DNA of 64,000 nucleotides from Candidatus Gastranaerophilales bacterium. GTDB lineage: Bacteria > Cyanobacteriota > Vampirovibrionia > Gastranaerophilales > Gastranaerophilaceae. Below the pieces are notes generated by a model, which was not told the DNA's origin, ran no database searches, and saw only the letters and a program-made list of their open reading frames with translations. The stretch spans positions 2,023 through 66,022 of the forward strand of contig CALVAM010000011.1 in the NCBI GenBank assembly GCA_944325545.1, in the 5' to 3' direction. The position numbers were made by a program, and so were the translations under genes. This document shows, piece after piece, positions 1 to 64,000 of the stretch (the first letter of the stretch is position 1; the number at the start of each line of letters is the position of its first letter).

Positions 1-2
1 AA

Positions 3-197
3 GCTGAAGCTTTAGGGCGTTCTATGTTATTTAAAGGTGCTGATGATACAAATCACGATTTGAAAGCATTATTAGAAAACCCTCAAATTGCAGGAAACTC
101 TGATAAAGCTTTCGAATTAGCTTTCAAAATGGCTCAAGATGCAGGTTTAGAAAATCCATATGAAGAAGCTGCAAGTTTTGCAACAACTTCTATGTAA
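3..197 (+). CDS. 3' end of a hypothetical protein, truncated by the window edge
   Basis: Open frame from position 3 (AEALGRSMLFKG...FATTSM) ending TAA at 195-197; no recognisable motif. Confidence 0.7.
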   Translation, partial: AEALGRSMLFKGADDTNHDLKALLENPQIAGNSDKAFELAFKMAQDAGLENPYEEAASFATTSM

Positions 198-267
198 AAA
201 TTTTTTAAAATATATACAGCACTTATCTCTTTATGTTATTATGTTATAAAGAGAGTTGGGGGTATTT

Positions 268-966
268 ATGGAAGAGATGAATAATAAGCCTGTTGTTAAG
301 CTTATTTCTAAGCCTGATAATATGTTGAGAACAATTTACACTGCTGCAAGAACTTGTTATAGTGCGGATTCGCCTATTAATATTTATGACAAGGCAGAAG
401 ATGAAGCTAAAATGCTTAATCTAATAGAAAGAGTTGTAGGTTCAGGACATTATTCTGTTATAGAACATATACAAATTTCTTTTGCTATATCAAACGTTTC
501 AAGAGCTTGTACTCACCAACTTGTTAGACATCGTCATATGTCTTTTTCTCAAAAATCACAAAGATATGTGAAAGAAAAAGGACAATTTGATTATATTATT
601 CCTCCTACAATTGAGAAGAATGAAGAATTAAAAGCTAAATTTATCAGTTTTATGGAAGAAATTTCAAAAATGTATTGTGAATTTACTGATGCGGGAATTC
701 CTGCTGAAGATGCAAGAGCCGTTCTTCCTAATGCTGCTGCTAGTTCCATTGTTGCTAGTTTGAACTTGAGAGAATTAATTCACCTTGCTAATTTAAGACT
801 TTGTACAAGAGCTCAATACGAAATCAGAACACTCATAAAAATGATGTGTGATGAATTAATAAAAGAAGAAGTTTGGCTTAAACCTTATTTAGTACCAAAA
901 TGTGTTAGAAACGGTTTTTGTGATGAAGACAAATCTTGTGGAAGGATGCCTAAAGCGAGCGTATGA
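268..966 (+). CDS. thyX: FAD-dependent thymidylate synthase
   Basis: ThyX motif RHRHMSFSQKSQRY, plus GHYSVIEH, EDAR and LRLC..AQ.EIR; ATG at 268 behind a GGGGGT RBS preferred over TTG at 256. Confidence 0.95.
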   Translation: MEEMNNKPVVKLISKPDNMLRTIYTAARTCYSADSPINIYDKAEDEAKMLNLIERVVGSGHYSVIEHIQISFAISNVSRACTHQLVRHRHMSFSQKSQRYVKEKGQFDYIIPPTIEKNEELKAKFISFMEEISKMYCEFTDAGIPAEDARAVLPNAAASSIVASLNLRELIHLANLRLCTRAQYEIRTLIKMMCDELIKEEVWLKPYLVPKCVRNGFCDEDKSCGRMPKASV

Positions 967-1757
967 AAAAACTCGGTATAGTATTTATAATTCTTTTCAT
1001 TTGTTTAGTTATTTTTCATTTGTTGGTAATCCAGCCTAAAAAATATGTTGAAGAAGATTTATATGACAAAATCATAGAACGCGGAACAATAAAAGTCGGA
1101 ATTAATACTGATTCTAGGCCTTTTGGGTTTTATGATAAAGATTGGAATATTCAAGGATATGATGCCGATTTAGCAAGATATATTGCTCAATATATCTTAA
1201 AAAGTCCTAATGCGGTTGAGTTTTATCCGGTTACTCCTGCTAATAGAATTTTAAAAGTTTCTACAGGTGAGCTTGATATGGTTATCGCAACTATGACAAT
1301 TACTCCGCAAAGAAAAGATATTATAAAATTTTCAATTCCTTATGATTACGCTGGACAAGCTCTTTTAGTCAGATCCAATAGTAAAATAACTTCTATTGCC
1401 GATTTAGCGGGACTTAATGTTGGAGTTGTATTTGGGACTACTGCTGAAAAAAATATGTTAACACTTGCTCCTACTTCTACTATCATTGGTTTTAGAAATT
1501 ATCATGTTGCCTACGAAGCTTTAAAACAAGGAAAAATTGATGCATTAACTTCGGATGATACTATTCTTAGTACTTTTGCGTATGATGATAAAGATGTTAA
1601 ATTACTCCCTAAAAGATATTCTAAAGAACCCTATGGAATTGCTTTAAAGAAAAGTAAAAGCACTAAAAAATTAAAAGAAAACATTGATTTTGCAATAAAA
1701 GATATGCAAAGAAAAAATATTATTACAAGAATTAGAAGAAAATGGCTTAAATTATAG
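963..1757 (+). CDS. Polar amino acid ABC transporter substrate-binding protein (SBP family 3)
   Basis: RGTIKVGI, PFGF, GYDADLA, DMVIATMTITPQR, FSIPY and EPYGIA motifs; N-terminal hydrophobic anchor; ATGA overlap with thyX stop. Confidence 0.9.
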   Translation: MKKLGIVFIILFICLVIFHLLVIQPKKYVEEDLYDKIIERGTIKVGINTDSRPFGFYDKDWNIQGYDADLARYIAQYILKSPNAVEFYPVTPANRILKVSTGELDMVIATMTITPQRKDIIKFSIPYDYAGQALLVRSNSKITSIADLAGLNVGVVFGTTAEKNMLTLAPTSTIIGFRNYHVAYEALKQGKIDALTSDDTILSTFAYDDKDVKLLPKRYSKEPYGIALKKSKSTKKLKENIDFAIKDMQRKNIITRIRRKWLKL

Positions 1758-1758
1758 T

Positions 1759-2157
1759 TTAAGCTTTAACTTTAAACGCAAATTTTTTAAATAACACATA
1801 AGTGAAAATCGCAGCAGCTAAAGTTGCAAAGAATTGTGCTATATATACATTTGAATGAATAAATTTAACAAAAATTTCTAATAAACAAGCATTTATAAAA
1901 TAGCTAAAAATCCAAGTTGTACAGCATTTTAGATATTCTTTTTTCCAATCTCCTTTACTTCTAAAAACAAGGAATTTTTGAGTAGTAAAAGAAACAACAG
2001 AGGATATTAACCAAGCAAGAGCCAAGGCCATTTGATAAACTCTTTCACCAAAAATAATACAGATTAGTGAATAAATTAAATACGAAACACCGGCATTAAA
2101 TCCACCCACAAATAGAAATCTTATTTTATCTGATAAACCAAACCAAAACTTTTTCAA
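1759..2157 (-). CDS. GtrA family membrane protein (putative lipid-linked sugar translocase)
   Basis: IRFLFVGGFN, SFTTQKFLVF, four TM segments, C-terminal KKFAF. Confidence 0.88.
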   Translation of the reverse strand: MKKFWFGLSDKIRFLFVGGFNAGVSYLIYSLICIIFGERVYQMALALAWLISSVVSFTTQKFLVFRSKGDWKKEYLKCCTTWIFSYFINACLLEIFVKFIHSNVYIAQFFATLAAAIFTYVLFKKFAFKVKA

Positions 2158-2227
2158 AAAATCCTCCGACTATTAAATTAATGTCGGCAAAAAGTTTTAA
2201 AAAAACTTTTTGCCGCTATATTAATCC

Positions 2228-4489
2228 TTAAAACTTATATTCAGGAATCACAAATTGTTCATTATTTGCATCTTTTTCTACAAATTTCAAATAATAATCC
2301 AAAGCTTTTTCCTTAGAATTTTGATAAAACTCTTCTGAAATAAGTTCTCTATGTAATTCTGTTCTTTCGCCTGAATAATTACCTAAAACTCTTGAGAATT
2401 TTTCAATCATTTCAAGATTTTCACCACCTGAATAAGCTTTTGTTTTAGCATCTGTTCCGGATGGTCTTATTTCAACATATTTGTCTTTGAATTGTAAATA
2501 AGTTCCATCACCAACAAATTTTACAGAAACAAGATTATCGAAATTTAATTCTGCAAATGCATTATTAAGAACTTTTTTAACTGCTTCAACATCTGCAATG
2601 CCTTCTCTTATTGCAATTGCTAAAGATAAATAGAACATATCATTTTTAGTTCTTAATTTTTCACCTTCTATTTTTGCTAGTTTTAATTTTTCAATATCAG
2701 GTTCTGATTCGTTGTAATAAGAAATATCTTCTCTTACATCAAATTTTGCAATGATATTATTTTCTTCAAAAATTTCAATTAAGTATTCAGAAAGAGTTTT
2801 ATTATCTTCTTCCAATTTAGCAGCTAGAGCAGACGCTACAATAATAGCTTCCGTAGCACTTTTTTCTCTCATAGCAATTGCTTTTCTGCCAGCTAAAGAT
2901 TCAATTAAATCTTCAGAACCCATAATCATACCACCGGATTCTTCGCCTCCGAAAATTAATCTTGGTTGAACGCCCAAATTAATTGAATTTCCGAATACAT
3001 CATCTACAACAACTTCATCTTGAGGATTATTTTTAAGCTGCAATTCTACTTTTTTCATAATATTTGCAATTTCTTTAAATCCTACAGGGACATTTACAAC
3101 TTTAATTCCGTGAGCCTTTGCCCATTCATCCCAAGATAAAGCTGATGCTGTTGTTTTAATCATAAATCTAGGATGATTTTTGAATTTACCGCTTGCTTTT
3201 AATTGTTTTACACGATAATTCATTAACATCAAAAATGCTTGATTTGCACTGTAAACTGTTAATATTCTATCTTCATCCAATTGAATATATGAAATACCGT
3301 ATTCATCCAAATTTGGAACATTTCCACTTGCTTCAATTTGACAAACAGTAAGTCTATCGTGATCTGGGTCTGTAATTAATACAACAGTTCCTATAGGATA
3401 ATCAGCTAAAACTTTTTCATAGTGTAAAGATTCAATCACTGGGAAAAATCTTTCGCCATTAGGTTTTTTAGCAAGAACTGTTGCATCTACAGAATAATCA
3501 TAGAAAACTTTATTTCCTTTTGGATCAGTATCATATTTCCCGATACCGTGGAAGAATGGATCTTCTTCTGTATTATTCCATACAAATTTATCTTGAATAC
3601 CTAACTTTTCTAAAACTCTGCTCAAAGTTCTATAAGCACATCCGCCTACACTCTCAATAAATAATTTAGACTTCATTTTCTTAATGCTATCAAGATTTTG
3701 AGCAACGCCTGATTTTAAATATTCAACATATAAATCTACACCGTCATTCAATTTTGACATTATTTCTTCATCAATTAATTTATCATCACTTGCTGCTATT
3801 TTAATTTCATATTTACCTTCTTTTTCAGTAATATCAAAAATTTCTTGTATTTTATTTACAAATTCTAAAGATTCTTCAGGTAAATATTGGCTTCCTTGAG
3901 AATTTAAATCTTTAGTAGCAGTTTTTACAGAAATACCGTGACTTGAAGTAATATATTCTCCGCCAAGTAAATCAAGTTTGAACGCTAAAAATGAAGCTAA
4001 CCATATTGGGATGGTTTTTCTTTCCTTTGGAGTTAAAGTCTTAATACCTTGAGCAGCTTGTATTCTTGCAATAGCATCCAAATACAAATCTGAATTATAT
4101 CTTACTTCACTTCCCACAAGTTTTATAATTTCTTTTCCTGCATATTTTTCTCTTGCGACAAGTGCTTTAGCTAAAGTTGCTAAAACAATTCCAACTAAAT
4201 TAATAGGAAATCTTGTATCTTGAGGATATAAAATGTTTTGTGGACCTCTAATACCTGCTGTTGATACTTTTGCTTCTTTTGAATAATTTGCAAACCAATC
4301 TAGTAAATTTAATCCTTCTGGATTTTCTGAACTATGAGGATATAGGTGTTCTCTTTTTAATGTAAAAGTAAACTCACCTTTATTATCAAAATCCATTAGA
4401 TTCATATTTTTAATATAATCAGGAGTTTTATCAAAAACATTTTTGAACAACTCTTTTTCTAATTCACTTTTTGCTTCTTTTTTAATCAT
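2228..4489 (-). CDS. Alpha-D-phosphohexomutase (phosphoglucomutase/phosphomannomutase family), long form
   Basis: STAGIRG, phosphoserine loop ITSSHG, metal loop DPDHDR, GGEESGG, IRPSGT; ATG at 4489 has an AGGGAG RBS, preferred over 4570. Confidence 0.88.
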   Translation of the reverse strand: MIKKEAKSELEKELFKNVFDKTPDYIKNMNLMDFDNKGEFTFTLKREHLYPHSSENPEGLNLLDWFANYSKEAKVSTAGIRGPQNILYPQDTRFPINLVGIVLATLAKALVAREKYAGKEIIKLVGSEVRYNSDLYLDAIARIQAAQGIKTLTPKERKTIPIWLASFLAFKLDLLGGEYITSSHGISVKTATKDLNSQGSQYLPEESLEFVNKIQEIFDITEKEGKYEIKIAASDDKLIDEEIMSKLNDGVDLYVEYLKSGVAQNLDSIKKMKSKLFIESVGGCAYRTLSRVLEKLGIQDKFVWNNTEEDPFFHGIGKYDTDPKGNKVFYDYSVDATVLAKKPNGERFFPVIESLHYEKVLADYPIGTVVLITDPDHDRLTVCQIEASGNVPNLDEYGISYIQLDEDRILTVYSANQAFLMLMNYRVKQLKASGKFKNHPRFMIKTTASALSWDEWAKAHGIKVVNVPVGFKEIANIMKKVELQLKNNPQDEVVVDDVFGNSINLGVQPRLIFGGEESGGMIMGSEDLIESLAGRKAIAMREKSATEAIIVASALAAKLEEDNKTLSEYLIEIFEENNIIAKFDVREDISYYNESEPDIEKLKLAKIEGEKLRTKNDMFYLSLAIAIREGIADVEAVKKVLNNAFAELNFDNLVSVKFVGDGTYLQFKDKYVEIRPSGTDAKTKAYSGGENLEMIEKFSRVLGNYSGERTELHRELISEEFYQNSKEKALDYYLKFVEKDANNEQFVIPEYKF

Positions 4490-4614
4490 AAAAAGTTTCT
4501 CCCTATCTAAAATATATCTTAAATTATACCATACATATTTTATTTCTTTATATAAAAAATGGTTAGACAAAAATATCTAACCATTTTTGAGTTATTAATT
4601 TCTATATTATTTTT

Positions 4615-7011
4615 TTAAATAAACAGGTTGGAATTAGCAGAAGAGCTTTCTTGAATATATTTAGCAACTCCTCCGATTTCAACTCCATCAATTAATTCTT
4701 CTTCTTTAATCCCCATAACATCCATTGACATATTGCAGGCAATAAATTTTACTCCATTATCTTGAGCCTGTTTAATAAGTTCATTTAGTGTAGAAACATT
4801 TTTATTTTTCATAACCCATTTCATCATAATGGAGCCCATTCCACCCATATTCATTTTAGAAAGAGTTAATTTATCAGCACCTTTAGGCATCATCATCCCA
4901 AACATTTTATCAATAAGACCTTTTTTAACATTTTTATCTGGACGTCTTAAAATATTTAATCCCCAGAAAGTAAAGAATAAAGTAACATCTTTTCCTGCTG
5001 CCTTGGCACCATTTGCGATAATCATTGCAGCAAGTGCTTTATCCAAATCATTTGAAAAAACTACTATCGTTTGAGAATTTCCGACATTTAAAACTTTGTT
5101 TTCATTAGTATCTTTGTTGCCTTTTTGAATAACAGCCCTAATAATTTTATTTTCTACTCTTAAACCTAAAAGTTTATTCCCTGTAGAATTACACCATGCA
5201 TCAATATCGGATTTAAATCCTCTGTCTGTTGATGTAACTTCTAAAATATCACCGTCATTAACTTCAATAATTTTAGATGCAACCTTCATAATCGGTCCGG
5301 GACATTGAAGTCCGCAAGCATCTATTTTGATTCTTTCACCACTATTTATAGAAGAAATATTATTAGCACTTACTAAAGATTGAACTTTAGATTTTTTCTC
5401 AATATTACCTACTTTATCTTTTTTCAATTCTTTATACAAAGAAATTCCGCCCATCAAAGAATACACATTATTAAATCCGTTTTGGATTAAAATTCTTGAA
5501 GCTACATAACTGTTATATCCTGTATTACAGAATAAAATAACTTTTTCATTCTTAGGAATTTCATTTAATCTTGTTCTTATCTCTTCAACAGGAATATTTT
5601 TAGCACTTCCAATCGTTGCTATTTCAAATATTTCACGCGGTCTTACATCAATTAGATAAGCACCTTCTAAATCTTCATAATACGCAGGTTTAATAAAGCC
5701 TCTTAAAATATTATCAGCATTCATTCCCAAAATATTAACCCCGTCCTTAGCAGAAGAATAAGGTGGAGCATAACATAATTCACTATCTAAAAGTTCTTGA
5801 ACAGTTCCGTTATTTCTCATAACAGAAGCTATAACATCAATTCTTTTTTCAACTCCGTCAACTCCAACCGCTTGAGCTCCAAAGATTTTTCCTGAATTAT
5901 CAAACAAAAGTTTATAACAAATTTGAGTTGAATTAGGATAATATCCGGCATGATCTCTTGAAAATACAAAAGTTTTCCAATAATCAACACCTCTTTGTAT
6001 AAGTTGTTTTTCATTATTCCCCACTGATGCTACAGTTAAATCAAAAACTTTTAAAACAGAAGTACCTTGTGATTTTTTATAAGTTGATTCAATACCGCAA
6101 ATATTATCTGCAATAATTCTGCCTTGTCTATTCGCAGGACCTGCAAGAGGAATTAAAGAATAATTATCAGATACAAAATCTTTAACTTCCACTCCATCGC
6201 CGCCTGCATAAATATCAGGATTAGAAGTCTGCATTCTATCATTTACAACAATACCTCTATTAACTTCTAAACCAGCATTTTTAGCGATTTCAATTTCAGG
6301 TCTTACTCCGATTGCCATTATTACGATATCAAATTCTATTTCTTTAGACGATGATAGAATAATTTTATTACCATCAAATTTTTGAACTCCATCACCTAAA
6401 ATTAATTCAACACCTCTATCACGCATTTCATTTTGTGCAAAAGCTGCAATTTCCCAATCTACAGGTGCTAAAATCTGTTTTTGCATCTCTACCAAAGATG
6501 TTTCCAAACCCATTTCAACAAGGTTTTCTGCCATCTCTACTCCTATAAAACCACCACCGATTACTACAGCTTTTTTACAATTGTTCTCTTTTATATATTC
6601 TTTTATTTTATCTGCATCATATAAAGTACGAAGCGTAAAAATTTTATCCTTTGGTAAACCTTCAAATTCAGGAACAAAAGGGCTTGCTCCTTGAGCTAAT
6701 ACTAATTTATCATATGAAATCTCTTCATTGTTTTCTAATTTAACTGTTTTTAGTTCAGGATTTATACTAACAACTTTAGAAAATAATCTAACTTCTATAT
6801 TTAATAAATTATGAAATTTTTGAGGAGAAGATACCAAAATCTTTTCTCTTTCATCAATTACTCCTGAAACATAATAAGGTAAACCGCAATTAGCTATAGA
6901 AGTTTCACCTGTTTTTTCTAAAACTATTATTTCAGCATTCTCATCTAATCTTCTTATTCTTGCAGCAGCACTCGCTCCGCAAGCTCCTCCGCCTATTATT
7001 ACTACTCTCAT
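4615..7011 (-). CDS. CoA-disulfide/persulfide reductase fused to rhodanese, TusA/SirA and DsrE/F domains
   Basis: GGGACG FAD motif, ANCGLPY redox Cys, GGGFIGVE NAD(P)H motif, YAPPY; rhodanese FCNTG; TusA IDACGLQCPGP; DsrE TLFFTFWGL and IACNMSMDVMG. Confidence 0.92.
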   Translation of the reverse strand: MRVVIIGGGACGASAAARIRRLDENAEIIVLEKTGETSIANCGLPYYVSGVIDEREKILVSSPQKFHNLLNIEVRLFSKVVSINPELKTVKLENNEEISYDKLVLAQGASPFVPEFEGLPKDKIFTLRTLYDADKIKEYIKENNCKKAVVIGGGFIGVEMAENLVEMGLETSLVEMQKQILAPVDWEIAAFAQNEMRDRGVELILGDGVQKFDGNKIILSSSKEIEFDIVIMAIGVRPEIEIAKNAGLEVNRGIVVNDRMQTSNPDIYAGGDGVEVKDFVSDNYSLIPLAGPANRQGRIIADNICGIESTYKKSQGTSVLKVFDLTVASVGNNEKQLIQRGVDYWKTFVFSRDHAGYYPNSTQICYKLLFDNSGKIFGAQAVGVDGVEKRIDVIASVMRNNGTVQELLDSELCYAPPYSSAKDGVNILGMNADNILRGFIKPAYYEDLEGAYLIDVRPREIFEIATIGSAKNIPVEEIRTRLNEIPKNEKVILFCNTGYNSYVASRILIQNGFNNVYSLMGGISLYKELKKDKVGNIEKKSKVQSLVSANNISSINSGERIKIDACGLQCPGPIMKVASKIIEVNDGDILEVTSTDRGFKSDIDAWCNSTGNKLLGLRVENKIIRAVIQKGNKDTNENKVLNVGNSQTIVVFSNDLDKALAAMIIANGAKAAGKDVTLFFTFWGLNILRRPDKNVKKGLIDKMFGMMMPKGADKLTLSKMNMGGMGSIMMKWVMKNKNVSTLNELIKQAQDNGVKFIACNMSMDVMGIKEEELIDGVEIGGVAKYIQESSSANSNLFI

Positions 7012-7121
7012 ATATTCTCCTTAATTTTCCTATTTATTTTTAAGATACCATATTTATTTTTCACAAACAATTTTATATATTTTTTCTTAATATTTATGCT
7101 AAAGTATATTAGAGATTTATT

Positions 7122-8288
7122 ATGTTATACGATGAAGCTATAAAATTATTGACGAATAAAGGCAATTTTTACATAGATTTAGGTTTAGAAAGAATTTCTA
7201 AAGTCTTAGATTTATTTAATAATCCTCAAGATAAGCTTAAATATATTCATGTTGCTGGAACTAACGGAAAAGGCTCTGTTTGTTCTATTTTGGCTTCTAT
7301 TTTACAAGAAGCCGGTTATAAAACAGGACTTTACACAAGTCCGCATATTTGGGAATACACAGAAAGAATTAAGATTAATGGTAACGATATTCCTAAAGAA
7401 GAGTTCAGTCAACTTATTTATGAAGTCACAACAAAAATTAATGAAAATAAAATTCATTTAACAGAGTTTGAAATATTAACAGTTGTTATGTTTTTGTACT
7501 TTCAAAAAAATAATGTTGATATAGTTGTTTTAGAAACAGGACTTGGCGGTAGATTGGATGCTACAAATGTAATTAAAAATAATCTATGTTCAATAATTAC
7601 TCAAATTGATTTGGATCATACTGATAGATTAGGTAAAACAAAAGATGAAATAGCTTATGAAAAGGCTGGTATAATAAAGAAAAATTGTCCTGTTATTACA
7701 AGTATGGGATATGAAGCAATAAGAGATAAAGCAGATGAAGAAAATTCTATGTTTATTCTTGCAACACCTTTTGTTAATCCTATTTTTATAGAAGCTCTTT
7801 CTTTAAAAGGTATGCACCAAATTGAAAATTTGGCTCTTGCAGTTAATGCTATTAATTATTTATTCAAAGATATTTCTGATGAAACTATTATTGAAGGTTT
7901 AAAAAAAGTTAAAAATCCTTGCAGATTTCAATATATTCCTGAAAAAAATTTAATAATTGATGCTTCTCATAACCCTAATGGAATAAAAGCTTTAAGAGAA
8001 AATTTGGATTATTATTTCCCTAATGATAAACGAAGATTTATTTTCGGATGTTTAAATACTAAAGACTATGAAAAAATGATGAGTATTTTATTTAAAGAAG
8101 ATGATGAAGTTTTTATAAATGAATTTGATTATCCAAATGCTTGTACTTATGATGAATTAAAAGTTAAATGCCCTATAAGTGTTAAAAAATATAATCATTG
8201 TCTGAATTTAGATTTTGATAAATTAACAATAATTTGCGGTTCATTTTATATGATAGGAAATATGAAAGAATTAAAAAATTTTCTTTAA
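7122..8288 (+). CDS. folC: Folylpolyglutamate synthase/dihydrofolate synthase
   Basis: IHVAGTNGKGS, YTSPH, ETGLGGRLDATN, DHTDRLG, EKAGI, IDASHN, CGSFY. Confidence 0.95.
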   Translation: MLYDEAIKLLTNKGNFYIDLGLERISKVLDLFNNPQDKLKYIHVAGTNGKGSVCSILASILQEAGYKTGLYTSPHIWEYTERIKINGNDIPKEEFSQLIYEVTTKINENKIHLTEFEILTVVMFLYFQKNNVDIVVLETGLGGRLDATNVIKNNLCSIITQIDLDHTDRLGKTKDEIAYEKAGIIKKNCPVITSMGYEAIRDKADEENSMFILATPFVNPIFIEALSLKGMHQIENLALAVNAINYLFKDISDETIIEGLKKVKNPCRFQYIPEKNLIIDASHNPNGIKALRENLDYYFPNDKRRFIFGCLNTKDYEKMMSILFKEDDEVFINEFDYPNACTYDELKVKCPISVKKYNHCLNLDFDKLTIICGSFYMIGNMKELKNFL

Positions 8289-8290
8289 TT

Positions 8291-9157
8291 TTATTCTTCC
8301 CAAATATCAAAAAAATTATAAAATTGATGCGGATATTTAAGCGTATATTTTTCTAAAAATTCTACATATTTATTTTCTAATTCTTCTATGATTTCGGATT
8401 TATTAGTTTTAGTGGGAATAAATTTTTCAATTATAACTCGATATTTTTTACCTTCTTTTACACATAAAATAAAACGAATAGGAGCTTCCAGCATCAGGGC
8501 AAATCTTATTACACCAAGAGGGAGAGATATTGTTTTACCAAGAAAAGTTTTTTTATAGATTTTATCGGCATTTTGTGCGGATATTCTATCTCCTGCCATA
8601 AAAACATTTTCACCTTGTTTAAGTTTTTCTGAAATTAAAATCGATGTATTTAAATTAATTTCTTCTATAGGAAAAGTATCTAAAGCTACTTTTTTTTCAA
8701 ATGTATTGAGAAATTTCCTGAATATTTCACAAACATTTGCCTGCAAAAAGACGTTTACTTTTGTATTTTTATAATCCTCTAATAAACTTCTTAAAATCTC
8801 CACATTTCCAATATGAGTTGTTAAATAAAACACTCCTGTTTCAAAATCCGAATCTTCATATACAAAATTTTTATTATCAAAATCTCCTAAAAATGATAGT
8901 ATTTTATCGACAAGAGAATTGCCATAATTAATAAATTGTATCCAAGAATCCAATAAAATATTTTTACGACCTAAAATTTTAAAGAATTTTTCAGAAGCTT
9001 TTCTTCTATCTTTTGCCTTAAAAAAAGTTATTAAAACAACAAAAAAAGCTATTATTCTTAAGATATTTTTTCCAAAAATTTTATATAGATAAAAACTTAA
9101 TATGAGTCTTTTTTCACCGGCTCCGCTTTCAGAGAGTTGAAACCAATTTTTACGCAT
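8291..9157 (-). CDS. LpxL-like acyltransferase, resembling the acyltransferase half of aryl-polyene ApeJ
   Basis: WFQLSESG start, TTHIGNVE (HxxxxE-type), MAGDR, FLGK, W/FYNFFDIW-type C-terminus; last gene of the ape-like operon. Confidence 0.75.
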   Translation of the reverse strand: MRKNWFQLSESGAGEKRLILSFYLYKIFGKNILRIIAFFVVLITFFKAKDRRKASEKFFKILGRKNILLDSWIQFINYGNSLVDKILSFLGDFDNKNFVYEDSDFETGVFYLTTHIGNVEILRSLLEDYKNTKVNVFLQANVCEIFRKFLNTFEKKVALDTFPIEEINLNTSILISEKLKQGENVFMAGDRISAQNADKIYKKTFLGKTISLPLGVIRFALMLEAPIRFILCVKEGKKYRVIIEKFIPTKTNKSEIIEELENKYVEFLEKYTLKYPHQFYNFFDIWEE

Positions 9158-10199
9158 TTTTTACACACTCCAAAAGTGTATAATCAAATGCACCAAGATT
9201 ATCGTAAATATAGTTTATTCTTAGTCCTGATTTTTCAATAATTTTTTCCATATCAGAATAAGAATACATTTTACTGCAACCGTTTGCCATTGCTGTAAAA
9301 TATAATGATGTATGAACTAAAGAATATTTTGCACCCACAAATCTTTGTCTATCAATAAAAGGTTCTAAAATATAGATTTTTATATCATCTGAACTTGTTT
9401 TTACTAATCTTTTTAATATAAATTCAATTTGTTCCTTAGAAAAACAATCCAAAAACTGACTCATTAAAATTGCACCTGACATTTTTGGAAGTTTGGATTT
9501 TTCGTCTAAAATATCGGCAGAATGGAATTTACATCCTGCAAGCTCTTTATCATTTTTTATTACTTCAATATTTTCTTTTAAATCAATCATAGTAATATCA
9601 ATTTTAGGATTATTTTTCAAGCAAATTCTTTCAAACCTACCTGTATTTCCACCAATATCAAAGATTTTTTCACTATTTTCAATAATTTTATAAATGATAT
9701 TAAAACAATTATCTGAATAGAAATGATCGAATTCATACCAACTTTTTTTTATTACTTCAGGTAATCTTGATAGATAAGGATATATTGTCTTAGCTTCCGG
9801 AAATAGTTTTTTTATGCCCTCTGGAGAAGATTTTTCAAACGATGATTTTAACTCATCGGCTCCTAAATAGCATACATCTTTTACAAAATTAAAATTAACC
9901 CTTGTCATTTCATCATATAAAAATGTTTTTCCAAGTTGAGTAATATAAAATTTATCTTCTTTTTTCTCTACTATTTCTATCGCTTCAGCTACTTCTAAAA
10001 GTGTGTTCACAGTATATTCTGAAAGCTCTAAAATCTTTTGAATTTCTTCAATACTTTTAGGACTCTCATCTATAGTTTTTAAAATCCCAAATTCAAGCAT
10101 AGAATTTATTGCCTGAAAGCTCAAAGGTGCGAATGCTATTTTTTGAGCTTCTGTTAGTGATTTTATAATATTCTTTTTATGTTTATCTCTATTGTTCAT
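9150..10199 (-). CDS. SAM-dependent O-methyltransferase with N-terminal dimerisation/wHTH domain
   Basis: EAQKIAFAP, SAM-binding IFDIGGNTG, MSQFLDCF, ANGCSKMY. Confidence 0.85.
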   Translation of the reverse strand: MNNRDKHKKNIIKSLTEAQKIAFAPLSFQAINSMLEFGILKTIDESPKSIEEIQKILELSEYTVNTLLEVAEAIEIVEKKEDKFYITQLGKTFLYDEMTRVNFNFVKDVCYLGADELKSSFEKSSPEGIKKLFPEAKTIYPYLSRLPEVIKKSWYEFDHFYSDNCFNIIYKIIENSEKIFDIGGNTGRFERICLKNNPKIDITMIDLKENIEVIKNDKELAGCKFHSADILDEKSKLPKMSGAILMSQFLDCFSKEQIEFILKRLVKTSSDDIKIYILEPFIDRQRFVGAKYSLVHTSLYFTAMANGCSKMYSYSDMEKIIEKSGLRINYIYDNLGAFDYTLLECVKNA

Positions 10200-12204
10200 T
10201 CCCTGATTTTATCATAAAAAGACTTAGTAAATAAGAAATTGTAATCCCAATAAACAAAGTTATTCCAAGTGAGCTTATGAGTTTAAATCTTACAAATGAA
10301 AGCATCAAAAACGAAAATGCAGTTGAAAGGAATGAAATAAATACAGCATCCTTAGATTTTTCGCAATTTTGGGTTCTAAAAATTGAATAATCCAAACTAA
10401 ACCCTAGAATTAAAAATAGAGCCAAAATATTAAATAAATTTATTGGAATATTAAAAAGACTAATTATAGAAATTGAAAATAATATACCTAAAAGTGGTGA
10501 AATTATTATTCTAAAAGCCTGTTTTAATCCATAGTTAAAGCTTAAAAATAAATACAAAATCACAAATACTATAGGGAATAATTTTAAGCATTGTATTCTT
10601 ATTTTTTTTAACTCTTTTGAAATCTCTAACGCAGGATCTATCGCATTATCCACATTTTCACTTGTAATAATAAATGCTGTATTATTATCAAGCATGAATT
10701 TCTGTTTTAATGGAAAATTTTCTACATCATAATGAGTGAAATTTTTGTTTTCTAAAGCTTTTATTTGTGCTTGGGATAGAAATTTTCCATAAGATTTCAA
10801 ATTATTTTTATATAATTCTTTTACAAGTATGAAATTCTCTTTTTGTTTGTCAGTAGAAAAAATAAAATCACTCAAGCTGATTGAATTTTTAATATTCAAT
10901 TTTTCTTCTTTTTTAAGGATTTCATCAGTATTTTTACCGTTAATTAAGATATACTTAATATTTTTTTGCCCAAATAATTCTTGATTAAGTCTTTCAGATT
11001 TTATCAATTCTTTTGGCGGAGTATAAAGATTTTTCAAGTTATCATTGAATTTGAGGTTAAAAAATCCTAAAACTGTTATTCCAAAAATTATAGATAAAAT
11101 TAAAGGTTTGAATTTTGTTATATCAAATTTTGATAAACTGTTTATCTTAAAATCATTATTTTTAGATAAAATAAATACAACAAAAAAATACACCCCCAAA
11201 AGTCCTGATGCTGTAAATATTCCGATTTGTTTTAGTAATTCTATCCCAGAAAAATTCAAAATTAAAAAAGCAAAAACAGTTGTCAGCATGGAATTAGTAA
11301 GACTTTTTATAAAAAGTTTATTGTTATCATTCAAATAATAATGCAAAGAATAATCTAAACTTATTCCAATTAATGAGGTAGAAAAAACAAACGTTAAAAT
11401 GTGGATTTTATGAAAAATAATACTTGAAACAGAAAATCCCATCAAAAATCCAAAAATTATACTCGCTAAAATCGGAAGAATAATCTTATAGGATTTAAAA
11501 TAAAATTTGCATAATAAAATAAGAGCTAAAGTTGAAATTATACATATTATATTAATTTCAAGACTCGAGTTTTTAGATGCCAAATAAGAATGAATAGGAG
11601 TTCCTGTAAGGTATATTTTTCCATCATCTAATTGTTTTTGTTTATTTAAAATATTTTCTAATTCTTTATTATTGTCTATTTCTACTTGAGTAGAGCTATA
11701 AAATTTACCTTGATATTCTTTAATCTCTGTTTCATATCTTTTTGATAAAGAATTCAAAAAATCTCCCGATAACATATATGGGTCATTACTCGGATCAGAA
11801 AGAAAAATTCCAAAAGGATTATATAACCTTATAAGAGCATCATTTTCTATAGTTTTATAATCTTTTTTTTCTAATTGGTTTTTAATATTCTCACTCAAAA
11901 AATTTTCAGGGTAACTTCCATAAATATTTATAACATCGCTAAAAATCGGATTGTATTGCCTGTATTCGTTTTTTAATTCTTCAACTCTTTGAGGATTATC
12001 TGATTCAAAAATTATATTCAAATTTTTAGATGATAGTTGAGCAAGTTTTATTAAATTAGAATTATTATCCAAAAACGCTCTTGTAATTTCTGTATCAATA
12101 CCTTTAAGGCTAAATATTCCAACAATAAAAATTATAGTCGCAGTTAAGAAAAAAATAATTTTTTTAAACATGTTTTTCCCATTTGATATTAGTTTTAGTT
12201 CCAT
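10189..12204 (-). CDS. MMPL/RND-like exporter (ApeM-like)
   Basis: Two TM bundles separated by soluble loops, each with the signature GISLDYSLHY / GFSLDYSIF. Confidence 0.82.
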   Translation of the reverse strand: MELKLISNGKNMFKKIIFFLTATIIFIVGIFSLKGIDTEITRAFLDNNSNLIKLAQLSSKNLNIIFESDNPQRVEELKNEYRQYNPIFSDVINIYGSYPENFLSENIKNQLEKKDYKTIENDALIRLYNPFGIFLSDPSNDPYMLSGDFLNSLSKRYETEIKEYQGKFYSSTQVEIDNNKELENILNKQKQLDDGKIYLTGTPIHSYLASKNSSLEINIICIISTLALILLCKFYFKSYKIILPILASIIFGFLMGFSVSSIIFHKIHILTFVFSTSLIGISLDYSLHYYLNDNNKLFIKSLTNSMLTTVFAFLILNFSGIELLKQIGIFTASGLLGVYFFVVFILSKNNDFKINSLSKFDITKFKPLILSIIFGITVLGFFNLKFNDNLKNLYTPPKELIKSERLNQELFGQKNIKYILINGKNTDEILKKEEKLNIKNSISLSDFIFSTDKQKENFILVKELYKNNLKSYGKFLSQAQIKALENKNFTHYDVENFPLKQKFMLDNNTAFIITSENVDNAIDPALEISKELKKIRIQCLKLFPIVFVILYLFLSFNYGLKQAFRIIISPLLGILFSISIISLFNIPINLFNILALFLILGFSLDYSIFRTQNCEKSKDAVFISFLSTAFSFLMLSFVRFKLISSLGITLFIGITISYLLSLFMIKSGNEQ

Positions 12205-12685
12205 CTTTAGTGATTATTGTCATTTTTTTTATATAGTCACTACCTGAAATTTCTATTGATTTTAAATAATCATATGCAGGTGAATTTTTTTGTGGAACTA
12301 GACCAAGAGTCCAAGTGTTTCCTTGATTTGTAAAAAAGAATTTGAACTCTTTTTCAAGCTTTGAGTAATTCTTTTTAGAAATAGCAAGAATTATATTATT
12401 AATTTGACGATATTCCTTTGTTGTATATGAAGTTGTACTTTTTATCGGATAAGTTGTATAAAAAGTTACTCCAACATCTTCTTTAAATTCAAAATTTCCT
12501 GATGATTTTAGTATTACATTTGAATTAGGAAATATTTTTTCTTGACTGAATTTGCAATTTATGCTTTCAAGCTTTGGCAAATTATTTTCAAATTCGCTAA
12601 TTTTTTTCGGATAATCAAATACATTTGCAAAACTTTGCAAATTAAGCATAAAAAACATAAATAAAGCTAAAAAAATTCTAATCAT
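12164..12685 (-). CDS. LolA-like lipoprotein/lipid carrier (ApeL-like)
   Basis: Signal peptide, FSQEK...LKSSGNF, WTLGLVP; located between thioesterase and MMPL genes as in ape clusters; start may be 12697. Confidence 0.7.
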   Translation of the reverse strand: MIRIFLALFMFFMLNLQSFANVFDYPKKISEFENNLPKLESINCKFSQEKIFPNSNVILKSSGNFEFKEDVGVTFYTTYPIKSTTSYTTKEYRQINNIILAISKKNYSKLEKEFKFFFTNQGNTWTLGLVPQKNSPAYDYLKSIEISGSDYIKKMTIITKDGTKTNIKWEKHV

Positions 12686-13088
12686 TGTATTCCTCAACTG
12701 CTTTTACTAATTTTTCAGGAGCATTATACAAAGTCTCACCGGTCTTAAAATTTACTCCTATTTGCATGGTATTTGCTTTAAATATTTTTTCATTATTCAA
12801 ATAAATATTGTATTTAATAATAATAGCAGGTTCAAGCTCCTGTAAAATACACTCAACCACTATTCCTTCATCAAATTTAGCGGATTTTATATATTTCATA
12901 TCCATTTTTACAATAGGATACATAATTCCATCATTTTTCATATCATCATAAGTGTATTTAAGCTTTCTAAAAAAATCACATCTTGCCATTTCTAAGTATT
13001 TAACATAGTTTCCGTGCCAGACAACTTGCATAGGATCTACATCATAAAATGGTATTCTAATTTTTGTTTTAGTAACTATTTTTTTCAT
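12678..13088 (-). CDS. Hot-dog fold acyl-CoA/ACP thioesterase (4HBT/YbgC family, ApeK-like)
   Basis: FYDVDPMQVVWHGNYVKYLEMAR. Confidence 0.9.
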   Translation of the reverse strand: MKKIVTKTKIRIPFYDVDPMQVVWHGNYVKYLEMARCDFFRKLKYTYDDMKNDGIMYPIVKMDMKYIKSAKFDEGIVVECILQELEPAIIIKYNIYLNNEKIFKANTMQIGVNFKTGETLYNAPEKLVKAVEEYND

Positions 13089-14545
13089 AAATTCCCTACT
13101 AAATCATTTTTAATCGGTAAAATTCCACTTGAATAAGTTTTAATCTCATCTTTGTATTTAAAACTGATTCCTGTGTCTGTTTTTGTAAGTTCTAAATCAA
13201 TAATTTGATTAGGCTTAATAATATTTGCAAATTTTACCCTTCTAATTTGTCCACAATGACAATCTAAATTGTAAGCAAGTTTTATAAAAAAATCTACATA
13301 AAATAACTGTACAACACCTGCTAAAATCGGTAAATCTTCAAAATGACCTTTGAAAAAATTACTGTTCTCTAAAAATATAAGCCTAAATGTTATAGAATTG
13401 TCTTTTTTTACTCTTGATAAAATCAAAGGTAAAGAAAGATTCAATTCAAACAATTCTCTAATTCTTTCTTTATCAATTTTTCCTCTTATATTCTTAGGTA
13501 TTTCATCAAAGAATTTCCATTTTTGAGGAATTTTTTCAAAATCATCTTTGAGATGCTTCTTTAAACTTTTAATTAATTCAACAGAACCGCTTTTTAGTAA
13601 ATAATCTTTGCCTAAGTCATTTAAAACAGCTAAAGTTGCGATTTTTCCCGCAAATTCAAAACAGTAACAATCATCTATATATTCATTTTCTTTTATTTTA
13701 TTTTCAAGAATATCCGCATCAATTCGCTTTTCTTGAACTTTTAATACTCTATCGCTTCTTCCTACAAGCTCAATTTCATCTTCAAATATTTTCATTTTAT
13801 CTTTTATAATCTGATGATTTTCTTTAGAATACTCCGTTAAAATTTCTGTACAATCATCTTTTGAAGCTAAAATTTTTATACCTTTAAATAATTTTAAACG
13901 CTTAGAATTATAATCTTTGCGATATCCTATTGAGCCGCTTTCGCTGCTTCCGTAAATATCAATAACATCATTAGAACAAATAGATTTAGCATATTCATAA
14001 GTCTTATCTTCAAGCTTCGCACCTGCAGTAAAAATATATCTAGGCTTAACTTCTATTTGAACATCATATTTTCTCATTGTTTCCAAAAAAGAAGGAGTTG
14101 TTATAAGAACTGAATTTTTTATATTTAAATCCTCGGGATAATTAATTCTTTTAAGATTAATCATAAACCCTGAATTTAGAGGAAATACAAAATGAAATGT
14201 TGCACCAAAAAGATGTTCTAAAGTTGTAGTTGAAATAAATTCCAAATCCCCTTCAAAATGGAATTCTTCCAATAAATCATCACTTTCAATAATCATATTT
14301 TGAATAGTTTTTTTAACACAACTGTTTTTATCAGAAGTTGAACCGCTTGTATAGAATTCAATATCTTCATTATTTATTGCTTTTTTAAGAAAATCTATTG
14401 CTAATCTTAAATTTTCATCCTCAATATTATTTGATAGGAGTAAAGATTTTATTTCTTTAACAGTATAATTCTTATCTCCATTTTTGAAGATAACTTTTTC
14501 ATCATATTCACTGGTTTTAAAATATTTTAAAAAATTATTATCCAA
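13085..14545 (-). CDS. AMP-dependent acyl-CoA/ACP ligase fused to a C-terminal FabA/FabZ-like dehydratase (ApeH+ApeI-like)
   Basis: YTSGSTS, TTLEHLFG, IYGSSESG, GRSDR and GK adenylation motifs; C-terminal FFKGHFEDLPILAGVVQL hot-dog motif; TTG start. Confidence 0.8.
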   Translation of the reverse strand: MDNNFLKYFKTSEYDEKVIFKNGDKNYTVKEIKSLLLSNNIEDENLRLAIDFLKKAINNEDIEFYTSGSTSDKNSCVKKTIQNMIIESDDLLEEFHFEGDLEFISTTTLEHLFGATFHFVFPLNSGFMINLKRINYPEDLNIKNSVLITTPSFLETMRKYDVQIEVKPRYIFTAGAKLEDKTYEYAKSICSNDVIDIYGSSESGSIGYRKDYNSKRLKLFKGIKILASKDDCTEILTEYSKENHQIIKDKMKIFEDEIELVGRSDRVLKVQEKRIDADILENKIKENEYIDDCYCFEFAGKIATLAVLNDLGKDYLLKSGSVELIKSLKKHLKDDFEKIPQKWKFFDEIPKNIRGKIDKERIRELFELNLSLPLILSRVKKDNSITFRLIFLENSNFFKGHFEDLPILAGVVQLFYVDFFIKLAYNLDCHCGQIRRVKFANIIKPNQIIDLELTKTDTGISFKYKDEIKTYSSGILPIKNDLVGNL

Positions 14546-14600
14546 ATTTTTCCCTTTTATTTGAATTTTAACATTTATTTTTCGATACTAATAAACATTT

Positions 14601-14685
14601 GTCATTCCGAATTTATTTCGGAATCTTATCAACTTAAGATTTAAACCTTTTTTATTGTAAGATGCTGAAACAAGTTCAGCATGAC
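14601..14685. repeat. Inverted pair of 26-nt GTCA-hairpin units (REP/dRS3-like element)
   Basis: GTCATTCCGAATTTATTTCGGAATCT at 14601-14626; the unit at 14660-14685 reads GTCATGCTGAACTTGTTTCAGCATCT on the minus strand. Confidence 0.75.
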
Positions 14686-14697
14686 GTATTTAATATT

Positions 14698-14722
14698 CTA
14701 TTCACTACTCACTATTCACTAA
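14698..14722. repeat. Dispersed 25-nt heptamer element, copy 1 (CTATTCACTACTCACTATTCACTAA)
   Basis: Exact match to copies at 31351 and 33098; one mismatch to the copy at 31819. Confidence 0.9.
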
Positions 14723-15155
14723 CTTCATTTATCTTTCTAAGTCTACATCTTATTATGTATTCTATACCAAAAAATAAACCTACAAGCATATAGGAAATAA
14801 ATCCATTATATAAAATCCAAATCTCTTTTGATAAAAATACTGTTATAAGAGATACTAAAAAGTTTAAAAACATAAAAATAGACCAAAGATAAGTAAGATT
14901 TCTCGTGTATTTTAATACCCATTCTTTAGCGTCAGGCTCTATAGCTAAAGCAAATTTTTGAATAGCAGTTCTTTCTTGAAATATTGATGAAAAAAATACA
15001 ATAAAAAGTCCTAAATTTACCACAACAGGATAGTATTTAAAAAATATTAAATTCGTAAAATGAAATGCAAAAATTACCAAAAACATGGTAACAAAAGGCA
15101 AAATTGCTTTAAAAAATTTACCCAAGCAAGCCATAAACAGCTTCCACAATATCAT
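14712..15155 (-). CDS. COG4648-type membrane protein (ApeG-like)
   Basis: KYYPVVVN, FFSSIF, YTRNLTYLWSIF, W.LYNGFISYMLVG..FGIEY..R; start could be 15134. Confidence 0.82.
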   Translation of the reverse strand: MILWKLFMACLGKFFKAILPFVTMFLVIFAFHFTNLIFFKYYPVVVNLGLFIVFFSSIFQERTAIQKFALAIEPDAKEWVLKYTRNLTYLWSIFMFLNFLVSLITVFLSKEIWILYNGFISYMLVGLFFGIEYIIRCRLRKINEVSE

Positions 15156-15372
15156 TTACTGTTCTAATTTTTTTAAACTCATCAGGAGGTAATTTTTTAT
15201 CAGTAAATTTTTGCATTCTAACAGCAATATCTACCGCATCTATGCTATCTAAATCTAAATCCTCAAAAAGATTAGCTTCTAAATTTATAAGATTTTCATC
15301 AATCTCTAACTCTTCAACCAGGATATTAGTTAACTCATCAAGAATTTGTTCTTTTGTGATACTATTAGCCAT
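15118..15372 (-). CDS. Acyl carrier protein (ApeF-like)
   Basis: DLDLDSIDAVDI phosphopantetheine motif, FKKIRTVNDIV. Confidence 0.92.
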   Translation of the reverse strand: MANSITKEQILDELTNILVEELEIDENLINLEANLFEDLDLDSIDAVDIAVRMQKFTDKKLPPDEFKKIRTVNDIVEAVYGLLG

Positions 15373-15622
15373 TAATTTTCTCCTTAATGTATTCAGCTAA
15401 AGTATCAATAGAATAAAAATATTTCTTATTTTCTTCTTTATCGGAACTCAAAATTATATTAAATTTTCTTTTAATAGCCATACCAAGCTCTAAAGCATCA
15501 ATAGAATCCAATCCTAAACCTTCTCCAAATAAAGGTTCATCATTTTTTATATCATTAGGAGTTATGTCTTCTAACGCCAATGTTTCAATTATTAAATTTT
15601 TAATCTCTTCTCTTAATTCCAT
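15365..15622 (-). CDS. Acyl carrier protein (ApeE-like)
   Basis: PLFGEGLGLDSIDALELG, SIDTLAEYI. Confidence 0.92.
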   Translation of the reverse strand: MELREEIKNLIIETLALEDITPNDIKNDEPLFGEGLGLDSIDALELGMAIKRKFNIILSSDKEENKKYFYSIDTLAEYIKEKING

Positions 15623-15628
15623 ACCAGT

Positions 15629-15657
15629 ATTATATCATAAATTATATTTTAATACAA
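15629..15657 (-). promoter_or_regulatory. Sigma-70 promoter of the ape-like operon, probably leaderless
   Basis: Minus strand TTGTAT-N17-TATAAT with TGn extended -10; only 6 nt between the -10 and the ATG at 15622; no SD. Confidence 0.7.
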
Positions 15658-15659
15658 AA

Positions 15660-15684
15660 CAGGGCTAAATTATATTTAGCCCTG
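15660..15684 (-). terminator. Intrinsic terminator after the Hsp20 gene
   Basis: Perfect 11-bp stem CAGGGCTAAAT/ATTTAGCCCTG followed by TTTTG on the minus strand. Confidence 0.8.
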
Positions 15685-15708
15685 AAAAAGTTTAATTCTT
15701 ATTTTTAA

Positions 15709-16164
15709 TTAGTCTACAGTAAGTTTTTTAATGTTATCTTTCTTAAAATCAAGTTTAGGAGCAGTAATTTTTAAAATACCGTGTTCCAACTTAGCATTAG
15801 TTTTTTCAACATCAATTTCTTGAGGGAAATAAACAGTTCTAGAAAATTCACCATATCTGAATTCAGATTTTCTGTATCCTTTAGTATCTTCTTTTTGTTC
15901 TTCTTCTTTTTTTGCATTGATTGTTATATGGTTTTTATCAATATCGATATCCAAATCTTCCTTTTTAACTCCGGGAAGTTCAGCTTTTACACTATATTCA
16001 TTGTCTTTTTCGTGAAGTTCTACAGGCATTGCGAACTTGTCAACTTCTTCATTATAAATGTATTCTGGGAAAAAGCTGTCAAAATTTCTGTTTAAAATAG
16101 AACTGATTTCATCATTTACGGATTTTATAAACCCATCTGGTGATTTTTTAATTAAGAATTTCAT
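15709..16164 (-). CDS. Hsp20/alpha-crystallin small heat shock protein
   Basis: MPVELHE, AELPGVKKEDLDI, EFRYGEFSRTV.FP, AKLEHGILKIT.PK. Confidence 0.93.
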   Translation of the reverse strand: MKFLIKKSPDGFIKSVNDEISSILNRNFDSFFPEYIYNEEVDKFAMPVELHEKDNEYSVKAELPGVKKEDLDIDIDKNHITINAKKEEEQKEDTKGYRKSEFRYGEFSRTVYFPQEIDVEKTNAKLEHGILKITAPKLDFKKDNIKKLTVD

Positions 16165-16328
16165 GATGTTCTCCTTTCATATTTTATAAGTGTTTTTTTA
16201 ACATCTACTAACTTCAACACTTATATTATTACTCTGTTTTTCTAAAATTTAATTTTTTTAACCAAAAATTAACAATTCCCAATTTTATCTTGTTATGATA
16301 ATATTTTAAATAACTAAGGAGATTAATT

Positions 16329-17267
16329 ATGAGAGTGGGTTTTTTACAGAACTTAAGGAGTAAATTGGATGGGCTTTTTTCTGTACGCATGGTGGATGAA
16401 CATCTGGTAATACGATTATTTACTTTAAAATTTTGTAAAAAATTTGATTACAAATATGATTTTCAGCCTGCTAGTGAATACGGATTAAATCGAGAAATAC
16501 GAAATCCAAAAGTAATAGTTTCATTAACTACGTTTCCTGCAAGAATAGAAATTGTTTATAAAACAATAACAACAATTATGCAGCAATCAGTTAAACCGGA
16601 TAAAATAGTTTTATGGCTTGCAGAAGAACAGTTTCCGGATAAAAATTTACCTGAAAACCTTACGAGATTAGAACAATTTGGACTTACGATAAAATGGTGT
16701 GAAGATATTCGCTCATATAAAAAATTAATTCCATCATTAAAAGAATATCCTGATGATATTATTATTACATTAGATGATGATTATTATTATGATAAAGATT
16801 TATTAAAAACTTTAATAGAAGAACACAAAGAATATCCAAATTGTATTATAGCAAATAGAGCAATGCGTTTGATTGTTAAGAAAACTGGAAAGCATAGATT
16901 GCTAAAAAGAAGCTACATATACGATAGTTCATATTTACCAAGTTATAAAAATTTCTTTATAGGTTTTGGAGGAGTTTTATATCCGCCGCATTGTTTGTAT
17001 TCAGAAGTATTAGATAAAGAAAAATTTATGACAATAATACCAACAAATGATGATGCTTGGTTTTGGTTAAATGCAATAAGAAATAATACCAAAATTGTAC
17101 AATCAAGAAATGGATATAAATTAAAAATGTACCCTATTGAAAATTCACAAGAGCTTGGATTATATAAATTGAATTGCAATAATTCTCAATTAGGAATTAC
17201 AGGCGAAGTTGCTGCAAATATGTTCGCAGAACAATATCCTGATTTTAATTCACGCATTCACGAATAA
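16329..17267 (+). CDS. Glycosyltransferase (GT-A fold, GT2-like)
   Basis: VIVSLTTFPARI, PDKIVLWL, DIRSYKKLIP, ITLDDD (DxD-type), GFGGVLYPP, NDDAWFW. Confidence 0.85.
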   Translation: MRVGFLQNLRSKLDGLFSVRMVDEHLVIRLFTLKFCKKFDYKYDFQPASEYGLNREIRNPKVIVSLTTFPARIEIVYKTITTIMQQSVKPDKIVLWLAEEQFPDKNLPENLTRLEQFGLTIKWCEDIRSYKKLIPSLKEYPDDIIITLDDDYYYDKDLLKTLIEEHKEYPNCIIANRAMRLIVKKTGKHRLLKRSYIYDSSYLPSYKNFFIGFGGVLYPPHCLYSEVLDKEKFMTIIPTNDDAWFWLNAIRNNTKIVQSRNGYKLKMYPIENSQELGLYKLNCNNSQLGITGEVAANMFAEQYPDFNSRIHE

Positions 17268-17277
17268 ATTTATACAA

Positions 17278-18666
17278 TTAAACCGTAGCCATTTTTTCTT
17301 GAAGAGAGTGAGCAGAGTCTTCATATCCAGCTCTTCCCATAAGAGCATAAGTATAATTTTTAGCTTGTTCAACTCCGGGTTGGTTGAAAGTATTTATATT
17401 ATAAAGTTCTCCTGCTATTGCAGTTTGAACCTCTAACATATATAGTAGTTGAGCAACATTATATTCATCAATTTTTGGAATAGTAATCGTCATAGTAGGT
17501 CTTGAATAATCAGCTAAAGCAACTCTTGTAGAATCAGCTTCTGCATTGATTAAATCATTAATAGTTTTTCCGCCTAAATATCCAATTCCTGTGTATTCAA
17601 ATATTTTTGGAATTTCTAAAGTCGTATCAAAATTTTCAACTCTAATGAATGTAATAATTTTATTGTTAGGTCCTTCATTATAAAGCTGAATTTGAGAATG
17701 TTGATCAGTAGCACCGAGAGCTTTAATCGGAGTAGGTCCAATGTTAACTTTTTCTCCGTTATTATTGAATTCTTTACCTAAAGATTCAGCCCAAAGCTGA
17801 GCATACCAATCTGAAACATATTTTAATCTGCTTGAATATGGCATCATAACAGAAAGATTTTTACCTTTTTTTACGTCCATAAGATATTGGATTAAAGCTC
17901 CTTGAGCGGCGATATTTTGATAAATATCCGTATTTTTAAGTGCCAAATCCATGTCCTTAATGCCGTTCATAAGTTGGTCAATATCTAAACCAACTAAAGC
18001 AAAAGGTAAAAGTCCAACCGCTGAAAAAACTGAAAATCTACCGCCAACATCATCAGGAACAAAGAAAGTTTTAAAACCTTCTTGATCAGCAAGTTGTCTT
18101 AAAACTCCCATTTTTTTATCGGTAGTTGCAACAATATTCTTTCTATAATCGTCACCTAATTCTTTATACATCAAATCTTTAAGAATCATAAATTGTGACA
18201 TAGTTTCAGCCGTAGAGCCTGATTTTGTAATAACATTAACTAAAGTCTTTTTGAGATCTAGAATTTCTAAAAGCCCGCTAATAGTATCAGGATCAATATT
18301 ATCTAAAAAGAAAATTCTGGGAAGATTTCCTCTTTGTTCAGGAGTTAATAAATTCCAATAAGGTTTAAGTAATGCTTCTGTAACAGCAATTCCGCCAAGA
18401 GCAGAACCACCGATACCAAGAACTAAAATATTATCAAATCTATCTTCTACAAGTGAAGCAAATTCTTTAACATACCAAACAGTTTCTTCGTTGTAGCCTA
18501 AATTCATCCACTGTAGCCATTGACCATATTTATCTTTACGTTGATTTAAGCTTTTAATAATATCAGAGATTTTTTCTCTGTAGTTTTCAAATTCTTCATT
18601 AAGGTTTAAACCATTTTCTTCGCCGATAATTGATAAATCAGTGTTTTTATAATTTAGTTTAAGCAT
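17278..18666 (-). CDS. pgi: Glucose-6-phosphate isomerase
   Basis: LGIGGSALG, TKSGSTAET, DVGGRFSVFS, QLWAESLGK, DQHSQIQLY, FNQPGVEQAK. Confidence 0.96.
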   Translation of the reverse strand: MLKLNYKNTDLSIIGEENGLNLNEEFENYREKISDIIKSLNQRKDKYGQWLQWMNLGYNEETVWYVKEFASLVEDRFDNILVLGIGGSALGGIAVTEALLKPYWNLLTPEQRGNLPRIFFLDNIDPDTISGLLEILDLKKTLVNVITKSGSTAETMSQFMILKDLMYKELGDDYRKNIVATTDKKMGVLRQLADQEGFKTFFVPDDVGGRFSVFSAVGLLPFALVGLDIDQLMNGIKDMDLALKNTDIYQNIAAQGALIQYLMDVKKGKNLSVMMPYSSRLKYVSDWYAQLWAESLGKEFNNNGEKVNIGPTPIKALGATDQHSQIQLYNEGPNNKIITFIRVENFDTTLEIPKIFEYTGIGYLGGKTINDLINAEADSTRVALADYSRPTMTITIPKIDEYNVAQLLYMLEVQTAIAGELYNINTFNQPGVEQAKNYTYALMGRAGYEDSAHSLQEKMATV

Positions 18667-18824
18667 TTCAAATCCCTTATATAATACCCATATTTTAATT
18701 GTACTATTAACAATTATTTTTTCAAGGCATCAGTAAGGTAGAATGCATAATATAGCTTAGGTTTACAAAATTTTTTTTAAGAATATAATTATCTGCATAT
18801 AAAAATGTATATCAGGGGGTATAT

Positions 18825-19721
18825 GTGAAAATTTTATCTGTTAATTCTGTTGGTTATAGAAATAATAATTATCATCTAAAATTTAATAAAAATAACAAAA
18901 GTAATTTTTTACAATTAACTAATGAGCCTATCTCAACAGTAAATTTTAAAGGGATAAATACTTTATCTCAAAGTTTTGAATATGGTTTATCTTTGGAAGA
19001 ATTGAAAGACAGATTAAGTCCTGAAAAATATACAAAATGAGATTTATTATTTCCCAAAAGTATTGAATATAAAAGTTTAGCTGATGGGGATAAAAAAGCT
19101 TTAGCTCATTTAGTAAGAGCTTCTGAATATTTTAATGACGTTTATAAACGTTTAGATGATGTTCATAATTTAGAGTTTGAAAAATTTTTAGCAACAAGAA
19201 TTGCTCAAGGTGATGAAAAAGCTGTTTTGACTAAAAAACTTTATGATGGTCAAAAAGGTATAAATGCAAAATCTGTTGACGGGTCTGAAGTCAATTTAGC
19301 TAAAGGAATTAAAACAATTGCAGGAAAAGGGTTTTATACCCTTCAAAAACAAAAAGAGATTTTAACATCTTGGATAGTTGGATATTTACCTTTAGGAGCG
19401 GATTTAAGTAATGCACATAGAGCGAGAAATATTATGCAGTATAACTATTTTATCCAAAATGGCGGAATAAAATTTGATAGCAATGGTAAAATAAAAATAG
19501 ATTTTGCTAAAATTACTCAGTGCGGAGAAAAAATGCTTAATGATGCTATAAAGATACAATTAAGCAAAAGTGAAAAAATGGCAAAAGAATATATTGAAAA
19601 ATATGCTGTTTGGACAAAAGAATTGGATATACTTGCAAATAAACTGAAACCTATTGATAAAAGATTGAATTCTTATTTGTATTCTCCAATCGCAAAAGAA
19701 GTTTTGAAAAAAATAAAATAA
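18825..19721 (+). pseudogene. Disrupted paralogue of the M49-like peptidase at 50713-52605
   Basis: The two listed ORFs (18825-19040, 19227-19721) share one frame broken only by TGA at 19038-19040; the read-through aligns to the paralogue (LADGDKKALAHLV vs LADGDKEALKHLV) but skips about residues 176-504, including HExxH. Confidence 0.8.
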
Positions 19722-19806
19722 TTCCTAAGTTTCTTTGATGTATAATTAATTTAGATTATTTAAATATGTAAATCTCAATAAAGTTGATTAAAAAAGGGAA
19801 TTAATT

Positions 19807-22458
19807 ATGCTAAAAGGAAATGAAATCAGACAATTATATTTAGATTATTTTAAAAATAAGCATCAACATACTGTTGTAGAAAGTTCAAGTTTGGTGCCTG
19901 ATAATCCGACAGTATTATTAACAACTGCCGGAATGCTGCAGTTTTTACCAATCTTTTTAGGGATTCAGAAGTGCCCTTACGATCCTGCAAGAGCAACATC
20001 TTGTCAAAAATGTGCAAGAGCAGGCGGCAAGGATTCTGATATTGAAAATGTTGGAAGAACTCCAAGACATCATACCTTCTTTGAAATGTTAGGAAATTTT
20101 TCTTTTGGAGATTATTATAAAAAAGAAATTATTCCTTGGGCTTGGGAATTTGTAACTGAAGTTTTGAAATTAGATAAAGACAGACTTTGGATAACTATTT
20201 TTGAAACTGATGATGAAGCTTTTGATATTTGGAGAAGTGTTGGCGTTCCAGCTGAAAGAATAAAAAGAAAAGGTAAAAAAGATAATTTTTGGGGACCTCC
20301 CGGAGCTTCAGGTTCTTGTGGACCTTGCTCTGAAATTCATTATGATTTAGGCGAACAGTATAAGTGTTCTGATGACTGCGGTATTGATACTTGCGAATGT
20401 GATAGATGGGTTGAAATTTGGAACTTGGTATTCACAGAATTATACCAAGATGAAGAAGGCAATCAATCACCACTGGAAAAGAAAAACGTTGATACTGGCA
20501 TGGGCTTAGAACGTATCACAATGGTTTGTCAAGGTGTTGCTTCTACTTTTGAAACTGATTTATTGAAACCTATTTTGGATAAAGTTTCTGAAATGAGTGG
20601 AGTTCCTTACAAAAAATCTGAAAAAACGGATATTTCTTTAAGAATAATAACTGACCATGCAAGATGCGTTTCTTTCTTAATCTCTGATGGAGTAATTCCT
20701 GGAAATGAAGGAAGAAGTTATGTTTTAAGAATGATTTTAAGACGTGCATTAAGACACGGTAAAATTTTAGGTATGGATTTACCTTTTTTATACAAACTTG
20801 TTGATACAGTTGTTGAACATTATGGCGAAGCTTATCCTGATTTAGTTAAAAATAAAGCTAAAATCGTTGATGTTATTAAGAAAGAAGAAGAACGTTTTGC
20901 TAAGACTCTTGATAGAGGTTACAAAATGTTGGATGAATTTATATCTGAAAAGAAAGATATCGATGGCGAAAGTGCATTTAAACTTTATGATACCTATGGT
21001 TTCCCATTTGAATTAACAAAAGAAATTGCAGAAGAAAATTCTTTAAAAGTTGATGAAGAAGGATTTAAAGCAGCAATGCAAGAACAAAAAGAACGTGCAA
21101 AAGCTGCGACTGCAAAAATTTCTGTAACAGGCGATATTAAGTATGCAAAAGTAGAAGAAGAAGTTGGTTCAACTGAATTTGTAGGATATGAAGAAAATGT
21201 CTGTGAAGCTAAAGTTTTAGCATTAATCGAAGGAGAAGGTTTTGTAGACGTTGTATTAGATAAAACACCTTTCTACGCTGAATGCGGTGGACAAGTCGGC
21301 GATAGCGGTTTTATTTTTAATGAAAACTTAAAGGTAGAAGTTTTAACTACATTTAAAGTAAATCATTTATTTGTTCACAGATGCCAGGTTGTAAATGGTG
21401 AAATTAATGTCGGTGATATTGTGATTGCTCATATTGATACAAATAAACGCAAAGAAATAAGAGTTCACCATACATCAGCTCACTTACTTCAAGCAGCTTT
21501 GATTAAAGTTTTGGGAGATGAAGTAAAACAAGCAGGATCTCAAGTAGAAGAAAATCGTATGAGATTTGATTTTACATTCTCTCGTGCAATGACTCCTGAA
21601 GAAATTGTTAAAACCGAAGCTTTAATGAATGAATGGATAGATGATAAATTACCTGTTCAAACAGAAGTTATGGGAATAGAAGAGGCAAAACTTACCGGTG
21701 CTACTGCTTTATTTGGAGAAAAATACGAAGATGAAGTTCGTGTAGTATCAATTGGCGGAAAGAAAAAATGTCATTGCCATGGCGGAAAATGTAAAGGACA
21801 TCATAACCATCCTGAACATGAAGTTGTTTCAATGGAATTTTGTGCAGGAACTCATGCTAAAAATACAGGTGATTTAAGATTGGTTAAAATTATTTCAGAA
21901 GGTGCAATTGCAGCAGGAACAAGAAGAATTGAGCTTGTTGTTTCAAATGCGGCTATTGATTATTTAAATAAAAAATCTGCTGAAATTGATAAATTAGCTT
22001 CAAGATTTAAGCTACATTTTGATGAAGTAAATTCAAGAGTAGAAAAATTACTTGAAGAAAATCGTGAACTTCAAAAAGAATTGGAACAAACAAAAGCAGA
22101 TATGGCAAAATCTAAATTTGCAACATTTATTTCTAAAGCAGAAGAAATAGAAGGCGGTAAATTATTTGTATCAAAAATAGAAAATTTTGATGCCGATGCT
22201 GTTAAAGCAGGAATTGAAGCTCTTGCTAATAAATTAGGTGAATGTATTATAATCCTTGCAAATGAAAAGATGGTAATTTCAAAAGTTACTGAAGGCTTTG
22301 TCAAAAAAGGAATTAATGCAGGAAAATTAGTCGGTGAAATTGCAAGATATACAGGTGCTAATGGAGGCGGAAGACCTAATTTAGCTCAAGGCGGGGTTAA
22401 AGATTATACCAAGCTTGATGAAATTCTTGCTAAAATAGAGGCTGATTTAAAAGCTTAA
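19807..22458 (+). CDS. alaS: Alanine--tRNA ligase
   Basis: TTAGMLQF, HHTFFEMLGNFSFGDY, DTGMGLER, DHAR, LYDTYGFP, HTSAHLL, FCAGTH, GGGRPNLAQGG. Confidence 0.98.
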   Translation: MLKGNEIRQLYLDYFKNKHQHTVVESSSLVPDNPTVLLTTAGMLQFLPIFLGIQKCPYDPARATSCQKCARAGGKDSDIENVGRTPRHHTFFEMLGNFSFGDYYKKEIIPWAWEFVTEVLKLDKDRLWITIFETDDEAFDIWRSVGVPAERIKRKGKKDNFWGPPGASGSCGPCSEIHYDLGEQYKCSDDCGIDTCECDRWVEIWNLVFTELYQDEEGNQSPLEKKNVDTGMGLERITMVCQGVASTFETDLLKPILDKVSEMSGVPYKKSEKTDISLRIITDHARCVSFLISDGVIPGNEGRSYVLRMILRRALRHGKILGMDLPFLYKLVDTVVEHYGEAYPDLVKNKAKIVDVIKKEEERFAKTLDRGYKMLDEFISEKKDIDGESAFKLYDTYGFPFELTKEIAEENSLKVDEEGFKAAMQEQKERAKAATAKISVTGDIKYAKVEEEVGSTEFVGYEENVCEAKVLALIEGEGFVDVVLDKTPFYAECGGQVGDSGFIFNENLKVEVLTTFKVNHLFVHRCQVVNGEINVGDIVIAHIDTNKRKEIRVHHTSAHLLQAALIKVLGDEVKQAGSQVEENRMRFDFTFSRAMTPEEIVKTEALMNEWIDDKLPVQTEVMGIEEAKLTGATALFGEKYEDEVRVVSIGGKKKCHCHGGKCKGHHNHPEHEVVSMEFCAGTHAKNTGDLRLVKIISEGAIAAGTRRIELVVSNAAIDYLNKKSAEIDKLASRFKLHFDEVNSRVEKLLEENRELQKELEQTKADMAKSKFATFISKAEEIEGGKLFVSKIENFDADAVKAGIEALANKLGECIIILANEKMVISKVTEGFVKKGINAGKLVGEIARYTGANGGGRPNLAQGGVKDYTKLDEILAKIEADLKA

Positions 22459-22479
22459 GTTTAATTTTAATTTATTAGC

Positions 22480-22513
22480 GGCGAAGTTATTTTTAAATAA
22501 CTTCGCCTCTTTT
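22480..22513 (+). terminator. Intrinsic terminator after alaS
   Basis: Stem GGCGAAGTTATT/AATAACTTCGCC followed by TCTTTTT. Confidence 0.8.
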
Positions 22514-22587
22514 ATAATCTTGAAAATTTCAAAAAGTAATTTATAATTATATATATATTATATATGTAAATTTGAAAGGATTTAATT

Positions 22588-23070
22588 ATGGTAGATGGAT
22601 TATCATTGAATTTACAAATGTTACAAAATATTTCAGAAATGACAGGTGCAAAAAACAATAATACTGTTCAAAATAGTGAACCACAAGTATATGCAAAAGA
22701 TGGTGAGCCAAATTATAATGAAGACATGGATTATGATAAAGATGGCGTAGTCACAATGGAAGAGTATCAGAAATATTGTAAAGAAAATAATATAGAAATG
22801 GAAGAAACAGTTCAGACTGTACAAAATATGGCGGGGTCTGCTATACAAAAACAAGTTGCGGAACAAAAACCACAAGTTGATTATAATGAATACATGAAAT
22901 ATTGTGAGGATAATGTGGTTGAAAATACTAAACCTGAAGTAAGTACTGTTGTTTCTCATAATACTAATAAAGAATCCGGATTGGAAATCCGTAATTTAGG
23001 AAAAGCTTTTAGTAATTATTCAAATAACCAAATTAGACTTCCTGAAGCTCAAATTGAAAAAAATGCATAA
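22588..23070 (+). CDS. Hypothetical protein with one EF-hand-like loop
   Basis: DYDKDGVVTMEEY fits the DxDxDGxxxxxE pattern; AAAGGA RBS. Confidence 0.7.
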   Translation: MVDGLSLNLQMLQNISEMTGAKNNNTVQNSEPQVYAKDGEPNYNEDMDYDKDGVVTMEEYQKYCKENNIEMEETVQTVQNMAGSAIQKQVAEQKPQVDYNEYMKYCEDNVVENTKPEVSTVVSHNTNKESGLEIRNLGKAFSNYSNNQIRLPEAQIEKNA

Positions 23071-23179
23071 TCAGGGTATAAAAACTCTCCATTAACAACT
23101 TTACATTTTTTAATATAAAAGCAATTTTTTAATAAAAAACTACTTTATATTAGTAGTGTAGAAAAGTTGGAGTGTGTTT

Positions 23180-23863
23180 ATGACAAATCCTTATGCAATG
23201 GGTGGAGTTTATCCAAATCAAGGAGTATATCCTCAAGATTATTCGCAAATATATCGACAAAAATCAAATGGTTTACCTGTTTTAGGAATAGCAACTGTTG
23301 GCGGCTTAGGTGCAGGAGTTGTCGGATATATGAAAAATAGGCTTCCTGTTTCAAAAGACGGTGTTGTATCTGATAGTTTTGCAAGAGAGGCGTTTGATAA
23401 ACATATTGATAAAAATCTATCCAAAGATGGTAAAGAATTTTTTAAACAAGTGAAAAATATTATGGATAAAATTGATAGTATTAAAACACCTGAGCAATTA
23501 AAGAAATTGTTAAAGGAAAATAAAGCTATAAGTGAATCTAAAATAAACGGATTTTCTTTAGACACTTTATTAGAAACAGTAAATGCTGATAATATAAAAA
23601 ATAAAAAAGAAACATTGAAAAAAAGTATACAAGCAATTAATGATTACAATATTGACAACATGAAAGAGGCAATAAAAGCTTGTTGGGATAGCGATAGCAA
23701 AAAATTTGTAAAACCTGACAGTATGAAAGAAAATTTGTTTAATATAATCAAGAAAACAAATAAAACAGATGCTTGGAAAAAAGCTTTCAAATATGGTGGA
23801 ATAACTGCAGCTATAACTGGTGGTTTAGCTATACTATATAATATTTTTACAAATAAAAAATAA
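23180..23863 (+). CDS. Hypothetical protein with N- and C-terminal Gly-rich hydrophobic segments
   Basis: GIATVGGLGAGVVG and YGGITAAITGGLAILY; ATG at 23180 behind GGAG. Confidence 0.75.
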   Translation: MTNPYAMGGVYPNQGVYPQDYSQIYRQKSNGLPVLGIATVGGLGAGVVGYMKNRLPVSKDGVVSDSFAREAFDKHIDKNLSKDGKEFFKQVKNIMDKIDSIKTPEQLKKLLKENKAISESKINGFSLDTLLETVNADNIKNKKETLKKSIQAINDYNIDNMKEAIKACWDSDSKKFVKPDSMKENLFNIIKKTNKTDAWKKAFKYGGITAAITGGLAILYNIFTNKK

Positions 23864-23883
23864 TTTATAGTATAATTTAGTTT

Positions 23884-24648
23884 ATGAAATATCCAAACTT
23901 AGAAAAACTAATCGATATAATTGCAGTTTTAAGAAGTGAAAATGGTTGTAAATGGGATAGAGAACAAACTCATAAATCATTACGCCCAAATATGTTGGAA
24001 GAAGCTTATGAAGCTGTTGATGCAATAGATGACGGTGATATTGCAAATTTACGAGAAGAATTGGGCGATGTTCTTTTGCAAGTAGTTTTGCACGCTCAAA
24101 TTGCAAAAGATAATAAAGAATTTGATATAGAGGATGTCGCAAAAGAATTGAGTGAAAAATTAATTCACAGACATCCGCACGTATTTGGAGATGCTAAGGT
24201 TAATTCCACTCAAGATATTTTAAATGCTTGGGACAGATTAAAAAAAGAAGAAAAAAAAGATAGAAAATCAATTTTAGATGGGATTTCTAAATCACAATCG
24301 GCTTTGATGGCTGCTCAAAAAATTAGTAAAAAAGTTATTAAAGTTGGTTTTGAATGGGATTGTGTTGAGAGTTTAAAAGACTGTATTAAATCTGAATATA
24401 AAGAATTTGAAGAAGCTGTTGAAGAAGGAAATATTGATAGAATGGAAGATGAAATGGGTGATATTTTCTTTGCAACAGTAAACCTTGCTCGTTGGTATAA
24501 AATTGATTCTGAGCAGGCACTTTTGAGAGCTAATAAAAAATTTATGAAACGTTTTCGCAAAATGGAAGAAATTAAAGAAAAGCCTTTTGAAGAATATACA
24601 TATGAGGAATTTAATAATTTGTGGCAAAAGGCTAAATTATTAGTGTAA
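23884..24648 (+). CDS. mazG: Nucleoside triphosphate pyrophosphohydrolase (tandem-domain MazG)
   Basis: GCKWDREQTH, EEAYEAVDAI, EELGDVLLQVV, KLIHRHPHVFG, EDEMGDIFF. Confidence 0.95.
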   Translation: MKYPNLEKLIDIIAVLRSENGCKWDREQTHKSLRPNMLEEAYEAVDAIDDGDIANLREELGDVLLQVVLHAQIAKDNKEFDIEDVAKELSEKLIHRHPHVFGDAKVNSTQDILNAWDRLKKEEKKDRKSILDGISKSQSALMAAQKISKKVIKVGFEWDCVESLKDCIKSEYKEFEEAVEEGNIDRMEDEMGDIFFATVNLARWYKIDSEQALLRANKKFMKRFRKMEEIKEKPFEEYTYEEFNNLWQKAKLLV

Positions 24649-24662
24649 ATAAGGAGTAAGAG

Positions 24663-25007
24663 ATGAAAAAATTTTTAGGAATACTATTTTTAATAGCATC
24701 ATTTGTCGCACCAACTTTGGCAGAAGAATTTAGTACAGTTTGTGCAAGTCATATTTTAGTTCCGACAGAAATGGAAGCTATTAAACTAAAAAGTCAAATA
24801 AAAAGTTTTGATGATTTTAAATATTATGCAAGATTGTATTCAGAATGCCCATCAGGAAAAAATGGCGGAGATTTAGGCTGTTTTAGCAGAGGTCAAATGG
24901 TTAAGCCTTTTGAAGAAGCAGCATTTAATGGTAATATTGGAGAAGTTTCAGATCCGATAAAAACGCAATTTGGATATCATCTGATTTGGGTTACCGAGAA
25001 AAAATAG
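24663..25007 (+). CDS. Exported parvulin-type peptidyl-prolyl isomerase
   Basis: Signal peptide, ASHILV, SECPSGKNGGDLG.F.RGQMVKPFEEAAF, TQFGYHLI. Confidence 0.93.
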   Translation: MKKFLGILFLIASFVAPTLAEEFSTVCASHILVPTEMEAIKLKSQIKSFDDFKYYARLYSECPSGKNGGDLGCFSRGQMVKPFEEAAFNGNIGEVSDPIKTQFGYHLIWVTEKK

Positions 25008-25020
25008 GGAGTAATATTTA

Positions 25021-25302
25021 ATGAAAAAGATTTTAGCATTATTAATAGTTACAATACTATTTACATCAATAGTAAACGCAGCTCCGACAGAAGGTCGTCC
25101 AGGGAAAATTTCAGGTCGTTCAGTAGGAGCGGCTGCAGTTTCACTATTAATATGGCCGGGATTAGGACAACTTATCAATGATAATCCTTTAGATAAAAAT
25201 GTTACTCACGCTGTTTTAGGATTAACAGGAATATTTAGATTTTGGTCTTGTTATGACGCTTTTGTGGATAGAAAAGGCGGAGTTTGGCATAACAGAATTT
25301 AG
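25021..25302 (+). CDS. Small exported/membrane hypothetical protein
   Basis: Signal peptide, SLLIWPGLGQ TM2-like motif, FWSCYDAF. Confidence 0.75.
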   Translation: MKKILALLIVTILFTSIVNAAPTEGRPGKISGRSVGAAAVSLLIWPGLGQLINDNPLDKNVTHAVLGLTGIFRFWSCYDAFVDRKGGVWHNRI

Positions 25303-25310
25303 TAGGAACT

Positions 25311-26198
25311 ATGAAAAACAGAATTTTAGGAAATATAGCATTATTTTTAACTGCAATGATATGGGGACTTTCATTTGTTGCCCAAAGAGCAGGGATGGAA
25401 TTTATCGGACCATTTACATTTAATATGGTTAGAAGTTTTCTTGGTGCATTAAGTTTACTTCCTCTAATTTTTTGGGTAAAGTATTCAAAACCTGATACAA
25501 GAACTAAAAGACGAAAAAGATTTCAACATATAAATCTTGCAAGAGCCGGTATTGGTTGTGGTATTGCTTTATTTATTGCAATGTCGATTCAACAATATTG
25601 TATGCTCTATGCTACAGCAGGGAAAGCTGGGTTTATAACAGCTCTTTATATTATTTTTGTGCCTTTAATTTCGATTTTGCAAGGTGAAAAATTACAAAGA
25701 AATATTGTTATTAGCGTTATTTTAGCTACTGTTGGACTTTATTTATTATGTTATAAAACTGAAAGCGGTTTTAGTATTTATGACTTATTTTTACTAGTAG
25801 GTGCTTTTTTCTATGGGTTGCATATTCTTGTTGTAAATTATTATTCAGAAAGAGTAAATCCAATAAAAGCTTGTGCATTACAATTTTTTGTAGTTGGAGT
25901 ATTATCAACATTTTTAACGTTTATTTTTGAAACTCCTTCTATAAGTAGTATTATAGCTTGCAGAATTCCGATATTTTATGCAGGTGTATTAACTTGTGGT
26001 GTTGCATATACTTTACAAATATATGGACAAAAATATACAAAACCAATTATTGCAACTTTAATTTTATGTTTAGAATCTGTTTTTGCTGTAATAGGCGGAG
26101 TTTTAATTCTAGGCGAATCAATGATTCCGAAAGAAATTTTTGGTTGCATTTTTATGATTACGGCAGTAATTTTAGCTAATTTAAATAATAAAAATTAA
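25311..26198 (+). CDS. DMT/EamA family transporter
   Basis: AMIWGLSFVAQ, KAGFITALYIIFVP, LILCLESVFA; about 10 TM segments. Confidence 0.92.
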   Translation: MKNRILGNIALFLTAMIWGLSFVAQRAGMEFIGPFTFNMVRSFLGALSLLPLIFWVKYSKPDTRTKRRKRFQHINLARAGIGCGIALFIAMSIQQYCMLYATAGKAGFITALYIIFVPLISILQGEKLQRNIVISVILATVGLYLLCYKTESGFSIYDLFLLVGAFFYGLHILVVNYYSERVNPIKACALQFFVVGVLSTFLTFIFETPSISSIIACRIPIFYAGVLTCGVAYTLQIYGQKYTKPIIATLILCLESVFAVIGGVLILGESMIPKEIFGCIFMITAVILANLNNKN

Positions 26199-26271
26199 AA
26201 AATTCTATTATCTTAACAAAATTAAAGTCATGTGCTATTATATACAGGAATATAAAGAAGGAGAGAGTAAA

Positions 26272-27015
26272 ATGAATAAAACAGGCTTTACATTAGCGGA
26301 AGTTCTTGTAACTTTAGGAGTTATTGGAGTAGTTGCAGCATTAACTATTCCGGCATTAGAGCAAAATGTTGCATCATCAAAAGTCGGTCCTTCTTTAGCA
26401 AAAGCTGTTTCAAATTTTGAAAAAGCAAATCAAATGTTATTAACACAAAATGATGCAGCTTCTATTACAAATTTAATGGGTTCTGATTTTACTAAATCAG
26501 GAGAAGGCGGATATGGTGATAAATTATCTGAATATATTAAAATATCAATAGAAGAGCATCCTGAAAAAGTTCCTACATATAAGCAATATTTGAGTAATGA
26601 TGCTTATACAGCAGCTATTAATTCAGAAGAAATAAGTTCAGATTGGTCAGCAAATGCTTTCAAATCAGATGACGATATGATTTACTATATTTTCCCTGAA
26701 AGTAAAACGCTTCCAAATGGCTACAATAATATACCTTCAAACCAAAAAATTGGACAAGTATATGTTGATATAAATGGTTATAAAAAACCAAACAGACAAG
26801 CAAAAGATATTTTTAGATTTTACTTATATAACGATGGAACTTTAAGACCATATGGTGGAAAAGCTTTTGATAGAACTCAAGCAGAAGATAATTATCTTAA
26901 AAATGCTGAACTCAATTGGGCCGCAGGTGGTTGTAATGAAGAAAACGGAGCTGCTAAACCCGATACTTGTGCCGGTTCTGTATTTGATAATAATTTACGT
27001 GTTATTTATGAATAA
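26272..27015 (+). CDS. Type IV pilin-like / type II secretion pseudopilin
   Basis: Class III signal KTG^FTLAEVLVTLGVIGVVAALTIP with E+5; VYVDINGYKKPN motif; C-terminal Cys pair; ATG at 26272 behind GGAGAG. Confidence 0.9.
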   Translation: MNKTGFTLAEVLVTLGVIGVVAALTIPALEQNVASSKVGPSLAKAVSNFEKANQMLLTQNDAASITNLMGSDFTKSGEGGYGDKLSEYIKISIEEHPEKVPTYKQYLSNDAYTAAINSEEISSDWSANAFKSDDDMIYYIFPESKTLPNGYNNIPSNQKIGQVYVDINGYKKPNRQAKDIFRFYLYNDGTLRPYGGKAFDRTQAEDNYLKNAELNWAAGGCNEENGAAKPDTCAGSVFDNNLRVIYE

Positions 27016-27020
27016 GAAAA

Positions 27021-27039
27021 AAGGACATCAGATGTCCTT
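27021..27039 (-). terminator. Hairpin with a minus-strand U-tract (possible terminator of the flagellar operon)
   Basis: AAGGACATC-A-GATGTCCTT perfect inverted repeat; followed by TTTTC on the minus strand. Confidence 0.5.
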
Positions 27040-27083
27040 AAAAATGGTAAGTATATTAAAATTGTAGAATTTTTTATTTAACA

Positions 27084-27118
27084 CTGACACTCTTCATCCG
27101 TGAGGAGTGCCAGTTTTT
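27084..27118 (+). terminator. Intrinsic terminator with a plus-strand U-tract (pilin gene)
   Basis: CTGACACTCTTCA-TCCG-TGAGGAGTGCCAG imperfect 13-bp stem followed by TTTTT. Confidence 0.65.
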
Positions 27119-27121
27119 ATT

Positions 27122-28210
27122 TTATAGATAATTAAGTAAACTCATTCCCATAGAAGCAGATGATACTTGTAAACTGGCTTGGTAAGCATATTGAGCTTGA
27201 AACCAATCCGTAATTGCAGTAGTTAAATCAACATCTCGGATTTCAGATAAATATGAAGTTAAATTCATATTATTAGTATCTAAAGTAGATGTAGTCATTT
27301 CCAAACGATTATAAACTCCACCAAATTTAGTTTGTTCTTCAGTAATTGTCTTGAGAGAAGTATCAAACATGTCTAAAGTAGCGTTCATTTGTTCATAACC
27401 GGCTTCTGTATCACCATCAAGAACCATTTGGATAGAATTACTTAGCATTTTTAAAGCACCCATAACCCCAGAAGATTCTTCAGGAGCTCCATCAGTTAAA
27501 TCTCCAACATCACCTGTATATGCCATGCCATTTTCATAAGTATAAACAGGTTGACCTAATTCATCAGTAGTTTCAATTACCCTTTTCCCGTTTGCATCTG
27601 TATAGACTCCATTACCGGGCTCAACCGCAGCTTTATAGTATCCAAAAACTCTATCACCTGTCGTATTTATTACTTCAAAAACCCCGTCTGATACTTCGGT
27701 TTGTCTTATATAATCCTTGTTGTCATAAGGAGTACCGTTATAAACTACATCTCCATTTTCGGTTATTGTGTAAGGAACAGTTTTTGTATTAGCTCCTCCA
27801 AAAATAAAATTATCGTCATATTCAGTATTAGCTAAATCAACCATCGTCTTTAGAGTTTCATCTATTTCTACTTTTAAAGCTTGAAGAGAATCATTGCCAT
27901 AAGTTTGGTTATTAGCTTGCACCGCTTTATCCCACGCAGTTTGTAAATATCCTGTAGCAAGTGTCATTAAATCGTCTAATGAACTTAATTCACTTTTTGC
28001 CATTTCTACATTTGTAGAAAAAGTTTCGATTTGTCCTAATTGTCTATTGGTATTTAATATATTTACAGAAGCAATAGGATCATCTGTAATACTAAGAATT
28101 TTATGACCGGAACTTAATTGAGCATTAATTCGGTTATAATTGATAAGATTTTGTTGCATATCAGCTACTAATTGAGCATATCTTCCTGAAGTTGAAACTC
28201 TATCTACCAT
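27122..28210 (-). CDS. flgL: Flagellar hook-associated protein 3
   Basis: Flagellin-family termini: QLSSGHKI...DDPIA, FIFGG, FGGVYNRL, DVDLTTAI, MSLLNYL; follows flgK. Confidence 0.92.
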   Translation of the reverse strand: MVDRVSTSGRYAQLVADMQQNLINYNRINAQLSSGHKILSITDDPIASVNILNTNRQLGQIETFSTNVEMAKSELSSLDDLMTLATGYLQTAWDKAVQANNQTYGNDSLQALKVEIDETLKTMVDLANTEYDDNFIFGGANTKTVPYTITENGDVVYNGTPYDNKDYIRQTEVSDGVFEVINTTGDRVFGYYKAAVEPGNGVYTDANGKRVIETTDELGQPVYTYENGMAYTGDVGDLTDGAPEESSGVMGALKMLSNSIQMVLDGDTEAGYEQMNATLDMFDTSLKTITEEQTKFGGVYNRLEMTTSTLDTNNMNLTSYLSEIRDVDLTTAITDWFQAQYAYQASLQVSSASMGMSLLNYL

Positions 28211-28214
28211 CTTT

Positions 28215-29813
28215 CTAACCTCCTAATGTCATTAATACGTCAAGACAACTGTTACAAGTATTAAATACTTGTGCGGCTGCAGAATATGCTGTTTGATATT
28301 TCACTAAATCGACCAATTCTTCGTTTAAATCAACACCGCTTGTATTTTTAATTTTAGTAGCAACAGAATCAACTACACTAGTTTGTGTATCATATAATGT
28401 TTGCGTACTGCTGCCTGCAGATGCTACTTTCCCAACTAATGAAGTATAATAGCTTTCTAAAGACATTCCATTAAGAGCATCTTGCTTAGAATCCCTAGTT
28501 CCAAGCATTGCTACAACGTTTTGAGAATTTCCGACTGCATTTAAATCGACATTTGCAGGGTTTTCAAAATACGCACAAGAAATATTCCAAATCCCGTTAT
28601 CTGCCAGTAATGCATCATTTAACTTAATATTTCCTGCTGTAATTCCTGTTCCTGTACCGTCAGCTCCAACAAAAAGTAAATTGTCATCAGCACTGTCAAT
28701 TAATTTTTCTGTATCATTTGGGTCAATACAGTACGCACCTTCTCTTGTGTTTAATTCATTGAATATATCAGCTATAGTTTGTGCTAAAGTATCAAGACTT
28801 TCTCTAACAGTTCCGGCATTAGTTTCACCTTCTCCTGCTGTTGCAGAATGTAAAAGACCACCTAAGGTTCCCTCTGTTATCATTGAATTTGCATTTGAAA
28901 CTACTACTTTATTATTTTCTTCCGGATTAATTATACTTATAACCGCATTTTCTCCATCCCAATCATCAGGATAAGCTATCGGAGGATTTTGGGATTCACA
29001 ATAAGTCTTTGCAGTTTGAATATCAAGCTTGCCGACTACTTTTGAACCCTTAACTACTTCTGTAGTACCAATTGATACGTTAACTGTACCATTATGTTTT
29101 TCCTCTACAGAAATATCAACATATTGAGCAATGTCATTTAAAATCATATCGCGTTTATCAAGCAAATTATTTGCTTCTAAAGTACCTGTCTGAGTTACTT
29201 GTAAAGCTCTATTTATATCTGCTAATTCTGTTAATTTATCATTTAATGCTGTATATTGAACATATATTTTGGAATTTTCTAAAGATTCTTGATTTTCACC
29301 ATCACCAAGGGCTTTTGTTGTTAATTCATCTAACTCAATACTTTTTGAATTCATGACTGATGTTAGAGTCTTAGCAGTTTCTATAAAGTTAGTTCTGGCT
29401 GTAGAACTTGCAGGATATTCATTTAAATTGTTTAAAGCTTCATAAAAATCACTTAGAGCTGCATCTAAGCCTTCGCCTTCTAAATCATCCAGAATATCTG
29501 CTAAATCATTTAAAGTATCAAGTTGTTGATCCAATTTATTTTGTGTAGACAACTGATCTCTATAATAATTGTTTAAATAAGAATCAGTGTATCTCATAAC
29601 GTTAGCTATCATGACTCCGCCATTTGACCGAATTTGAGCAACAACATTATCTCCTATAGCTCCGCCAATATTTCTCGTAGCAAGGTTGACTTTTTGTTTT
29701 GAATAGCCTTCTGTATTCATATTAGAAACGTTATGTGATACTACACTAATGGCTTGTTCGTTTACTGAAAGTGTATTAGCAGTCATATTAAGCGATGATA
29801 ATAAGCTAACCAT
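28215..29813 (-). CDS. flgK: Flagellar hook-associated protein 1
   Basis: VSHNVSNMNTEGYSKQ, PASSTAR, NNLLDKRD, SGVDLNEELVDLVKYQTAYSAAAQV. Confidence 0.96.
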   Translation of the reverse strand: MVSLLSSLNMTANTLSVNEQAISVVSHNVSNMNTEGYSKQKVNLATRNIGGAIGDNVVAQIRSNGGVMIANVMRYTDSYLNNYYRDQLSTQNKLDQQLDTLNDLADILDDLEGEGLDAALSDFYEALNNLNEYPASSTARTNFIETAKTLTSVMNSKSIELDELTTKALGDGENQESLENSKIYVQYTALNDKLTELADINRALQVTQTGTLEANNLLDKRDMILNDIAQYVDISVEEKHNGTVNVSIGTTEVVKGSKVVGKLDIQTAKTYCESQNPPIAYPDDWDGENAVISIINPEENNKVVVSNANSMITEGTLGGLLHSATAGEGETNAGTVRESLDTLAQTIADIFNELNTREGAYCIDPNDTEKLIDSADDNLLFVGADGTGTGITAGNIKLNDALLADNGIWNISCAYFENPANVDLNAVGNSQNVVAMLGTRDSKQDALNGMSLESYYTSLVGKVASAGSSTQTLYDTQTSVVDSVATKIKNTSGVDLNEELVDLVKYQTAYSAAAQVFNTCNSCLDVLMTLGG

Positions 29814-29871
29814 TTTTACCTCATTTCTGATTTAAGCTTGTTCTTTAGAGCCTATAGGCTTACATTTACCT

Positions 29872-30369
29872 CTAGACTTCTTCATTTATGGTCCACATGT
29901 CTATATCATGTGTGTCTGTTTTTCCTGCTCCATTATAATTACATCCTTGAGGAGCAAAAGCATCAATAATTGTTTCCAACATCTTGTTAGATATTATTAT
30001 GCCATGTTTCAAGAGTTCCACATTTTGATTATTTAATAACGTTAACTCGGGAATAATGTTACAAATCTTTACTTTTCTTTCTTCTAATGCAGGAACAAAT
30101 TCCGGTGCGTGTTCCTTTGCATATCCTATAAAACGGGACATGTTAACATTTTCTCCCATTAATTCTATGGAGATTTTTTCTCTTGATTGATTAAGTTTAG
30201 TGATTTCATTATTTAATGCAACAATTCTATTATCTACATTTCCTAATTCATCAGCTTTTGATTGTTTCAAGATTTCTTTTTTTTCTTCAAACAAATCTCT
30301 TAGTCTTGAATATGCATCAATTTCTTTATCTAAGATTTCTATTAAGTTGTAAAATATTTTTTTATCCAT
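29872..30369 (-). CDS. flgN: Flagellar export chaperone FlgN
   Basis: Helical protein (EIDAY..L, LNNQNVELL) immediately upstream of flgK. Confidence 0.75.
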   Translation of the reverse strand: MDKKIFYNLIEILDKEIDAYSRLRDLFEEKKEILKQSKADELGNVDNRIVALNNEITKLNQSREKISIELMGENVNMSRFIGYAKEHAPEFVPALEERKVKICNIIPELTLLNNQNVELLKHGIIISNKMLETIIDAFAPQGCNYNGAGKTDTHDIDMWTINEEV

Positions 30370-30411
30370 TTATATCCTTGTATTAACTTGTTTTTAATAT
30401 GTTCAAACACC

Positions 30412-31020
30412 TTAGAATAAGTATTTGATGAATCTATTGAATATACCTTCGTTTTGGTTTCTGGAAATTGTACCTCTTCCTGATAATGCAAATTGTAGAT
30501 TAGAAACATTATAAGAGTATATTTCACCATCTACATTAAGCCATCTTGGATCTATAACGCCTGTTACAATGAAGTCCATTCTTTCATTTCCGTTTACAAG
30601 CGTCTTTTTACCTTGTACTGCTAAATTTCCATTAGGAAGTTGTTGAACGACTTGAACTGCAATTTGGTCTCCGAAAGACATTGTCCGCCCGCCAGCTGCG
30701 GAATTTGATACTTCATTTGTTCCGCCAAAACCGTCAGAATCTTTAAAAGATAAGCCAAACCATTTATTAAAAAATGACGTAAAAGTATCCACTGTATTAG
30801 AAGATTTTTCTGATGAATATGTTAAATTATCGCTTACTGTAATGTTTTCAGCCATAATTATAGAGATTAAATCGCCCACTTGCCTTGCTTGAACCCCTCC
30901 AAACAAAGAACGTGGAACGCCTGAATAATTTTGACTAGCTCCCAGTGTAAACAATGATTCAGCGTTTACTGTCATTATTGACATCGTTAATATTATCAAA
31001 CTTACAATGAACTTTTTCAT
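30412..31020 (-). CDS. flgH: Flagellar L-ring protein
   Basis: SLF...ARQVGDLISI, VVQQLPNGNLAVQG.K, ITGVIDP. Confidence 0.88.
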   Translation of the reverse strand: MKKFIVSLIILTMSIMTVNAESLFTLGASQNYSGVPRSLFGGVQARQVGDLISIIMAENITVSDNLTYSSEKSSNTVDTFTSFFNKWFGLSFKDSDGFGGTNEVSNSAAGGRTMSFGDQIAVQVVQQLPNGNLAVQGKKTLVNGNERMDFIVTGVIDPRWLNVDGEIYSYNVSNLQFALSGRGTISRNQNEGIFNRFIKYLF

Positions 31021-31047
31021 CTTATTATCCTCTTTATCCCTAAAAAT

Positions 31048-31323
31048 TTAGCAAAGATATTCCGCTATAACACTTCTACCGTATAATAAACCGTATTTTA
31101 TGTCATCATCCGAAATATTGAATTCTCCAACAGATTTAGCACATTCTCTCAATTCATCCACATCAATTTTATCTAACAAACTTACATTTGAAGTAGTATT
31201 AAGCCCTTGAGAATGTTGAACAACATCCATTTCCTCTTGTTTTGGAGGATTTTGAGCTGTTTTAAATGCGTTTAATGCACTAAATTGTTGTACTGAATTA
31301 TTTTGTCCTATTGATGATAACAT
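31048..31323 (-). CDS. Hypothetical protein inside the flagellar operon
   Basis: 91-aa ORF with AAAGGA RBS between flgJ and flgH; no FlgM signature recognised. Confidence 0.75.
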   Translation of the reverse strand: MLSSIGQNNSVQQFSALNAFKTAQNPPKQEEMDVVQHSQGLNTTSNVSLLDKIDVDELRECAKSVGEFNISDDDIKYGLLYGRSVIAEYLC

Positions 31324-31350
31324 TATTTATTCCTTTCGTAGTTTATAATT

Positions 31351-31375
31351 CTATTCACTACTCACTATTCACTAA
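31351..31375. repeat. 25-nt heptamer element, copy 2
   Basis: CTATTCACTACTCACTATTCACTAA exact. Confidence 0.9.
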
Positions 31376-31418
31376 TTACTTTTTCTTTATTTTTATTAAG
31401 CTTTTTACTCATTCTTAC

Positions 31419-31772
31419 TTAATTTCCGACGTATTTTTCCATTTGTCTGTAGATTTGATCTGCAAATCCAAAAGACGTTCTCGGATTGTTTGCAATATCA
31501 TGTCCCATTTGTTGGTATACTATTGATTTAAATGTATCAACGTAGTGAGTTTCTTTTCCAAATAGTCCATTTTCTCTATCAACAGTTTTGTCCATTTGGG
31601 AAAGCATTTTGGTTATAAAAATACTTTCAAATTCTGTTGCAGCTTTTCTTAACTGTTCTTTAGAATCACTTGAACCTTTAATTTGGTTATACAAAACTTG
31701 ATCTGAATTAACTGTCTGAGCATTTTGTAAACCGCTTTTTATTAAATCTATTGTAGGAGTTGAAAAATCCAT
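31419..31772 (-). CDS. flgJ: Single-domain FlgJ (rod-binding domain only)
   Basis: LRKAATEFESIFITKMLSQM.KTV and SFGFADQIYRQM; no muramidase domain. Confidence 0.85.
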   Translation of the reverse strand: MDFSTPTIDLIKSGLQNAQTVNSDQVLYNQIKGSSDSKEQLRKAATEFESIFITKMLSQMDKTVDRENGLFGKETHYVDTFKSIVYQQMGHDIANNPRTSFGFADQIYRQMEKYVGN

Positions 31773-31811
31773 ATTATCCTTTCATTATTGAATAGTTTAT
31801 AAGATAAATTT

Positions 31812-31843
31812 CTATTTACTATTCACTACTCACCATTCACTAA
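31812..31843. repeat. 25-nt heptamer element, copy 3 (one mismatch plus an extra heptamer)
   Basis: CTATTTA-CTATTCACTACTCACCATTCACTAA directly abutting the flgI stop. Confidence 0.85.
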
Positions 31844-32947
31844 TTAAATTATTACTAAATCAGCTTGTAAGCTTCCTGATTTTTTAAGTGCTTGTAAGAT
31901 AGAAATTAAATCAACAGGTGCAACTCCAATTGAATTTAAAGCTCTTACTAAATCATTAAGATTACTATTTGCAGGCATTGTAACTAAACTACCCGGAGCT
32001 TTGTTAATTTCTATATCAGAATTTTCAAACCCAACAGTCGCACCATTTGCAAACGCATTGGGTTGAGAAACATCGTTTGTTGTTGAAACTGTAACGGTTA
32101 TGTTACCGTGAGCTACCGCTGCAGGAAGTAATTTAACATCTGCTCCGATTACGACAGTTCCTGTTCTTTCATTAACAACAACTTTTGCTCTATCCATTGT
32201 TGGTGAAACTTCCAAATTTTCTAGAATAGAGATAAAAGTCACTCTATCATTCATGAATTTAGCAGGGATTTCCACTCTTACTGAACTTCCGTCAATAGCT
32301 TGAGCCGGTGCTATTTGAGATACTGATTTTGCAATTCTTGATACAAGAGTATAATCAGAACGGTCAATTGATAATGTAATAGAATTTTCATCACCGATTT
32401 CTGTATAAATATCTCTTTCAATTATTGCTCCACCAGGGATTCTGCCTGTTGTAGTAATAGCAGTTCTTGCAGAAGAACCTCCGGCTATTTTATTAATCCC
32501 ACCAACAGATAAAGGTCCTTGAGCTACCGCTACTGCTTCTCCGTTTGGTGCTTTTAAAATAGTTTGAACTAAAACTCCACCCTCTAAGCTCTTACAGTCT
32601 GCCATTGCTGATACTGTTACGTCGATTTTATCACCATTTTTAGAAAACGGAGGAACTGTTGCTGTTACTATTACTGCAGCAGAAGCCCCTTTTTGGATGT
32701 AGTTTTCTTGATCAATTACAGTACCTAAATTTCTTAATAACATTTTATTAGTAATCTGTGTAGAACGAGAATTATCACCTGTTCCAGGAAGACCAACTAC
32801 TACACCATAGCCTACTAATTGGTTTTCTCTAACTCCCTTAATATGAGTCAAATCCATGATTCTTACTTTTGCATCTATTGCTCTGCAAGGTAATAACCCT
32901 GTTAACATCATAAATATTACTAATAAACTTGATAAAACTTTTTTCAT
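31844..32947 (-). CDS. flgI: Flagellar P-ring protein
   Basis: GVRENQLVGYGVVVGLPGTGD, DCKSLEGGVL, VVVNERTGTVVIG, DLISILQALKKSGSL. Confidence 0.97.
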   Translation of the reverse strand: MKKVLSSLLVIFMMLTGLLPCRAIDAKVRIMDLTHIKGVRENQLVGYGVVVGLPGTGDNSRSTQITNKMLLRNLGTVIDQENYIQKGASAAVIVTATVPPFSKNGDKIDVTVSAMADCKSLEGGVLVQTILKAPNGEAVAVAQGPLSVGGINKIAGGSSARTAITTTGRIPGGAIIERDIYTEIGDENSITLSIDRSDYTLVSRIAKSVSQIAPAQAIDGSSVRVEIPAKFMNDRVTFISILENLEVSPTMDRAKVVVNERTGTVVIGADVKLLPAAVAHGNITVTVSTTNDVSQPNAFANGATVGFENSDIEINKAPGSLVTMPANSNLNDLVRALNSIGVAPVDLISILQALKKSGSLQADLVII

Positions 32948-32971
32948 ATACTTACCTTTTTTGTTTTGAGT

Positions 32972-33129
32972 TATGAGTGAGGAGTGAGGTGAAACGAGAA
33001 ATTTATTTCAAATTTTTCTTTTCTATTCACTATTTACTAATTACTACTTTTAACACCCTCTTCACTCATCACACCTCGCACATCACTTTTTACTAATCTA
33101 TTCACTACTCACTATTCACTAATCACTTT
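32972..33129. repeat. Degenerate heptamer tract between flgA and flgI, containing 25-mer copy 4 (33098-33122) and an oppositely oriented AGTGAGG run
   Basis: TCAC/TTAC units at about 7-nt period from 33023; TGAGTGAGGAGTGAGGTGA at about 32974-32992 in the other orientation. Confidence 0.8.
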
Positions 33130-33834
33130 TTATATATTTACCAAAACCTTATTTTCTCCGATTACTTTTCCATTGTATACTTTTTTATAATTTTTATTTT
33201 CTACATTGACGTAATCTCCGGTCATTCCATCCATCATCGCAGTTCCGTCAATCGATATCATTACTGCCCCATTTGATACAAAGAAAATTCTTACATCAGA
33301 ATTTCTTGCTACATCAGGACGCATTTTTACAAATCTTTTGTCAATAATTTCACCTTTTTGAAATGCTTTTTTAGTAGTGATTTCTTTTTCCAACATTTTT
33401 TCTGTAAGAATATAATCCATTCTCATTGAAACATCTACTTTTTTTACTTCTGTACAATCTTTTGTTAAAGTCTGTTCTCTTGCGATAAAATCACTAGCTA
33501 CAAGGACTTCTTCATAGACAATAGTTTGTACCGGTAAGTTTAATGATTTTACAAAAGCATTATTTACATAAATATCAACTCTTTTTATATCACGAGGAAG
33601 AATTTTATCTCCGCCTGATACAATTTTATAAGAGATTTTTCCATCAGGTAATTGCAATTGTGCAAAAGGAGTTGCAGAAACTTTTACTTCTACATCACCT
33701 GAGGTCATTTTTTTGTAGTTATCTTCTAAAATTTGAGCAACAGAAACTTTTACATTGGCAGAAGAAAGCATTTGAGCATTTGCTCCTAAACTTCCTACTA
33801 ACATTATTAAAGCTGTTACTACAATTTTTTTCAT
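33130..33834 (-). CDS. flgA: Flagellar P-ring formation chaperone
   Basis: Signal peptide, SAF-like domain, C-terminal G.AMMDG..G..V.VEN...KKV..GKV. Confidence 0.85.
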   Translation of the reverse strand: MKKIVVTALIMLVGSLGANAQMLSSANVKVSVAQILEDNYKKMTSGDVEVKVSATPFAQLQLPDGKISYKIVSGGDKILPRDIKRVDIYVNNAFVKSLNLPVQTIVYEEVLVASDFIAREQTLTKDCTEVKKVDVSMRMDYILTEKMLEKEITTKKAFQKGEIIDKRFVKMRPDVARNSDVRIFFVSNGAVMISIDGTAMMDGMTGDYVNVENKNYKKVYNGKVIGENKVLVNI

Positions 33835-33878
33835 CTACTACTTACCTTTTTGTTTTGAGACTCTAACTTTCTTATGAA

Positions 33879-33916
33879 CCCCACCCCCTAGCCCCCTCCC
33901 TCAAGGGGCGGGGGAA
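33879..33916. repeat. GC-rich REP-like hairpin
   Basis: CCCCACCCCCTAGCCCCCTCCCTCAAGGGGCGGGGGAA in an otherwise very AT-rich region; CCCCC.CCC/GGG.GGGGG stem. Confidence 0.55.
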
Positions 33917-33988
33917 TTGAATTCTCCCCTTTACTTATTATTTTGTTGGACTAGTAAGCTCAACCTAATTTTGTTTAATTTTCAAAAT

Positions 33989-34167
33989 TCTCTTCACTAG
34001 TCACTTCTCACTCATCACTTTTTAACAATCTCTTCACACCTCACTCTTCACTAGTCACTTCTCACTCATCACTTTTTAACAATCTCTTCATACCTCACTC
34101 TTCACTAGTCACTTCTCACTCATCACTTTTTAACAATCTCTTCACACCTCACTCTTCACTAGTCACT
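33989..34167. repeat. Tandem repeat, 54-bp unit, about 3.3 copies
   Basis: Units start at 33991, 34045, 34099 and 34153 (TCTTCACTAGTCACTTCTCACTCATCACTTTTTAACAATCTCTTCACACCTCAC); one substitution among the three full copies. Confidence 0.95.
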
Positions 34168-34170
34168 CTA

Positions 34171-34956
34171 TTATGACATATTATTAGTTAATTGAAGAAT
34201 ATTGCTTGAAGAGTTAATTATTTTTGAATTAGATTCAAAAGCTCTTTCTGCTTTAATCAAACCAACCAATTCATCAACAATTTGAACGTTAGAACCTTCA
34301 AGCATACCTTGTTGAATCAAACCTAAACCGTTTTGTCCAGGAGTATCTTGAACAGGGTTTCCTGAAGCTTGAGTTTCTTTGTACAAATTATGTCCGATTG
34401 ATAAAAGACCTGATGGGTTTTGGAATTTTACCAACTGAAGCGAACCAACAATAGATTGTTGAGTTTGTCCGGGAAGTGTTACTGATATATTACCGTCTTG
34501 AGTAATAGTAATTTCAGTAGCATCTCTTGGAATAGAAACAGAAGGCTGAATTAAAAGCCCGTCATTTGTACATAATTGACCTAAAGAGTCTACTTGCAAA
34601 CAACCGTCACGAGTGTAAGCAAGAGAACCGTCTTCTTTCATTACTTGTAAGAAACCTTCCCCTTCGATTTCGATATCAAGTTGACGTCCTGTTGAAATTG
34701 CAACACCTTGAGTGAATACACGAGTAGTCGCGGCTGTTTTTACCCCAAGCCCGATTTCTATACCAACAGGTTGATAAGTACCTTGATTCATCAATGCACC
34801 AGGAGTTCTTACTGCTTGTGATAACAAATCTTGAAACTCTATTCTTGATTGTTTAAATGCAGTAGTGTTAACGTTTGCTACGTTGTTTGCAATTACATCA
34901 AGATAGTTTTGTTGTGCTATCATACCTGTTGCTGCTGTTGTTAATGCTCTTAACAT
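34171..34956 (-). CDS. flgG: Flagellar distal rod protein
   Basis: ANNVANVNTTAFK, FQDLLSQ, IGLGVK, YTRDG, LEGSNV. Confidence 0.95.
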   Translation of the reverse strand: MLRALTTAATGMIAQQNYLDVIANNVANVNTTAFKQSRIEFQDLLSQAVRTPGALMNQGTYQPVGIEIGLGVKTAATTRVFTQGVAISTGRQLDIEIEGEGFLQVMKEDGSLAYTRDGCLQVDSLGQLCTNDGLLIQPSVSIPRDATEITITQDGNISVTLPGQTQQSIVGSLQLVKFQNPSGLLSIGHNLYKETQASGNPVQDTPGQNGLGLIQQGMLEGSNVQIVDELVGLIKAERAFESNSKIINSSSNILQLTNNMS

Positions 34957-35024
34957 TTTTTCCTCTTTTCCTCTTTATCTGGTAACCTTACCCCTGTTGA
35001 CGATTTTTATCCTTGTATTTTATT

Positions 35025-35852
35025 TTAACTTGTTCTTATTCGTCCTACAGATACTGCTGTTGTTAACATGTCACTATTTGTACTTACTATTTTGGTTAAA
35101 CTTTCATAATTTCTTGTGGTATTAATTGTATTAATCATTTCTTTTATTACGTTTGAATTTGAAAGTTCTAACATCCCTTGTTGTACAGTAAATTTTTCCG
35201 AACGTAATTCAGGATTATTGATAATATCACGCGGTACAAATTTTGCATCACCTATTTCAAACAAATCATCTTTATCCGCAAAATCGTAAACACCAATTGT
35301 TTGAAGCGGTATTTTTTGATTGTATGAGTTAATTTCAATATTTCCGTTTTCTGCAATTACGATATCTTTTCTATCTCTGAAAATAGTTTCATCATCCATA
35401 TCTTCAGGAAGCATTCTAATTCTTCTATTATTGATATCTAAAACAAACTCTCCTTGTTTTGTTTTAAGCCAATAACCTCTATCAACAACGAATGAACCAT
35501 TACGAGTATATGAAACATTACCCTCTGCATCTTGAATTTTAAAGAAACCATCACCTTCGATTGCTACATCATAAGGATTTGAAGTCTTCGTTAATGCTCC
35601 TTGTGAAAAATCGTGAGTATATTGCATACTCTGACTTCCGCAACTTAAACTTCCTATATATTCATTTGAATGATTACGAATTACAGAACCTTCTTTGTTG
35701 TATACAGCTGATTCCATAATATCTTTAAATCTTAATGAACCTTTTTTATAACCTACTGTATTAACATTTGCCAAATTATTAGCAGTATTATCATTCATAT
35801 CCATAAGAGCGAGCATGCCGTTAGCAGCTGATTCAAAACTTCTTACTATCAT
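35025..35852 (-). CDS. flgF: Flagellar proximal rod/basal-body protein
   Basis: ANNLANVNTVGYKK, DFSQG, DVAIEGDGFF, YTRNGSF, LELSNSN; upstream of flgG. Confidence 0.85.
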   Translation of the reverse strand: MIVRSFESAANGMLALMDMNDNTANNLANVNTVGYKKGSLRFKDIMESAVYNKEGSVIRNHSNEYIGSLSCGSQSMQYTHDFSQGALTKTSNPYDVAIEGDGFFKIQDAEGNVSYTRNGSFVVDRGYWLKTKQGEFVLDINNRRIRMLPEDMDDETIFRDRKDIVIAENGNIEINSYNQKIPLQTIGVYDFADKDDLFEIGDAKFVPRDIINNPELRSEKFTVQQGMLELSNSNVIKEMINTINTTRNYESLTKIVSTNSDMLTTAVSVGRIRTS

Positions 35853-35905
35853 TACTTCGCTCCTTTCTTTTTAACTTGAGGGGCTAAATCCAATCTATTG
35901 TACAT
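35852..35905 (-). CDS. Putative micro-ORF 3 (MYNRLDLAPQVKKKGAK)
   Basis: AAGGAG SD upstream; its TAA overlaps the flgF ATG (TAATG). Confidence 0.35.
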   Translation of the reverse strand: MYNRLDLAPQVKKKGAK

Positions 35906-35960
35906 TTACCCCCGCTCCTTTCTTTTTTACTAGGCGGGTTAAGTTCAATCTAATAAACAT
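35895..35960 (-). CDS. Putative micro-ORF 2 (MFIRLNLTRLVKKKGAGVNVQ)
   Basis: AAGGAG SD upstream; overlaps the end of micro-ORF 1 by 11 nt. Confidence 0.35.
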   Translation of the reverse strand: MFIRLNLTRLVKKKGAGVNVQ

Positions 35961-36015
35961 TTACCCCCGCTCCTTTCTTTTTTGCTTGGCGGGTTAAGTT
36001 CAATCTAATAAACAT
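35950..36015 (-). CDS. Putative micro-ORF 1 (MFIRLNLTRQAKKKGAGVNVY)
   Basis: ATG directly follows the slt stop (TAAATG); GAAAGGGGGG upstream; ends TAG. Confidence 0.35.
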   Translation of the reverse strand: MFIRLNLTRQAKKKGAGVNVY

Positions 36016-36561
36016 TTACCCCCCTTTCATTTTTTCATAGTTGCTTAAAACACTTTTTACGTAATTCTGTGTTTCCATATATGGTGGTATCCCACCGTAT
36101 TTTTTTACTGCATTAGGCCCTGCATTATATGCTGCTAATGCTAATGACTTGTTATTATCAAATCTATCCATTAAACCTTTTAGATATTTAGTTCCGCCTT
36201 GAATATTTTGTTCTGCATCATAAGCATTGGTAACCCCAAGTCCTTCTGCGGTTGATGGCATTAATTGCATAAGTCCCATTGCACCGCATTTTGATGTCGC
36301 ATTTGGGTTAAATCCTGATTCTTGTTTTACTACAGCTTTTACGAAATCAGAATCTAAACCGTTTTTCTCTGCATATTTTTCTATTAATTCATTAATCTCA
36401 GTTCTTGAAGTTTCAGTAGAATTTTTCTTATTAGAAATAGATGAGTCTAAGATTTTTTGAAAATCTTCATCAGGCTTAGCTCCATAAGACATAAGTGATT
36501 GAAATTGATTTTCAATCATACTTATTCTCTGTAAAGTTATATCCAAGCTCGTAAGATTCAT
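36016..36561 (-). CDS. Lytic transglycosylase (SLT domain) heading the flagellar operon
   Basis: AVVKQESGFNP, GAMGLMQLMP.TA, QNIQGGTKYL, ALAAYNAGP, ETQNYV. Confidence 0.95.
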   Translation of the reverse strand: MNLTSLDITLQRISMIENQFQSLMSYGAKPDEDFQKILDSSISNKKNSTETSRTEINELIEKYAEKNGLDSDFVKAVVKQESGFNPNATSKCGAMGLMQLMPSTAEGLGVTNAYDAEQNIQGGTKYLKGLMDRFDNNKSLALAAYNAGPNAVKKYGGIPPYMETQNYVKSVLSNYEKMKGG

Positions 36562-36695
36562 CTTACGTCACCTTCCTCTTATTTTCTACTTACCCAAGTC
36601 TATTTTTCTACAATTTTAGGATATTTCTTCCCAATAAAAGTGTAATATATTTTTATTGAAGCAACATCAATCATAGGGTTAGAATTTTTATACTT

Positions 36696-36717
36696 ATCTA
36701 GACCATGTGGTCTAGAT
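36696..36717. promoter_or_regulatory. Perfect inverted repeat, candidate operator upstream of the slt-flg operon
   Basis: ATCTAGACCA-TG-TGGTCTAGAT; no U-tract on either side. Confidence 0.5.
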
Positions 36718-36795
36718 GAATATTGATTTAATATAAGCAGGTTATATTTTGATAAAAATCAATTTTTATTTGTCAAAACAATATTTTAGAAGATT

Positions 36796-37809
36796 TTATT
36801 CTGCAATTTTTATATATGCTTTAAAAATCTTATTTGAAATTGTGTCGTCAAAGGCTTTTTGAATTTTATCAAGGGGGTAAGTGGTTGTTAGATTTTTTAC
36901 ATTTACTTTTTTAGATGTTATTAATTCATAAGAGTCTTTTAAATCACTTGGAGAAGGGGAATAGCTTCCTAAAACAGTTAGTTCTTTGTAATAAATTTCG
37001 TTATTAGGATATCCATTACTTAGCGGAGTGCTTGAAAATACTAAAATTTTACCACCCTGTCTTATTGATGATAAAGCGACATCAATTGCTTTATCGGCTC
37101 CTGAAGTCATAAAGACAGCATCAACTCCATAGTCATTTGTTTTGTCTTTTATAATTCTTGAGAATTCTTCGAGGTTTTTGGAATTAAAAGCTTGAATTCC
37201 CATTTTATTTGCAAGGGTAATTCTTTCAGGGATTAAATCACAACCGTATACATTGAATCCTAATGCTTTTAGACCTTCACTCATTAAAAGTCCGATTGAG
37301 CCAAGACCGACTACAAGAACGTTATCATTTTTTAAAAGATTGCATCTTTTAATTGCTCTAATACAGCAACCTAGTGGTTCATAAAATGAAATTTCTTCTT
37401 CTGAAATATCGTTTGGGATAATATATGCAACATTTTCTAAATGTTCTTCTGAAACATAAACAAGTTCACTAAAACCTCCGGGGAAGATGTTTGTTTTTTT
37501 AAAATGTTCGCACATTGAAACATTACCGTGTCTGCAATAGTTACATTCTCCACAAGGAATATGATGAGAGGTTACGATTTTATCTCCGATTTTAAAATTA
37601 GTATTAGAATTTATTTCAACAATTTCTGCAACGATTTCGTGTCCTAAAACTGCACCATTTTTGACAATTTTGTGTTTAAATTTTACAATATCAGAACCGC
37701 AAAGTCCGCAACCTAAGACTTTTACTATTGCACCTCTTCTGTTATCAAGTTTTATATCATCAATTTCTTTTACTACAATTTTATCGTTTTCTATTTGTGC
37801 GGTTTTCAT
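36796..37809 (-). CDS. Zinc-dependent medium-chain dehydrogenase (sorbitol/threonine dehydrogenase-like)
   Basis: CGLCGSD, GHE, structural Zn CGECNYCRHGNVSMC, GLGSIG. Confidence 0.93.
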   Translation of the reverse strand: MKTAQIENDKIVVKEIDDIKLDNRRGAIVKVLGCGLCGSDIVKFKHKIVKNGAVLGHEIVAEIVEINSNTNFKIGDKIVTSHHIPCGECNYCRHGNVSMCEHFKKTNIFPGGFSELVYVSEEHLENVAYIIPNDISEEEISFYEPLGCCIRAIKRCNLLKNDNVLVVGLGSIGLLMSEGLKALGFNVYGCDLIPERITLANKMGIQAFNSKNLEEFSRIIKDKTNDYGVDAVFMTSGADKAIDVALSSIRQGGKILVFSSTPLSNGYPNNEIYYKELTVLGSYSPSPSDLKDSYELITSKKVNVKNLTTTYPLDKIQKAFDDTISNKIFKAYIKIAE

Positions 37810-37821
37810 TTTTATTAACCT

Positions 37822-38691
37822 CTAATATTCGTTTCTGACTCTCGCAAATTTTGTATTTGCGTAAAAATATTTTAAAATCTGATAAGCGTTATAACCTCTT
37901 TTTGCAAGGTTGTTAGCTCCATATTGGCTCATTCCGACTCCGTGTCCGTTCTTTTTTATACCATCGTCAAAAGAAGGAACAGATTTTAGGAATGGTAAAT
38001 CTGCAGACCATACTTGCCCACCTGTTCTTGTTTTTCCTCCTGCTGAAGCTGAATAATAAGCCGGTACAATTTTACCTTGGCATACTAATACAATACCTTC
38101 TGTTTCACTAACAGCATCATTTGTATTTTGTTTTTCAGCACTCGCTCCTCCATATGCTTGGTCTTCAGGAGTGTCTTTTAAATCGTAACCATATTTAGCT
38201 CGTTTTCCTCTATTTGCTATAGCGTAGCTTCTTGCTGCAATTGCTTGTGCTTTATGAGCTTCGTGTTCCCAACTTGATGGCATTTCTGATGGAACCACGC
38301 CTCTAAGATATTTTTCTATAGGAATATCATTTATGACAGTTAGTCCAAGACCGTCATTAATAACTTTGAAATGCCCTCGATACCATTTTCTTTTTACACT
38401 TACAAAACCGTTTTCTTCCGGTTTTATTATAATTTTTTTAGCGTTAATTTTTTTCCACTCACCATCAACTTTTATTGCTATAACTCCTCGATAGGATTTA
38501 AATTCATAGCCTTTCATTTTCTCCATAATGAATATAAGTTTATTGGTATCGCTATTTATTATTTGAGCTTGTGTTGATGCTCCTATAAATGTTTTATTTA
38601 CTTGAGTTTGAAGCCCTATTTTTATTGCAAAACAAGGCGGTATAAAATTTAACAATATGAAAATTATAAATAAAGCTTTCCTAATCCCCAT
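37822..38691 (-). CDS. SpoIID/LytB domain peptidoglycan lytic enzyme
   Basis: EKYLRGVVPSEMP, KAQAIAARSYA, DQAYGG, GHGVGMSQYGA, ILKYFY; ATG at 38691 lies 6 nt after TATAAT. Confidence 0.92.
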   Translation of the reverse strand: MGIRKALFIIFILLNFIPPCFAIKIGLQTQVNKTFIGASTQAQIINSDTNKLIFIMEKMKGYEFKSYRGVIAIKVDGEWKKINAKKIIIKPEENGFVSVKRKWYRGHFKVINDGLGLTVINDIPIEKYLRGVVPSEMPSSWEHEAHKAQAIAARSYAIANRGKRAKYGYDLKDTPEDQAYGGASAEKQNTNDAVSETEGIVLVCQGKIVPAYYSASAGGKTRTGGQVWSADLPFLKSVPSFDDGIKKNGHGVGMSQYGANNLAKRGYNAYQILKYFYANTKFARVRNEY

Positions 38692-38771
38692 ACTAAAATT
38701 ATACATCAAAGAATTATTTTGGACTTTTTTGTTGTATAATCAAGAAAAAGAATTAATTTGGAGAAATATAA

Positions 38772-40775
38772 ATGAGTAAGTATTTATTGGAAGTAGGTGT
38801 TGAAGAATTACCATATAAATTTATTCCTATGGCGATTTCTCAACTTAAAACAGGGTTTGAAAACTTTTTTAAAGATAATAATGTTAATTATAAAGATATA
38901 AGAGTAATGGCAACTCCAAGAAGATTGGCTGTTATTGTTGATGGGCTTGATGCAGTTCAACCTGATGTTGAAAAAGTTGTTAAAGGGCCAATTGCAAAAG
39001 TTGCTTTTGATGAGAATAATAATTTAACTAAAGCCGGAGAAGGTTTCGCTAATAAAAACGGTGTTGGGGTAAATGAGCTTTATGTTGAAGATAATTATGT
39101 TTTTGCAAAGATTGTTGTAAAAGGAAAAGATACAAGAGAATTATTACAAATTAATGTTCCACAGATTTTTGCAAAATTACAAGGTCCGCATTTTATGAGA
39201 TGGGGAAATAATGATGTGAAATTCTCTCGTCCTATTCGTTGGGTTTTATCTATTCTTGATGGGGAAGAAGTTAAACTTACTATTATTGATAAAGAATCTT
39301 CTAATTTAACAAATGGACATAGATTTTCTACTCAAAATATAGTAATTAATAATCCTGATGAATATGTTGAAAAATTGAAAGCTGCCTATGTTATTGTTGA
39401 CCAAGATGAGAGAAAACAAAGAATTCTTGAGCTTACTAAAATAGAGGCTGATAAATTGAATGCCGTTACAAAAATTTCTGATGATTTATTGGAAGAAGTA
39501 ACTTTCATTTGTGAATATCCTGTAGCGGTTACTTGTAATTTTGATGATGCTTATCTTACAATTCCGCAAGAAGTTGTAGTTACTGTTATGGAAACTCATC
39601 AAAGATATTTTGCCCTATATTCTAAAGACGGAAAATTGATAAACAAATTTGTAACTATTACAAACTATATTGGTAATGAATTTGAAAACATAAAAGCAGG
39701 TAATTTACGTGTAATAAAAGCTCGTCTTGATGATGCGGTATTTTTCTTCAATGAAGATACTAAAAAACCTTTGGAAGCTTATGTTGAAAACTTAAAAGGT
39801 ATGACTTTCCAAAAGGGTATGGGATCTGTTTATGATAAAACTCAAAGAATTGTTAAACTTTCAGAAAAAATTGCATCAGCTCTTGGAGTAAATAAACTTT
39901 CAATAAAAAGAGCTGCTGAATTGTGTAAAGCTGATTTAGCCACAAATTTAGTATTTGAATTTACTGAATTACAAGGGTTTATCGGAGCAGATTATGCAAG
40001 GGTTTCAGGAGAAGAAATCGGTGTTCAAGAGGGTATTAGAGAACATTATTTCCCTCTAAATGCTGATAGTGAAACCGCAAAATCAATCGAAGGTCAAGTT
40101 GTAGGTATTGCTGATAAAATTGATACTATTTCAGCGGTATTCGTTGCAGGTAAAAAACCTACCGGTTCATCCGACCCTCTTGGGGTAAGACGTGCCGCTT
40201 TGGGTATTATTAAAACTGTTTTAGAGCATAATTTGAAATTAGATTTATCTAAATTAATAGATGAAACTTTAGAATTGTTACCTATTAAAGCTGATGTAAA
40301 ATCTGATATTGAAGAGTTCTTTACTCAAAGATTAATAATTTTCTTGAATGATAAATATTCTAAAAATGTTCTTGAAGCATGTTCAGGTGATATTTGCGGA
40401 AAATCACCTTGTGTTGATTTATGTGATTATTTAGAAAGAGTAAAGGTTGTTTCAACATTGAATGATGAAAAACTTTTAGAAAATGCAAATCGTGTTTTAA
40501 GAATTTTAAAAGAAGAGGTAAAAGAAGAGGTTGATGTGGCTCTATTTAATTTACCTGCTGAAAAATATTTATATGAAGCAGTTAAGGGAATTGAATTTGC
40601 TGGAGATTATAATAAATATTTGGCAGATTTGATTTCTATTAATCCTACTGTTACAAAATTCTTTGATGAAGTTCTTGTAATGGATAAGGATGAAAAGATT
40701 AAGAATAATAGACTTGCACTATTGAACACTTTGAAAAATAAGTATATAATATTAACAGATTTCTCAAAAATGTAA
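38772..40775 (+). CDS. glyS: Glycine--tRNA ligase beta subunit
   Basis: LLEVGVEELP, TPRRLAV, MRWG, RPIRW, HQRYF, EFTELQG, GSSDPLGVRR, NNRLALL. Confidence 0.97.
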   Translation: MSKYLLEVGVEELPYKFIPMAISQLKTGFENFFKDNNVNYKDIRVMATPRRLAVIVDGLDAVQPDVEKVVKGPIAKVAFDENNNLTKAGEGFANKNGVGVNELYVEDNYVFAKIVVKGKDTRELLQINVPQIFAKLQGPHFMRWGNNDVKFSRPIRWVLSILDGEEVKLTIIDKESSNLTNGHRFSTQNIVINNPDEYVEKLKAAYVIVDQDERKQRILELTKIEADKLNAVTKISDDLLEEVTFICEYPVAVTCNFDDAYLTIPQEVVVTVMETHQRYFALYSKDGKLINKFVTITNYIGNEFENIKAGNLRVIKARLDDAVFFFNEDTKKPLEAYVENLKGMTFQKGMGSVYDKTQRIVKLSEKIASALGVNKLSIKRAAELCKADLATNLVFEFTELQGFIGADYARVSGEEIGVQEGIREHYFPLNADSETAKSIEGQVVGIADKIDTISAVFVAGKKPTGSSDPLGVRRAALGIIKTVLEHNLKLDLSKLIDETLELLPIKADVKSDIEEFFTQRLIIFLNDKYSKNVLEACSGDICGKSPCVDLCDYLERVKVVSTLNDEKLLENANRVLRILKEEVKEEVDVALFNLPAEKYLYEAVKGIEFAGDYNKYLADLISINPTVTKFFDEVLVMDKDEKIKNNRLALLNTLKNKYIILTDFSKM

Positions 40776-40870
40776 AAATTTGTAACAAATGGATAAAAAA
40801 CAGTCAATTTTTACCTTGAGGACACTTTAATATAGTACAAAGTGAAGGTAGTAAAAATAAAGAGGTCGTT

Positions 40871-41167
40871 ATGTTTAACCTAGATTTATTTAAGTCACTA
40901 AAAAGAATATTTGATCCGAAGACTAATTTATTGACTTTTTCAAGCGGACAAAGAAAAGCCAATGAAGATTATATAGCATCTCTGTCAAGTACAGAGTTGA
41001 AAATAAAGACTGACGAACAGAGGCTGGAAGCAATGGTCAGACAACAATTAAAAGAAGAATTTCCTAATATTGAGAAAAGCTCTTCTTACGACTTATTAGT
41101 GGATGCTGTTATCCACAATTACAAGTCAAAACAGCTTCAAGCCACCGATGATGCTGAAATTAGATAG
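40871..41167 (+). CDS. Hypothetical protein
   Basis: 98-aa ORF with AGAGG RBS; no motif recognised. Confidence 0.75.
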   Translation: MFNLDLFKSLKRIFDPKTNLLTFSSGQRKANEDYIASLSSTELKIKTDEQRLEAMVRQQLKEEFPNIEKSSSYDLLVDAVIHNYKSKQLQATDDAEIR

Positions 41168-41256
41168 ACATCATCAATTTATATCAAACAAAACTAGCCG
41201 GTAACGTAAGTAGCCGGTTTTTTGTTTTTCTATTTTTATTTATGTTGTAATTACAA

Positions 41257-41286
41257 TTGAAAGGCATGTAAAAGATGTGCTATAAT
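41257..41286 (+). promoter_or_regulatory. Sigma-70 promoter of the rubrerythrin gene
   Basis: TTGAAA-N18-TATAAT with TGn extended -10; palindrome TTGTAATTACAA at 41245-41256 abuts the -35. Confidence 0.6.
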
Positions 41287-41336
41287 CCAAAATGTTAAAA
41301 GGTGAAATCTTAGGATTTAAAAGAAAGGAATTAATT

Positions 41337-41879
41337 ATGGCAAAATACGTTTGTACAGTATGTGGTTATACAGCAGAAGGTGAAGCTCCTGAAAAATGCC
41401 CTGTTTGCGGTGCTGCAAAAAGTGCTTTTACTGAAATGAAAGAAGGTAACAAAAATTATGCTGATGAACATAGAATTGGCGTAGCTAAAGATGTAGATGC
41501 TGAAATTTTAGAAGGCTTACGAGCTAACTTTATGGGTGAATGTACAGAAGTTGGTATGTATATCGCTATGGCAAGACAAGCTGATAGAGAAGGGTATCCT
41601 GAAATTGCTGAAGCTTTCAAGAGATATGCTTTTGAAGAAGCTGATCACGCTTCAAGATTTGCTGAGTTATTAGGTGAAGTTGTTACTAATTCAACTAAAA
41701 AGAATCTTGAATTAAGAGCTGAAGCTGAATTCGGTGCTTGTGACGGTAAAATGATGATTGCCAGAAAAGCTAAAGAATTAGGTTTAGATGCAATTCATGA
41801 TACAGTTCACGAAATGGCTAAAGATGAAGCTCGTCACGGACGTGGCTTTGATGGACTTCTTGCCAGATACTTTGGTTAA
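41337..41879 (+). CDS. Reverse rubrerythrin (N-terminal rubredoxin plus ferritin-like domain)
   Basis: CTVCGY...CPVCG, EEADHA, DEARHG; ATG at 41337 behind AAGGA. Confidence 0.93.
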
Positions 41880-41896
41880 TTCTCAATAGATATCTA

Positions 41897-41926
41897 AAAG
41901 AGGTTAGAAATTTTCTAACCTCTTTT
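41897..41926 (+). terminator. Intrinsic terminator after rubrerythrin
   Basis: AAAAGAGGTTAGAAA/TTTCTAACCTCTTTT inverted repeat. Confidence 0.85.
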
Positions 41927-41997
41927 ATTTATAATTCTCTTTGTTTATTTCGGAAGTACGAAATATTTTTGTCAATAATAGCATTATTATAAAATTT

Positions 41998-42261
41998 ATG
42001 CAATATAATGATGAAATAATTTTAAAAGCTATTGGAACAGTAATTTCTAAAGAAAGAAAGCGACGTAATTTGAAATTTACCATTTTTTGTTATGAAAATG
42101 ATATTTCAAAAACAACGCTTTATATGATTGAAAAGGGTAAAATAAAACCTTATGTTACAAATTTATTAAAAATAATAAATGCTTTAGGTTTAACTTTTGA
42201 AGAATTTGGAAGGCTTTTGGATAAAGAATTGCCTGATGATTATATTAATAGCGAAGAATAA
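41998..42261 (+). CDS. XRE-family helix-turn-helix regulator
   Basis: IGTVISKERKRR, ISKTTLYMIEKG...P.VTNLLKI..ALG; ATG at 41998 preferred. Confidence 0.85.
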   Translation: MQYNDEIILKAIGTVISKERKRRNLKFTIFCYENDISKTTLYMIEKGKIKPYVTNLLKIINALGLTFEEFGRLLDKELPDDYINSEE

Positions 42262-42265
42262 ATTA

Positions 42266-43885
42266 TTATTTATTATAATCAGCAAAATGTCTGTAATCTT
42301 TTAAATTATTTATTGCCATCATATCAGCAACTCTTGATGCTTTCTTTTGCTCTTTTGTTATGTATGCATTCATTAAAACAGACGGTACTATTGAAGTTCC
42401 GATTACTGTCATTATATATTTTATAAAATTATTTGCTTGTTCAAGTGTTGATTTAGCATTTCGTTTTAAGAATTTGAAACCAAGAGCAACACCAATTCCA
42501 CCGGTAATTAATCCTAGTGGATACATTAGGGATTGTCCTAATGCTTCAATATTTTCAGAATATTTTTGAGAATTTTCATCGACTTCATTGAATGCCATAA
42601 ATGTATTTCTCTGCAGTCTTTTTGCATCTTTTAATTGTTCGGGACTTAAATTTAGAGTTTCGATAGCTTTATAAAGTCTTTTTTCTTCTTTTGCAGAAGT
42701 TTTTTTGTATTTTTGATATTCTTTGTTATCTTTCCAAAGTTTTTGTAAAAATTTGAAAAATCCAGGTTTTTCTTTTTGTTCTATTTGAATATCTTTTATA
42801 TTAGCGATATTTTTATCATCAACATAAATTAATTGTTCAGGGTTCTGCATTAATTCCTGTTTTACTTTAAATCTTCCTACTCTTGATGCTTCTTTTTGGA
42901 TTTGCGTTGCAAAGATTGAGCTACCTATCATTGTTATAAATCCTAGTATATTAGCTATTGCATTTCCGGATTTAATCTTTAACTTGTCACTTATTTTTGC
43001 AGAAATTATTGAGAATAAACCGCTAAAAGCAGTTGCTCCAATTAATACTCCTTGAGTTGCAAGTTCAGCATTTTCTGCATAATCTTGAGAGGCAATATCA
43101 ATTTTTTCAATCAAATTTGTTAATAATTGTTGATCTTTTTTTGCATTTTCGATATCTTTTGGCGATAGTTCTTCGTTTAAATGTTGTTTATGTTCTTCTA
43201 ATTCATATTCAAAAAGTTTTCTTTGTTGCTGATATTCTTTACTTCCAATTGTCATTTCTTTTACAGTAGAAAAGCTTTCTTTTAAATTTTTCATTAAAGG
43301 TTTTTTCTCTTCTTCTAAAGCCATTTTTTCAGCTCTGCGTTTTGCTTCTTGGATTTGTTCAGGGGTAAGCATTGCAAATCCGTTTGGATTTTTTAAATCC
43401 TTTCTCATTGCTTCATAGCGACCTTTTTTGGATGCTGATACTTGTGCTTTCGCAGCCCATGCCTCTAGTGGAAATACTGCAACTGTTCCTATGATACCTC
43501 CAATTACTGAAGGAATTGCTGCGGTCATTATTTCTTTATTTTTATTATTCTTAAAAATTCTTGTTAAAAATTTATTTACAGCCTTAATGCGTGATACTCC
43601 AAAACCAAGTGCAGCTCCGCCCAGTAATGCTAATTCTAAAACCTCTCCTGTGACAACTTCTGTTGCCATTTCCATATCTTCTGCTCTTTTTTGTGAATAT
43701 TCATCCATTATATCTATTGCTCTTAATAGAGTCTTACTTCTTTGGATGTCTTCACTATTTATTGCTTTTGGATTTTCTTTTAGATATTTTATACGTTTAG
43801 CTTCTGTTTTGTCACGGTTTTCTTTCCAGTTATTGTATTCTGGAATAAGTGCTCTATAATTTTTGTAATCACCAAACATTGACAT
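42266..43885 (-). CDS. Hypothetical membrane protein with a three-fold internal repeat
   Basis: Three units, each with a D..SQ..AE helix, two Gly-rich hydrophobic segments and S(K/R)xG/A motif. Confidence 0.8.
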   Translation of the reverse strand: MSMFGDYKNYRALIPEYNNWKENRDKTEAKRIKYLKENPKAINSEDIQRSKTLLRAIDIMDEYSQKRAEDMEMATEVVTGEVLELALLGGAALGFGVSRIKAVNKFLTRIFKNNKNKEIMTAAIPSVIGGIIGTVAVFPLEAWAAKAQVSASKKGRYEAMRKDLKNPNGFAMLTPEQIQEAKRRAEKMALEEEKKPLMKNLKESFSTVKEMTIGSKEYQQQRKLFEYELEEHKQHLNEELSPKDIENAKKDQQLLTNLIEKIDIASQDYAENAELATQGVLIGATAFSGLFSIISAKISDKLKIKSGNAIANILGFITMIGSSIFATQIQKEASRVGRFKVKQELMQNPEQLIYVDDKNIANIKDIQIEQKEKPGFFKFLQKLWKDNKEYQKYKKTSAKEEKRLYKAIETLNLSPEQLKDAKRLQRNTFMAFNEVDENSQKYSENIEALGQSLMYPLGLITGGIGVALGFKFLKRNAKSTLEQANNFIKYIMTVIGTSIVPSVLMNAYITKEQKKASRVADMMAINNLKDYRHFADYNK

Positions 43886-43946
43886 TTTAAAAGACCTTTT
43901 TTTGTTATAAAAACTATAAAAATATTTTTTGCTAGTTTAAATAATA

Positions 43947-44837
43947 TTAATCTTTATTTATTATTTCTTGTAGTTGTTGTAAAAAAAGTTTAGCACATTT
44001 TGAGAGTGGTTGATTTTGTTTCCAAGCGATTAAAATTCCTGCATTTAAACTTGGTTTTAATGGTTTAAAGCATAATTTACTTTCTTCTGTTAAATTTATT
44101 AACTTATCGATACAAAGAGCATTTCCGAAACCCTCTTCTACCATAATGGATGCATTGTATAATAAATTATATGTTCCAACTATATTCAAGTTTTCAAAAT
44201 TATATCCTAACCAGCCTGAGATAAGATTTTTTACTAAAAATTGTCTTGAAGATAATATTGGAATATCAATTAAATCATTGGGTTCGATAAATTCTTTTTT
44301 AGCTAAAGGTGAATCTTTTCTGATTAAAAGTCCCCAATTATCTTTTTGTTCTAATTGTATGAATTCATATTCTTTTTTATCTACAGGTTCTATAAATAAA
44401 CCAAAATCAAGTAAACCTTTGTTTAATTTTTCTTTTACATCTTCTCCGTTACCACTATAAAAATGGTATTTTATATTAGGGAATTTTACTGACAGATTTT
44501 TTATCGCTCTGGCAACAACTCGCATAGCGTCTGTTTCTCCACCGCCAAAGTATAAATCTCCCGTGATGTTTTTATCATTAAAAAGAAATTCGGCTTCTGT
44601 TTTATTTGTGAGTTCTATAATTTCTGTTGCTCTGGCTTTTAGTAATTTCCCATCATCGGTTAATATTATTTTTTTATTTCGTTTTCCTCTTTCAAATAAT
44701 GTTGTTTTTAATTCTTTTTCTAATTCCATTAGTTGTCTTGAAAGTGTTGGCTGAGTTATATGTAAGCTCTCTGCTGCTTTTGAGATGCTTTCTTCTTGTG
44801 CTACTTTTAAAAAGTATTTTAATAATCTTATTTCCAT
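43947..44837 (-). CDS. LysR-family transcriptional regulator
   Basis: LKYFLKVAQEESISKAAESLHITQPTLSRQL HTH; substrate-binding domain. Confidence 0.96.
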   Translation of the reverse strand: MEIRLLKYFLKVAQEESISKAAESLHITQPTLSRQLMELEKELKTTLFERGKRNKKIILTDDGKLLKARATEIIELTNKTEAEFLFNDKNITGDLYFGGGETDAMRVVARAIKNLSVKFPNIKYHFYSGNGEDVKEKLNKGLLDFGLFIEPVDKKEYEFIQLEQKDNWGLLIRKDSPLAKKEFIEPNDLIDIPILSSRQFLVKNLISGWLGYNFENLNIVGTYNLLYNASIMVEEGFGNALCIDKLINLTEESKLCFKPLKPSLNAGILIAWKQNQPLSKCAKLFLQQLQEIINKD

Positions 44838-44861
44838 AAAAAAATTTTATTTTATTTTTAT

Positions 44862-44899
44862 ATACCTGTCAAGCATAAAAATTTATACTATATAGGTAT
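44862..44899. promoter_or_regulatory. Two LysR-type T-N11-A boxes in the divergent promoter
   Basis: ATAC-N7-GCAT at 44862-44876 and perfect ATAC-N7-GTAT at 44885-44899. Confidence 0.7.
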
Positions 44900-44959
44900 T
44901 TGTAATTTTAATAAAGGTAGTAAATAATGAATATTATAAAAATTTAATGAAGGTAGTTT

Positions 44960-45529
44960 ATGAATTTAGAAGAATTTTTAGAATATTTAAATAGTGGTAA
45001 AGAAGTTGTTGCAAATTCAGAAGTTCATAAGTATATGACAGAATTGGCAGATGAAGCAATGATGCTGTCGCAAGAGTTAAATAATAAATATAATCCTCCG
45101 AATAAGGTTAATGAATTATTTTTTAAATTAATAAATAAACCTGTGGATGAAACATTTAGGCTTTTTCCACCTTTTTATACTGATTGTGGAAAAAATATTA
45201 CTTTAGGAAAAAATGTTTTTATAAATTCTTGTTGTCATTTTCAGGATCAAGGCGGAATTATTATTGGTGACAATGTTTTGATTGGTCATAATGTAGTTAT
45301 TGCAACATTAAATCACAATCAAAATCCTCAAAAAAGAGCTTCGATTTTGCCAAAACCTGTAAAAATTGGGAATAATGTTTGGATAGGCTCAAATGCTACA
45401 ATTTTACCGGGAGTTACGATTTCTGATGGTGCAATAATTGCGGCGGGGGCTGTTGTTACAAAAGATGTTAGCGAAAACTCTATAGTAGGTGGTAATCCTG
45501 CTAAATTGATAAAAGAAATTGAGGTGTAA
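44960..45529 (+). CDS. Maltose/galactoside O-acetyltransferase family (hexapeptide repeat)
   Basis: [38 protein letters not shown]. Confidence 0.93.
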
Positions 45530-45532
45530 GTT

Positions 45533-46474
45533 ATGTTGTATGATACTCATTATAAAGAAGGTAAAAAAGTTTGGTTCAAGAAGTTTGATTTAAAAATAGC
45601 AGGATTAATATTTCTCCCAAAAGATTTTGATGAAAATAAAAAATACCCTTCTATTGTTATTACACATCCTGGAGGAGGAGTGAAAGAACAATGTTCATCT
45701 CTCTATGCTTGGAATTTAGCACAAAACGGATATATTACTTTAGCTTTTGATGCTTCGCATCAAGGTGAGAGTGAAGGATTCCCAAGGTATTTAGAAGATC
45801 CGACTTCAAGAGTTGAGGATATAAGAAGTGCTGTTGATTATTTAGTATCACTTTCGTATGTTGATGAAAATAAAATAGGTGCGATGGGTATTTGTGCCGG
45901 TGGTGGTTATACCATGAATGCTATTCAAACTGAAGCTAGAATTAAAGCAGCGGCAGGAATTAGTACTTGGGATGTCGGAGATAGTGCAAAAAATGGTTTC
46001 CCTGGAGTGAATGTTGAAAATTTTATGCAAAAGTTATTAAATGAAGTCGCTGATGCAAGGACATTCGAAGCTAGAGGGGGAGAGGCTAAATTTTGGAATT
46101 ATGTTCCGGAATCTGAAGCTCAAATAGATGAAAATACTTCTCAAATACAGAAAGAAGCTTATGAATATTATCGTACCGAAAGGTGTTTTTATCCTACATC
46201 TGTAAATAAATATTTGGTATCAAGTAATGATAAACTCGCTGCGTGGGATGCTTTTGCTCATATTGATACTGTTTCTCCAAGACCTCTGCTTTTCATTGTG
46301 GGCAGCAATGCTGATACCTTATATTTTACAGAAGATGCTTATAGTAAAGCTAATCAGCCTAAGGAAATTTTTACAATTGAAGGAGCTTCTCATGTTGATT
46401 TGTATGATAAGCCTGAGTTTGTAAATCAAGTTGTAAAAAAATTAGTTGAATTTTTTAATGAATATGTAAAATAA
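45533..46474 (+). CDS. Alpha/beta hydrolase (YcjY/COG1073-like)
   Basis: HPGGGVKEQ, FDASHQGESEG, nucleophile loop GICAGGGY (Cys), GASHVDLYD. Confidence 0.9.
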   Translation: MLYDTHYKEGKKVWFKKFDLKIAGLIFLPKDFDENKKYPSIVITHPGGGVKEQCSSLYAWNLAQNGYITLAFDASHQGESEGFPRYLEDPTSRVEDIRSAVDYLVSLSYVDENKIGAMGICAGGGYTMNAIQTEARIKAAAGISTWDVGDSAKNGFPGVNVENFMQKLLNEVADARTFEARGGEAKFWNYVPESEAQIDENTSQIQKEAYEYYRTERCFYPTSVNKYLVSSNDKLAAWDAFAHIDTVSPRPLLFIVGSNADTLYFTEDAYSKANQPKEIFTIEGASHVDLYDKPEFVNQVVKKLVEFFNEYVK

Positions 46475-46498
46475 ATTTTAATATATTTTAAATTTTTA

Positions 46499-46527
46499 TT
46501 GATAAAAATAAATTAACATTCTATAAT
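46499..46527 (+). promoter_or_regulatory. Sigma-70 promoter of glgA
   Basis: TTGATA-N17-TATAAT. Confidence 0.7.
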
Positions 46528-46576
46528 CGTTTATCACAAATTAAAGTTGAATGTTAAATAAGAGGAGTTTTTATCT

Positions 46577-48022
46577 ATGAAGATTTTGTTTGCAGCTGCA
46601 GAAGTTTCTCCGTTTTCTAAAGCAGGTGGATTATCTGATGTTGTAGGAAGTTTGCCTAAAGCTTTGGAAAAAGATGCTGAAATTGCGATTTTTACTCCTC
46701 TTCACGGATGTATTGATTATAAAAAATGGGGTTTAAAAGAATTAGAAAATTCAGAAATGTGGATTACCTTCGGAAGTTCTCCGCAAAAATTTAAGCTTCA
46801 TATGACAAAACTTCCTAATACAAATATTAATGTATTTTTTGTCCAAAATGATTGGTATTTTTCTTGTTTTCAGGAAGTCTATCCGCGTTGGCTTGATCCA
46901 AGATATGAACATGAAAGATATATTGCTTTTTCCCTTGCAACTTTAGAATATGCTAAACAATTAAATTTTAGAGCGGATATTATTCATTCTAATGATTGGC
47001 ATACTGCGATGATTCCTCTTTATATAAAAGCAAATTATAAGTTTGATGAATTTTGGTCTAAAACTAAAAATGTTTTTGAAATCCATAATCTTGCTTATCA
47101 AGGGGTTTGGTTTGAAGATATTTTAGATTTTGCAAATATGAGAAAAGATATCGTATTTAATGAATGGGGTTGTGAACATTATGGAAAAGTTAATTGGATG
47201 AAAGGGGCTATTAATTATTCCGATAAAATCGTTGCAGTATCTCCAAATTATGCTAAAGAAATTCTTACAGGAGAATATGGTGAAGGTATGGATTATACCT
47301 TAAGAGGGAAAACTGATAGACTTATGGGTATTGTTAACGGTATCGATTATGATGTGTTTAATCCAAAAACAGATAAAACTCTGACTAAAAATTATGATGT
47401 TAACTCTTTAAAAAATAAAGAAGAAAATAAAAAGAAAATTCTTGAATATTTTGGACTAAAATATAATCCAGAAAGGCCTTTAATTGCTTTGATTTCAAGA
47501 CTTGTAGAACAAAAAGGTTTGGATTTAATTAGGCAAGTAGAAAATGATTTAAAGAATTTGGAAGCTGATTTTATTTTCTTAGGTTCCGGAGATAAGGCTT
47601 ATGAAAATTTATTTATTTGGCTTTCTAATAATTCTTCAAATATCAGAACTTATGTTGGTTATAGAGGTGATTTAGCTAATCAAATTTATGCAGGAAGTGA
47701 CTTTTTTCTAATGCCTTCTCGCTTTGAGCCTTGCGGATTATCTCAACTTATTGCAATGAGATTCGGCTCTTTACCAATTGTTAGAGCAACTGGCGGACTG
47801 GAAGATACTGTTACAGGATATCCATTAAACAATTCTAACGGGTTTAAATTCTGGAGATATGACGGTTGGGATATGAAAGAGGCTATTCTTACCGCTATGA
47901 ATGTTTATAAGGATAAGTATACTTTTAATGCGATGAGAAAATCTGCTATGGAAGCCGATTTTAGTTGGAAAGAGAGTGCTAAAAAGTATTTGGAAATGTA
48001 TAAATCTCTTATGCTAAAATAA
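46577..48022 (+). CDS. glgA: Glycogen synthase
   Basis: KAGGLSDV, HSNDWHT, HNLAYQG, SRLVEQKG, PSRFEPCGLSQL, TGGL.DTV, DFSW. Confidence 0.97.
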   Translation: MKILFAAAEVSPFSKAGGLSDVVGSLPKALEKDAEIAIFTPLHGCIDYKKWGLKELENSEMWITFGSSPQKFKLHMTKLPNTNINVFFVQNDWYFSCFQEVYPRWLDPRYEHERYIAFSLATLEYAKQLNFRADIIHSNDWHTAMIPLYIKANYKFDEFWSKTKNVFEIHNLAYQGVWFEDILDFANMRKDIVFNEWGCEHYGKVNWMKGAINYSDKIVAVSPNYAKEILTGEYGEGMDYTLRGKTDRLMGIVNGIDYDVFNPKTDKTLTKNYDVNSLKNKEENKKKILEYFGLKYNPERPLIALISRLVEQKGLDLIRQVENDLKNLEADFIFLGSGDKAYENLFIWLSNNSSNIRTYVGYRGDLANQIYAGSDFFLMPSRFEPCGLSQLIAMRFGSLPIVRATGGLEDTVTGYPLNNSNGFKFWRYDGWDMKEAILTAMNVYKDKYTFNAMRKSAMEADFSWKESAKKYLEMYKSLMLK

Positions 48023-48026
48023 TTGT

Positions 48027-48515
48027 ATGAAGAAAAAGATTGCAATTGTTTATTCCAAATATACTCCGACAATTGATGCTATTATTTATAATTTGAAAAA
48101 TGTCGAGATTTGTTGTTTTCAAAATGAAATTACAACTAACGACGATGTCGATTTGATTGTAGGAGTTGGAGTTGAAAAATATGAAGATAAAAATATTTTA
48201 ACTTCTCATTATTCACTTTTACCTTCTTTCCCTGATGAAGAGCCTGTAAAAAAAGCTGTTTTGGAAGGAGTTAAAGTTACAGGGATTACTTTTTATTATA
48301 CAAATCCTAAAAAAATTATTGCACAATACCCGATAATTATTTCTAATGGTGCTGATTTTCTTGAAATTGAAAATGAATTAAAATATATAGAACAAACTTT
48401 TTTCCCGATAATTATCGAAAAAGTTTTAAATAATGAAATCATTGACATGAAAAAGATTGGGAAGTCTTCTACTTGCTCTAGCTGTGGTGGAGGGTGTTCA
48501 AGTTGCAAAAACTAA
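48027..48515 (+). CDS. Degenerate PurN-like (formyltransferase fold) protein with Cys-rich tail
   Basis: HYSLLPSFP, GVKVTGIT, IIAQ recognisable; catalytic Asn and Asp loop absent; C-terminal CSSCGGGCSSC. Confidence 0.7.
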   Translation: MKKKIAIVYSKYTPTIDAIIYNLKNVEICCFQNEITTNDDVDLIVGVGVEKYEDKNILTSHYSLLPSFPDEEPVKKAVLEGVKVTGITFYYTNPKKIIAQYPIIISNGADFLEIENELKYIEQTFFPIIIEKVLNNEIIDMKKIGKSSTCSSCGGGCSSCKN

Positions 48516-49285
48516 ATGTCTTAATTGCAGGAGATGGTGTTTCTGCGGATTTGATTAAAGCTTCTAAATATCTTAATAAGTTATATATTACTTCTGACAT
48601 AAAAATTGATGGGTGTATAAATATTAAATTTAATACTTTTGTAGAACTTGCTAAAAAATGCAAAGCTTTGAAAATAGATGTAGTTTTTGTAGAAAATGAA
48701 AAATGGATTTTACAGGGAATTTCTGATGTTTTAAGAAATAATTTTATAAATTGTATAGCCTTAAATTCAAATTGGGCAAATGTTTTAATTGATTTTGGAA
48801 AATCAAAAAATTTATTACATAAATATAAAATACTTACTCCAAAAAATTTAGCATATCCAAATGAATTTCCTGTAATTGTTAAATCTAATAGATACGTTAA
48901 TATTGCTAATTCTGTAAGCGAAGTTATTAAATATAGAAATAAATTGGCATCTGTATCAGAAGAAATTGCAAGGGCTTCTTTTTTAGAAGAATTTGTGGAA
49001 GGGAATTATTGTAAAATTACATCTGTCTTTGATGGTAAAAATCTTGTTTCTATACCTGTTCAAGGGCTTTCAATTGAAAAATTATTAGAGTATAATCAAA
49101 ATTTACAAGAAATGTTAATCACAGAAAATGCTAATTTTATAGGTTTTTTTAATTCAAAAATTATTTATAATGATGAAATTGTAAACATTGGTTTTGATTT
49201 TGAATGGCAAAATTTTGATTATGATATATTATATTTGGCAACTTCAACAATATATCAAAAATTAAACGAAATTCAATTTATTTAA
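48503..49285 (+). CDS. Degenerate, truncated PurD-like (ATP-grasp) protein
   Basis: Similarity to the PurD N/B domains (IDVVFV..E, FPVIVK, FLEEFVEG, FDGK); lacks GGREHA, GPE and GLAAGKGV; TTG at 48503 fits the GGAGG spacing better than GTG at 48494. Confidence 0.65.
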   Translation: MQKLNVLIAGDGVSADLIKASKYLNKLYITSDIKIDGCINIKFNTFVELAKKCKALKIDVVFVENEKWILQGISDVLRNNFINCIALNSNWANVLIDFGKSKNLLHKYKILTPKNLAYPNEFPVIVKSNRYVNIANSVSEVIKYRNKLASVSEEIARASFLEEFVEGNYCKITSVFDGKNLVSIPVQGLSIEKLLEYNQNLQEMLITENANFIGFFNSKIIYNDEIVNIGFDFEWQNFDYDILYLATSTIYQKLNEIQFI

Positions 49286-49287
49286 GT

Positions 49288-50622
49288 TTAAATATCCTTA
49301 TCATCAAAAAGTTTGTTGAAAAAGTTTTTAATTTTTTGTCTTAAACTTCTTTTGGGTTTTATTTCTTCCGTTTGTTTAGGTTGAACATTTTGAGCGTTGT
49401 ATTTGTTATTAAATTTTTTTCCCCATTTACTGGTTTTTCTTTTTATTTTTTGATTTCTTTTTGAGTCTTCCAGAGCTTTCTTTTTTTCTGCAAAAATTCT
49501 ATCTTTTTTAGAAACTTTATTAGTTTTTATTTTTATTGGAACTTCTTCTTTTTTTGTAAAATCAAACCAATTAAAATTAGATTTTTGGTTTAAATCTATT
49601 TTAGCTACATTATCTAAATTCAAAGTATGGTTTTCACTTGTATTTAGAAACGCTTTTTTATCTATATTTAAGTTTTTTCTTGTCTTTAGATTAAAAAATA
49701 AAGCTACTATGTTTTGTTTTATTTTATGAACAAATTTGTTAGTTTTTTTCTCACTCGTATCTTGAATATTAATATCTTTAATTTTAGTTTTTTTAGAATT
49801 ATAAGTATAATCTTTTAAATAACTTTCAGGAGCTTTATCTAAATTCAAAGTATTGTTTTCACTTGTATTTAAAAACGCTTTTTTATCAACATTTAAACTT
49901 TTTCTTGTTCTTAAGTTGAATAAAAGAATTTCAATATTAAGCTTTAACTTATCTAAAAAGTTTAATTTTTCATTAGTTTCTATAGCAGCTTCTTTTATTG
50001 GCGAATCTTTTTTAGTCGTTTCTTTTTTTGTAATTTTTTCTGTTTTTTTAGAAATTTGTTCTATATATCCTCTTTCTTCTTTAGAATTAAAAGGAATTAA
50101 TTTATAATTAAAAGTTTGAATATTGTCTTGTTTGTTTGTAGAAAATATTATATTATTAGTTGTTTTTGTATTGTTTTTTGGAACTGTTTCATTTGAAGTT
50201 GTTTTGAAATTTTCGTTTTTGTAAAAACCTTGAGTTTCTGTTTTTCTTTTATTAGTTTTTTTTAAATTTTCAGCAGCTTCTTTTGTTTTATCTTGGAGTT
50301 TTTTATTAATTTCTTCAAGTTTAGTTTTTAATTCTTGTTGATTTTTTTCTGAAAGATTTAGTTTTTCAAGAGCTTTTTTTAAACTTTCATTTAATCCTTT
50401 ATTTTTGTGAATAGCAACTCCGGCAACAGTTGCAGAACCTAAAAAACCTAAAGTAAGTAATATATCTTTAGTGTTAAAACTTGATTTTTTTGTTGGAATT
50501 GTTTTTATAAAATCATCATTTATAAAAGATTCATTTTGACTAAGAGTAGGATTTTCAATCTTTTCTTCTGACTTAAAGTTTATAAATTTATTAGGAATAT
50601 TAAAATTATTAGAAATTTTCAT
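49288..50622 (-). CDS. Lys/Asn-rich hypothetical protein with one TM segment and an internal repeat
   Basis: LLTLGFLGSATVAGVAI; about 80-nt near-duplicates at 49610 and 49835 (225-nt spacing). Confidence 0.7.
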   Translation of the reverse strand: MKISNNFNIPNKFINFKSEEKIENPTLSQNESFINDDFIKTIPTKKSSFNTKDILLTLGFLGSATVAGVAIHKNKGLNESLKKALEKLNLSEKNQQELKTKLEEINKKLQDKTKEAAENLKKTNKRKTETQGFYKNENFKTTSNETVPKNNTKTTNNIIFSTNKQDNIQTFNYKLIPFNSKEERGYIEQISKKTEKITKKETTKKDSPIKEAAIETNEKLNFLDKLKLNIEILLFNLRTRKSLNVDKKAFLNTSENNTLNLDKAPESYLKDYTYNSKKTKIKDINIQDTSEKKTNKFVHKIKQNIVALFFNLKTRKNLNIDKKAFLNTSENHTLNLDNVAKIDLNQKSNFNWFDFTKKEEVPIKIKTNKVSKKDRIFAEKKKALEDSKRNQKIKRKTSKWGKKFNNKYNAQNVQPKQTEEIKPKRSLRQKIKNFFNKLFDDKDI

Positions 50623-50655
50623 ACTAAACCTTTCAAGAAATAATACATAATAATT

Positions 50656-50692
50656 AAAGCACCTGAAAAAATAAATTGCTATCAGGTGCTTT
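50656..50692. terminator. Probable intrinsic terminator after the M49-like gene
   Basis: AAAGCACCTGA/TCAGGTGCTTT stem with a 15-nt loop. Confidence 0.6.
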
Positions 50693-50712
50693 TTTATTAA
50701 GTTTTTGTTACA

Positions 50713-52605
50713 TTATTCATTTAAAAGCTTATCTGCTAAAGGTGATTCGACTTTTCCATTTAGAGTTTTGGATACTTTTTTAATGTTTTCTGACATTGTT
50801 TGCATTTCAGGAGTCCATACAAAATTATCCATCACATATTTTTCCCCTTTAGAAAAATCTCCTTTCATTTGTACTTGGATAATTTCTTCAAGCATTTTCT
50901 TTGCAGTTGGTATCATTTTTTCTATATTAACGTTTAAGATACCGTCTTTAGAAATTTCCATTGCACCTTCTTTTATAAAATAGTAATTTTGCATAACTGA
51001 ACGAACTCTATGAGCTTGGCTTAGAGTTGGTTTAGAAGTCATCATATTATCTGCTGCATATGTTACTATTATTTGATTTCTTTGCTCAGGTGTATACATT
51101 CCTGCCTCTGTTAATACATCAAGCATTGCAAGAGAAACCATATCAGCTTTATTTTCTTCAATAATTGATTTATATTTACCCAAACCTTCTGTACCTGATT
51201 TTGGTCCAAGAGAATGTCCGTTTTCATGTCCTACTGTGAACCAGTGATCTGCTTCGTCGTTATAATATTTATGTAGTTCAGGGTTTAGAGTTGCATCTAA
51301 ACGTTTCTTCATTTTTTCTCTAGCATCATCCGATGTAATTAATCTTATTTGTCTATGATAAACGTTTCTTCTTCCGCCATCTAATTCTATTATTGATAAT
51401 TTATCATCATTAGGTAAATTTTCTGCAAGAGTTATCCCTGCTCTAAATTCTCCAACATCACCGTTTACTGCAACTAAATCTACATCAACCATTGTTTGTT
51501 TAGATTCTTTATCCGGTGAAATGTTTTGGATATAACTATCTTTGAAAGGCATATTTTGTGCCATTAGCGGTAAATAATTTTTAACGCCTAAAATAGCTTC
51601 TGTACCTTTTTTATTAACTATTCCGACACGACCGCCTAAAAAGTCTTTAGCAACAGGAGTGATTCCATTTTCATCAAGTAATTTTTTTAATTCAGGATTT
51701 TCAACTACAGTTTCTGTTAATTCATCTGAATAATTTTCTCTTGTTATTGTAAATTCTAACGGAGTATCTTGTAGGGTTGCCCATTTTTTATCCGCATAAG
51801 CATCTAACATTGGGTCTGCTGTTCTTAAAGCTTTTGCCTGCAGTTTTAAGAATTCGTTAAAATCTTCATTTGTTGATGTTTCTGCGGCCTTTTCAAGTTC
51901 TGATGACATATAAGCAAAATCATCTTTAAATTTATCTACATAATCTGTAGCTACAAGTTCATTTCCAACTCTTTCTACAACAGAGCGTTGATTTAGAATT
52001 TTAGCAACTTCATCTACTTTACCTTCTTTTAACATTTTAATTAATATATTGTGAAATTCTTCTTTTTCTAAGTCTTGAGGATAAACACCTTTTCCGGGTC
52101 TTTCTTTGACACCTTTAGCCAGTTCTATCATATTGCTTTCTCTATCAAGTGAACAAACTCCTTTTTGAGCATCAAAAAGAATCTTTGTTAATTTTGCTTG
52201 CTCGTTACCTTTTGCAATTTCTTTTTCCAAATATTCTTGAAAAGGTAAGTTATTAGGGTTATCAAGCTGCATATTAACTTTATCCAAAACCTTTGCAGCC
52301 TTTACTAAATGTTTTAAAGCTTCTTTATCTCCATCTGCTAATTCTAAATATTCAGGTGCGTCAACTGCTAGCATTTTTTTTGTTGTTAGATAGTCTTTGT
52401 GAGTTCTTTTTTCTAACTCTTCCATAGAAAGATTTAATTCGTAATCTTTTTTATTAATATTTACATTATTAATCATACTCATTCTATTAAGCTCCTCTAC
52501 TAATTTTTGTGAATCATCTTTTTTTATATTTTTATTATCATCTTTGGAAATATAATTTTTCCCAAAAAGATTAATATTATTTTTATTTAAACGATTTATT
52601 TCCAT
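50713..52605 (-). CDS. Peptidase M49-like (dipeptidyl peptidase III-like) zinc metallopeptidase with a low-complexity N-terminus
   Basis: GHENGHSLG (HExxH), downstream IEENKAD third-ligand motif, AENLPND, GKGVYP. Confidence 0.85.
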   Translation of the reverse strand: MEINRLNKNNINLFGKNYISKDDNKNIKKDDSQKLVEELNRMSMINNVNINKKDYELNLSMEELEKRTHKDYLTTKKMLAVDAPEYLELADGDKEALKHLVKAAKVLDKVNMQLDNPNNLPFQEYLEKEIAKGNEQAKLTKILFDAQKGVCSLDRESNMIELAKGVKERPGKGVYPQDLEKEEFHNILIKMLKEGKVDEVAKILNQRSVVERVGNELVATDYVDKFKDDFAYMSSELEKAAETSTNEDFNEFLKLQAKALRTADPMLDAYADKKWATLQDTPLEFTITRENYSDELTETVVENPELKKLLDENGITPVAKDFLGGRVGIVNKKGTEAILGVKNYLPLMAQNMPFKDSYIQNISPDKESKQTMVDVDLVAVNGDVGEFRAGITLAENLPNDDKLSIIELDGGRRNVYHRQIRLITSDDAREKMKKRLDATLNPELHKYYNDEADHWFTVGHENGHSLGPKSGTEGLGKYKSIIEENKADMVSLAMLDVLTEAGMYTPEQRNQIIVTYAADNMMTSKPTLSQAHRVRSVMQNYYFIKEGAMEISKDGILNVNIEKMIPTAKKMLEEIIQVQMKGDFSKGEKYVMDNFVWTPEMQTMSENIKKVSKTLNGKVESPLADKLLNE

Positions 52606-52667
52606 AAGGATTCCTTCTGTAAATTATTGATTGATTTAATTTATTAATTTTATGTTTATTTTCATTT

Positions 52668-53498
52668 TTAACCTAACATTGCGACATTTGTTTTACCAAA
52701 TTTTGCCGACAAATCATCAATATGATGAATTAAATAAACATAAGGCTCCAAATCCTTTTCGTTTAAATCAATAATAGCTCCCCATTCCGCACGGGCATGA
52801 TGAGCTGCAATCATTTTTGCAACTCGTTTAAATCCTGCTAGCATACATATTGAAAATCCGTACTGAGAATGAGAAACCCATTCTTTTCTAAAGTTTTCAT
52901 CGTAATCTATTAAACCTGATTCAGTATCAATTGTATATTCAAATATTTTCCCGATATCATGTAACAAGCAAGCTGCAAATACTTCATCTTTATTAACTCT
53001 TTGGAAAAAGTTTTGAAGATTACTTTCTGCATATTTTACACATTCTAAAGTATGTACAAGTAAGCCTCCGATATAATTATGATGCATTAATTTTGCAGCA
53101 GGGGAAATTAAGATTTTTTCTCGATTTTTTTCATAAATATCTAAAACAAAGTTTTTTAAATCATTATTTTCAATTTTATTAATGTAAGAAATTAATTCAT
53201 TATAAGAGTTTTCCTGTTCTTGCTTATCTAAACCTGTTTTAGCTTCTTTTATTAGTTCTAAAGAAGAAACTAAACAATTATTATATTTTTCGTTAAAAGA
53301 ACCTGATACAATTTTTAATTCATTTCCTGAGCGGAATAATTTTGAATCGATTCTATTTAAAGCTTCTTCCCAAAGAATGCAATTCAAAAATTCTCCGGTT
53401 TTAGGGTCTTTTAATTGCAATTTCCCCATTTTTGTTCCGGATTTTGTATCGCCGATTGAGAACGTCACTACTTCGTAGATAATATCAGTACTAAACAT
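52668..53498 (-). CDS. OB-fold plus HD-domain protein (YhaM-like 3'-5' exonuclease)
   Basis: N-terminal OB-like domain; SPAAK.MHHNYIGGLLVHT, LLHDIGK, AHH, HHIDDLSAK. Confidence 0.88.
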   Translation of the reverse strand: MFSTDIIYEVVTFSIGDTKSGTKMGKLQLKDPKTGEFLNCILWEEALNRIDSKLFRSGNELKIVSGSFNEKYNNCLVSSLELIKEAKTGLDKQEQENSYNELISYINKIENNDLKNFVLDIYEKNREKILISPAAKLMHHNYIGGLLVHTLECVKYAESNLQNFFQRVNKDEVFAACLLHDIGKIFEYTIDTESGLIDYDENFRKEWVSHSQYGFSICMLAGFKRVAKMIAAHHARAEWGAIIDLNEKDLEPYVYLIHHIDDLSAKFGKTNVAMLG

Positions 53499-53613
53499 TA
53501 AGATTTCTCCTATAATTTGCCTAAATTATAGCATAAAACTCCACTAAATAGCAAAAAAGATGAATTGAACGCTTACAATTCACCTCTTACTTAAAATAAG
53601 AAAATATTAAATC

Positions 53614-53937
53614 TTATTTTTTAAATTTTTTCTGTTCTTCATTATATTTGTCTACAGATTTTCCAACAGCTCCGCCAAGAGAACCAAATATCGCACCATA
53701 AGCTAAATATGCTGCAGGAGCTGCTATGCCGCCACTTAAAAAAGTAATCGCAGCTAAAGCTCCAACTCCGACTACAGCACCAATCCCAGCACCTTTAACA
53801 GCCCCTTTGCCTTTAAAAGAAACTGTATCTGTTGCGAGAGTTTCATTAGAGTTTGTTGGAATTTCGTTTCTAAATTTCTTGTTAATTTTTCTAGGCGAAC
53901 AGGTAAGCCCATAACTTTGGATAGCATTGATTTTCAT
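53614..53937 (-). CDS. Small glycine-zipper membrane hypothetical protein
   Basis: GAVKGAGIGAVVGVGA...GAIFGSLGGAVG; ATG at 53937 has a GAGGGT RBS, and the promoter position excludes the 53964 start. Confidence 0.78.
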   Translation of the reverse strand: MKINAIQSYGLTCSPRKINKKFRNEIPTNSNETLATDTVSFKGKGAVKGAGIGAVVGVGALAAITFLSGGIAAPAAYLAYGAIFGSLGGAVGKSVDKYNEEQKKFKK

Positions 53938-53970
53938 AATATAAACCCTCATGGTTAAACACACTCGGCA

Positions 53971-53999
53971 AGTATACTCTAAAGTATGTAAAATGTCAA
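53971..53999 (-). promoter_or_regulatory. Near-consensus sigma-70 promoter
   Basis: Minus strand TTGACA-N17-TATACT. Confidence 0.8.
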
Positions 54000-54087
54000 T
54001 ACTTTTGTAGTAAAAATTTACATTATTAATTAAATTGCCATATTGGGGAATATATTATTTTGTGATTAATTTTATTATGTATTTGCT

Positions 54088-55665
54088 ATGACAAATAATT
54101 TTAATGAAGATTACCAATATGATAGTTGTACCGCTAACGGAAGATGTTCTGTTAATCCAAGAATATCTTCGCTTCAAGAGGTTTTGATTTTATATTTAAA
54201 GCTTCTTGCTCACTATGCTCTGAAATTATATGAAAATAATAAAAAAGAGGATATTGCTAAAAATATTATTCTTAATATTATATCTGTAATGGTTTTAAAT
54301 TCTGATTTTTCAGAAAAAGATTTTGAAAAAATAATTTTGAGATTAAATAATGAATTACCTAGAATTAAAGAAGAATATGCTTCTTTATGTGAACAAAATG
54401 ATTTGGTGCCGGATTACTTAAAATCGGTTTTAAAATTTGATAATAAAGCAGATATAATTAAATCTATTCAACTTGGGGAAAAAGAATTATTAAAAAAAAT
54501 AGAATCAATTTCTCAAGAAATTAGAAATTTATATACAATCTTGTTAGTTTTAGCCAAAAGTATTTGCATAAATCTTTTGGATTTAGAAAGTTTTTCTGTA
54601 AATAATGAAGAAGCTTATATTTATATCTTGAGATTGTTAGACAGTTTAAATGTCAATAAATATAAATTGGAAGAAATAAAAACATTGATAAAAGATGCTG
54701 TAAGATTTGATAACACTTTAATGGAAGAACTTAGAAATGTTCAAGAAAAAAGGTATGGAACGCAAAGAGAAACTATTGTATCTTTTTCAACAACTCCTTC
54801 AAAAGCTTTATTGGTTGTAGGTTCTAATATAAAAGAATTAGAGGATGTATTGGACGCTTTAAAGGAAACTGAAATTGATGTTTATACACACGATGAAATG
54901 ATGCTCGCTCATACTTTTCCTAAGTTCAGTGAATATAAGCATTTGAAAGGACAATACGGACAAGGAATGGATAATTGTTATTTAGATTTTGCAACTTTCC
55001 CGGGACCAATTTTATTAACAAAGCATTCTTTGTATAATGTAGAAAATTTGTATAGAGGTAGGCTTTATACGACTGATATTGCGTATTCAAAAGGTGTAAT
55101 CTCTATTGAGAATAAAGATTTTTCTCCAATAATTAATTCTGCTCTGGAAGCAAAAGGTTTTAAAACAGGGAAAAAAATCGAGTCAGTTGACGTCGGATAT
55201 AACTTTGATAAAACTTTTGAAAAGGTAAAAAATAAGTTTTTGAAAGGAAATTATTCAAGAATTTTTCTTATAGGCTTAAATGCTTATACTTTAGAGCAAA
55301 AATCGTATTTTGAAAATTTAATTAAGAAAACTCCTAAAGATGTTTTAATTGTTTCACTTTCGTATTGTGAGGATACTGATAATATTATTTGTATAAATGC
55401 TTGTTTTGATACTTTTGCGATAAGTAAATTTGGCGAAAAAATAATTAAAGAATTTGATATTCCGATTACGATCTTTTTCCCAAGGTGTGAAAGACATAGT
55501 ATTTCTCAGATGTTGTATTTATCAGAATTTGATAATGTTAAAATTTATGTTGGAAGATGTGCTCCAATATTATTAAATCCAACATTGATAGAAACTTTGG
55601 GTAAGTTTTTTAATATAAAAAGTCTTTCCAGTGTAAAAAAAGATTTAGAAAGTATTTTTGAATAA
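54088..55665 (+). CDS. Hybrid-cluster protein (Hcp/prismane)-like protein lacking several cluster ligands
   Basis: CT..G.C, IDVYTH.EM, HLKGQYG, FPGPILLT, RLYTT recognisable; N-terminal CxxC, the GH His, TxNC and GCD Cys are absent. Confidence 0.75.
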   Translation: MTNNFNEDYQYDSCTANGRCSVNPRISSLQEVLILYLKLLAHYALKLYENNKKEDIAKNIILNIISVMVLNSDFSEKDFEKIILRLNNELPRIKEEYASLCEQNDLVPDYLKSVLKFDNKADIIKSIQLGEKELLKKIESISQEIRNLYTILLVLAKSICINLLDLESFSVNNEEAYIYILRLLDSLNVNKYKLEEIKTLIKDAVRFDNTLMEELRNVQEKRYGTQRETIVSFSTTPSKALLVVGSNIKELEDVLDALKETEIDVYTHDEMMLAHTFPKFSEYKHLKGQYGQGMDNCYLDFATFPGPILLTKHSLYNVENLYRGRLYTTDIAYSKGVISIENKDFSPIINSALEAKGFKTGKKIESVDVGYNFDKTFEKVKNKFLKGNYSRIFLIGLNAYTLEQKSYFENLIKKTPKDVLIVSLSYCEDTDNIICINACFDTFAISKFGEKIIKEFDIPITIFFPRCERHSISQMLYLSEFDNVKIYVGRCAPILLNPTLIETLGKFFNIKSLSSVKKDLESIFE

Positions 55666-55757
55666 CTCATTGTTCTAATCTTAAATTTAAGGTATATTAA
55701 ATTATGGAATTTATTTATAATTTCAATTTATTTGTCTTAAATTAGAAGAGGTCTAAA

Positions 55758-56906
55758 ATGCAAAACAAACCTGTTGTTATAGTTCTTGATAAAAATGAGA
55801 ATTCAAGAAAAGTTTTGATGTCATTTTTACAAGATTTTGATTTGATAGAAAATATAGAAGTGTATGAAGATTATGATAGAGGTTTTGAAAATATAAAAAA
55901 ACAAAATGGTGAAGCTATTGTAATTGTTGATATAACAGATATTGATTCAGATGAATTTATTGAAAAGGTACGTTTACATGCTTCTAAATTGATAATAACT
56001 TCGACTGATTATTCAACAAATACGATTGTAAAAGCATTAAGAATGGGTGCGAAAGAATTTTTACCTAAGCCTATTATAAAAAATGATTTATTGAGAACAA
56101 TTTCTTCTTTAATTAATAATGATTATTCAGAGGTTTATTCTCAATCTAAGATAATTACTGTATATTCTAATAAGGGCGGCATAGGAAAGACAACACTTGC
56201 AATAAATCTAGCTAAAGAATTAGAAAAAGTGACTAAATGTAAGGTTGCATTAATTGATTTAAATCTTCAGTTGGGAGATGTTTCTACTTTTTTAAATTTA
56301 AATCCTACATTTGATGTTAGTTATGTAATCAAAAATTTTATAAATAAAGATGAAGAGATTTTTTTGAAAGCTTTTGAGCGATATAAGGATAGTTTATTAT
56401 ATATTTTATCTGATCCTACATATATAGAACAGGCTGAAAGTATTTCTCCGCAGGATATTACAAAATTGTTTAATGAATTAAAAAAAGTTTTTTCATATAT
56501 AGTAGTTGATATGTCTTCTAATATTGATGAAAATTCTTTAAAAATTCTTGATTTATCAGATTTAGTTTTATTTACAACTATCGTAAATGTTCCGGCAATT
56601 AGAAATGCACAGAGATGTTTAACTTTATTTAATTCAAGAAGATATCCTAAAGATAAGGTAAAAATTATTGTTAATAGATATATAGAAAGTGATGATATAA
56701 AAATAGAGGATATAGAAAATACGCTAGGAGAAAAAATTTATTGGAGAATTCCTAACAATTACTTCACAATTATGGAAGCTATCAATAAAGGTATTTGTGT
56801 TTCAGAAATTAATTCAAATTCTAATATTGCAAATAATTTCCGCGATTTAGCCGCAAAAATTTCTGATGATATAATAGAAAAGACCGTAATGCAATATAGA
56901 GTTTAA
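55758..56906 (+). CDS. CpaE/TadZ-like protein (receiver-like domain plus MinD/ParA ATPase)
   Basis: KALRMGAKEFLPKP, SNKGGIGKTT, IDLNLQLGDV, IIVNRY, RIPNNY. Confidence 0.88.
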   Translation: MQNKPVVIVLDKNENSRKVLMSFLQDFDLIENIEVYEDYDRGFENIKKQNGEAIVIVDITDIDSDEFIEKVRLHASKLIITSTDYSTNTIVKALRMGAKEFLPKPIIKNDLLRTISSLINNDYSEVYSQSKIITVYSNKGGIGKTTLAINLAKELEKVTKCKVALIDLNLQLGDVSTFLNLNPTFDVSYVIKNFINKDEEIFLKAFERYKDSLLYILSDPTYIEQAESISPQDITKLFNELKKVFSYIVVDMSSNIDENSLKILDLSDLVLFTTIVNVPAIRNAQRCLTLFNSRRYPKDKVKIIVNRYIESDDIKIEDIENTLGEKIYWRIPNNYFTIMEAINKGICVSEINSNSNIANNFRDLAAKISDDIIEKTVMQYRV

Positions 56907-56919
56907 AAGAGGATAATAG

Positions 56920-57717
56920 ATGTTAACTTATATAAAAGAAAGTTTTAAATTAACTAATAAATTTATTATATTGGCAACTCCATTAATATTGTTTTCTTTG
57001 TTGTCCAGTTTATATATTATATTTTCGATGAATGGGAATTTGTTAGGTTTAATTTTTGCTTTAATATTGTTTTTGATGATGGTTGGGGCTTTTTTATCAG
57101 GTTGGTTTTTTATGATAAAGCAAGCTATTGTATCATCTGAAGAATATGAAGATCCAAACTCTTTAATAAAAGAATTTCCTGCAGGCGTAGGGGAGTATTT
57201 TTTAAATTCTTTAGGAATGATAATAAATGTTTTTATTGTTGTTGTATTCTTTTTGGGCGTATCTTATTTTATAGGGATGAAATTTATTGGGCAAATTGGA
57301 ATTTCTGCAGTAGAATTTTCTAAGGCAGTTACCTCACCTGAAACTTTGAGAACTTTCTTGCTATCGTTGACTGATGAACAATTGTTTAGGTTAAATGCTT
57401 GGAATTTATTACTGTTGGTTAGTATGGTAGTTACATATTTTGTGATTTTTTTGTACCCGCCAACGATGTTTTTTAAGGAAAAAAATCCGTTTAAAGCTTT
57501 GTTTGGGACTTTTAAGGATTTATTTAGTAGAAATATTCTGAAAAATATTTTGTTATATTTGATATTGTTTGTTGCTTATTTCTTTATTTCGATAGTTACA
57601 ACTATTTTGGGTGGTAATATTTTTGCTCATTTTATATTAACATTGATAAATTTTTACTACATGATTTTTGCAGCTGTTTTAATATTTTATTATTATCATA
57701 AGAATTATATGAATTAA
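56920..57717 (+). CDS. Multi-pass membrane hypothetical protein
   Basis: About six hydrophobic segments; GAGG RBS; probably co-transcribed with the CpaE-like gene. Confidence 0.8.
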   Translation: MLTYIKESFKLTNKFIILATPLILFSLLSSLYIIFSMNGNLLGLIFALILFLMMVGAFLSGWFFMIKQAIVSSEEYEDPNSLIKEFPAGVGEYFLNSLGMIINVFIVVVFFLGVSYFIGMKFIGQIGISAVEFSKAVTSPETLRTFLLSLTDEQLFRLNAWNLLLLVSMVVTYFVIFLYPPTMFFKEKNPFKALFGTFKDLFSRNILKNILLYLILFVAYFFISIVTTILGGNIFAHFILTLINFYYMIFAAVLIFYYYHKNYMN

Positions 57718-57733
57718 TATGAATTAATAAATC

Positions 57734-59509
57734 TTAAGAAAGTTTTCTAATCAATTCCTGAGCTTCTTCATCTTCAGGGAAAATTGAAACAATTTTTTCT
57801 AAAAGTTCTAAGGCTTTATCATTGTTGTTTAATTTTTCGTAGCATTTCGCAAGGCTCATTAAAATTGAAATATTATCAGGTTTTTTAGATAGTAAATTTT
57901 CAAAGATATTTATAGCAGATTGATACTCGCCAAGTTCAAAATATGTTAAAGCAAGTGTATTTTGGGTTTCAATATCAGGATTTTGTTCGACTGCTTTTAT
58001 TAGGTATAGTTTAGCTTCGTCATATTCTTTTCTTGCAAATAGGATTCTGCCGACGCAAAATTGAATATATTCGTGATGAGGATTTATTTTAAAAGCTTTC
58101 ATAATATAATTTTTAGCTTCATCTAATTGGTTCAGTACTAATTTGTTTAATGCCATAAATGTTAGTGCCAAAATATTTTCCGGTTCAAGCTCTAAGGCTT
58201 CTGTATAATATCTCTCAGCTTCGTTATTTTTAGATGTTGAGTATAAAAAATTTCCATATTCAAATATTATTTCAAAATCGTTTGGTGCTAAGTTTAAAGC
58301 CATCTTAAATTCATCTTCTGCATAATCAAATAATCTTTTATTTAAATATATAATTGCTAAATCTTTGTGAGCTTTCGCAATATTAGGATTCATTTTTATA
58401 ACTTTTTTTAGTATTCTCTCTGCTGTATCAGTATCACAAAGGGTTGATGACAACACTGCATACTGATGTAATGTTTCAGCTGTCGGATTGTTTTTTAATA
58501 AGATGTTATCGTAAATATCTTTTGCTTTTGATAAATTATTAACTTTTATATATAAACTTGCAAGTTTTTGTGCAGGTAGTATAAATTTTTGATTAACAAA
58601 AACCATTTTTTCCAACATATTAATTGCGGTTTTTGTATCCCCTAAAGCTTCCAGGCATGTCACTAAATTATATTTATAATTTTCTTTTTCCGGATGTTGT
58701 ATGATTAGTGTTTTGTAAATATTTGCGGCTTCTTCATATTTTTCAGATTTTACCAATGACATTGCATAAGCAATTTTAAAACTTTCATCTTCTTCATCAA
58801 GTTTAACGGCTTCTTTTAAATATACACAAGCTTCTTCATGATTTTGTTGAATTTGAAAAGCAGAACCTAAATTAAAATAAGCCATAGGATTTTCAGGAGA
58901 AATTTCTAAAGCCTTTTTATAATATTTAATAGCTTTTTCCCCTTGGCTTGTTGCCATATATGCAGTTCCTAAACTATTTAAAATTCCTAAATTTTCCGGT
59001 TCTTTTTGCAAAGCTCTTTCAAAAGGTTCAATGCTTTTTGAAAATTCTCTAATTTTCATATAAGCAGTACCGATTACAAAATCAAAAATATATTCTTCAT
59101 CAGATAAACCGTTTGCAATAATTGCATATTTTAAAGCTTCTTCAGGTTGGTTTAGTTTCATTAATATTACGCATAAGTTTTTGTATGCTTCTAAATATTC
59201 TTTACGTAATTCGATGACTTTAATGTAGCTATTTTTTGCAGAAATAAGGTCATTATTTTTATCATAACAATTTGCTAAATAAAACCAAGAAGTAGCATCA
59301 TCCGGAGCATATTTTAAAACTGTTTCAAAATTATTTTGTGCTTCTTTCCACTCTTCAAGATTTATAAAAGTTAAACCCGCAAGTTTTAATAATTCTATAT
59401 TATTACCATCTTCTTTGAGAGCAGGAATTATTAACTCTTTAGCTTCATTAAATTTTTTTTCACCAACAAACTTATTAATTCTGTCAATATCTATCATTTT
59501 ATGCTCCAA
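57734..59509 (-). CDS. Tetratricopeptide repeat protein
   Basis: Many 34-aa repeats (e.g. [33 protein letters not shown]). Confidence 0.92.
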
Positions 59510-60497
59510 AATAATTTTTTAATCCTGAAGAAATATTTGTATTTCTGCATAGTTTTTTTAGTTTTGAAATTGCGCGATTTTCAATTTGTCTTATTCTTTC
59601 TCGGGATACTCCATAAATTGAACCAATCTCATCAAGAGTCTTTTTATTTCCGTCATTGTTTAATCCGAATCTTAATATTAAAACATCTCTTTCTTTTTGA
59701 CTTAGTTGATCCAGCATATTTTTAATATCATCAAGCATGCTCTCTTGTGATACTAAACTATCCGGAGCAATTGTTGATTCATCAACAATATAGTCAATGA
59801 TTTTGTTAGAATCATCTTTTTGTCCGGTCGGAGTATCTATACTAATTGTAGATTGTGTAGATTTTACAATTGAGTTTAATTTTGTTACGGAAATTCCCAT
59901 TTTATCTGCAATTTCTTGCTTATTAGGAATTCGTCCCAACTCTGTTGTCAAATCCATAGTAGCTTTTTTGATTTTGTTTATAGATTCAATTAAATGGATA
60001 GGTAATCTTATAATTCTTGCTTTATCAGCTATTGCTCTTGTTATTGATTGTTGTATCCACCATGTTGCATATGTCGAAAATTTGTAGCCTTTTGTGTAAT
60101 CAAATTTTTCGGTAGCTTTTATTAGTCCCATATTACCTTCTTGTATAAGATCTAAAAATGACAGGCCTCTTCCGATATATTTTTTTGCAATGCTTACGAC
60201 TAATCTTAAGTTTGCATTGATTAATACTTTTCTCGCAATTTCACTTTGAGTTTCATATATTTTTTTTGCAACTTCTAATTCTTCTTGAGCTGATAGTAGA
60301 GGTATTTTTCCTATTTGTTGCAAATAAATTCTAACAGAATCGTCTGAATTAACTGAATTTAAACTTTCCTGTGTCTTTGGCTCTTCTATGGAAATAGAAT
60401 CATCATCTTCTTCTATAGGTTTGATACTGTTAAAATCAACTCCTTCCTCAGAAATATCATCGATAGTGAGATTTATGGATTCTTTTTTTCTATTCAT
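59499..60497 (-). CDS. RNA polymerase sigma-70 factor, RpoD/group 2-like, without region 1.1
   Basis: [52 protein letters not shown]; ATG at 60497 preferred. Confidence 0.93.
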
Positions 60498-61239
60498 TTT
60501 TAATACCTCTTTGTTTGACGCTCTCAAATAATATTATAGCAGTGGCATTTGAAACATTTAAAGAATTAAAATTTGTTAACATTGGAATTTTAACTTTAAA
60601 ATCGGATAATTTTATTAATGATTTTGAAATGCCTGAATGTTCTGCTCCCATGATTAATGCAAAATTCATATTTGTATAATCAACATCGTAATAATTATCT
60701 TTTGCATGATGATCAGAAGCAATTACCCAGTAGTCGTTTTCTTTTAGTTTTTGAACAGCATTAACTAAACTGTTAACTTTTATTATTGAAATGTGATTAA
60801 TAGCACCAGCACTTGTTTTTTCTACTGTTGAATTAATTAAAACGCCTCTCCTTGATGGTAAAATTATGGCTTTTACGCCTGCACAAACACAAGAACGGAT
60901 GATTGCTCCGATATTATGTGAATCCTCAATTCCGTCTAAAATAACTACAGATGTATCAGAAGTTTTATTTTGTTCAAGAAAATCTTCTAATTCTACATAT
61001 TTAACTGGAGATATTAATGCAATAACTCCTTGATGTCTTCCTTCTGTTTCAATTTGATTTAATTTTTGTGGTGCAACAAATTGATAGATTATTCCGCGTT
61101 CTGTTGCTAAATTTTTTATTTTTTCGATTTTTTGATCTGATCGCGAATTATTGGAAATAAGAATTTTATTAAATTCTCGAGTTCCGGCTTCTAATGCTTC
61201 TATTATTGAATTTTTACCATAGATATAATTTTCATTCAT
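60490..61239 (-). CDS. rlmB: 23S rRNA (Gm2251) 2'-O-methyltransferase, TrmH family
   Basis: [39 protein letters not shown]. Confidence 0.9.
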
Positions 61240-62147
61240 TAATTTGAAACCTTTAACATTCTTTCAATGCAGTTTGAACTGGCTTGTCTTATTTTTTCGT
61301 CTAATATAATTTCAGTTGTTTCGTTTTTTAATGCATTTAAAATTTCTTCAAGAGTAGTTAATTTCATGCTTTCACAAAGCATGTTGTCTTTTATAAGAAT
61401 AAATTCTTTATTTGGATAGTCTCTTTTTAATCTGTCATATACACCTTTTTCAGTTACGATTATGAATTGTTTATCTGAGCTGTTTTTTACGTAATTGATA
61501 ATACCGCTGGTACTTCCGACATAATCGCCTAACTTACTTACTTCAGGTTTGCATTCCGGATGAATTAAAATTTTTGCATTAGGATATTTATTCCGAGCGT
61601 CTTTAATGTCTGACACGTTAATATTGTGATGGACAGGACAATTACCGTTGTAGGTTATTATTTTTACGCTATTAAGTTGGTTTTCAACCCATTTACCGAG
61701 GTTTTGATCCGGCAAAAATAATACTTTATCTGAATTTAAACTCTTTACTATTTGTAAAGCATTAGAACTTGTACAACAGATGTCACACTCCGCTTTTACT
61801 TCTGCAGTAGAGTTTATGTAGCAAACTATTGGAATGTTAGGGTGCTTTGATTTAAAATCAAGCATTTGTTTGTGGTTTATCATGTCTGCCATTAAACATC
61901 CTGCATTTATATTAGGTAATATAACTTTTTTGTCTGGAGATATTATTTTTGCAGTTTGAGCCATAAAATATACTCCTGCAAATATAATTATGTCTGCGTT
62001 TGTTTTTTTAGCTTGTTGACTCAAATATAAAGAGTCTCCTACAAAATCCGCCACTTCATCAATTTCTATGTTTTGGTAACTATGGGCAAGAATTATTGCA
62101 TTTTTTTCTTTTTTTAGATTATTTATCTCTTCAATTAATTTTCTCAT
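61239..62147 (-). CDS. nadA: Quinolinate synthase
   Basis: ILAHSYQ, GDSL, GVYFMA, GCLMAD, YINS, CTSSNA, CPVH, HPEC, CESMK. Confidence 0.96.
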   Translation of the reverse strand: MRKLIEEINNLKKEKNAIILAHSYQNIEIDEVADFVGDSLYLSQQAKKTNADIIIFAGVYFMAQTAKIISPDKKVILPNINAGCLMADMINHKQMLDFKSKHPNIPIVCYINSTAEVKAECDICCTSSNALQIVKSLNSDKVLFLPDQNLGKWVENQLNSVKIITYNGNCPVHHNINVSDIKDARNKYPNAKILIHPECKPEVSKLGDYVGSTSGIINYVKNSSDKQFIIVTEKGVYDRLKRDYPNKEFILIKDNMLCESMKLTTLEEILNALKNETTEIILDEKIRQASSNCIERMLKVSN

Positions 62148-62213
62148 CTATTTATCCTGTGTACAAATTTTATATTTTATTGTACAATAAAAAAAAATAG
62201 GAAGAAAGAGAAA

Positions 62214-63875
62214 ATGGAATTATTTAAAAAGAGTTCAATAATTGGTGTGGCTATAACTCCTGAGAGAGGCCTTGAGATTGCAGAAATAAATTTTTTAACT
62301 AAAGAAGTTATTAAATACGGAGTTAGATCTTTAGAGTTTGATATTCATCAGCGTGCTATTGCAGATTTGGATATTTTTAAAGAAACTTTACAGGATTTGT
62401 TGTTAGAGTTACAAATTCCTAAGAATTCTCCATTGGTTTTATGTACTCCTACTGTGGCTTTTAAAGTTAATGATTATCCAGCGGCTTTGGATGATGGACA
62501 AATTTCTAATGCTATTGAGGAAGAATTAGCTGAAAATCCGTTTTTCAAAAATACCGATCCTAGTATAAGTGCTGCAATGTTACCAAATTCGTCTATGCAA
62601 TTCAACAAAGTTGCTTATGTCGCTTCTCAAAAAGTTATGTTAATTGAGATAGCAATGATTATTAAAGAACTTGGTTATAAGATTCATGCAATTGAAACAT
62701 CTGTAAATGCTACATTGAATACATTGATGTATAAAGAACAGATTAATGTTTCCGATGATTCAAATTGGGTAATGTTAATTATTGAAAATTATTGTTGCCG
62801 TTTGATTTTAATGAATGGTAAGAATTACGTTGACGCTTTTGAAGAAAGGGTTGTAATTGGAGAAGTTTTAGGGGATGATGAAAATTATTCTGCTGTTGTT
62901 TCTGCAATTGATCCATTGTTGAAAAACTTACCTTCTAAGTATTTATATATAGTTTCTAAGACAGATTTGATTAATGCTGAAATTGTTGCAAGTAAGATAA
63001 GCTACTCTGCAAGGATTATACACTTGAACGCAAATAGATACAGTTTAGAAAAAGATTTATCATTTGCTCCAACTGTCGATGAAGCTGTTGCAGGTTTTAT
63101 TAGTATGGATGTAATTGGTGCGGCTATTTACAGAGAGTTTATGCCGTATGCAAGTGCGTGCTTCAATCTCTATAACAAATCTTTGGGTGATATTTATATT
63201 TTAGAACAACCTCCTGAGTTTAATTTTAGAGGGAAAAATATTGTATTATCTAACGAAAATTTAATAAAAATATTTATAGTTATTGCAATTCTTGTAATAA
63301 TCCCTTCTGTTATTGGATTTTCTATAGTTTCAAAATATGTTTCTGATTTGAATTCTAAAGGGCAAGAATTGGATTCAAAAATTACACAAATTCAAAAGTT
63401 TTTAAAAGAAAATGAAAATGTTTCTTCTGATTTGTTTGATGAAGGTGATGAAATTAAGGTTGGATTAGTTCATAATAAAAATATTTATTCTTATTATACA
63501 ATAGTGGGAACTGAAATTCCTAAAAAGCTATGGTTAACTCATTTAAATTTTAATGATAAAGTAACAATTGAAGGTCAAGCAGATAATTTGGAGAGTGTTT
63601 ATGCATTTTTTAGGAGTTTGAAGGATTATAATCCGGATTCCAAAATTGAATTGCAGGAATTGTCTTTAGCGTCTAATTCGGCTCCGCTTGAAATCAATAA
63701 TGATGAAGATTTGGAGGTAGACTCTGTTTTAACCTCTTTGAATGCTGATTTTTATCAATTTAAAATTTCTAATGCTCCAAAGGAAGTTAAAAATAAAAAT
63801 GGTAAAGATAAAAATGGTAAAGATGACAAAAAAGGTGTTGGAAATTTACCTGATTTAGAAACAATAAAAGAATAA
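62214..63875 (+). CDS. Fused PilM-like/PilN-like type IV pilus assembly protein
   Basis: N-terminal actin-like PilM-type domain; single TM near residue 355; periplasmic PilN-like LWLTHL...VTIEGQA. Confidence 0.7.
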   Translation: MELFKKSSIIGVAITPERGLEIAEINFLTKEVIKYGVRSLEFDIHQRAIADLDIFKETLQDLLLELQIPKNSPLVLCTPTVAFKVNDYPAALDDGQISNAIEEELAENPFFKNTDPSISAAMLPNSSMQFNKVAYVASQKVMLIEIAMIIKELGYKIHAIETSVNATLNTLMYKEQINVSDDSNWVMLIIENYCCRLILMNGKNYVDAFEERVVIGEVLGDDENYSAVVSAIDPLLKNLPSKYLYIVSKTDLINAEIVASKISYSARIIHLNANRYSLEKDLSFAPTVDEAVAGFISMDVIGAAIYREFMPYASACFNLYNKSLGDIYILEQPPEFNFRGKNIVLSNENLIKIFIVIAILVIIPSVIGFSIVSKYVSDLNSKGQELDSKITQIQKFLKENENVSSDLFDEGDEIKVGLVHNKNIYSYYTIVGTEIPKKLWLTHLNFNDKVTIEGQADNLESVYAFFRSLKDYNPDSKIELQELSLASNSAPLEINNDEDLEVDSVLTSLNADFYQFKISNAPKEVKNKNGKDKNGKDDKKGVGNLPDLETIKE

Positions 63876-63886
63876 AGGATATAATA

Positions 63887-64000
63887 ATGGATAAAAGTAA
63901 ACGATATTATGGTGTTTTGGCTTTTCTGGCTGCGGTTGGGTTATTAATTTTTATAGTTTACTCTTTGTTTTCTCCTAAGATAGAAGAGATGAAAAGTCTT
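63887..64000 (+). CDS. 5' end of a probable PilO-like membrane protein, truncated by the window edge
   Basis: MDKSKRYYGVLAFLAAVGLLIFIVYSLFSPKIEEMKSL...; AAGGA RBS; TM followed by PK as in PilO, downstream of pilMN. Confidence 0.55.
   Translation, partial: MDKSKRYYGVLAFLAAVGLLIFIVYSLFSPKIEEMKSL

Follow-up and report, generated by a model that had tools for sequence, protein, structure and literature searches.

The closest known system to the locus described here is the aryl-polyene (APE) cluster of E. coli CFT073 (APE_Ec), which comprises apeA–apeR (c1204–c1186) (PMC8253772). In Xenorhabdus, ApeH loads ApeE, ApeD acylates lysophospholipid, and the acyltransferase of ApeJ takes the polyene from ApeE (bioRxiv 10.1101/2020.12.19.423268). 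A Gastranaerophilales genome encodes one-to-one homologues of ApeB, C, D, E, F, G, H, I, K, M, O, P, Q and R, as well as a homologue of the acyltransferase half of ApeJ, with identities to the APE_Ec proteins of 23–58%. Tandem ACPs, a KS/CLF pair with a second ketosynthase (KS), and the order E-F-G-H-I-...-K-L-M are shared with APE_Ec. Unlike in APE_Ec, the genes occupy two loci, a single fused gene replaces apeH and apeI, apeB is 3'-terminal and not 5'-terminal, O-P-Q-R is divergent from the rest instead of downstream, and the GT2 half of ApeJ, ApeN (DUF3261) and ApeA are missing.

The first locus lies in the window, the 64,000-nucleotide stretch of DNA that was analysed (contig C11). Its nine-gene operon is on the minus strand at 8291–15622, in the order apeE, apeF, apeG, apeH-apeI, apeK, apeL, apeM, apeB and the acyltransferase half of apeJ. 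Genes were called from ORFs and HMM scans, and the names are backed by BLASTP against the E. coli CFT073 Ape proteins (prefixed Ec below). The aryl-polyene assignment and gene-by-gene ape mapping that had been proposed in the sequence-only reading are borne out by HMMs and BLASTP and, for the LolA-like gene, by Pfam and position. The operon is tightly packed, with overlaps of 4–41 nt between neighbouring genes and the 166-bp apeG/apeHI spacer as the sole exception.

The upstream neighbour, outside the operon, is hsp20 (15709–16164, minus strand; PF00011, E 6e-22), whose intrinsic terminator (15660–15684, minus strand; a strong hairpin with an 11-bp stem and five GC pairs, then a T-run) insulates the operon. 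An extended -10 element (TGATATAAT; 15629–15637, minus strand), read from the sequence, ends 6 nt before the apeE ATG and is probably the operon promoter, which would yield a near-leaderless transcript. TGnTATAAT is found at the identical distance from apeE in two congeners (L007 and L008) despite their different upstream flanks, in which there is no hsp20 upstream of apeE. At the other end, the operon is closed by convergent folC (7122–8288, plus strand; TIGR01499, 340 bits, cut-off 163), the stop of which is 2 nt from the operon end. The boundaries are thus as originally claimed, and the claimed absence of ketosynthase and ketoreductase (KR) genes likewise holds: neither was found in 8291–15622 by ORF calls and HMM scans, and a PF00109 profile search of the whole contig detected no ketosynthase.

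The first two genes encode predicted carrier proteins. ApeE (15365–15622; NF006617, 91.9 bits, cut-off 70), the putative carrier for the aryl-polyene chain, is 58% identical to EcApeE in BLASTP and keeps the DSI serine motif, and the second carrier, ApeF (15118–15372; NF003757, 106.6 bits, cut-off 65), is 55% identical to EcApeF. The apeH-apeI fusion (13085–14545; 486 aa; PF00501 and PF22818) matches both EcApeH (E 5e-24) and EcApeI (E 7e-6), with an adenylating aryl-acid:ACP ligase domain at about residues 1–367 and a hotdog dehydratase domain at about residues 374–477. The ApeI domain scores 18.7 bits against PF22818, under the 28.5 cut-off, and homologues of the fusion carry PF22818; this architecture is common to more than 385 homologues. 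The TSGST, YGSTE, GK and GHF...PGV motifs are invariant, as is His401 within GHF...PGV. The AF2 model of the fusion (pLDDT 86.9) was assigned by Foldseek to the ANL fold, matching DltA, MenE, 4-chlorobenzoate ligase and EntE (probability 1.0), and the ApeH domain is predicted to be an adenylating starter:ACP ligase. The YbgC-type thioesterase ApeK (12678–13088; TIGR00051, 82.9 bits, cut-off 68.7) is 31% identical to EcApeK (BLASTP, E 6e-25).

ApeG (14712–15155), a COG4648-type membrane protein of 147 aa, is 30% identical to EcApeG (E 1e-18); neither protein has any Pfam or NCBIfam match. The LolA-family periplasmic carrier (12164–12697) gave no BLASTP match to EcApeL and is the only protein of the operon without a match among the E. 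coli CFT073 Ape proteins; its PF03548 match (30 bits, cut-off 23.6) and its gene position, which is kept in all related clusters, suggest that it is ApeL-like. The MMPL/RND exporter ApeM (10189–12204; PF03176) aligns with EcApeM over 630 residues (E 2e-23).

The last two genes had been regarded as a methyltransferase and an LpxL-like acyltransferase added after the ape genes; instead, both are homologues of Ape proteins. The putative ring methyltransferase ApeB (9150–10199) is 40% identical to EcApeB (E 1e-84), with which it shares the Dimerisation2 and Methyltransf_2 architecture. The stand-alone acyltransferase (8291–9157; 288 aa) aligns with residues 248–550 of EcApeJ (E 3e-34), suggesting that it is a homologue of the C-terminal acyltransferase half of ApeJ. 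Its H115-x4-E120 (THIGNVE) and G189-D190-R191 motifs are invariant in seven orthologues including the EcApeJ C-terminal half. The protein itself has no Pfam match and weak NCBIfam matches (E 0.003–0.008), a profile search of PDB sequences was empty, and one orthologue (L026) clears PF03279 (23.0 bits, cut-off 22.3). The GT2 half of ApeJ is absent from both loci and from the contiguous clusters of relatives, and GT2 matches in the genome are generic only, on contigs C23 and C19. Neither ApeN/DUF3261 nor ApeA was detected in the genome by tblastn.

The ketosynthase and ketoreductase genes lie elsewhere in the genome (1.82 Mb, 99.6% complete), which was one of three options initially offered. The suggested whole-genome search for ApeC/O/R-type KS and ApeQ located all of them on the 10.9-kb contig C30, which carries apeO-apeP-apeQ-apeR and divergent apeC-apeD. 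KS genes number exactly three in this genome: that for housekeeping FabF on contig C33, and two on C30, which encode the only other ketosynthases. The ApeO-like KS (PRK09185, 302 bits, below the 407 cut-off) is 33% identical to EcApeO, keeps Cys-His-His, and has as its top PDB match 6qsp_A (E 1e-54), the KS:CLF structure from Xenorhabdus doucetiae, a further likeness to the APE/APEL system of that species. The second KS, ApeR, matches the NF006587 equivalog model (643 bits, cut-off 470) and is 55% identical to EcApeR. The FabG-type ketoreductase ApeQ (NF004200, 350 bits, cut-off 273; 52% identity to EcApeQ) keeps the catalytic Ser-Tyr-Lys, and the ApeP-like dehydratase (PF22817, 53 bits, cut-off 27; 27% identity to EcApeP) would form the dehydratase pair with the ApeI domain of the window fusion. 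The divergent genes encode the Ketoacyl-synt_2 CLF ApeC (PF13723, 89 bits; 30% identity to EcApeC) and the PlsC-type (LPLAT) acyltransferase ApeD (E 5e-18; 25% identity to EcApeD). The assembly is MAG-like with the halves on separate contigs, and from this genome alone C30 may conceivably have been mis-binned. C30 is 94–96% identical to a congener's 517-kb contig, carries the genome's own dispersed repeats, and is placed between contigs C21 and C5 by synteny with the relative G001.

Linkage of the two halves was compared across 48 genomes of the Gastranaerophilales family. ApeHI occurs in all 35 ApeR-positive genomes and in none of the 13 ApeR-negative ones; in no family genome does the operon occur unaccompanied by the Ape ketosynthases. 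The synteny comparison that had been suggested found the two blocks contiguous in 25 of the 35 carriers, with ApeR and ApeHI divergent and 4.4–6.7 kb apart; another carrier (L037) has a rearranged yet single cluster and nine have split ones. The contiguous clusters of L027 (GCA_017560095.1, contig JAFYOU010000025.1) and L038 (G167) share the 15 genes, the ApeH-I fusion and the trailing apeB and acyltransferase genes, with 41–78% protein identity. They form one locus of two divergent operons in the order R<-Q<-P<-O | C->D->E->F->G->HI->K->L->M->B->AT, which reproduces the C30 block and then the window block exactly, whereas the present genome is broken between apeD and apeE. All five nearer relatives have just FabF, ApeO and ApeR as ketosynthases, with the KS and ApeHI loci on different contigs (517 kb and 203 kb, respectively, in G001). 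The 15 ape genes alone are conserved around the loci; the operon changes flanks as a unit among congeners, and the set has stayed complete despite at least four different breakpoints.

What the genes are, their separation into two loci, the recurrence of that split and the joint occurrence of the halves were all observed directly. The window operon is very probably one half of a canonical APE lipid cluster that rearrangement of the genome broke in two in this Gastranaerophilales lineage. The enzyme logic of the Xenorhabdus pathway should carry over (bioRxiv 10.1101/2020.12.19.423268). By analogy with it and with the system characterised in E. coli (PMC8253772), the ApeH domain would adenylate an aryl acid and load it onto ApeE. 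The window half would provide this step, two dedicated carriers and, in its ApeI domain, one subunit of the dehydratase pair, and the C30 half would build the chain with the ApeO-ApeC KS/CLF pair and the ApeR KS, with ApeQ as ketoreductase and ApeP as dehydratase, adding ApeD as a lysophospholipid acyltransferase. ApeB would methylate the ring, ApeK would release the product, the ApeJ-type acyltransferase would move the finished polyene to a lipid anchor, and ApeG, ApeL and ApeM would export it to the outer membrane. The two transcription units could cooperate in trans because ACP-bound intermediates are diffusible.

The breakpoints lie in dispersed intergenic repeats. The apeG/apeHI spacer (14546–14711), which is 56 bp in L007, is enlarged here by dispersed modular repeats consisting of a heptamer array and hairpins, and is the inversion breakpoint in G001. 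Its 21-mer AGTGAATAGTGAGTAGTGAAT has 22 copies in the genome, often at contig ends, and repeat insertions are also found in the apeO/apeP spacer and after apeD. These insertions, together with the loss of the whole system from 13 family genomes and the failure to detect UbiC, TAL or a PPTase in this genome, would suit a decaying or non-functional relic, split by repeats and devoid of starter supply, PPTase, the ApeJ glycosyltransferase half and ApeN. However, none of the 15 genes is truncated or interrupted, their catalytic motifs are retained, the identical set has survived these various breakpoints, and loss removes both halves jointly, which is the pattern expected under selection. Moreover, the missing parts are also missing from the contiguous clusters of relatives and are therefore a family trait, not decay. 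A relic is accordingly an unlikely explanation.

Still less probable is a self-contained pathway without its own ketosynthases, in which host FAS II extends the chains or a different methylated, acylated lipid is exported. The KS- and KR-free operon, the contig without a KS, the promoter and terminator context of its own, and the movement as a unit among the flanks of congeners are all compatible with such a pathway, but the genome encodes dedicated ApeO, C, R, Q and P, the operon strictly co-occurs with the Ape ketosynthases, and the chain-building genes are physically joined to it in most relatives. The sequence-only reading had itself named a complete KS/CLF/KR set elsewhere as evidence against this pathway, and C30 carries one; elongation by host FAS II becomes unnecessary, and a different lipid loses its grounds because the methyltransferase and acyltransferase are Ape homologues. 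There is equally little to recommend a Bacteroidota flexirubin-type cluster, in which the polyene is esterified to a dialkylresorcinol instead of forming an E. coli-type APE lipid: although the top NCBIfam names for three proteins are an FlxJ-family methyltransferase (ApeB), LolA2_flexi (the LolA-like protein, a weak match) and the FlxB SDR (on C30), their scores are below the cut-offs (350/560, 33/125 and 268/340 bits, respectively), the above-cut-off KS, ACP and KR matches are to enterobacterial PRK models, EcApeB has the same methyltransferase architecture, the genome encodes no tyrosine ammonia-lyase (no PF00221), and it has no DarB candidate because its single KAS III is FabH and the DarB model reaches only 23.8 bits (cut-off 550), on ApeR.

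The split APE cluster is otherwise ordinary, with minor but genuine departures from the described systems. Profile searches of the genome with PF04345, PF01947 and PF00221 gave no UbiC, Rv2949c-type lyase or TAL and hence no recognisable source of 4-hydroxybenzoate or coumarate, and the starter may therefore be an aromatic acid that the cell scavenges; chorismate synthase is present. An ACPS-family PPTase was likewise not found there. The GT half of Xenorhabdus ApeJ installs the polyene-carrying GalNAc, and as this half is absent here, the polyene probably has another acceptor or one supplied by an unlinked enzyme. Since ApeN and ApeA are absent as well, the end product may not be the same lipid as in Xenorhabdus.

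A literature search found no description of an aryl-polyene pathway in Melainabacteria. Taken jointly, these features raise the possibility, put forward tentatively and with more doubt than conviction, that one gut family makes a variant APE lipid from a scavenged aryl acid, on a GalNAc-less anchor, using two or three movable modules. If so, a family of non-photosynthetic cyanobacterial relatives, in about three-quarters of its species and alone among the families sampled from its class, would build a chromophore from a scavenged aromatic acid and attach it, through a free-standing acyltransferase of the ApeJ type, to an anchor without Xenorhabdus-type GalNAc; the 15-gene set would then consist of two or three modules that are reshuffled by repeats and always kept or lost together.

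An operon of nine minus-strand genes in the window, from 15622 to 8291 (contig C11 of the source genome), is part of an ordinary, split aryl polyene (APE) cluster with minor lineage-specific features. The sequence-only reading had taken it for an aryl-polyene-like operon without a ketosynthase (KS), and had named a complete ape set of KS, chain-length factor (CLF) and ketoreductase (KR) genes elsewhere in the genome as the finding that would overturn it. The ape KS/CLF/KR set is encoded on contig C30 of the same genome, and the KS-less interpretation is thus refuted on its own terms.

The extent and gene order of the operon, and its lack of KS and KR genes, are borne out by the ORF listing and HMM scans, and its description as a closed unit by the upstream hsp20 terminator (strong hairpin, 15660-15684) and the convergent downstream folC (TIGR01499, 340 bits), the stop of which lies 2 nt from the operon end. 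In BLASTP against the ape region of E. coli CFT073, the first two genes encode ACPs 58% identical to ApeE (NF006617, 91.9 bits) and 55% identical to ApeF (NF003757, 106.6 bits), both above the family cut-offs. These are followed by a 147-aa membrane protein without a family match (ApeG, 30%, E 1e-18), a 486-aa protein in which an AMP-binding enzyme is fused to an ApeI-like hotdog domain (residues 62-367 matching ApeH, E 5e-24; residues 397-474 matching ApeI, E 7e-6), a YbgC-type thioesterase (ApeK, 31% identity), a LolA-family protein recognized in the HMM scan, and an MMPL/RND transporter (ApeM, E 2e-23), in agreement with the earlier assignment of the ACP, COG4648, ligase/dehydratase, thioesterase and MMPL genes to the ape family. 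The last two genes encode a 349-aa O-methyltransferase-fold enzyme (ApeB, 40% identity, E 1e-84) and a 288-aa protein that matches LpxL/LPLAT-type HMMs only faintly and aligns with ApeJ residues 248-550 (E 3e-34), the acyltransferase half of ApeJ. An O-methyltransferase and an LpxL-like acyltransferase had been correctly noticed, but they are ApeB and the ApeJ acyltransferase half rather than additions to the cluster.

Within the operon, each gene overlaps the next by 4-41 nt; the sole exception is the third and fourth genes, which are separated by 166 bp. An extended -10 element, TGATATAAT (minus strand, 15629-15637), ends 6 nt before the apeE ATG, a position which suggests that the apeE transcript is leaderless or near-leaderless. 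A TGATATAAT-type -10 occurs at identical spacing in the congeneric loci L007 and L008 despite wholly different upstream flanks: hsp20 in the window, tRNA-Leu(CAA) and a small ORF in L007, and a different ORF in L008. Only the last ~25 nt before apeE, including the extended -10, are common to the three congeners. The GC content of the operon region (8000-16000) is 24-26%, compared with 28-34% in the remaining window and the genome. On the same strand, 4615-7011 encodes a 798-aa CoA-disulfide-reductase-type flavoprotein whose C-terminal part, residues 648-798, is a DsrE2-like sulfur-carrier domain (NF047629).

In an alignment of seven acyltransferase orthologues, H-x4-E (THIGNVE) and a GDR motif are invariant, and the orthologue at locus L026 passes Pfam Lip_A_acyltrans; a profile search of PDB sequences with this alignment gave chance ankyrin matches only. 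In 34 aligned ApeH-I sequences, TSGST, YGSTE, a C-terminal GK and the hotdog GHF...PGV are invariant. A sequence search of the PDB with ApeH-I returned weak DltA-type matches only, and a fold search with its AlphaFold model (pLDDT 86.9) matched DltA, MenE, 4-chlorobenzoate ligase and EntE with probability 1.0. PF00501 and PF22818 occur together in >385 database proteins, indicating that the ApeH-I fusion is common.

The source genome (1.82 Mb, 37 contigs, 99.6% complete) contains three KS genes in a whole-genome PF00109 search, FabF on contig C33 and two on the 10.9-kb C30. The counterparts of ApeC/O/R and ApeQ, for which a whole-genome search had been proposed, are all on C30. The C30 genes encode a PRK09185-family KS (33% identical to E. 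coli ApeO; best PDB match 6qsp_A), an ApeP-like dehydratase (PF22817, above cut-off; ApeP, 27%), a FabG (NF004200, 350 bits; ApeQ, 52%) and a second KS (NF006587, 643 bits against a cut-off of 470; ApeR, 55%), and, on the opposite strand, a Ketoacyl-synt_2 CLF (ApeC, 30%) and a PlsC-type acyltransferase (ApeD, 25%). The catalytic Cys-His-His and Ser-Tyr-Lys residues are retained in the ApeO-like KS and the ApeQ homologue, respectively. A flexirubin-type cluster was rejected because the genome encodes only one KAS III and no TAL, and Flx models score below their cut-offs.

Synteny among relatives, a comparison also proposed by the sequence-only reading, joins the two halves. In the Gastranaerophilales MAG GCA_017560095.1 (locus L027), ApeR<-Q<-P<-O and ApeC->D->E->F->G->HI->K->L->M->B->AT, where HI is the ApeH-I fusion and AT the stand-alone acyltransferase, lie in one 13-kb stretch, in which the genes of the window operon directly follow those of C30. 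The ApeR equivalog is above cut-off in 36 of 201 genomes sampled from the class, namely in 36/49 of the window's own family and 0/152 elsewhere. ApeH-I is present in all 35 ApeR-positive family genomes besides the window's own, and the 13 ApeR-negative genomes all lack it. Classed by gene coordinates, 25 of these 35 genomes have a contiguous cluster, with divergent ApeR and ApeH-I genes 4.4-6.7 kb apart; in one (G158, a closed genome) the cluster is still single, but its G-to-AT block has moved behind apeR; and in nine the cluster is split, with the genes either separated by 25-80 kb of one contig or placed on separate contigs. Five nearer relatives have FabF, ApeO and ApeR as their only KSs, and the KS and ApeH-I loci are on different contigs (in G001, a 517-kb versus a 203-kb contig).

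The breakpoints differ among these genomes: between C and D in G004 and G005 (their apeD comes before the ACP genes); between D and E in the source genome and its congeners; between F and G in G158; and between G and HI, by inversion, in G001. The 15 ape genes persist across all of these breakpoints, and no extra gene beside the clusters, such as one for starter synthesis, is common to at least three loci. In G001 (93% identical; locus L006, contig C13, 5304-9804), apeE-apeF-apeG lie ~34 kb from apeHI in the opposite orientation, an inversion that has one of its endpoints within the apeG/apeHI spacer, and tyrosine recombinase, PLD-family, YdjC and GT2 genes now lie upstream of apeHI. The G004 and G005 loci (L009, L010) have a shorter ApeH-I (~430 aa) directly followed by the LolA-like gene, without apeK; this absence is consistent with the E. 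coli apeK deletion mutant, which remains pigmented and makes immature APE carboxylic acids (PMC8253772).

The split probably arose through modular intergenic repeats, which the ape cluster breakpoints carry. Across the source genome these consist of a heptamer array, AGTGA(A/G)T, and several hairpin modules, including GGTGCAAAAAATTGCACC, ACGTCACCCTGAATTCATTTCAGGGTC, GATTCCGAAATAAATTCGGAATGAC and CCCTCAAGGGGAGGG; the 21-mer core AGTGAATAGTGAGTAGTGAAT has exactly 22 copies, many at contig ends. Repeat sites lie at window 14546-14725 and at C30 1-900, 7659-8005 and 10437-10915; the repeats fill the head of C30, 480 bp after apeD on that contig, the apeO/apeP spacer and the window apeG/apeHI spacer, which is 166 bp compared with 56 bp in L007. 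The apeG stop codon is inside the heptamer array. The KS locus of G004 and G005 (L024, 573-4763; L025, 14378-18753) is flanked by homologues of the window 256-4570 genes, just beyond folC and the CoA-disulfide reductase, which suggested that C30 might adjoin the start of C11 and leave the halves only ~10 kb apart. This placement is excluded by synteny with the 517-kb contig of G001, where C30 falls between contigs C21 and C5 and not beside C11; the distance between the two halves is thus probably at least tens of kb. The same flanking homologues hint that the window neighborhood may be the ancestral site of the whole cluster.

By analogy with characterized systems (PMC8253772; bioRxiv 10.1101/2020.12.19.423268), an aryl acid would be adenylated by ApeH and loaded on ApeE, and the chain would be extended with malonyl units by ApeR and ApeO-ApeC, with reduction by ApeQ and dehydration by ApeP/ApeI yielding the conjugated polyene. 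ApeB would methylate the ring and ApeD acylate a lysophospholipid; the polyene would then be transferred from ApeE to its anchor by the ApeJ-type acyltransferase, possibly with the help of ApeK, and the lipid exported to the outer membrane by ApeG, ApeL and ApeM. Gene linkage would not be required because the intermediates ride on free-standing ACPs.

No ApeJ GT2 half, ApeN or ApeA was detected, either in the source genome or in relatives with a contiguous cluster. In Xenorhabdus, the ApeJ GT half adds the polyene-carrying GalNAc (bioRxiv 10.1101/2020.12.19.423268); as this half was not detected here, the acceptor of the polyene probably differs. Chorismate synthase is encoded at C29:2572-3672, and UbiC (PF04345), Rv2949c-like chorismate lyase (PF01947) and aromatic ammonia-lyase/TAL (PF00221) were not found in the whole genome. 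The presence of an orthologue 40% identical to ApeB speaks for a phenol as the head group here too. No ACPS-family PPTase (PF01648) was found in the genome even at E <= 10, alongside FabF, FabH and three ACPs. As FAS II needs a PPTase, this absence cannot be literally true, and the gene must be either very divergent or in an assembly gap.

No bacterial BGC family is more widespread than the APE clusters; the present cluster is a plain member of this family, and standard tools should flag its KS half. No paper that connects aryl polyenes with Melainabacteria, Gastranaerophilales or Vampirovibrionia turned up in literature searches, and neither did the 'FlxJ' nomenclature. The main effect of the analysis is to remove a false lead, as there is no KS-less polyene pathway here. 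Gut genomes that are small and rich in repeats often have their APE clusters split, and KS-keyed cluster callers are expected to report the C30 half alone, leaving the operon for loading, tailoring and export unnoticed. Gastranaerophilales are now documented to have an intact APE system maintained by selection, and its lineage-specific traits, namely the ApeH-I fusion, the apparent lack of the ApeJ glycosyltransferase half and of ApeN, and the lack of an obvious source of the starter, could help studies of the anchoring of APE lipids and of their function in strict gut anaerobes.

Follow-up and report, generated by a model that had tools for sequence, protein, structure and literature searches.

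The STRR heptamer families have been known since 1990 and were met again in Xanthomonas and Nostoc, and to our knowledge neither an origin nor a function has been assigned to them; the protein encoded in rRNA intervening sequences (IVS) is, as far as we know, likewise an orphan. The units of STRR1-3 are CCCCAGT, TTGGTCA and CAACAGT. The GGGAATC and GGGGA(C/T)T arrays of Xanthomonas and Nostoc and the STRR of Calothrix and Nostoc are intergenic heptamer families (Rehm et al. 2015, PMC4692102). The ORF-bearing 23S IVS of Coxiella burnetii, which carries S23p, and of Leptospira is regarded as selfish (Warrier et al. 2016, PMC4990558). REP, BIME and REPIN elements are small extragenic repeats associated with RAYT transposases (Bertels and Rainey 2011, PMC3116915).

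We analysed a 64,000-nt stretch (the window) of a Candidatus Gastranaerophilales genome in which a 25-mer, TTAGTGAATAGTGAGTAGTGAATAG, recurs beside stop codons. The Gastranaerophilales are non-photosynthetic gut relatives of the cyanobacteria. The 25-mer forms the centre of a family of (GTGANNN)n arrays found throughout the genome. Like the STRR and other heptamer families, these arrays are made of about four tandem heptamers (28 nt), are dispersed and mostly intergenic, lie nearer the end of the upstream ORF, often occur as convergent inverted pairs, recur at variable length in the same gene gaps of relatives, and show no link to a known transposase. The GTGANNN unit differs from the STRR and Xanthomonas units in being A+T-rich, which makes a G-quadruplex impossible, and it is none of the STRR1-3 units; the host, moreover, is not a heterocystous cyanobacterium. 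Discrete hairpins, conserved loops and a tie to a four-helix-bundle cassette also set these arrays apart from published heptamer families.

The 25-mer in the window

TTAGTGAATAGTGAGTAGTGAATAG occurs exactly at 14698-14722, 31351-31375 and 33098-33122 and with one mismatch at 31819-31843, in every case on the minus strand (expected matches 0, from 100 shuffles). This agrees with the first-pass annotation, whose description of the neighbouring stop codons was also borne out, as was its statement that TGA or TAG every 7 nt closes all three frames. The copy at 14698..14722 (minus strand) consists of three GTGANNN units of an AT-type arm and supplies a gene stop: ORF 14712-15155 terminates at a TAG within the array (14712-14714, minus strand), and its final four codons (EVSE) are array-derived. 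Orthologues of this ORF in three congeners end earlier, in an overlapping stop/start (ATGA) that leaves no spacer. Two small hairpin modules, GTCATGCTGAACTTGTTTCAGCATC and GATTCCGAAATAAATTCGGAATGAC (14601..14685, minus strand), were inserted together with the array, so that a mosaic of ~165 nt now separates two genes that overlap in relatives. Copies of both modules are found in many genomes of the order.

The other three copies adjoin flagellar genes, and all four retain the 5' arm only. A four-unit arm at 31813..31843 (minus strand) begins 3 nt past the flgI stop (FlgI, PF02119), the stop being followed by 'tta' and then by the array; a vestigial 3' arm, CTATTCA, stands ahead of the flgJ ribosome-binding site (RBS), and the site folds at -10.9 kcal/mol (z -1.25). 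Between the FlgJ-like gene and orf91, a four-unit arm with a degenerate first unit (GTAATTA) occupies 31351..31379 (minus strand). Here the 25-mer begins 43 nt past the stop of the FlgJ-like rod-binding gene, GAATTATAAACT and then an RBS follow on the 3' side, no convincing 3' arm was found at the locus, and folding gave -4.8 kcal/mol (z -2.1). The four-unit arm at 33098..33126 (minus strand) begins 3 nt past the flgA stop, and the 25-mer within it 7 nt past that stop.

Two heptamer-built features of the same region had been overlooked by the first-pass annotation. One is a complete, ORF-less GC-type foldback at 32970..33086 (minus strand), with a 5' arm GTGATGTGCGAGGTGTGATGAGTGAAGA (33059-33086), a 68-nt loop and a 3' arm of TCAC units (32970-32990), which folds at -24.2 kcal/mol (z -2.0). 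The other is a tandem repeat at 33990..34169 (minus strand), in which a 54-nt unit composed of six GTGANNN heptamers and GATTGTTAAAAA is present 3.3 times, beginning 4 nt past the flgG stop. A GC-rich module, CCCCGCCCCTTGAGGGAGGGGGCTAGGGGGTGGGGTT, lies at 33877..33913 (minus strand) and accompanies arrays in many mosaics of the genome.

Census and placement of the array family

Genome-wide, the 25-mer has 14 exact copies and 30 copies at no more than one mismatch. Perfect GTGANNN arrays of at least three units number 85, against 0-3 for unrelated 4-mers, and allowing at least 11 of 12 core matches gave 96 arrays in 1.82 Mb, a census that is incomplete because 24 of the 96 lie at contig ends. 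Arrays conserve the GTGA core and its 7-nt spacing but vary at the other three positions, and unit number peaks sharply at four (67 of the 96 arrays have exactly four units). Copies share flanks (TTA before, GAAATTT after) as well as loops and an inverted partner; paired arms are present in relatives and in part of the source genome. Arms of the GC type keep GUGA but not UAG.

The placement of arrays was assessed relative to genes called by a crude combination of ORFs and codon usage. Only 2 of the 96 arrays lie inside called genes, and arrays are under-represented in divergent gaps (4 of 41, p = 0.004). We observed 17 arrays within 15 nt of a stop codon, compared with 3.5-4.1 expected and a maximum of 12 in 2000 randomisations, and at this distance 20 arrays present their 5' side to the stop versus 1 its 3' side. 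Over the whole set, the neighbour on the 5' side is a gene end in 58 cases and a gene start in 31 (p = 0.0055). Six called genes end within an array and ten others 2-6 nt ahead of one, and in operons for flagella, ribosomal proteins, chaperonins and lipids, elements lie between stop codon and RBS. Most arrays stand tens to hundreds of nucleotides from any gene end, some of them in divergent gaps, and most copies of the 25-mer are deep in long intergenic mosaics. The bias towards stops noted in the first-pass annotation thus holds genome-wide, whereas the single orientation of the window copies does not: arrays run in either sense relative to transcription (27 sense and 19 antisense, p = 0.30). 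We attribute the stop-adjacent bias to the geometry of a foldback, in which the GTGA arm is, on both strands, always the 5' arm that faces outwards, and to the stop-to-RBS gap being the only tolerated spot in tight operons.

In forming small extragenic mosaics, inverted doublets that give long hairpins, and insertions at gene 3' ends, the arrays resemble REP, BIME and REPIN elements, and 39 of the 96 stand 15 nt after a GTAG-headed REP. Two genes for RAYT-like Y1 transposases are present in the source genome, each between inverted GTAG-headed REPs, and two of its other repeat families, GTAGGGTGCA..TGCACC and GTAGGATGCGGTAAATC.., are REP-RAYT systems. The heptamer arm differs in being a tandem repeat rather than a GTAG-headed palindrome, none of the RAYT genes lies between heptamer arms of its own, and RAYT presence across the genus does not track array abundance.

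Sister species, strains and the four-helix-bundle cassette

In sister species the arrays are both arms of discrete hairpins of 95-118 nt that lie between a stop codon and the next RBS. Such hairpins occur between flgI and flgJ, between flgJ and the next gene, and between that gene and its successor, with conserved loops; folding gave -28.5 and -38.9 kcal/mol (z -3.5 and -6.3). Complete hairpins occupy the flgI-flgJ site (31813..31843 in the window), where a site-specific loop is kept across several species. Other species have at these sites an empty gap of 10-25 nt or arms built from different 7-8-mers, and many sister species with 90-94% identical FlgI lack the element at the flagellar sites. 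Array expansion is patchy within the one genus and was not seen in the other families of the order. Indels in arrays measure 7 or 14 nt between species and whole 7-nt units between strains.

Arrays were present at all four window sites in every strain sampled, and no filled/empty polymorphism was seen among strains. Unit counts among strains were 3 or 4 at both the 14698 and the 31351 site, 2 or 4 at 31813..31843 and 4 or 5 at 33098..33126. The place of the 32970..33086 foldback is taken in other strains by one of two unrelated fillers, and the repeat at 33990..34169 has a copy number of 1, 3.3 or 4.3 in a spacer of 86-390 nt.

The sister-species units and the 32970-33086 foldback have terminal inverted repeats around a short non-coding core. 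They recall MITEs in their length of ~100 nt, terminal inverted repeats, lack of an ORF, high copy number, sites that are occupied in some species and empty in others, and a longer relative that bears an ORF and has the same ends. Unlike in MITEs, this relative encodes a four-helix-bundle protein and no known transposase, and the terminal repeats are tandem 7-8-mers, which within a lineage evolve in step. No target-site duplication was evident; TA is often present at both ends, but the repeat unit itself contains TA.

The source genome has a single PF05635 gene, which lies outside the window, in the groES-groEL spacer between inverted arrays, as part of a cassette at 8247-8670 of contig C21. 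The gene is truncated or frameshifted, and the cassette has GC-type arms, whereas the 25-mer is of AT type. Seven congeners have the identical groES-groEL layout with four arm types. Cassette pairs with the same arm have the most similar ORFs (70-82%) and GroEL similarity is independent of arm type; arm type follows the PF05635 gene and not the host flanks. Cassettes and ORF-less copies have a common inner junction following the arm (GxxCATT, or GATATT/GAAATT), and an 8-mer arm family is abundant in the genomes that have that arm on the cassette. Across Cyanobacteriota, inverted tandem 7-8-mer arms flank 23 of 30 PF05635 loci sampled, compared with 0 of 28 controls. No PF05635 match was found in G021, the genome with the most arrays (386 matches; 80% complete), or in G019.

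Like the 23S IVS, the cassettes of the source genome and the seven congeners have complementary arms that enclose a PF05635 ORF whose ATG is preceded by tandem heptamers. In the Coxiella IVS, 3-4 heptamers stand immediately ahead of the S23p ATG, in a number that varies between strains (PMC4990558), as it does in the arrays here. The cassettes differ from the 23S IVS in lying in the groES-groEL mRNA spacer rather than in helix 25 or 45 of 23S rRNA, and no rRNA match was found in the 20 cassette loci examined; the four window copies differ further in having no ORF and mostly no 3' arm. The closest solved relative of the four-helix-bundle protein is 2GSC (XCC0516), an entry with five chains. The start codon of XCC0516 is overlapped by Xanthomonas repeat #15 (4 x GGGAATC), although the study whose table places it there draws no link between heptamer arrays and four-helix-bundle genes (PMC4692102).

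Origin of the arrays

The array family is most likely selfish DNA rather than a dedicated RNA signal, and we consider it probable that an IVS-like foldback element gave rise to the window copies, which lack its ORF, are fixed and have partly decayed. The 25-mer is the outward-facing 5' arm of a hairpin element with the order TA, four GTGANNN, an AT-rich loop of ~45-60 nt and four NNNTCAC. The short elements would in turn derive from a ~450-nt cassette in which similar arms surround a PF05635/TIGR02436 gene, through loss of the ORF. The family would have proliferated in certain species of a single Gastranaerophilales genus and been retained only between genes, its lodging place in operons being the gap between stop codon and RBS. 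Since the arm read from outside presents TGA or TAG in all three frames, an element that lands on the 3' end of a gene, or slightly inside it, would close the frame at once, and arms would for this reason abut or supply stops. The four window copies would be old insertions, fixed in the species, with the 3' arm lost or degraded; their present variation would come chiefly from slippage by entire 7-nt units, and they probably serve no dedicated function. The 14 exact 25-mers suggest recent copying or homogenisation and fit poorly with old, decayed relics. Past mobility would follow from the comparison between species only, because no transposase lies between any arm pair in the source genome, no target-site duplication is evident and strains show no filled/empty polymorphism.

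Of the readings in the first-pass annotation, that of a spreading STRR-like repeat gained support, while its analogy with HutP failed and a stop or ribosome-release cassette proved unnecessary to explain the data. The most serious rival, which we nevertheless judge unlikely, is a domesticated intercistronic RNA element whose hairpins, and perhaps solo arms, tune expression of neighbouring cistrons as processing or stability signals, through RNase III cleavage, a block to 3' exonucleases, or ribosome stalling where the element is within 15 nt of the stop. Its exact stop-to-RBS placement in four kinds of operon, the site-specific flgI-flgJ loop and the presence of arrays at all four window sites in every strain sampled would fit such a role, as would the RNase III cleavage of homologous 23S IVS stems (PMC4990558) and the transcription of most Xanthomonas heptamer arrays (PMC4692102). 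Complete hairpins may be subject to RNase III-type processing, and an effect of theirs on RNA processing is possible. Against domestication, many sisters with 90-94% identical FlgI lack the element, window copies without a 3' arm fold little better than shuffles, unit number and adjacent filler vary freely between strains, and the sense of transcription is not fixed. It is less probable still that four GUGA (or UAG) motifs at 7-nt spacing form a periodic site for a putative oligomeric RNA- or DNA-binding reader, of the HutP or TRAP kind or the four-helix-bundle protein itself. The conserved core and spacing, the sharp peak at four units, the covariation of arm type with the ORF and the five chains of 2GSC are what such a reader might predict. 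The HutP site, however, consists of UAG triplets with 4-nt gaps in the hut leader, a geometry found here in AT-type arms only and not in a leader; no HutP gene was found in the genome (a control genome matched), GC-type arms lack UAG, and the sole four-helix-bundle gene is broken.

Stops in three frames by construction, together with the six genes that end in an array and the ten that end just ahead of one, might point to a cassette selected to stop read-through or frameshifted ribosomes at gene 3' ends. This reading is already disfavoured and we regard it as very improbable: the inverted NNNTCAC arm of the same element has no such stops, nor do arm units of other lineages such as GGGAATAA and GTTGAAAG, most arrays are far from gene ends, and the same genes in sister species have no arrays. 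The all-frame stops are a by-product. Independent slippage at each site, giving plain microsatellites with no element identity, is the least credible explanation. It agrees with the differences of 7 or 14 nt in array length among strains and species, and with the excess of simple heptamer repeats in many bacteria (PMC4692102), but it is disfavoured by the flanks, loops and inverted partners that copies share; moreover, units of one array differ at NNN, length peaks sharply at four units, and unrelated 4-mers yield hardly any arrays.

Returning to the foldback origin, a tentative extension, possible but less likely than not, is that arms and four-helix-bundle gene form one transposase-free system, in which the PF05635 protein recognises its own 7-8-nt arms and promotes copying or maintenance of both cassette and ORF-less hairpins. 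STRR, GGGAATC arrays, ORF-bearing 23S IVS and the present repeats would then be one class that colonises transcribed junctions. In practice, the arrays break short-read assemblies (a quarter lie where a contig ends), are able to rewrite the 3' ends of genes, and offer length polymorphisms usable for strain typing. The genus provides a compact natural series: one orthologous groES-groEL site at which four arm types occur, each paired with a corresponding gene version; ORF-less hairpins, in the hundreds, with the same arm units; and empty sites in sister species. This makes it testable whether the short repeats descend from a gene-bearing cassette and whether its protein reads its own arms.

Heptamer arrays in the window and across the genome

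The 25-mer TTAGTGAATAGTGAGTAGTGAATAG lies on the window's minus strand, with exact copies at 14698, 31351 and 33098 and a copy with one mismatch at 31819, where no copies are expected by chance. These copies, and the gene relations described for each of them in the first-pass annotation, were all confirmed. The minus-strand ORF at 14712-15155 extends 2.5 codons into the array and uses the array's TAG as its stop, flgI ends in a TAA stop that 'tta' separates from the array, and the 25-mers behind flgA and the FlgJ-like gene, all on this strand, start 7 nt and 43 nt past the respective stops. Pfam matches in the window comprised FlgI, FlgA, a rod-binding FlgJ-like protein, FlgG, FlgF and FlgH, and the relatives of FlgI were all from gut MAGs of Gastranaerophilales/Melainabacteria. 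Two features were missing from the first list: a GC-type arm pair at 32970-33086, and a 54-nt tandem repeat at 33990-34169 with a unit of six GTGANNN-type heptamers plus a linker. Separately, the array, the leader GAATTATRAACTACGAAAGGAATAAATA and the first ~20 codons (MLSSIGQNNS.QQF) of orf91, the gene after the FlgJ-like gene, are shared between window 31323-31379 and C8:69236-69270 on another contig. This likeness points to a paralogue or to duplication of the 5' region.

The surrounding assembly (1.82 Mb in 37 contigs, 29.5% G+C) contains 14 exact copies of the 25-mer, 30 with at most one mismatch and 103 with at most three. The general form (GTGANNN)n gave 85 arrays with at least three perfect cores, whereas unrelated 4-mers spaced likewise gave 0-3. 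Allowing at least 11/12 core matches gave 96 arrays, 67 of which have exactly four units, in two sub-types: an AT-type, GTGA[AGTC]TA, and a GC-type, GTGA[AG]G[N]. Since repeat mosaics break short-read assembly and 24 of the 96 arrays lie at contig ends, the copy number in this MAG is a lower bound. In BIME-like mosaics the arrays make up one module alongside several further small repeats, and 39 of 96 are positioned 15 nt past GTAGGGTGCAATTTTTTGCACC. Hairpin modules GATTCCGAAATAAATTCGGAATGAC and GTCAYSCTGAA..TTCAGSRTGAC were seen at window 14601-14685 and at many other loci; near-identical copies of both occur in the order's other families, a far wider spread than that of the heptamer arms.

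Placement relative to genes and candidate explanations

The gene set used to analyse placement was a crude one of our own making (1773 genes; 89% coding), and only 2 of the 96 arrays fall within its genes. The GTGA-strand 5' side was turned towards the end of a gene in 58 cases and towards the start of one in 31 (p = 0.0055), and among arrays overlapping a stop or within 15 nt of one it was the 5' side that was nearest in 20 and the 3' side in 1 (p = 2e-5). Arrays in internal gaps were stop-proximal in 17 cases where 3.5-4.1 were expected, and none of 2000 randomisations gave more than 12, so that the stop-distance bias proposed from the window holds genome-wide. The ends of six genes lie within an array, and another ten genes stop 2-6 nt short of one. 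Divergent (promoter) gaps were under-represented among gaps that hold arrays (4/41, versus 276/931 of other gaps and 280/972 overall; p = 0.004). Among the 30 copies of the 25-mer with at most one mismatch, the window's four belong to an operon-embedded minority, and 16 lie behind a REP module in long intergenic mosaics. Arm pairs were also observed between rpsM and rpsK and downstream of both (C1:16300-17366, outside the window), so essential operons with high expression tolerate the elements; another, at C20:34994-35062 (outside the window), adjoins an apparent tRNA gene (GGCGTCCTTAGTTCAGTTGGTAGAACGTCGG..).

The window's copies share a single orientation, and their UAG spacing had been likened to that of the RNA ligand in HutP structural work. 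In co-directional gaps, 27 arrays ran with transcription and 19 against it (p = 0.30). A fixed sense orientation was therefore rejected, and the element is not a sense-strand signal; a HutP-type site was rejected as well, since this genome has no HutP gene. The genome has two RAYT-like Y1 transposase genes, both outside the window. These genes (C18:367-906 and C2:155859-156395) are flanked by inverted GTAG-headed REP hairpins of other families, GTAGGGTGCA..TGCACC and GTAGGATGCGGTAAATC.., respectively, and by no heptamer arms. Across the genus RAYT presence does not track array abundance: the genes occur in congeners both with and without arrays, and none was detected in G021, the congener with most arrays (80% complete). 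RAYT was accordingly rejected as the mobiliser. We also searched the genome for outward-facing array pairs 150-6000 nt apart, as would be expected of a transposon with array ends. Apart from housekeeping genes, such pairs enclosed just one XRE-like small gene and a four-helix-bundle gene, and this candidate was likewise set aside.

Foldback anatomy and strain variation

In sister species the arrays are parts of foldback units of 95-118 nt, which consist of (TA)-(GTGANNN)4, an AT-rich 45-60-nt loop ending in ..CAC, and (NNNTCAC)4. These units exactly fill the slot between stop and RBS at the flgI-flgJ junction, at the junction of flgJ with the next gene and at the one following. Their loops are common to copies within one genome and across genomes, and the variable arm positions are lineage-dependent (xTA, xTC or RGN). 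Other species keep this architecture but build the arms from 8-mers (AAGTGACT, GGGAATAA, TGGAAGNN), and further species have only a 10-25-nt spacer. A foldback is identical on both strands, and the GTGA arm therefore comes first for whichever gene precedes it, which explains the 5'-side polarity of the arrays. Complete sister-species units folded at -28.5 kcal/mol (z -3.5) and -38.9 kcal/mol (z -6.3). Most copies in the window's genome have kept the 5' arm, after which come GAAATTT.. and a right part that is degenerate, and solo copies in the window fold weakly (z -1.25 and -2.1).

In the genus sample of 25 genomes, GTGA array matches numbered 84 in the window's genome, 386, 50, 40 and 30 in four congeners and zero in many; the arrays are confined to some species of this genus, with none in the order's other families. 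In three congeners, the orthologues of the genes at the 14698 site overlap (ATGA) without a spacer. In the window these genes are separated by a ~165-nt mosaic of the array and two small hairpin modules, and the array contributes the final four codons of ORF 14712-15155 together with its stop. Arrays in close species differ by indels of exactly 7 or 14 nt. In strains whose FlgJ or ACP proteins are identical, none of the four window arrays varied in presence or absence, and only unit number changed: 2 or 4 units at flgI-flgJ, 3 or 4 at flgJ-orf91, 4 or 5 at flgA-flgI and 3 or 4 at the 14698 site. The flgG-flgA spacer (window 33834-34171) measures 86, 187, 194, 336 or 390 nt among strains and holds 1, 3.3 or 4.3 copies of the 54-nt unit, and the second half of the flgA-flgI spacer has three alternative fillers. 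Because the arrays are present in all of these strains and their unit number changes, they are fixed insertions, now evolving by slippage and local replacement.

PF05635 cassettes enclosed by inverted arms

The sole PF05635 gene of the genome (C21:8378-8626, outside the window) lies in a cassette at C21:8247-8670, between groES and groEL. Ahead of the gene, 7 nt separate the end of a GC-type arm from the ATG, and an inverted arm lies downstream. The gene is apparently frameshifted, encoding 84 aa versus 114-123 aa in relatives, with the remainder in the +1 frame. The same cassette occupies this site in seven congeners, where the GroES stop is followed by a four-unit 5' arm, 0-23 nt (0-12 in six of the seven), the ORF from ATG to stop, 0-4 nt, the 3' arm, an RBS and groEL. 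The two arms are near-perfectly complementary, variable positions included (30/32, 31/35 and 33/35, counted on arm sequences). Genomes sharing an arm unit were G000 and G020 (GTGARGN; ORF identity 82%), G023 and G015 (GTTAATAA; 80%), G004 and G018 (AGTGAYYA; 76%) and G012 and G010 (GTGAxTA; 70%); other pairs had ORF identities of 61-78%. G004 and G015 are 99.5% identical in GroEL and 100% in GroES, yet their arms differ and their ORFs are only 68% identical, while G023 and G015, with GroEL at 96.3%, have the same arms. Arm type thus tracks the ORF and not the host flanks, and the ORF moves, or is replaced, together with its arms.

The same arms also occur without the ORF. The inner junction past the arm is equal in cassettes and ORF-less copies (GxxCATT for the GC type, GATATT/GAAATT for the AT type), and 8-mer AATAAG-type arrays are numerous where the cassette has them (58 in G015, 17 in G023). 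In genomes without GTGA arrays, inverted four-unit arrays of other 7-8-mers bracket PF05635 genes. No cassette was found in two array-rich but incomplete congeners, and that of the window's genome is broken and of GC-type, whereas the 25-mer is of AT-type.

Among the 30 best PF05635 loci from 150 genomes sampled across the phylum, 23 had inverted tandem 7-8-mer arms at a score cut-off of at least 10, compared with 0 of 28 displaced control windows (control maximum 9; p = 2e-10). None of the 20 PF05635 loci scanned with Rfam was located in an rRNA gene, and there were no Rfam matches in these cassette loci or in the window. The encoded protein belongs to TIGR02436 ('four helix bundle protein') and weakly resembles DGR Avd; its nearest relative with a solved structure is Xanthomonas campestris XCC0516. 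Rehm et al. 2015 (PMC4692102) list in their supplement a four-unit GGGAATC array 6 nt past bccP that overlaps the XCC0516 start codon, and an inverted array pair in the groES-groEL gap. That study described heptamer arrays of about four units, mostly intergenic, that lie near the upstream ORF and frequently form convergent pairs, and gave them neither a function nor a link to mobile elements. In the Coxiella 23S rRNA intervening sequence (IVS), an SD sequence and 3-4 tandem heptamers directly precede the S23p ATG; the heptamers vary in copy number among strains, with an RNase III site at the first repeat (PMC4990558). Our literature search found no paper joining the Xanthomonas array and XCC0516, the Coxiella IVS heptamers and these cassettes, and none tying Melainabacteria to REP-type repeats or the four-helix-bundle family to STRR-type repeats.

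The four window copies are most likely 5' arms that belong to ORF-less derivatives of a foldback element resembling the IVS. They lie near stops because the GTGA arm always faces outward and because tight operons tolerate inserts nowhere but in the slot between stop and RBS; an arm with stops in every frame can even substitute for the final codons of a gene. No dedicated function is required at these sites, since sister species lack the arrays and the arms are free to decay and to stutter. As in the IVS, incidental cleavage of complete hairpins may occur, or they may stabilise RNA.

Follow-up and report, generated by a model that had tools for sequence, protein, structure and literature searches.

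Flagellar type III machines export non-flagellar proteins, as known from Campylobacter jejuni (Cia/Fed), Yersinia (YplA) and the basal bodies of Buchnera. To our knowledge, substrates of the Cia/Fed and YplA type carry no sequence-defined consensus tag, and none of these covers 2–4% of a proteome. The Gastranaerophilales (Melainabacteria) are gut relatives of cyanobacteria. Flagellin-less members of this order keep a partial flagellar gene set, which has so far been read as genome decay (PMC3787301, PMC5877343). The dual export signal of Salmonella FlgD combines the residues 2-SIAV-5 with the gate recognition motif 36-FLTLL-40; the signal needs a gap of at least 19 residues between these parts, and of 24–30 for efficient export (PMC8983047).

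Here we describe a short, disordered N-terminal tag in an uncultured Gastranaerophilales bacterium, with the consensus Met-Lys-Ile-x-x-Ile-Asn ... Asn-Phe-Lys-Gly. Literature searches returned no description of this motif.

Results

Architecture of the tag

The tag consists of two blocks. Block A, M-[KQN]-[IV]-x-x-[IV]-[NS], is anchored at the start. Block B, the Phe box, is [IV]-[NS]-F-[KR]-[GSA] or, more broadly, [IV]-[NS]-F-x-[GSA], and ends where the folded domain begins; the residue next after the Phe differs freely among lineages (K, Q, N, T, G or A). The blocks adjoin in the short form (≈ 10–20 aa), as in the 13-residue leader MKINAINNTNFKG, and are parted by an Asn-rich spacer in the long form (≈ 40–43 aa). 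A first-pass annotation had described a shared leader of 43 residues with identical spacing, besides shorter versions. This spacing holds for the two long leaders described below but does not generalize: leader lengths are bimodal, with one range at 12–26 aa (mode 13; 31 of the 42 leaders measured) and another at 37–55 aa (cluster 40–43). The Phe lies at residues 8–20 in ≈ 70% of the leaders, and only 2–12 residues separate the blocks in ≈ 70%.

Four leader-bearing genes in the window

The window, that is, the whole stretch of 64,000 nucleotides that was analysed, contains four leader-bearing genes. The first 43-residue leader (18825..18953, + strand; MKILSVNSVGYRNNNYHLKFNKNNKSNFLQLTNEPISTVNFKG) reads MKILSVNSVG...STVNFKG and has a GTG start with the Shine–Dalgarno-like sequence GGGGG 6 nt upstream. 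It belongs to a decayed M49 (DPP III-like) paralogue (18825..19721, +), a single reading frame with an in-frame TGA at 19038–19040, from which the HExxH catalytic core is deleted. When 41 related genomes were compared, this paralogue was present only in the genome under study (G000). The second 43-residue leader (53809..53937, −), MKINAIQSYG...ATDTVSFKG, begins a glycine-zipper membrane protein (gene 53614–53937). The coincidences proposed between the two, M1-K2-I3, S8, G10 and T38-V39-x-F41-K42-G43, were all confirmed at these positions. Among seven orthologues of the glycine-zipper protein (64–83% identity), M1–Q7, T36–F41 and G43 are invariant. Its AlphaFold model, of low confidence and built on a 7-sequence alignment, predicts coil for residues 1–49 and helices at 50–68 and 73–104.

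Shorter versions of the leader had been claimed for two further genes, and both are present. One (50569..50622, −; 18 aa; MKISNNFNIPNKFINFKS) starts a Lys/Glu-rich protein of 444 aa (gene 49288–50622) with a single transmembrane helix ≈ 35 residues past the leader. The other (52558..52605, −; 16 aa; MEINRLNKNNINLFGK) starts a full-length M49 peptidase (gene 50713–52605), whose same-genus orthologues read MNINPIN...[NS]-F-[KQ] at the leader site. The rest of the 53-residue N-terminal extension of this peptidase (52447..52557, −) ends in a degenerate second block B, NNVNINKK, which aligns with NNINFKG and NNINFQG in orthologues from two other genera. The peptidase (630 aa) is homologous to PDB entries 6EOM (E = 4e-25) and 5ZUM (E = 1e-13) and contains HENGH and EENKAD, matching the HExxH and EExxAD motifs of DPP III; a Pfam search gave no match at E ≤ 0.1. 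All four starts are preceded by Shine–Dalgarno-like sequences (GGGGG, GAGGG, AAAGG and GAAGGA) 6–9 nt upstream. An Rfam search of the window gave no match.

Enrichment and composition

Of the predicted N-termini, 31 have block A, whereas shuffles give 3.0 ± 1.7; among internal Met positions the rate is 0.15%. The two blocks occur together in 16 proteins, against an expectation of 0.08 (Fisher p = 3e-12; odds ratio 18). The pattern [IVL]-x-F-[KR]-[GSA] is enriched 5- to 7-fold within the first 20 residues, and no enrichment was seen when Tyr or Leu was swapped for Phe. A 13-position HMM built on short-form leaders found 35 proteins at ≥ 10 bits and one among shuffled N-termini. Searching the same genome with a degenerate DNA version of the leader, which was too strict and blind to frame, gave only three sites. 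We estimate that ≈ 60–70 proteins genome-wide carry the tag when long forms are included, at least 35 of them short-form, or roughly 2–4% of the proteome.

The first-pass annotation had described the leaders as Asn/Ser/Lys-rich and non-hydrophobic. The measured composition is rich in Asn and Lys and poor in acidic residues: relative to the proteome, Asn is 2.8-fold and Lys 1.4-fold up, Asp/Glu are at 0.3–0.4-fold, Leu/Ala at 0.5-fold and Arg at 0.9-fold. The leaders contain no hydrophobic core, although the set was itself selected for absence of a hydrophobic stretch.

The carriers are unrelated: M49, M16 and M3 peptidases, dual-specificity (DSP) phosphatases, GH77 and GT1 enzymes with a C-terminal transmembrane anchor, three AAA proteins, an FtsH-like protein, membrane proteins and many orphans. 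Many have no Pfam domain at all. Hydrolases and fast-evolving orphan paralogue families are prominent, and the leader is absent from housekeeping proteins. These comparisons establish that the tag is limited to non-housekeeping cargo. The claim of a shared signal had been staked on enrichment over compositional background and on a lower frequency in housekeeping proteins; the tag is enriched, and housekeeping proteins lack it. The Phe box also recurs, three times in one protein (G000 C17:6324-6761) and as internal copies in three paralogues on C8.

Conservation and modularity

Of 120 homologues in the DSP phosphatase family, 119 have the Phe, while neighbouring positions vary; at position +2, 118 of 119 have Gly or Ala, and position −2 is hydrophobic. 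The AlphaFold model of the phosphatase has a mean pLDDT of 91, whereas residues 1–10 average 51 and residues 1–17 are without secondary structure. As judged from such models, the tag lies outside the fold of its cargo and is intrinsically disordered.

The M49 leader is retained at ≈ 40% overall identity, reading NFKG or NFKS in other families and PNVHFAG or PNIHFGS in other orders. A relative with 60% G+C (the genome studied here has 29%) has the Phe box V-x-F-[GSA]-[GA]. Leaderless M49 orthologues start directly after the F-K-G position, in agreement with the earlier proposal that domain homology begins only past FKG. Taken at the level of sequence, this pattern demonstrates a real tag that is under purifying selection and is gained and lost as one unit.

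Flagellar genes and export gates

A flagellar gene cluster lies in the window at 27122..36561 (−) and comprises flgL, flgK, flgN, a flgH-position gene, a rod-binding protein gene, flgI- and flgA-position genes, flgG, flgF and a gene for an SLT lytic transglycosylase. Pfam matches back the FlgN, Rod-binding and SLT assignments, FlgL has a flagellin-N match and the rod-type N-terminal motif is seen in FlgK, FlgF and FlgG; the names flgH, flgI and flgA are a reading of sequence and gene order. The leader is absent from the products of this cluster. Likewise, the flagellins, hook and rod proteins of the genome give no leader HMM score and lack the motif. Since the flagellin genes lie behind long G+C-rich 5′ regions, no class-3 (sigma-28-type) promoter model could be derived with which to look for a shared promoter upstream of the carriers.

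The class Vampirovibrionia encodes two flagellar-type export gates, FlhA-1/FliP-1 and FlhA-2/FliP-2, and searches with the FHIPEP and FliP families returned only these two flagellar-type sets. FlhA-1/FliP-1 occurs only alongside flagellin, and FlhA-2/FliP-2 is kept also in flagellin-less genera. FlhA-2 and FliP-2/Q/R adjoin apparent FliN-, FliE-, FliF-, FliG- and FliH-type genes and short rod proteins. Two families (f12 and f17) encode neither gate.

Leader-like N-termini were counted in genome samples of up to 400 kb with a strict start-anchored pattern and compared with shuffles; this count replaced a loose regular expression, whose background in outgroup samples was too high. Enrichment was found in five of six gate-bearing samples (G000, z = 4.9; G154, z = 6.4; G044, z = 3.1; G070, z = 4.1; G046, z = 4.7), with none clear in G060 (z = 1.3), and in neither of two gate-less samples (G042, z = −0.4; G055, z = 0.6). 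Phylogeny confounds this comparison: no more than about two independent events underlie it, and the gate-less families could just be clades that lie far off. The DSP homologue of gate-less G042 lacks the tag (n = 1). The leader HMM, which is too genus-specific to follow distant distribution, gave 19 matches in G000, 0–5 in sister genera and ≈ 0 elsewhere among 151 genomes of the class. The best explanation of these sequence data appears to be that the tag serves throughout the order Gastranaerophilales and, in a diverged version, in much of the class.

Discussion

Comparison with known signals

Like Sec, Tat, lipoprotein, prepilin and PCAT leaders, the tag is N-terminal and has a small Gly, Ser or Ala at the junction. 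Unlike Sec signals, in which an h-region of 7–15 residues precedes an AxA-type site, it shows no hydrophobic stretch and is depleted in Leu and Ala (0.5× proteome). It differs from Tat signals (S/T-R-R-x-F-L-K) in having neither an RR motif nor an h-region (Arg 0.9× proteome), and from lipoprotein signals in having no Cys at +1. In type IV prepilins, Gly at −1 precedes Phe or Met and a hydrophobic helix with Glu5; in the tag, Gly, Ser or Ala at −1 is followed by diverse cargo. Double-glycine (PCAT) leaders have GG, GA or GS at P2-P1 behind an amphipathic helix, whereas P2 of the tag is Lys, Arg, Gln, Asn or Thr. Genuine Sec signals occur elsewhere in the genome, and its real prepilins read MNKTG|FTLAEVLV. 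We concur with the first-pass annotation in seeing a genuine module, neither Sec nor Tat, that occurs on unrelated proteins throughout the lineage.

Injectisome effector signals resemble the tag in that their first 15–25 residues are unstructured and polar (Ser/Asn/Ile-rich), with few acidic side chains, but effectors have no conserved motif, whereas the Phe and the following small residue of the tag are near-invariant. Chloroplast transit peptides, which operate in a eukaryotic TOC/TIC context, are acid-poor, rich in hydroxylated and amide residues and unstructured, with a loose Phe-Gly/Lys (FGLK-type) motif. The resemblance of the tag, found in the sister lineage of the plastid ancestor, would be one of analogy only.

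The FlgD-type dual signal shares more with the tag: both are N-terminal, disordered and bipartite, without a Sec-type core, and both have small hydrophobic residues among the first 3–7 positions (Ile/Val at 3 and 6 in the tag) and a Phe-centred motif downstream. In the long form the Phe lies at residues 39–41, near the FlgD gate motif at 36–40 (PMC8983047), which we count in favour of a gate as reader, and matching gates are encoded here. In contrast, the Phe box is [IV]-[NS]-F-x-[GSA] rather than FxxxPhi; just 36% of 42 carriers have a hydrophobic residue at F+4, so the gate motif is not matched. Only the 37–55-residue leaders comply with the spacing of the dual signal, and the 31 of 42 at 12–26 aa do not. 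The cargo consists of enzymes and membrane proteins, not axial subunits.

Proposed function of the tag

Overall, the evidence favours an export or sorting tag. We consider it a little less than even (a probability of roughly 0.45) that the tag is a modular, disordered address label that singles out cargo for sorting or export independent of Sec, with a flagellar-type type III gate as the most plausible reader. The type III-like composition, with Asn and Lys up and Asp/Glu down, counts for such a label. FlhA-2/FliP-2 would be the best candidate reader because no other gate set is common to all the sampled lineages that bear the leader. The Phe box would act as a docking motif and the N-terminal Ile/Val pair as the gate-engaging element, and the small residue after Phe-x would be a linker or perhaps a processing site. 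A link to flagellar type III export, drawn from a small and confounded phyletic correlation, is possible. Counted against a flagellar gate are the ≈ 70% of leaders with the Phe at 8–20, below the dual-signal spacing, the lack of a leader score in the bacterium's own flagellins, hook and rod proteins, and the derivation of the correlation from eight genomes, of which G060 bears a gate without clear enrichment.

In the Cia/Fed, YplA and Buchnera systems, a flagellar-type gate serves as a general exporter. Partial flagellar sets persist in non-motile Gastranaerophilales (PMC5877343, PMC3787301). The Vampirovibrionia, which are non-photosynthetic cyanobacteria, might have a second flagellum-derived type III apparatus beside the true flagellum. 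Outlasting flagellar loss, it would be a general exporter of 2–4% of the proteome, peptidases, phosphatases and glucan enzymes among it, with a bipartite consensus signal. We regard this fuller scenario as rather unlikely.

Alternative explanations

The Phe box may instead recruit enzymes and membrane proteins to a single intracellular hub, with no translocation; such a hub might take the form of a scaffold, of a complex at the membrane or of an AAA+ unfoldase/protease for which the tag is adaptor or degron. Such cytoplasmic docking is a possible, if somewhat doubtful, reading. A sequence that is disordered yet invariant is typical of binding motifs, and the Phe box can be repeated, as in C17:6324-6761 and the three C8 paralogues. 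The AAA+, FtsH-like and tail-anchored GH77/GT1 carriers would normally act on the cytoplasmic side and make odd secretion substrates; the catalytic domains of the last two need cytoplasmic substrates. The 10- to 13-residue form is also below the known type III dual-signal geometry. However, a candidate hub was not found, the strict start-anchoring of block A (M-K-I) is commoner in targeting signals than in internal binding motifs, the cargo of hydrolases and fast-evolving orphan paralogues resembles secretomes, and the sampled distribution follows the presence of an export gate. A cleavable propeptide, cut after F-[KR]-[GSA] (small P1) by a dedicated endopeptidase so that the cargo is activated or matured, with or without export, appears quite unlikely. 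It would account for the constant position of block B exactly at the junction between leader and domain, its ending in Gly, Ser or Ala, the leaderless orthologues that begin there and the many hydrolases, potential zymogens, among the carriers. Yet neither a cognate protease nor the Prp/L27 system was found, the residue following the Phe varies freely by lineage, and cutting at repeated Phe boxes would fragment some carriers.

The last alternative, a non-functional by-product of AT-rich codons or of a translation-initiation preference at 5′ ends, is disfavoured and highly improbable. MK[IN] starts are cheap in the A/T-rich codons of a 29% G+C genome, but neither N-terminus shuffles nor internal-Met controls reproduced the pattern, the signal is specific to Phe (Tyr and Leu controls were flat), the Phe box persists at 60% G+C, and Phe is kept in 119/120 DSP homologues amid variable neighbours.

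Some specific candidates were rejected. The tag is not an L27-type extension cleaved by Prp: L27 starts MAHKKGMGS, without extension, and rplU and rpmA are adjacent with no Prp gene between them. Inspection also spoke against a Shine–Dalgarno artefact (TTTAAAGG inside the ORF): the bases differ in the Ser, Ala and Arg variants, the motif is not followed by a start codon, and it is still present at 60% G+C. We dismissed homology between block B and the Flg_bb_rod motif (ANxxTxGF/YK) as PF00460 matches no carrier and the rod proteins have no leader HMM score.

Significance

Few features are as useful for proteome annotation as N-terminal sorting signals, and this one, at 10–13 residues, is short enough for direct peptide and reporter-fusion tests. 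If it is a sorting or export signal, it would redefine the secretome of a lineage widespread in human and animal guts, and among the tagged proteins are peptidases, dual-specificity phosphatases and enzymes active on glucans, with host or diet as possible targets. Should the reader be cytoplasmic, enzymes would be organised by hub and tag in a way not seen before. A type III gate in that role would make the pathway the first of its type to use a consensus signal, and would account for the partial flagellar gene set that flagellin-less Gastranaerophilales have kept.

The leader in the window

The source organism is a gut bacterium of the Vampirovibrionia (Melainabacteria), a cyanobacterial class that does not photosynthesise. 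Its assembly comprises 1.82 Mb in 37 contigs at 29% G+C, and the window derives from contig C11 (2023-66022). A first-pass annotation had proposed that four genes in the window share an N-terminal leader resembling type III export signals, and all four N-termini were found as given. The M49-like paralogue (start 18825, plus strand, GTG start codon) begins MKILSVNSVG...STVNFKG and the glycine-zipper protein (start 53937, minus strand) begins MKINAIQSYG...DTVSFKG; the positions said to be shared (M1-K2-I3, S8, G10 and T38-V39-x-F41-K42-G43) match exactly. Short leaders open the gene at 50622 (minus strand; MKISNNFNIPNKFINFKS) and the M49 peptidase gene at 52605 (minus strand; MEINRLNKNNINLFGK). 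A Shine-Dalgarno-like purine run lies 6-9 nt upstream of each of the four starts.

The gene at 18825 is a decayed M49 peptidase paralogue. It forms a single frame (18825-19721) with a TGA at 19038-19040 as the sole interruption, its HExxH core is deleted, and it is 36% identical to the intact M49 gene. Among the own genome and 41 relatives, it was found only in the former. The 630-aa protein encoded at 50713-52605 gave no Pfam match at E <= 0.1; among solved structures, it matches DPP III (6EOM, E = 4e-25; 5ZUM).

Two further ORFs in the window have leader-like N-termini. One (31048-31323, minus strand; 91 aa), flanked by the gene at the flgH position and the one for the rod-binding protein, starts MLSSIGQNNSVQQFSA, a leader-like Phe box. 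It occupies approximately the place that a gene of the flgM type could be expected to take; Pfam yielded no FlgM match. The other (1-197, plus strand; 109 aa) is cut by the window edge, starting 132 nt before it with MSEVNGPKFGVNNVNFNS...

A proteome-wide module

A six-frame scan of the genome for [ILVT][NSDT]FKG revealed many further N-termini of this kind, for example MKINAINNTNFKG, MKIQDSNINFKG, MQINKTNLNFKG, MKINNINNNINFKG and MKVNSNRDISFKG. For statistics we used crude gene calls (1,695 proteins of at least 80 aa). The start-anchored block A, counted as ^M[KRQNH][IV]x2-3[IV][NSQ], occurred at 31 N-termini versus 3.0 +/- 1.7 in shuffled sequences, and at 0.15% of internal Met positions. 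Block A together with block B, the Phe box [IV]-[NS]-F-[KR]-[GSA], was present in 16 proteins versus 0.08 expected (odds ratio 18, p = 3e-12). The pattern [IVL]-x-F-[KR]-[GSA] was enriched 5-7-fold within the first 20 residues; versions with Tyr or Leu substituted for Phe were flat. The leader is thus enriched over compositional background. The shuffles, the specificity for Phe and the retention of the box at 60% G+C make it very unlikely that the motif arose from codon bias or at the RNA level.

Alignment of 33 short leaders gave a canonical 13-residue form, M-K-I-N-x-I-N-N-x-N-F-K-G. An HMM of this form matched 35 proteins at 10 bits or more, two of them apparent false positives in housekeeping enzymes, versus one match in shuffled N-termini. 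A stricter two-block catalogue holds 46 carriers, none of them a ribosomal, tRNA-synthetase or glycolytic protein. Adding the variants seen, we estimate a total of ~60-70 carriers, roughly 3.5% of genes. Leader lengths fall into two groups (12-26 aa, with a mode of 13; and 37-55 aa, clustering at 40-43), and both 43-aa leaders of the window fall in the long class. Relative to the proteome, leaders are rich in Asn (2.8-fold), Lys (1.4-fold) and Phe (1.5-fold) and poor in Asp/Glu (0.3-0.4-fold) and Leu/Ala (0.5-fold). We found no description of the motif in the searchable literature.

Conservation and modularity

In seven orthologues of the glycine-zipper protein (64-83% identity), M1-Q7, T36-F41 and G43 are invariant. 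For a 166-aa DSP phosphatase, we examined the 120 best homologues (about 50-87% identity, plus one 99%-identical fragment). A leader, mostly of 10-13 aa, was present in 119 of these 120, and Phe in all 119 leaders. Two positions after Phe stands Gly (100) or Ala (18), two positions before it a hydrophobic residue, and between Phe and Gly the residue is free to vary (K, Q, R, T, C, L, N). AlphaFold gave a confident fold for this family (93-sequence alignment; mean pLDDT 91, pTM 0.86); residues 1-10 averaged a pLDDT of 51, and secondary structure was absent before residue 18. Because the Phe box is kept while the model leaves the tag unstructured, the DSP tag is conserved and, as predicted by AlphaFold, not part of the fold.

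M49 orthologues start MNINPIN...[NS]-F-[KQ] in the same genus, MNITNSFAYNKVANFKG, MNINNLFIYNKIINFKG or ...GINFKG in other families of the order, and ...PNVHFAG, ...PNIHFGS or ...SVLFAG in other orders. Leaderless orthologues in many sister genera begin exactly at the domain start; for example, MREFEFNLSMEEL aligns to ...NNINFKG|NYDLNLSSEEL. This bears out the proposal that domain homology begins only after FKG.

Two export-gate sets

The own genome and all 41 genomes of the order that were searched encode two full-length FlhA paralogues and a soluble FlhA C-domain protein. The latter (C15:33254-34726, plus strand; ~490 aa) combines a small N-terminal domain with the FlhA C-terminal cytoplasmic domain (FHIPEP 321-655); it also occurs in family f11 and was not seen in f18, f14 or f20. 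Two fliP genes are present as well. Family searches confirmed FlhA and FliP only, the other gate genes being named from sequence. Set 1 (C24:4219-9259) comprises fliP, fliQ, fliR, flhB and flhA-1. In set 2, flhA-2 (C19:8015-10105) follows apparent fliE-, fliF-, fliG- and fliH-like genes (block C19:4026-10105), and fliP-2 (C5:7589-8161) is flanked by apparent fliN, fliO, fliQ and fliR (block C5:6669-10387). Set 2 also has short rod genes, at the end of C1. Several flagellin genes stand behind 5' regions of at least 150 nt that are unusually G+C-rich for this genome (for example C1:136117-136276 and C1:122650-122809), which points to structured leaders or regulatory RNAs.

A survey of 151 genomes of the class found both sets in flagellin-bearing genomes and set 2 alone in genera of the same family that lack flagellin, as well as in families f15 and f16; families f12 and f17 lack both. 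Since flagellin-less genera keep set 2 and set 1 occurs only with flagellin, set 2 looks like an old paralogous apparatus and not a remnant of decay. The distribution agrees with the 'partial' flagellar gene sets often carried by Gastranaerophilales (PMC5877343); two flhA genes already appear, uncommented, in an early analysis (PMC3787301).

We then compared the own genome with samples of at most 400 kb from seven others, counting N-termini that are anchored at the start, contain no acidic residue, are not hydrophobic and end in F-x-[GSA] within 26 residues; 200 shuffles served as control. With both gates, the own genome had 35 (15.8 in shuffles; z 4.9), G154, at 60% G+C, 23 (6.9; z 6.4) and G044 12 (5.3; z 3.1). 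With set 2 only, the counts were 10 in G070 (2.9; z 4.1), 16 in G046 (5.5; z 4.7) and five in G060 (2.9; z 1.3). The gate-less G042 and G055 had two each (2.7, z -0.4; and 1.3, z 0.6), and a DSP homologue in G042 starts MHLLPRDIYPHIPNLRKV, with the Phe box absent. In these counts leader presence tracks the type III gate, the shared element being set 2; the sample is small, gate-less families may just be distant, and G060 is an exception.

Cargo

Pfam, run on 30 carriers, identified two dual-specificity phosphatases, M3 and M16 peptidases, a GH77 4-alpha-glucanotransferase, a 900-aa GT1 protein, a classical AAA ATPase and a 997-aa protein with Clp_N, AAA and M41 (FtsH-like) domains. It returned nothing convincing for 18 of the 30, and NCBIfam added nothing for ten orphans. 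By their sequences, another GH77 enzyme and two additional AAA proteins appear to be among the remaining carriers. Several orphans form paralogous membrane-protein families; a simple hydropathy scan found no TM segment in 31 of 42 carriers. At C8:4513-11219, a gene pair stands in three tandem copies. Its first gene, which looks M16-like by eye, has the leader MINPINIS...NNISFKN (MINPINISTNPICY...NNISFKN). The second encodes a TM protein whose internal ..[NS]FK[GK] box (..SFKG) is followed by an acidic C-terminal domain nearly identical between copies (..IEDNNMDSSDHFADIDNSDIDN..DWL).

What reads the tag?

The leaders do not conform to the definitions of Sec, Tat, prepilin or double-glycine signals, in keeping with the annotation's view of Sec and Tat, and the Prp/L27 propeptide system is absent from the genome. 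They also differ from the classical flagellar dual signal, which in Salmonella calls for a gap of 19 residues or more, and of 24-30 for export to be efficient (PMC8983047): its spacing is matched only by long forms (Phe at 39-41), whereas ~70% of leaders place Phe at residues 8-20, and F+4 is hydrophobic in only 36% of carriers. The leader HMM did not pick up the flagellins (M-x-x-INTN[LI]SS), hook or rod proteins of the own genome.

A non-Sec sorting or export tag is the best-supported reading, to which we assign a probability of about 0.45. The reader would most plausibly be a flagellar-type gate, set 2 being the strongest candidate. The main rival, somewhat less likely, is a cytoplasmic docking motif. 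It draws support from the AAA+ carriers and from three enzymes that combine the N-terminal tag with a tail-anchor-like C-terminus, a single hydrophobic helix with a basic tail (C8:22143-23918, GH77; C3:5616-8315, GT1; C16:3626-4927). Repeated Phe boxes also favor docking: a 145-aa protein (C17:6324-6761) carries three in series (MNSINFRG..VVNFRG..IVSFKG), separated by G-x-[TS]-AGSIA repeats and followed by a TM helix. So does the very short leader form. Either reading would allow for cleavage at the F-x-[GSA] junction.

The shared leader of the first-pass annotation is thus confirmed and extended to a proteome-wide, order-wide module recognisable across the class. Compared with known signals, a sorting or export tag of this kind would be new in its sequence-defined, near-invariant Phe box on a disordered leader, in its two preferred lengths, and in its association with a lineage that keeps a second flagellum-derived export core.

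Follow-up and report, generated by a model that had tools for sequence, protein, structure and literature searches.

A strain-variable, MIRU-like tandem repeat between slt and flgF in chicken-gut Gastranaerophilales that may be tolerated through a relay of ribosomes

The junction between the genes for a lytic transglycosylase (SLT) and the proximal rod protein FlgF in Candidatus Gastranaerophilales bacterium (assembly GCA_944325545.1, contig CALVAM010000011.1) carries three tandem units, each with its own micro-ORF, and the number of units varies from none to three among related junctions. All coordinates refer to the window, the whole 64,000-nt stretch of this contig that was analysed. With somewhat more confidence than doubt, we regard the array as a strain-variable junction repeat resembling the MIRUs of mycobacteria, tolerated by way of a ribosome relay leading to flgF and not an evolved regulator.

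The array consists of three 55-nt units on the minus strand between the SLT stop codon (36018-36016) and the flgF ATG (35852), and TRF places it at 35858-36023 with a period of 55, 3.0 copies and 89% matches. Every unit contains AAAGGAG, TAA-ATG and an open frame of 17-21 codons; the SD before each start reads AAAGGAG, with AAAGGGGGG instead at the end of SLT. The SLT frame stops at TAA and the ATG of micro-ORF 1 follows without a gap. Unit 1 (35961-36015, 55 nt) is built of this ATG, a head of ~30 nt with CCCGCC and then AAAAAAGAAAGGAGCGGGGGTAA, and its micro-ORF (36015-35950) encodes the 21 aa MFIRLNLTRQAKKKGAGVNVY. Unit 2 (35906-35960, 55 nt) differs from unit 1 by 2 substitutions, and micro-ORF 2 (35960-35895; 21 aa, MFIRLNLTRLVKKKGAGVNVQ) overlaps micro-ORF 1 by 11 nt (35960-35950). 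The terminal unit 3 (35852-35905) measures 53 nt from ATG to ATG and has no G-run; micro-ORF 3 (35905-35852) encodes the 17 aa MYNRLDLAPQVKKKGAK, and its TAA (35854-35852) has one base, 35852, in common with the flgF ATG (35852-35850). The tail of this unit, AAAGGAGCGAAGTAATG, corresponds to the SLT 3' end of the ancestral junction, flgF SD included. Since 55 nt cannot be divided into whole codons, successive ORFs shift frame and overlap by 11 nt, so that the stop at the hand-overs from ORF 1 to 2 and from ORF 2 to 3 lies 11 nt past the next start. A GGGGTAAAT core is present once per unit boundary (36014-36022, 35959-35967 and 35904-35912, minus strand) and comprises the G-run end of the SD, then the TAA stop, then the first two bases of the following ATG. 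An earlier note, made from the letters of this DNA, had described a 55-bp repeat with three overlapping micro-ORFs running from slt to flgF, including the abutting SLT stop, the 11-nt overlaps, the base shared with flgF and a CCCGC/GCGGG complementarity in units 1 and 2, and all of these sequence statements hold. Being copies of a single unit, the three micro-ORFs should be counted once and not taken for three independent coincidences.

The names given to the flanking genes were likewise right. The SLT gene (36016-36561, minus strand; 181 aa) matches the Pfam SLT family (PF01464, 1.6e-33) and its product is probably a flagellar rod-channel enzyme; the C-terminal tail of the protein ends in EKMKGG and is 4 nt shorter than the tails of the internal units (AAAGGAGCGGGGGTAA). 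flgF (35025-35852, minus strand; 275 aa; PF22692, PF06429, PF00460) has the SLT gene immediately upstream in ~100 relatives. FlgJ, encoded at 31419-31772, contains the Pfam Rod-binding domain only. In Rhodobacter sphaeroides, SltF is found together with a single-domain FlgJ. The gene context in the window, a rod-binding-only FlgJ and a separate SLT-family enzyme among rod genes, may be analogous, a likeness between the genes on either side that does not extend to the repeat.

Logan unitigs from four chicken-gut runs span the array, and the unitig depth of the segment common to units 1 and 2 is 43, twice that of the flanks (20). This depth and the presence of the array in independent assemblies rule out an assembly artefact, and the duplication thereby passes the comparison with reads that had been suggested for it. 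Among 12 distinct junction alleles (27 loci) we found 0, 1, 2 or 3 units. Contigs of lineage B with no unit and with three units have flanks that are 98-99% identical; the 0-unit allele, which reads ...AAAATGAAAGGAGCGAAGTAATG, occurs in L150, L151, L154 and L155. Such near-identical flanks around 0-3 units mean that strains can do without the array, which therefore is no fixed regulatory device. Conservation of unit number and frame in relatives had been named as a further check, and here the number varies while the frames are open in all 19 distinct units of the 11 non-empty alleles, in which the geometry of overlap or abutment also holds. The array-bearing loci form one clade (support 100/99), and the array is present in two lineages, A and B, whose flanking coding DNA differs by 9%.

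The state before the insertion is visible in relatives. An SLT/flgF overlap of -1 or -4 (TAATG or ATGA) is present in 58 of the 79 distinct junctions of the genus, TAATG is also found in other genera of the family, and the junction of the 0-unit allele has this stop/start overlap form, as in most relatives. Other lineages carry extra sequence of their own at this place. Three spacers of 53-59 nt in rumen lineages each contain one micro-ORF that ends on the flgF start, for which the probability by chance is 5-14% each, and the peptides are unrelated to those of the array. In L074 the additional sequence extends the SLT tail in frame, and the GVN-repeat tails all remain in frame. All four lineages with a spacer of at least 50 nt are thus bridged to the flgF start, by a micro-ORF or by an in-frame SLT tail, and translation running up to this start therefore seems to matter at the junction, as far as such indirect comparative evidence can tell. 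In a homology test against the rumen-lineage spacers, unit 1 matched the L094 spacer with P ~0.0005, and the consensus unit gave P ~0.2. One relative (L086/L125) has an untranslated gap of 25 nt before flgF; together with the SD that flgF itself possesses (AAAGGAG, 7 nt upstream of the ATG), this gap implies that coupling is not obligatory.

Comparison of the units with the ancestral junction reveals their origin in part. The tail of each unit repeats the former SLT 3' end, SD included, a point that the earlier note had missed, as it had the genome-wide role of the GGGGTAAAT core; consequently every unit rebuilds an SD, a stop, an ATG and an open frame. Within the head of ~30 nt the GGGGTAAAT core recurs in inverted and imperfect form, and the head has no significant similarity to the flgF 5' end (P 0.29-0.98) that would indicate a duplication across the junction. 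Fuzzy search and blastn-short found no other copies of the unit in the 1.82-Mb genome itself, and a pattern search across 98 genomes from the genus located it solely at the slt-flgF locus, in 4 genomes; we therefore reject a dispersed or mobile unit. A scan of JGI metagenomes gave one chance match in unrelated GC-rich DNA. The GGGGTAAAT 9-mer is genus-specific and ~12-fold over-represented, with 114 copies, and it seeds tandem arrays with periods of 10-59 at 11 loci. Elsewhere in this genome, at C14:25399-25640, another array is made of 51-nt units that are complete ATG...TAA frames; it ends ~115 nt before the next gene, which indicates that the motif can yield a chain of micro-ORFs with nothing to couple. 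One Y1 transposase gene is flanked by GCGGTAAATC..GATTTACCGC palindromes; a link between motif and transposase was not established, with ~8 such palindromes as against 114 motif copies.

On the reading that we favour, the repeat would have been inserted into the one-base TAATG overlap in a small clade of chicken-gut Gastranaerophilales, and it would have been tolerated because ribosomes keep translating up to flgF. Ribosomes ending SLT would resume at the ATG that abuts its stop, the end of each micro-ORF would bring them to the next start or slightly beyond it, and the last micro-ORF would be read through the flgF SD and stop on the flgF ATG, as SLT does in the ancestral, 0-unit state. Translation of flgF would in this way stay coupled to upstream translation, the peptides would be by-products of the relay, and the copy number may change through recombination or slippage between the repeated tails. 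Whereas the anatomy of the array, its polymorphism, its ancestral state and its confinement to one locus are shown, both the translation of the micro-ORFs and the dependence of flgF on them are what we infer. The region appears in a single metatranscriptome, with low depth and in the form of a 95% relative. The earlier suggestion of a translational-coupling device survives in part: a relay is plausible and has comparative support, whereas a fixed regulatory device is at odds with the dispensability of the 0-3 units.

Coupling at TAATG or ATGA is known to proceed by termination-reinitiation or by unfolding of a hairpin at the start (review PMC12548453). The ancestral SLT/flgF TAATG, with its SD inside the upstream ORF, resembles such coupled pairs, and the SLT/ORF 1 TAA-ATG and the ORF 3/flgF TAATG have the classical geometry, in which co-oriented ORFs overlap by stop and start or lie a few nucleotides apart and the SD falls in the upstream ORF. 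A dependence of flgF translation on the upstream ORF is suggested indirectly, by the bridged spacers and by the complementarity of the SD to rare codons early in flgF. In contrast to ordinary coupled pairs, this junction has three further cistrons of 17-21 codons in between, and in two of the four hand-overs the ribosome would have to back up 11 nt from the stop to start again. A stop 11 nt past the start is a poor geometry for reinitiation and counts against the relay.

The start region of flgF offers a possible element of the unfolding type. The flgF SD segment AGGAGCGA (35857-35864, minus strand), located in the last codons of the upstream ORF, is the proposed 5' arm of a helix whose 3' arm would be TCGCTCTT (35805-35812, minus strand), flgF codons 14-16 (CTC GCT CTT). 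The SD pairs with these codons in 87.8% of cells, and in 45-56% with the partner slid. Codons 14-16 are the rare synonymous codons CTC/CTT, GCT and CTT, fixed across the genus; among the leucine codons of the genome TTA makes up 56% and CTC 1.5%. The complementarity itself is conserved, while the covariation of the helix is not significant (119 of 500 shuffles reach its score) and RNAalifold does not call it. We propose that the flgF SD may be sequestered in this predicted helix, and its complementarity to early flgF codons fits the unfolding model of coupled pairs. The low predicted probability that the flgF start region is unpaired, ~0.3 whatever the allele, likewise speaks for coupling at this junction.

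The closest known parallel is provided by the MIRUs of the M. tuberculosis complex, for example in senX3-regX3. Their ORFs couple to the downstream gene through overlapping stops and starts (PMC12548453), their copies vary from strain to strain, with three 77-bp units or two 77-bp units and one of 53 bp, and they are dispersed over many loci and apparently mobile (Supply et al. 1997; PMC12548453; PMC4213456). The slt-flgF array shares with them tandem units within an operon (50-80 bp), ORFs oriented as the flanking genes, overlapping stops and starts with a last ORF coupled in arrangement to the downstream gene (here TAATG at ORF 3/flgF), a strain-variable copy number (VNTR; here 0-3 units) and a shorter last unit (here 53 nt instead of 55). 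It differs in its period of 55 nt, with a frame change and an 11-nt overlap between successive ORFs, in belonging to another phylum (Melainabacteria) and in being confined to one locus, present in 4 genomes out of the 98 searched in the genus, just the 9-nt core being dispersed; a relationship in sequence to the MIRUs is not expected. The array thus has the tandem units of 40-100 bp, the coupled ORFs and the VNTR character of MIRUs, and lacks their dispersal. Short ORFs whose sole role is to deliver ribosomes are likewise known, and in synthetic biology they serve as leaders in bicistronic designs (BCD; PMC12548453). The terminal unit resembles such a leader, with an ORF of ~17 codons, its own SD, the downstream SD in its last codons and a TAATG; the slt-flgF array differs from BCD leaders in being natural, tandem and polymorphic.

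The most serious competitor, which we hold to be possible and clearly the less probable, is a neutral minisatellite arising by GGGGTAAAT-seeded slippage or unequal crossover, in which the micro-ORFs are automatic and flgF is read from its own SD. Polymorphism of 0-3 units amid near-identical flanks is what such a process would leave, arrays exist at 11 motif loci including the C14 chain that couples to nothing, the flgF SD is strong and the gap in L086 is untranslated. The units themselves give no signal of selection: the 19 distinct units differ by ~20 substitutions, 8 synonymous and 12 non-synonymous (F/Y, I/T/N, N/I/D, Q/L/H, A/V/I and G/E), the 8 of 20 being a mild and non-significant excess over the 26% expected. 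With 6.5% of changes expected to create a stop, the lack of any such change among them is expected by chance (P ~0.26), and this variation is an underpowered source, 95% power requiring ~45 or more independent substitutions, that yields no significant evidence for selection on open frames or a conserved peptide; the ORF and coupling kept in the diverged third unit, once thought to hint at selection, are unsupported as such a hint. Against neutrality stand the bridging to the flgF start in all four lineages with long spacers and the complementarity of the SD to rare flgF codons. The divergence between lineages A and B, 4-9% in the array as against 16-17% in the flgF-flgG spacer and 30-37% at four-fold sites, also points away from neutrality, but recombination, for which L118 is a mosaic, could explain it and confounds its use as evidence of selection.

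We consider it improbable that the array is a copy-number rheostat or contingency locus, whose units reversibly tune the FlgF:SLT ratio or the SLT C-terminus and hence flagellar assembly in the gut. Reversible variation inside one lineage, persistence of the array in two lineages 9% apart, variants in G-run length (such as a 54-nt unit in L033) and an array more conserved between lineages than neutral sites would all suit it, this last being open to the same explanation by recombination. The predicted unpaired probability of the flgF start region is ~0.3 in every allele (0.30-0.31 for 0-3 units), and the flgF frame is never altered by copy number, both of which argue against tuning. A bolder idea, to which we give similarly little credence, sees GGGGTAAAT as a genus-specific, self-spreading SD-stop-start module that could, on arriving at any gene end, expand into arrays through which ribosomes automatically keep flowing, the reversible slt-flgF array being a heritable dial on the FlgF:transglycosylase translation ratio.

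We think neither an attenuator nor a functional peptide likely. The case for a cis RNA switch or attenuator, in which the rod genes would be governed, in transcription or in translation, by a choice between CCCGCC/GGGGG hairpins, is slight: every G-run has a possible partner in the CCCGCC of its own unit or of the next one, and the hairpin with the next unit encloses the AUG, but the array folds no better than shuffled sequences (z -1.54; 15 of 200 shuffles as good) and the 19 units contain no compensatory changes. The coding (minus) strand of the array has no terminator-like or promoter-like site and no Rfam match, so the intrinsic terminator with a U-run that one of the alternative hairpins of a leader-peptide attenuator should form is lacking, and the attenuation device once proposed is not borne out; moreover, the terminal unit has no G-run, which leaves the flgF SD outside these hairpins, and 0-unit alleles are viable. 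That the micro-ORFs form a family of small basic peptides, as also proposed earlier, is hardly credible, as the open frames with SD and ATG and the slight synonymous excess are outweighed by 0-unit alleles, mostly non-synonymous changes (purifying selection and presence in all strains would mark a conserved small protein), a length and C-terminus that vary between internal and terminal units, a C-terminal half that is merely the old SLT tail, and unrelated products in the rumen lineages.

If the relay is correct, the slt-flgF array would be a natural example, in an uncultured phylum, of inserts in a coupled junction that survive when a frame and a restart site are kept across them, a rule already suggested by the mycobacterial MIRUs. 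The locus offers a rarely available full series that begins with the intact overlap and ends with a relay of three steps, with 0-3 units between near-identical flanks, and its four natural alleles are a ready reporter series for the cost of each extra restart. It can also be used as a strain marker for the chicken-gut bacteria of this clade. The over-represented, genus-confined and array-seeding GGGGTAAAT 9-mer may prove more broadly interesting than the repeat array; if it were indeed a self-spreading module and the slt-flgF array a dial on translation, that array would represent a new kind of contingency locus, acting on flagellar rod assembly in gut Melainabacteria.

All genes around the array lie on the minus strand in the order SLT-flgF-flgG-flgA-flgI-flgJ, namely an SLT-domain lytic transglycosylase gene (36561..36016; Pfam SLT, 1.6e-33), flgF (35852..35025), flgG (34956..34171), flgA (33834..33130), flgI (32947..31844) and the gene for a FlgJ of 117 aa with the rod-binding domain only (31772..31419). 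The rod-binding-only FlgJ (31419-31772) and a separate SLT enzyme (36016-36561) translationally linked to flgF form what we take to be an SltF-like division of labour, an arrangement which is kept across the family. Tandem Repeats Finder places a repeat with a period of 55, 3.0 copies and 89% matches at 35858-36023. Each unit consists of an ATG, about 30 nt containing CCCGCC (the head) and AAAAAAGAAAGGAGCGGGGGTAA. The SLT stop TAA directly abuts the ATG of the first unit and three micro-ORFs follow on the minus strand at 36015..35950 (MFIRLNLTRQAKKKGAGVNVY), 35960..35895 (MFIRLNLTRLVKKKGAGVNVQ) and 35905..35852 (MYNRLDLAPQVKKKGAK). The stops of the first two are located 11 nt beyond the next ATG, while the TAA of the third has one base in common with the flgF ATG. 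Re-reading of the ORFs, stops, starts and repeat on the minus strand confirmed every sequence statement that an earlier note had made about the array.

The duplication is real. The array is covered by Logan unitigs from four runs, and the 36-nt unitig common to units 1 and 2 has a depth of 43 compared to about 20 in the flanks, as expected from two near-identical copies and a diverged third. Runs containing this stretch are chicken-gut metagenomes. The genome (1.82 Mb, 29.7% G+C, 37 contigs) has relatives among MAGs labelled Candidatus Gastranaerophilales or Melainabacteria. A whole-genome search found no other copies of the unit, and a degenerate pattern search found the unit head in 4 of 98 genus genomes, always at the SLT-flgF locus only.

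The SLT-flgF junction was read across the genus and family, at about 130 loci, which were counted as 79 different pairings of a FlgF protein with a junction. Stop and start overlap as a rule throughout the genus, and also in other genera of the family, and this overlap is the ancestral state; one base is shared (TAATG) in 41 of the 79 and four bases (ATGA) in 17, while 10 have a gap of 0-3 nt and one (L086/L125) an untranslated gap of 25 nt. The usual SLT tail, ...KMKGAN*, is coded by AAAATGAAAGGAGCGAACTAATG and therefore the flgF SD (AAAGGAG) sits within the last SLT codons. The tail of unit 3 (AAAGGAGCGAAGTAATG) is identical to this usual SLT tail sequence.

Independent metagenome contigs, gathered by exact-protein look-ups of FlgF and SLT, were combined with the genome loci into a set of 27 loci, a few of which are the same contig fetched twice. 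These contain 12 distinct junction alleles: ...AAAATGAAAGGAGCGAAGTAATG with an SLT end of KMKGAK* and 0 units (L150, L151, L154, L155), one unit in a 53-nt gap (L152, L153), five alleles with two units in a 108-nt gap and five, including the window, with three units in a 162-163-nt gap. Lineage A, to which the window belongs, has 2-3 units and lineage B has 0, 1, 2 and 3. Array-bearing sequences form a single clade on the FlgF tree (support 100/99) and comprise these two lineages; the array thus arose once and persisted through a coding-DNA split of about 9%. Within lineage B, a contig without units and one with three are 98.7% (flgF) and 98.4% (SLT) identical in their flanks. Copy number changes freely, and exact loss restores the intact overlap. 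Slippage or unequal exchange between the repeated tails (AAAAATGAAAGG...) may be responsible for these changes. Along with this variation in unit number from 0 to 3, ATG and open frame are retained in 19 of 19 distinct units, which is a test of low power.

In one lineage-A contig (L118), part of the flgF-flgG spacer (CCAGACTAAAATGAGG) is of lineage-B type, a mosaic which is evidence for recombination between the two lineages. Strains with identical FlgF (L111-L120) differ in the gene upstream of SLT (about 36562-36800 in the window): some have a zinc alcohol dehydrogenase in the same orientation, like the window, and others have uvrA in the opposite orientation, which places a rearrangement breakpoint just upstream of slt.

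Comparison of sequences indirectly supports the idea that translation reaching the flgF start matters at this junction. The prevailing stop/start overlap is one line of this evidence. In addition, wherever the SLT 3′ end is lengthened, a reading frame still extends to the flgF start. In several species the SLT tail is expanded in frame by GVN-type repeats built of (GGGGTAAATNNN)n, and in a horse-gut MAG (L074) about 50 extra nt are read as in-frame SLT tail. The rumen lineages L089, L091 and L094 have spacers of 53-59 nt, each with one ORF of 17-18 codons which starts 0-6 nt past the SLT stop and whose TGA overlaps the flgF start. The peptides encoded by these three ORFs are unrelated, and a bridging frame is seen by chance in 14%, 5% and 7% of shuffles, respectively.

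The SD segment AGGAGCGA (35864-35857) has its complement, TCGCTCTT, within flgF codons 14-16 (35812-35805). In 37 genus sequences, from which the helix itself was derived, this pairing holds in 87.8% of cells compared to 45-56% after a shift of the partner by 1-3 columns, and a separate count of our own agrees. These codons are rare synonymous forms relative to genome-wide usage: codon 14 is CTC in 32, CTT in 25 and CTA in 1 of 58 Leu codons and codon 16 is CTT in 64 of 76 (genome: TTA 56%, CTT 19% and CTC 1.5% of Leu), while codon 15 is GCT in 63, GCC in 11 and GCA in 2 of 76 (genome: GCT 45% and GCA 43% of Ala). In partition-function folding, the flgF start region is unpaired with a mean probability of only 0.30-0.31 at any unit number. 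Complementarity, rare codons and low accessibility fit the unfolding model of translational coupling (reviewed in PMC12548453). Covariation of the SD helix is not above shuffles (score reached by 119 of 500) and the helix is not called by RNAalifold. Two points speak against a need for coupling: flgF carries its own good SD, and the L086/L125 gap is untranslated.

The core motif at the unit boundaries, GGGGTAAAT (36014-36022, 35959-35967 and 35904-35912, minus strand), occurs 114 times in the genome compared to 9.5 expected. The copies are spread over 92 loci, coding as well as non-coding, and have no conserved flanks. At eleven of these loci they form tandem clusters (periods of 10-59 nt), and whole-genome TRF shows that other arrays have the same core as the unit. 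Most genus genomes are enriched in the motif (up to 404 copies, controls 10-26); over-representation is absent in a few genus species and in other genera of the order. The SLT-flgF unit is one product of a genome-wide motif, and this genus-specific 9-mer is a more unusual by-product than the array itself. The unit head contains an imperfect inverted motif copy (GGGGTAAAT ... ATTTAACCC), which explains the hairpin drawn by RNAfold around each AUG. In related species (L046, L047, L048, L049, L050), SLT C-termini are extended by in-frame repeats of the motif plus 3 nt, e.g. GVNAGVNSGVNSGVNAGVNSG, and in every case the final ...GG(R/K)N* falls on the flgF ATG. Expansion of the motif thus has a hot spot at the SLT 3′ end.

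A second micro-ORF chain is present outside the window (G000:C14:25399-25640, 51-nt units x4.7), each unit having a complete frame of ATG, 16 codons and TAA with the next ATG directly after. It starts 9 nt past the stop of a gene for 458 aa, and about 115 nt separate its end from the following gene; a micro-ORF chain can therefore arise from the motif with nothing to couple to, which speaks for the view of the micro-ORFs as by-products. In the main rival explanation the repeat is the same and its micro-ORFs are irrelevant to flgF; set against the frames that reach flgF from every lengthened SLT end, we regard this rival as rather unlikely.

The earlier note had taken the diverged third unit as a hint of selection. 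Among 23 variable columns, four only separate internal from terminal tails and were left out of the substitution count. The remaining approximately 20 changes are 8 synonymous and 12 non-synonymous, compared to 37 synonymous, 106 non-synonymous and 10 stop-creating among 153 possible single-base changes. By our own arithmetic, P is about 0.26 for zero stops in 20 changes and about 0.12 for at least 8 synonymous, and hence the hint is unsupported. Divergence between lineages A and B is 4-9% in the array, 16-17% in the flgF-flgG spacer and 30-37% at flgF four-fold degenerate sites. The lower array divergence would point to constraint; it is also explicable by recombination, since in L118 the flgF is A-type and a segment of the spacer B-type.

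A functional family of small basic peptides is very unlikely in view of the 0-unit alleles, the mostly non-synonymous changes and the origin of the C-terminal half as old SLT tail. An attenuator or riboswitch is not borne out either, as the fold z-score is -1.54, the coding strand of the array has no terminator-like or promoter-like site and Rfam gave no match to it. Comparison of the unit head with the flgF 5′ end found no similarity, and a duplication of the latter was rejected as the source of the head.

Other repeats are present nearby. AGTGART heptamer-type repeats (mRNA strand) fill the flgG-flgA, flgA-flgI and flgI-flgJ spacers (33990-34170, 33014-33130, 31810-31851, 31342-31420, and also 14689-14730). 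In the flgG-flgA spacer they are organised into a higher-order repeat of 54 nt (x3.3), and the distance between these genes differs among strains (86 nt in L113, 187 in L111, 241 in L119 and 336 in L112), making this array another VNTR. Upstream of flgA (33875-33930, minus strand) there is a palindromic, GC-rich element, CCCCCGCCCCTTGAGGGAGGGGGCTAGGGGGTGGGG; 9-mers from it, such as GGGGTGGGG and CCCTTGAGG, are found about 50 times in a genome of 30% G+C, which marks it as a dispersed small repeat. Two Y1-transposase (PF01797) genes (G000:C2:156000-156353 and G000:C18:511-858) have REP-like palindromes at their flanks and look like a RAYT/REP arrangement. The palindrome of the first is GGTGCAAnnnnTTGCACCCTA, of which TAGGGTGCA has about 75 copies across the genome, and that of the second is GCGGTAAATCnnnnGATTTACCGC, with about 8 copies. 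GCGGTAAATCnnnnGATTTACCGC and GGGGTAAAT have GGTAAAT in common; a link of the palindrome to the 9-mer is not established.

The closest described system is the MIRU of mycobacteria, short repeats which are often tandem and strain-variable, as in senX3-regX3, where there are either three units of 77 bp or two such units and one of 53 bp (PMC4213456). The array works like MIRU-VNTR but is not a family member: its unit is not dispersed, and the frame shifts from one unit to the next, 55 not being divisible by 3. The terminal unit shares its architecture with the synthetic bicistronic-design leader. Of the relay proposed in the earlier note, the observation stands and the interpretation is partly supported; the hint of selection is not supported, and attenuation and a functional peptide are unlikely. 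As the leading reading, it seems somewhat probable that the array is a junction repeat which varies between strains and is tolerated, and that the SD-stop-start modules built into it would keep flgF coupled to upstream translation.
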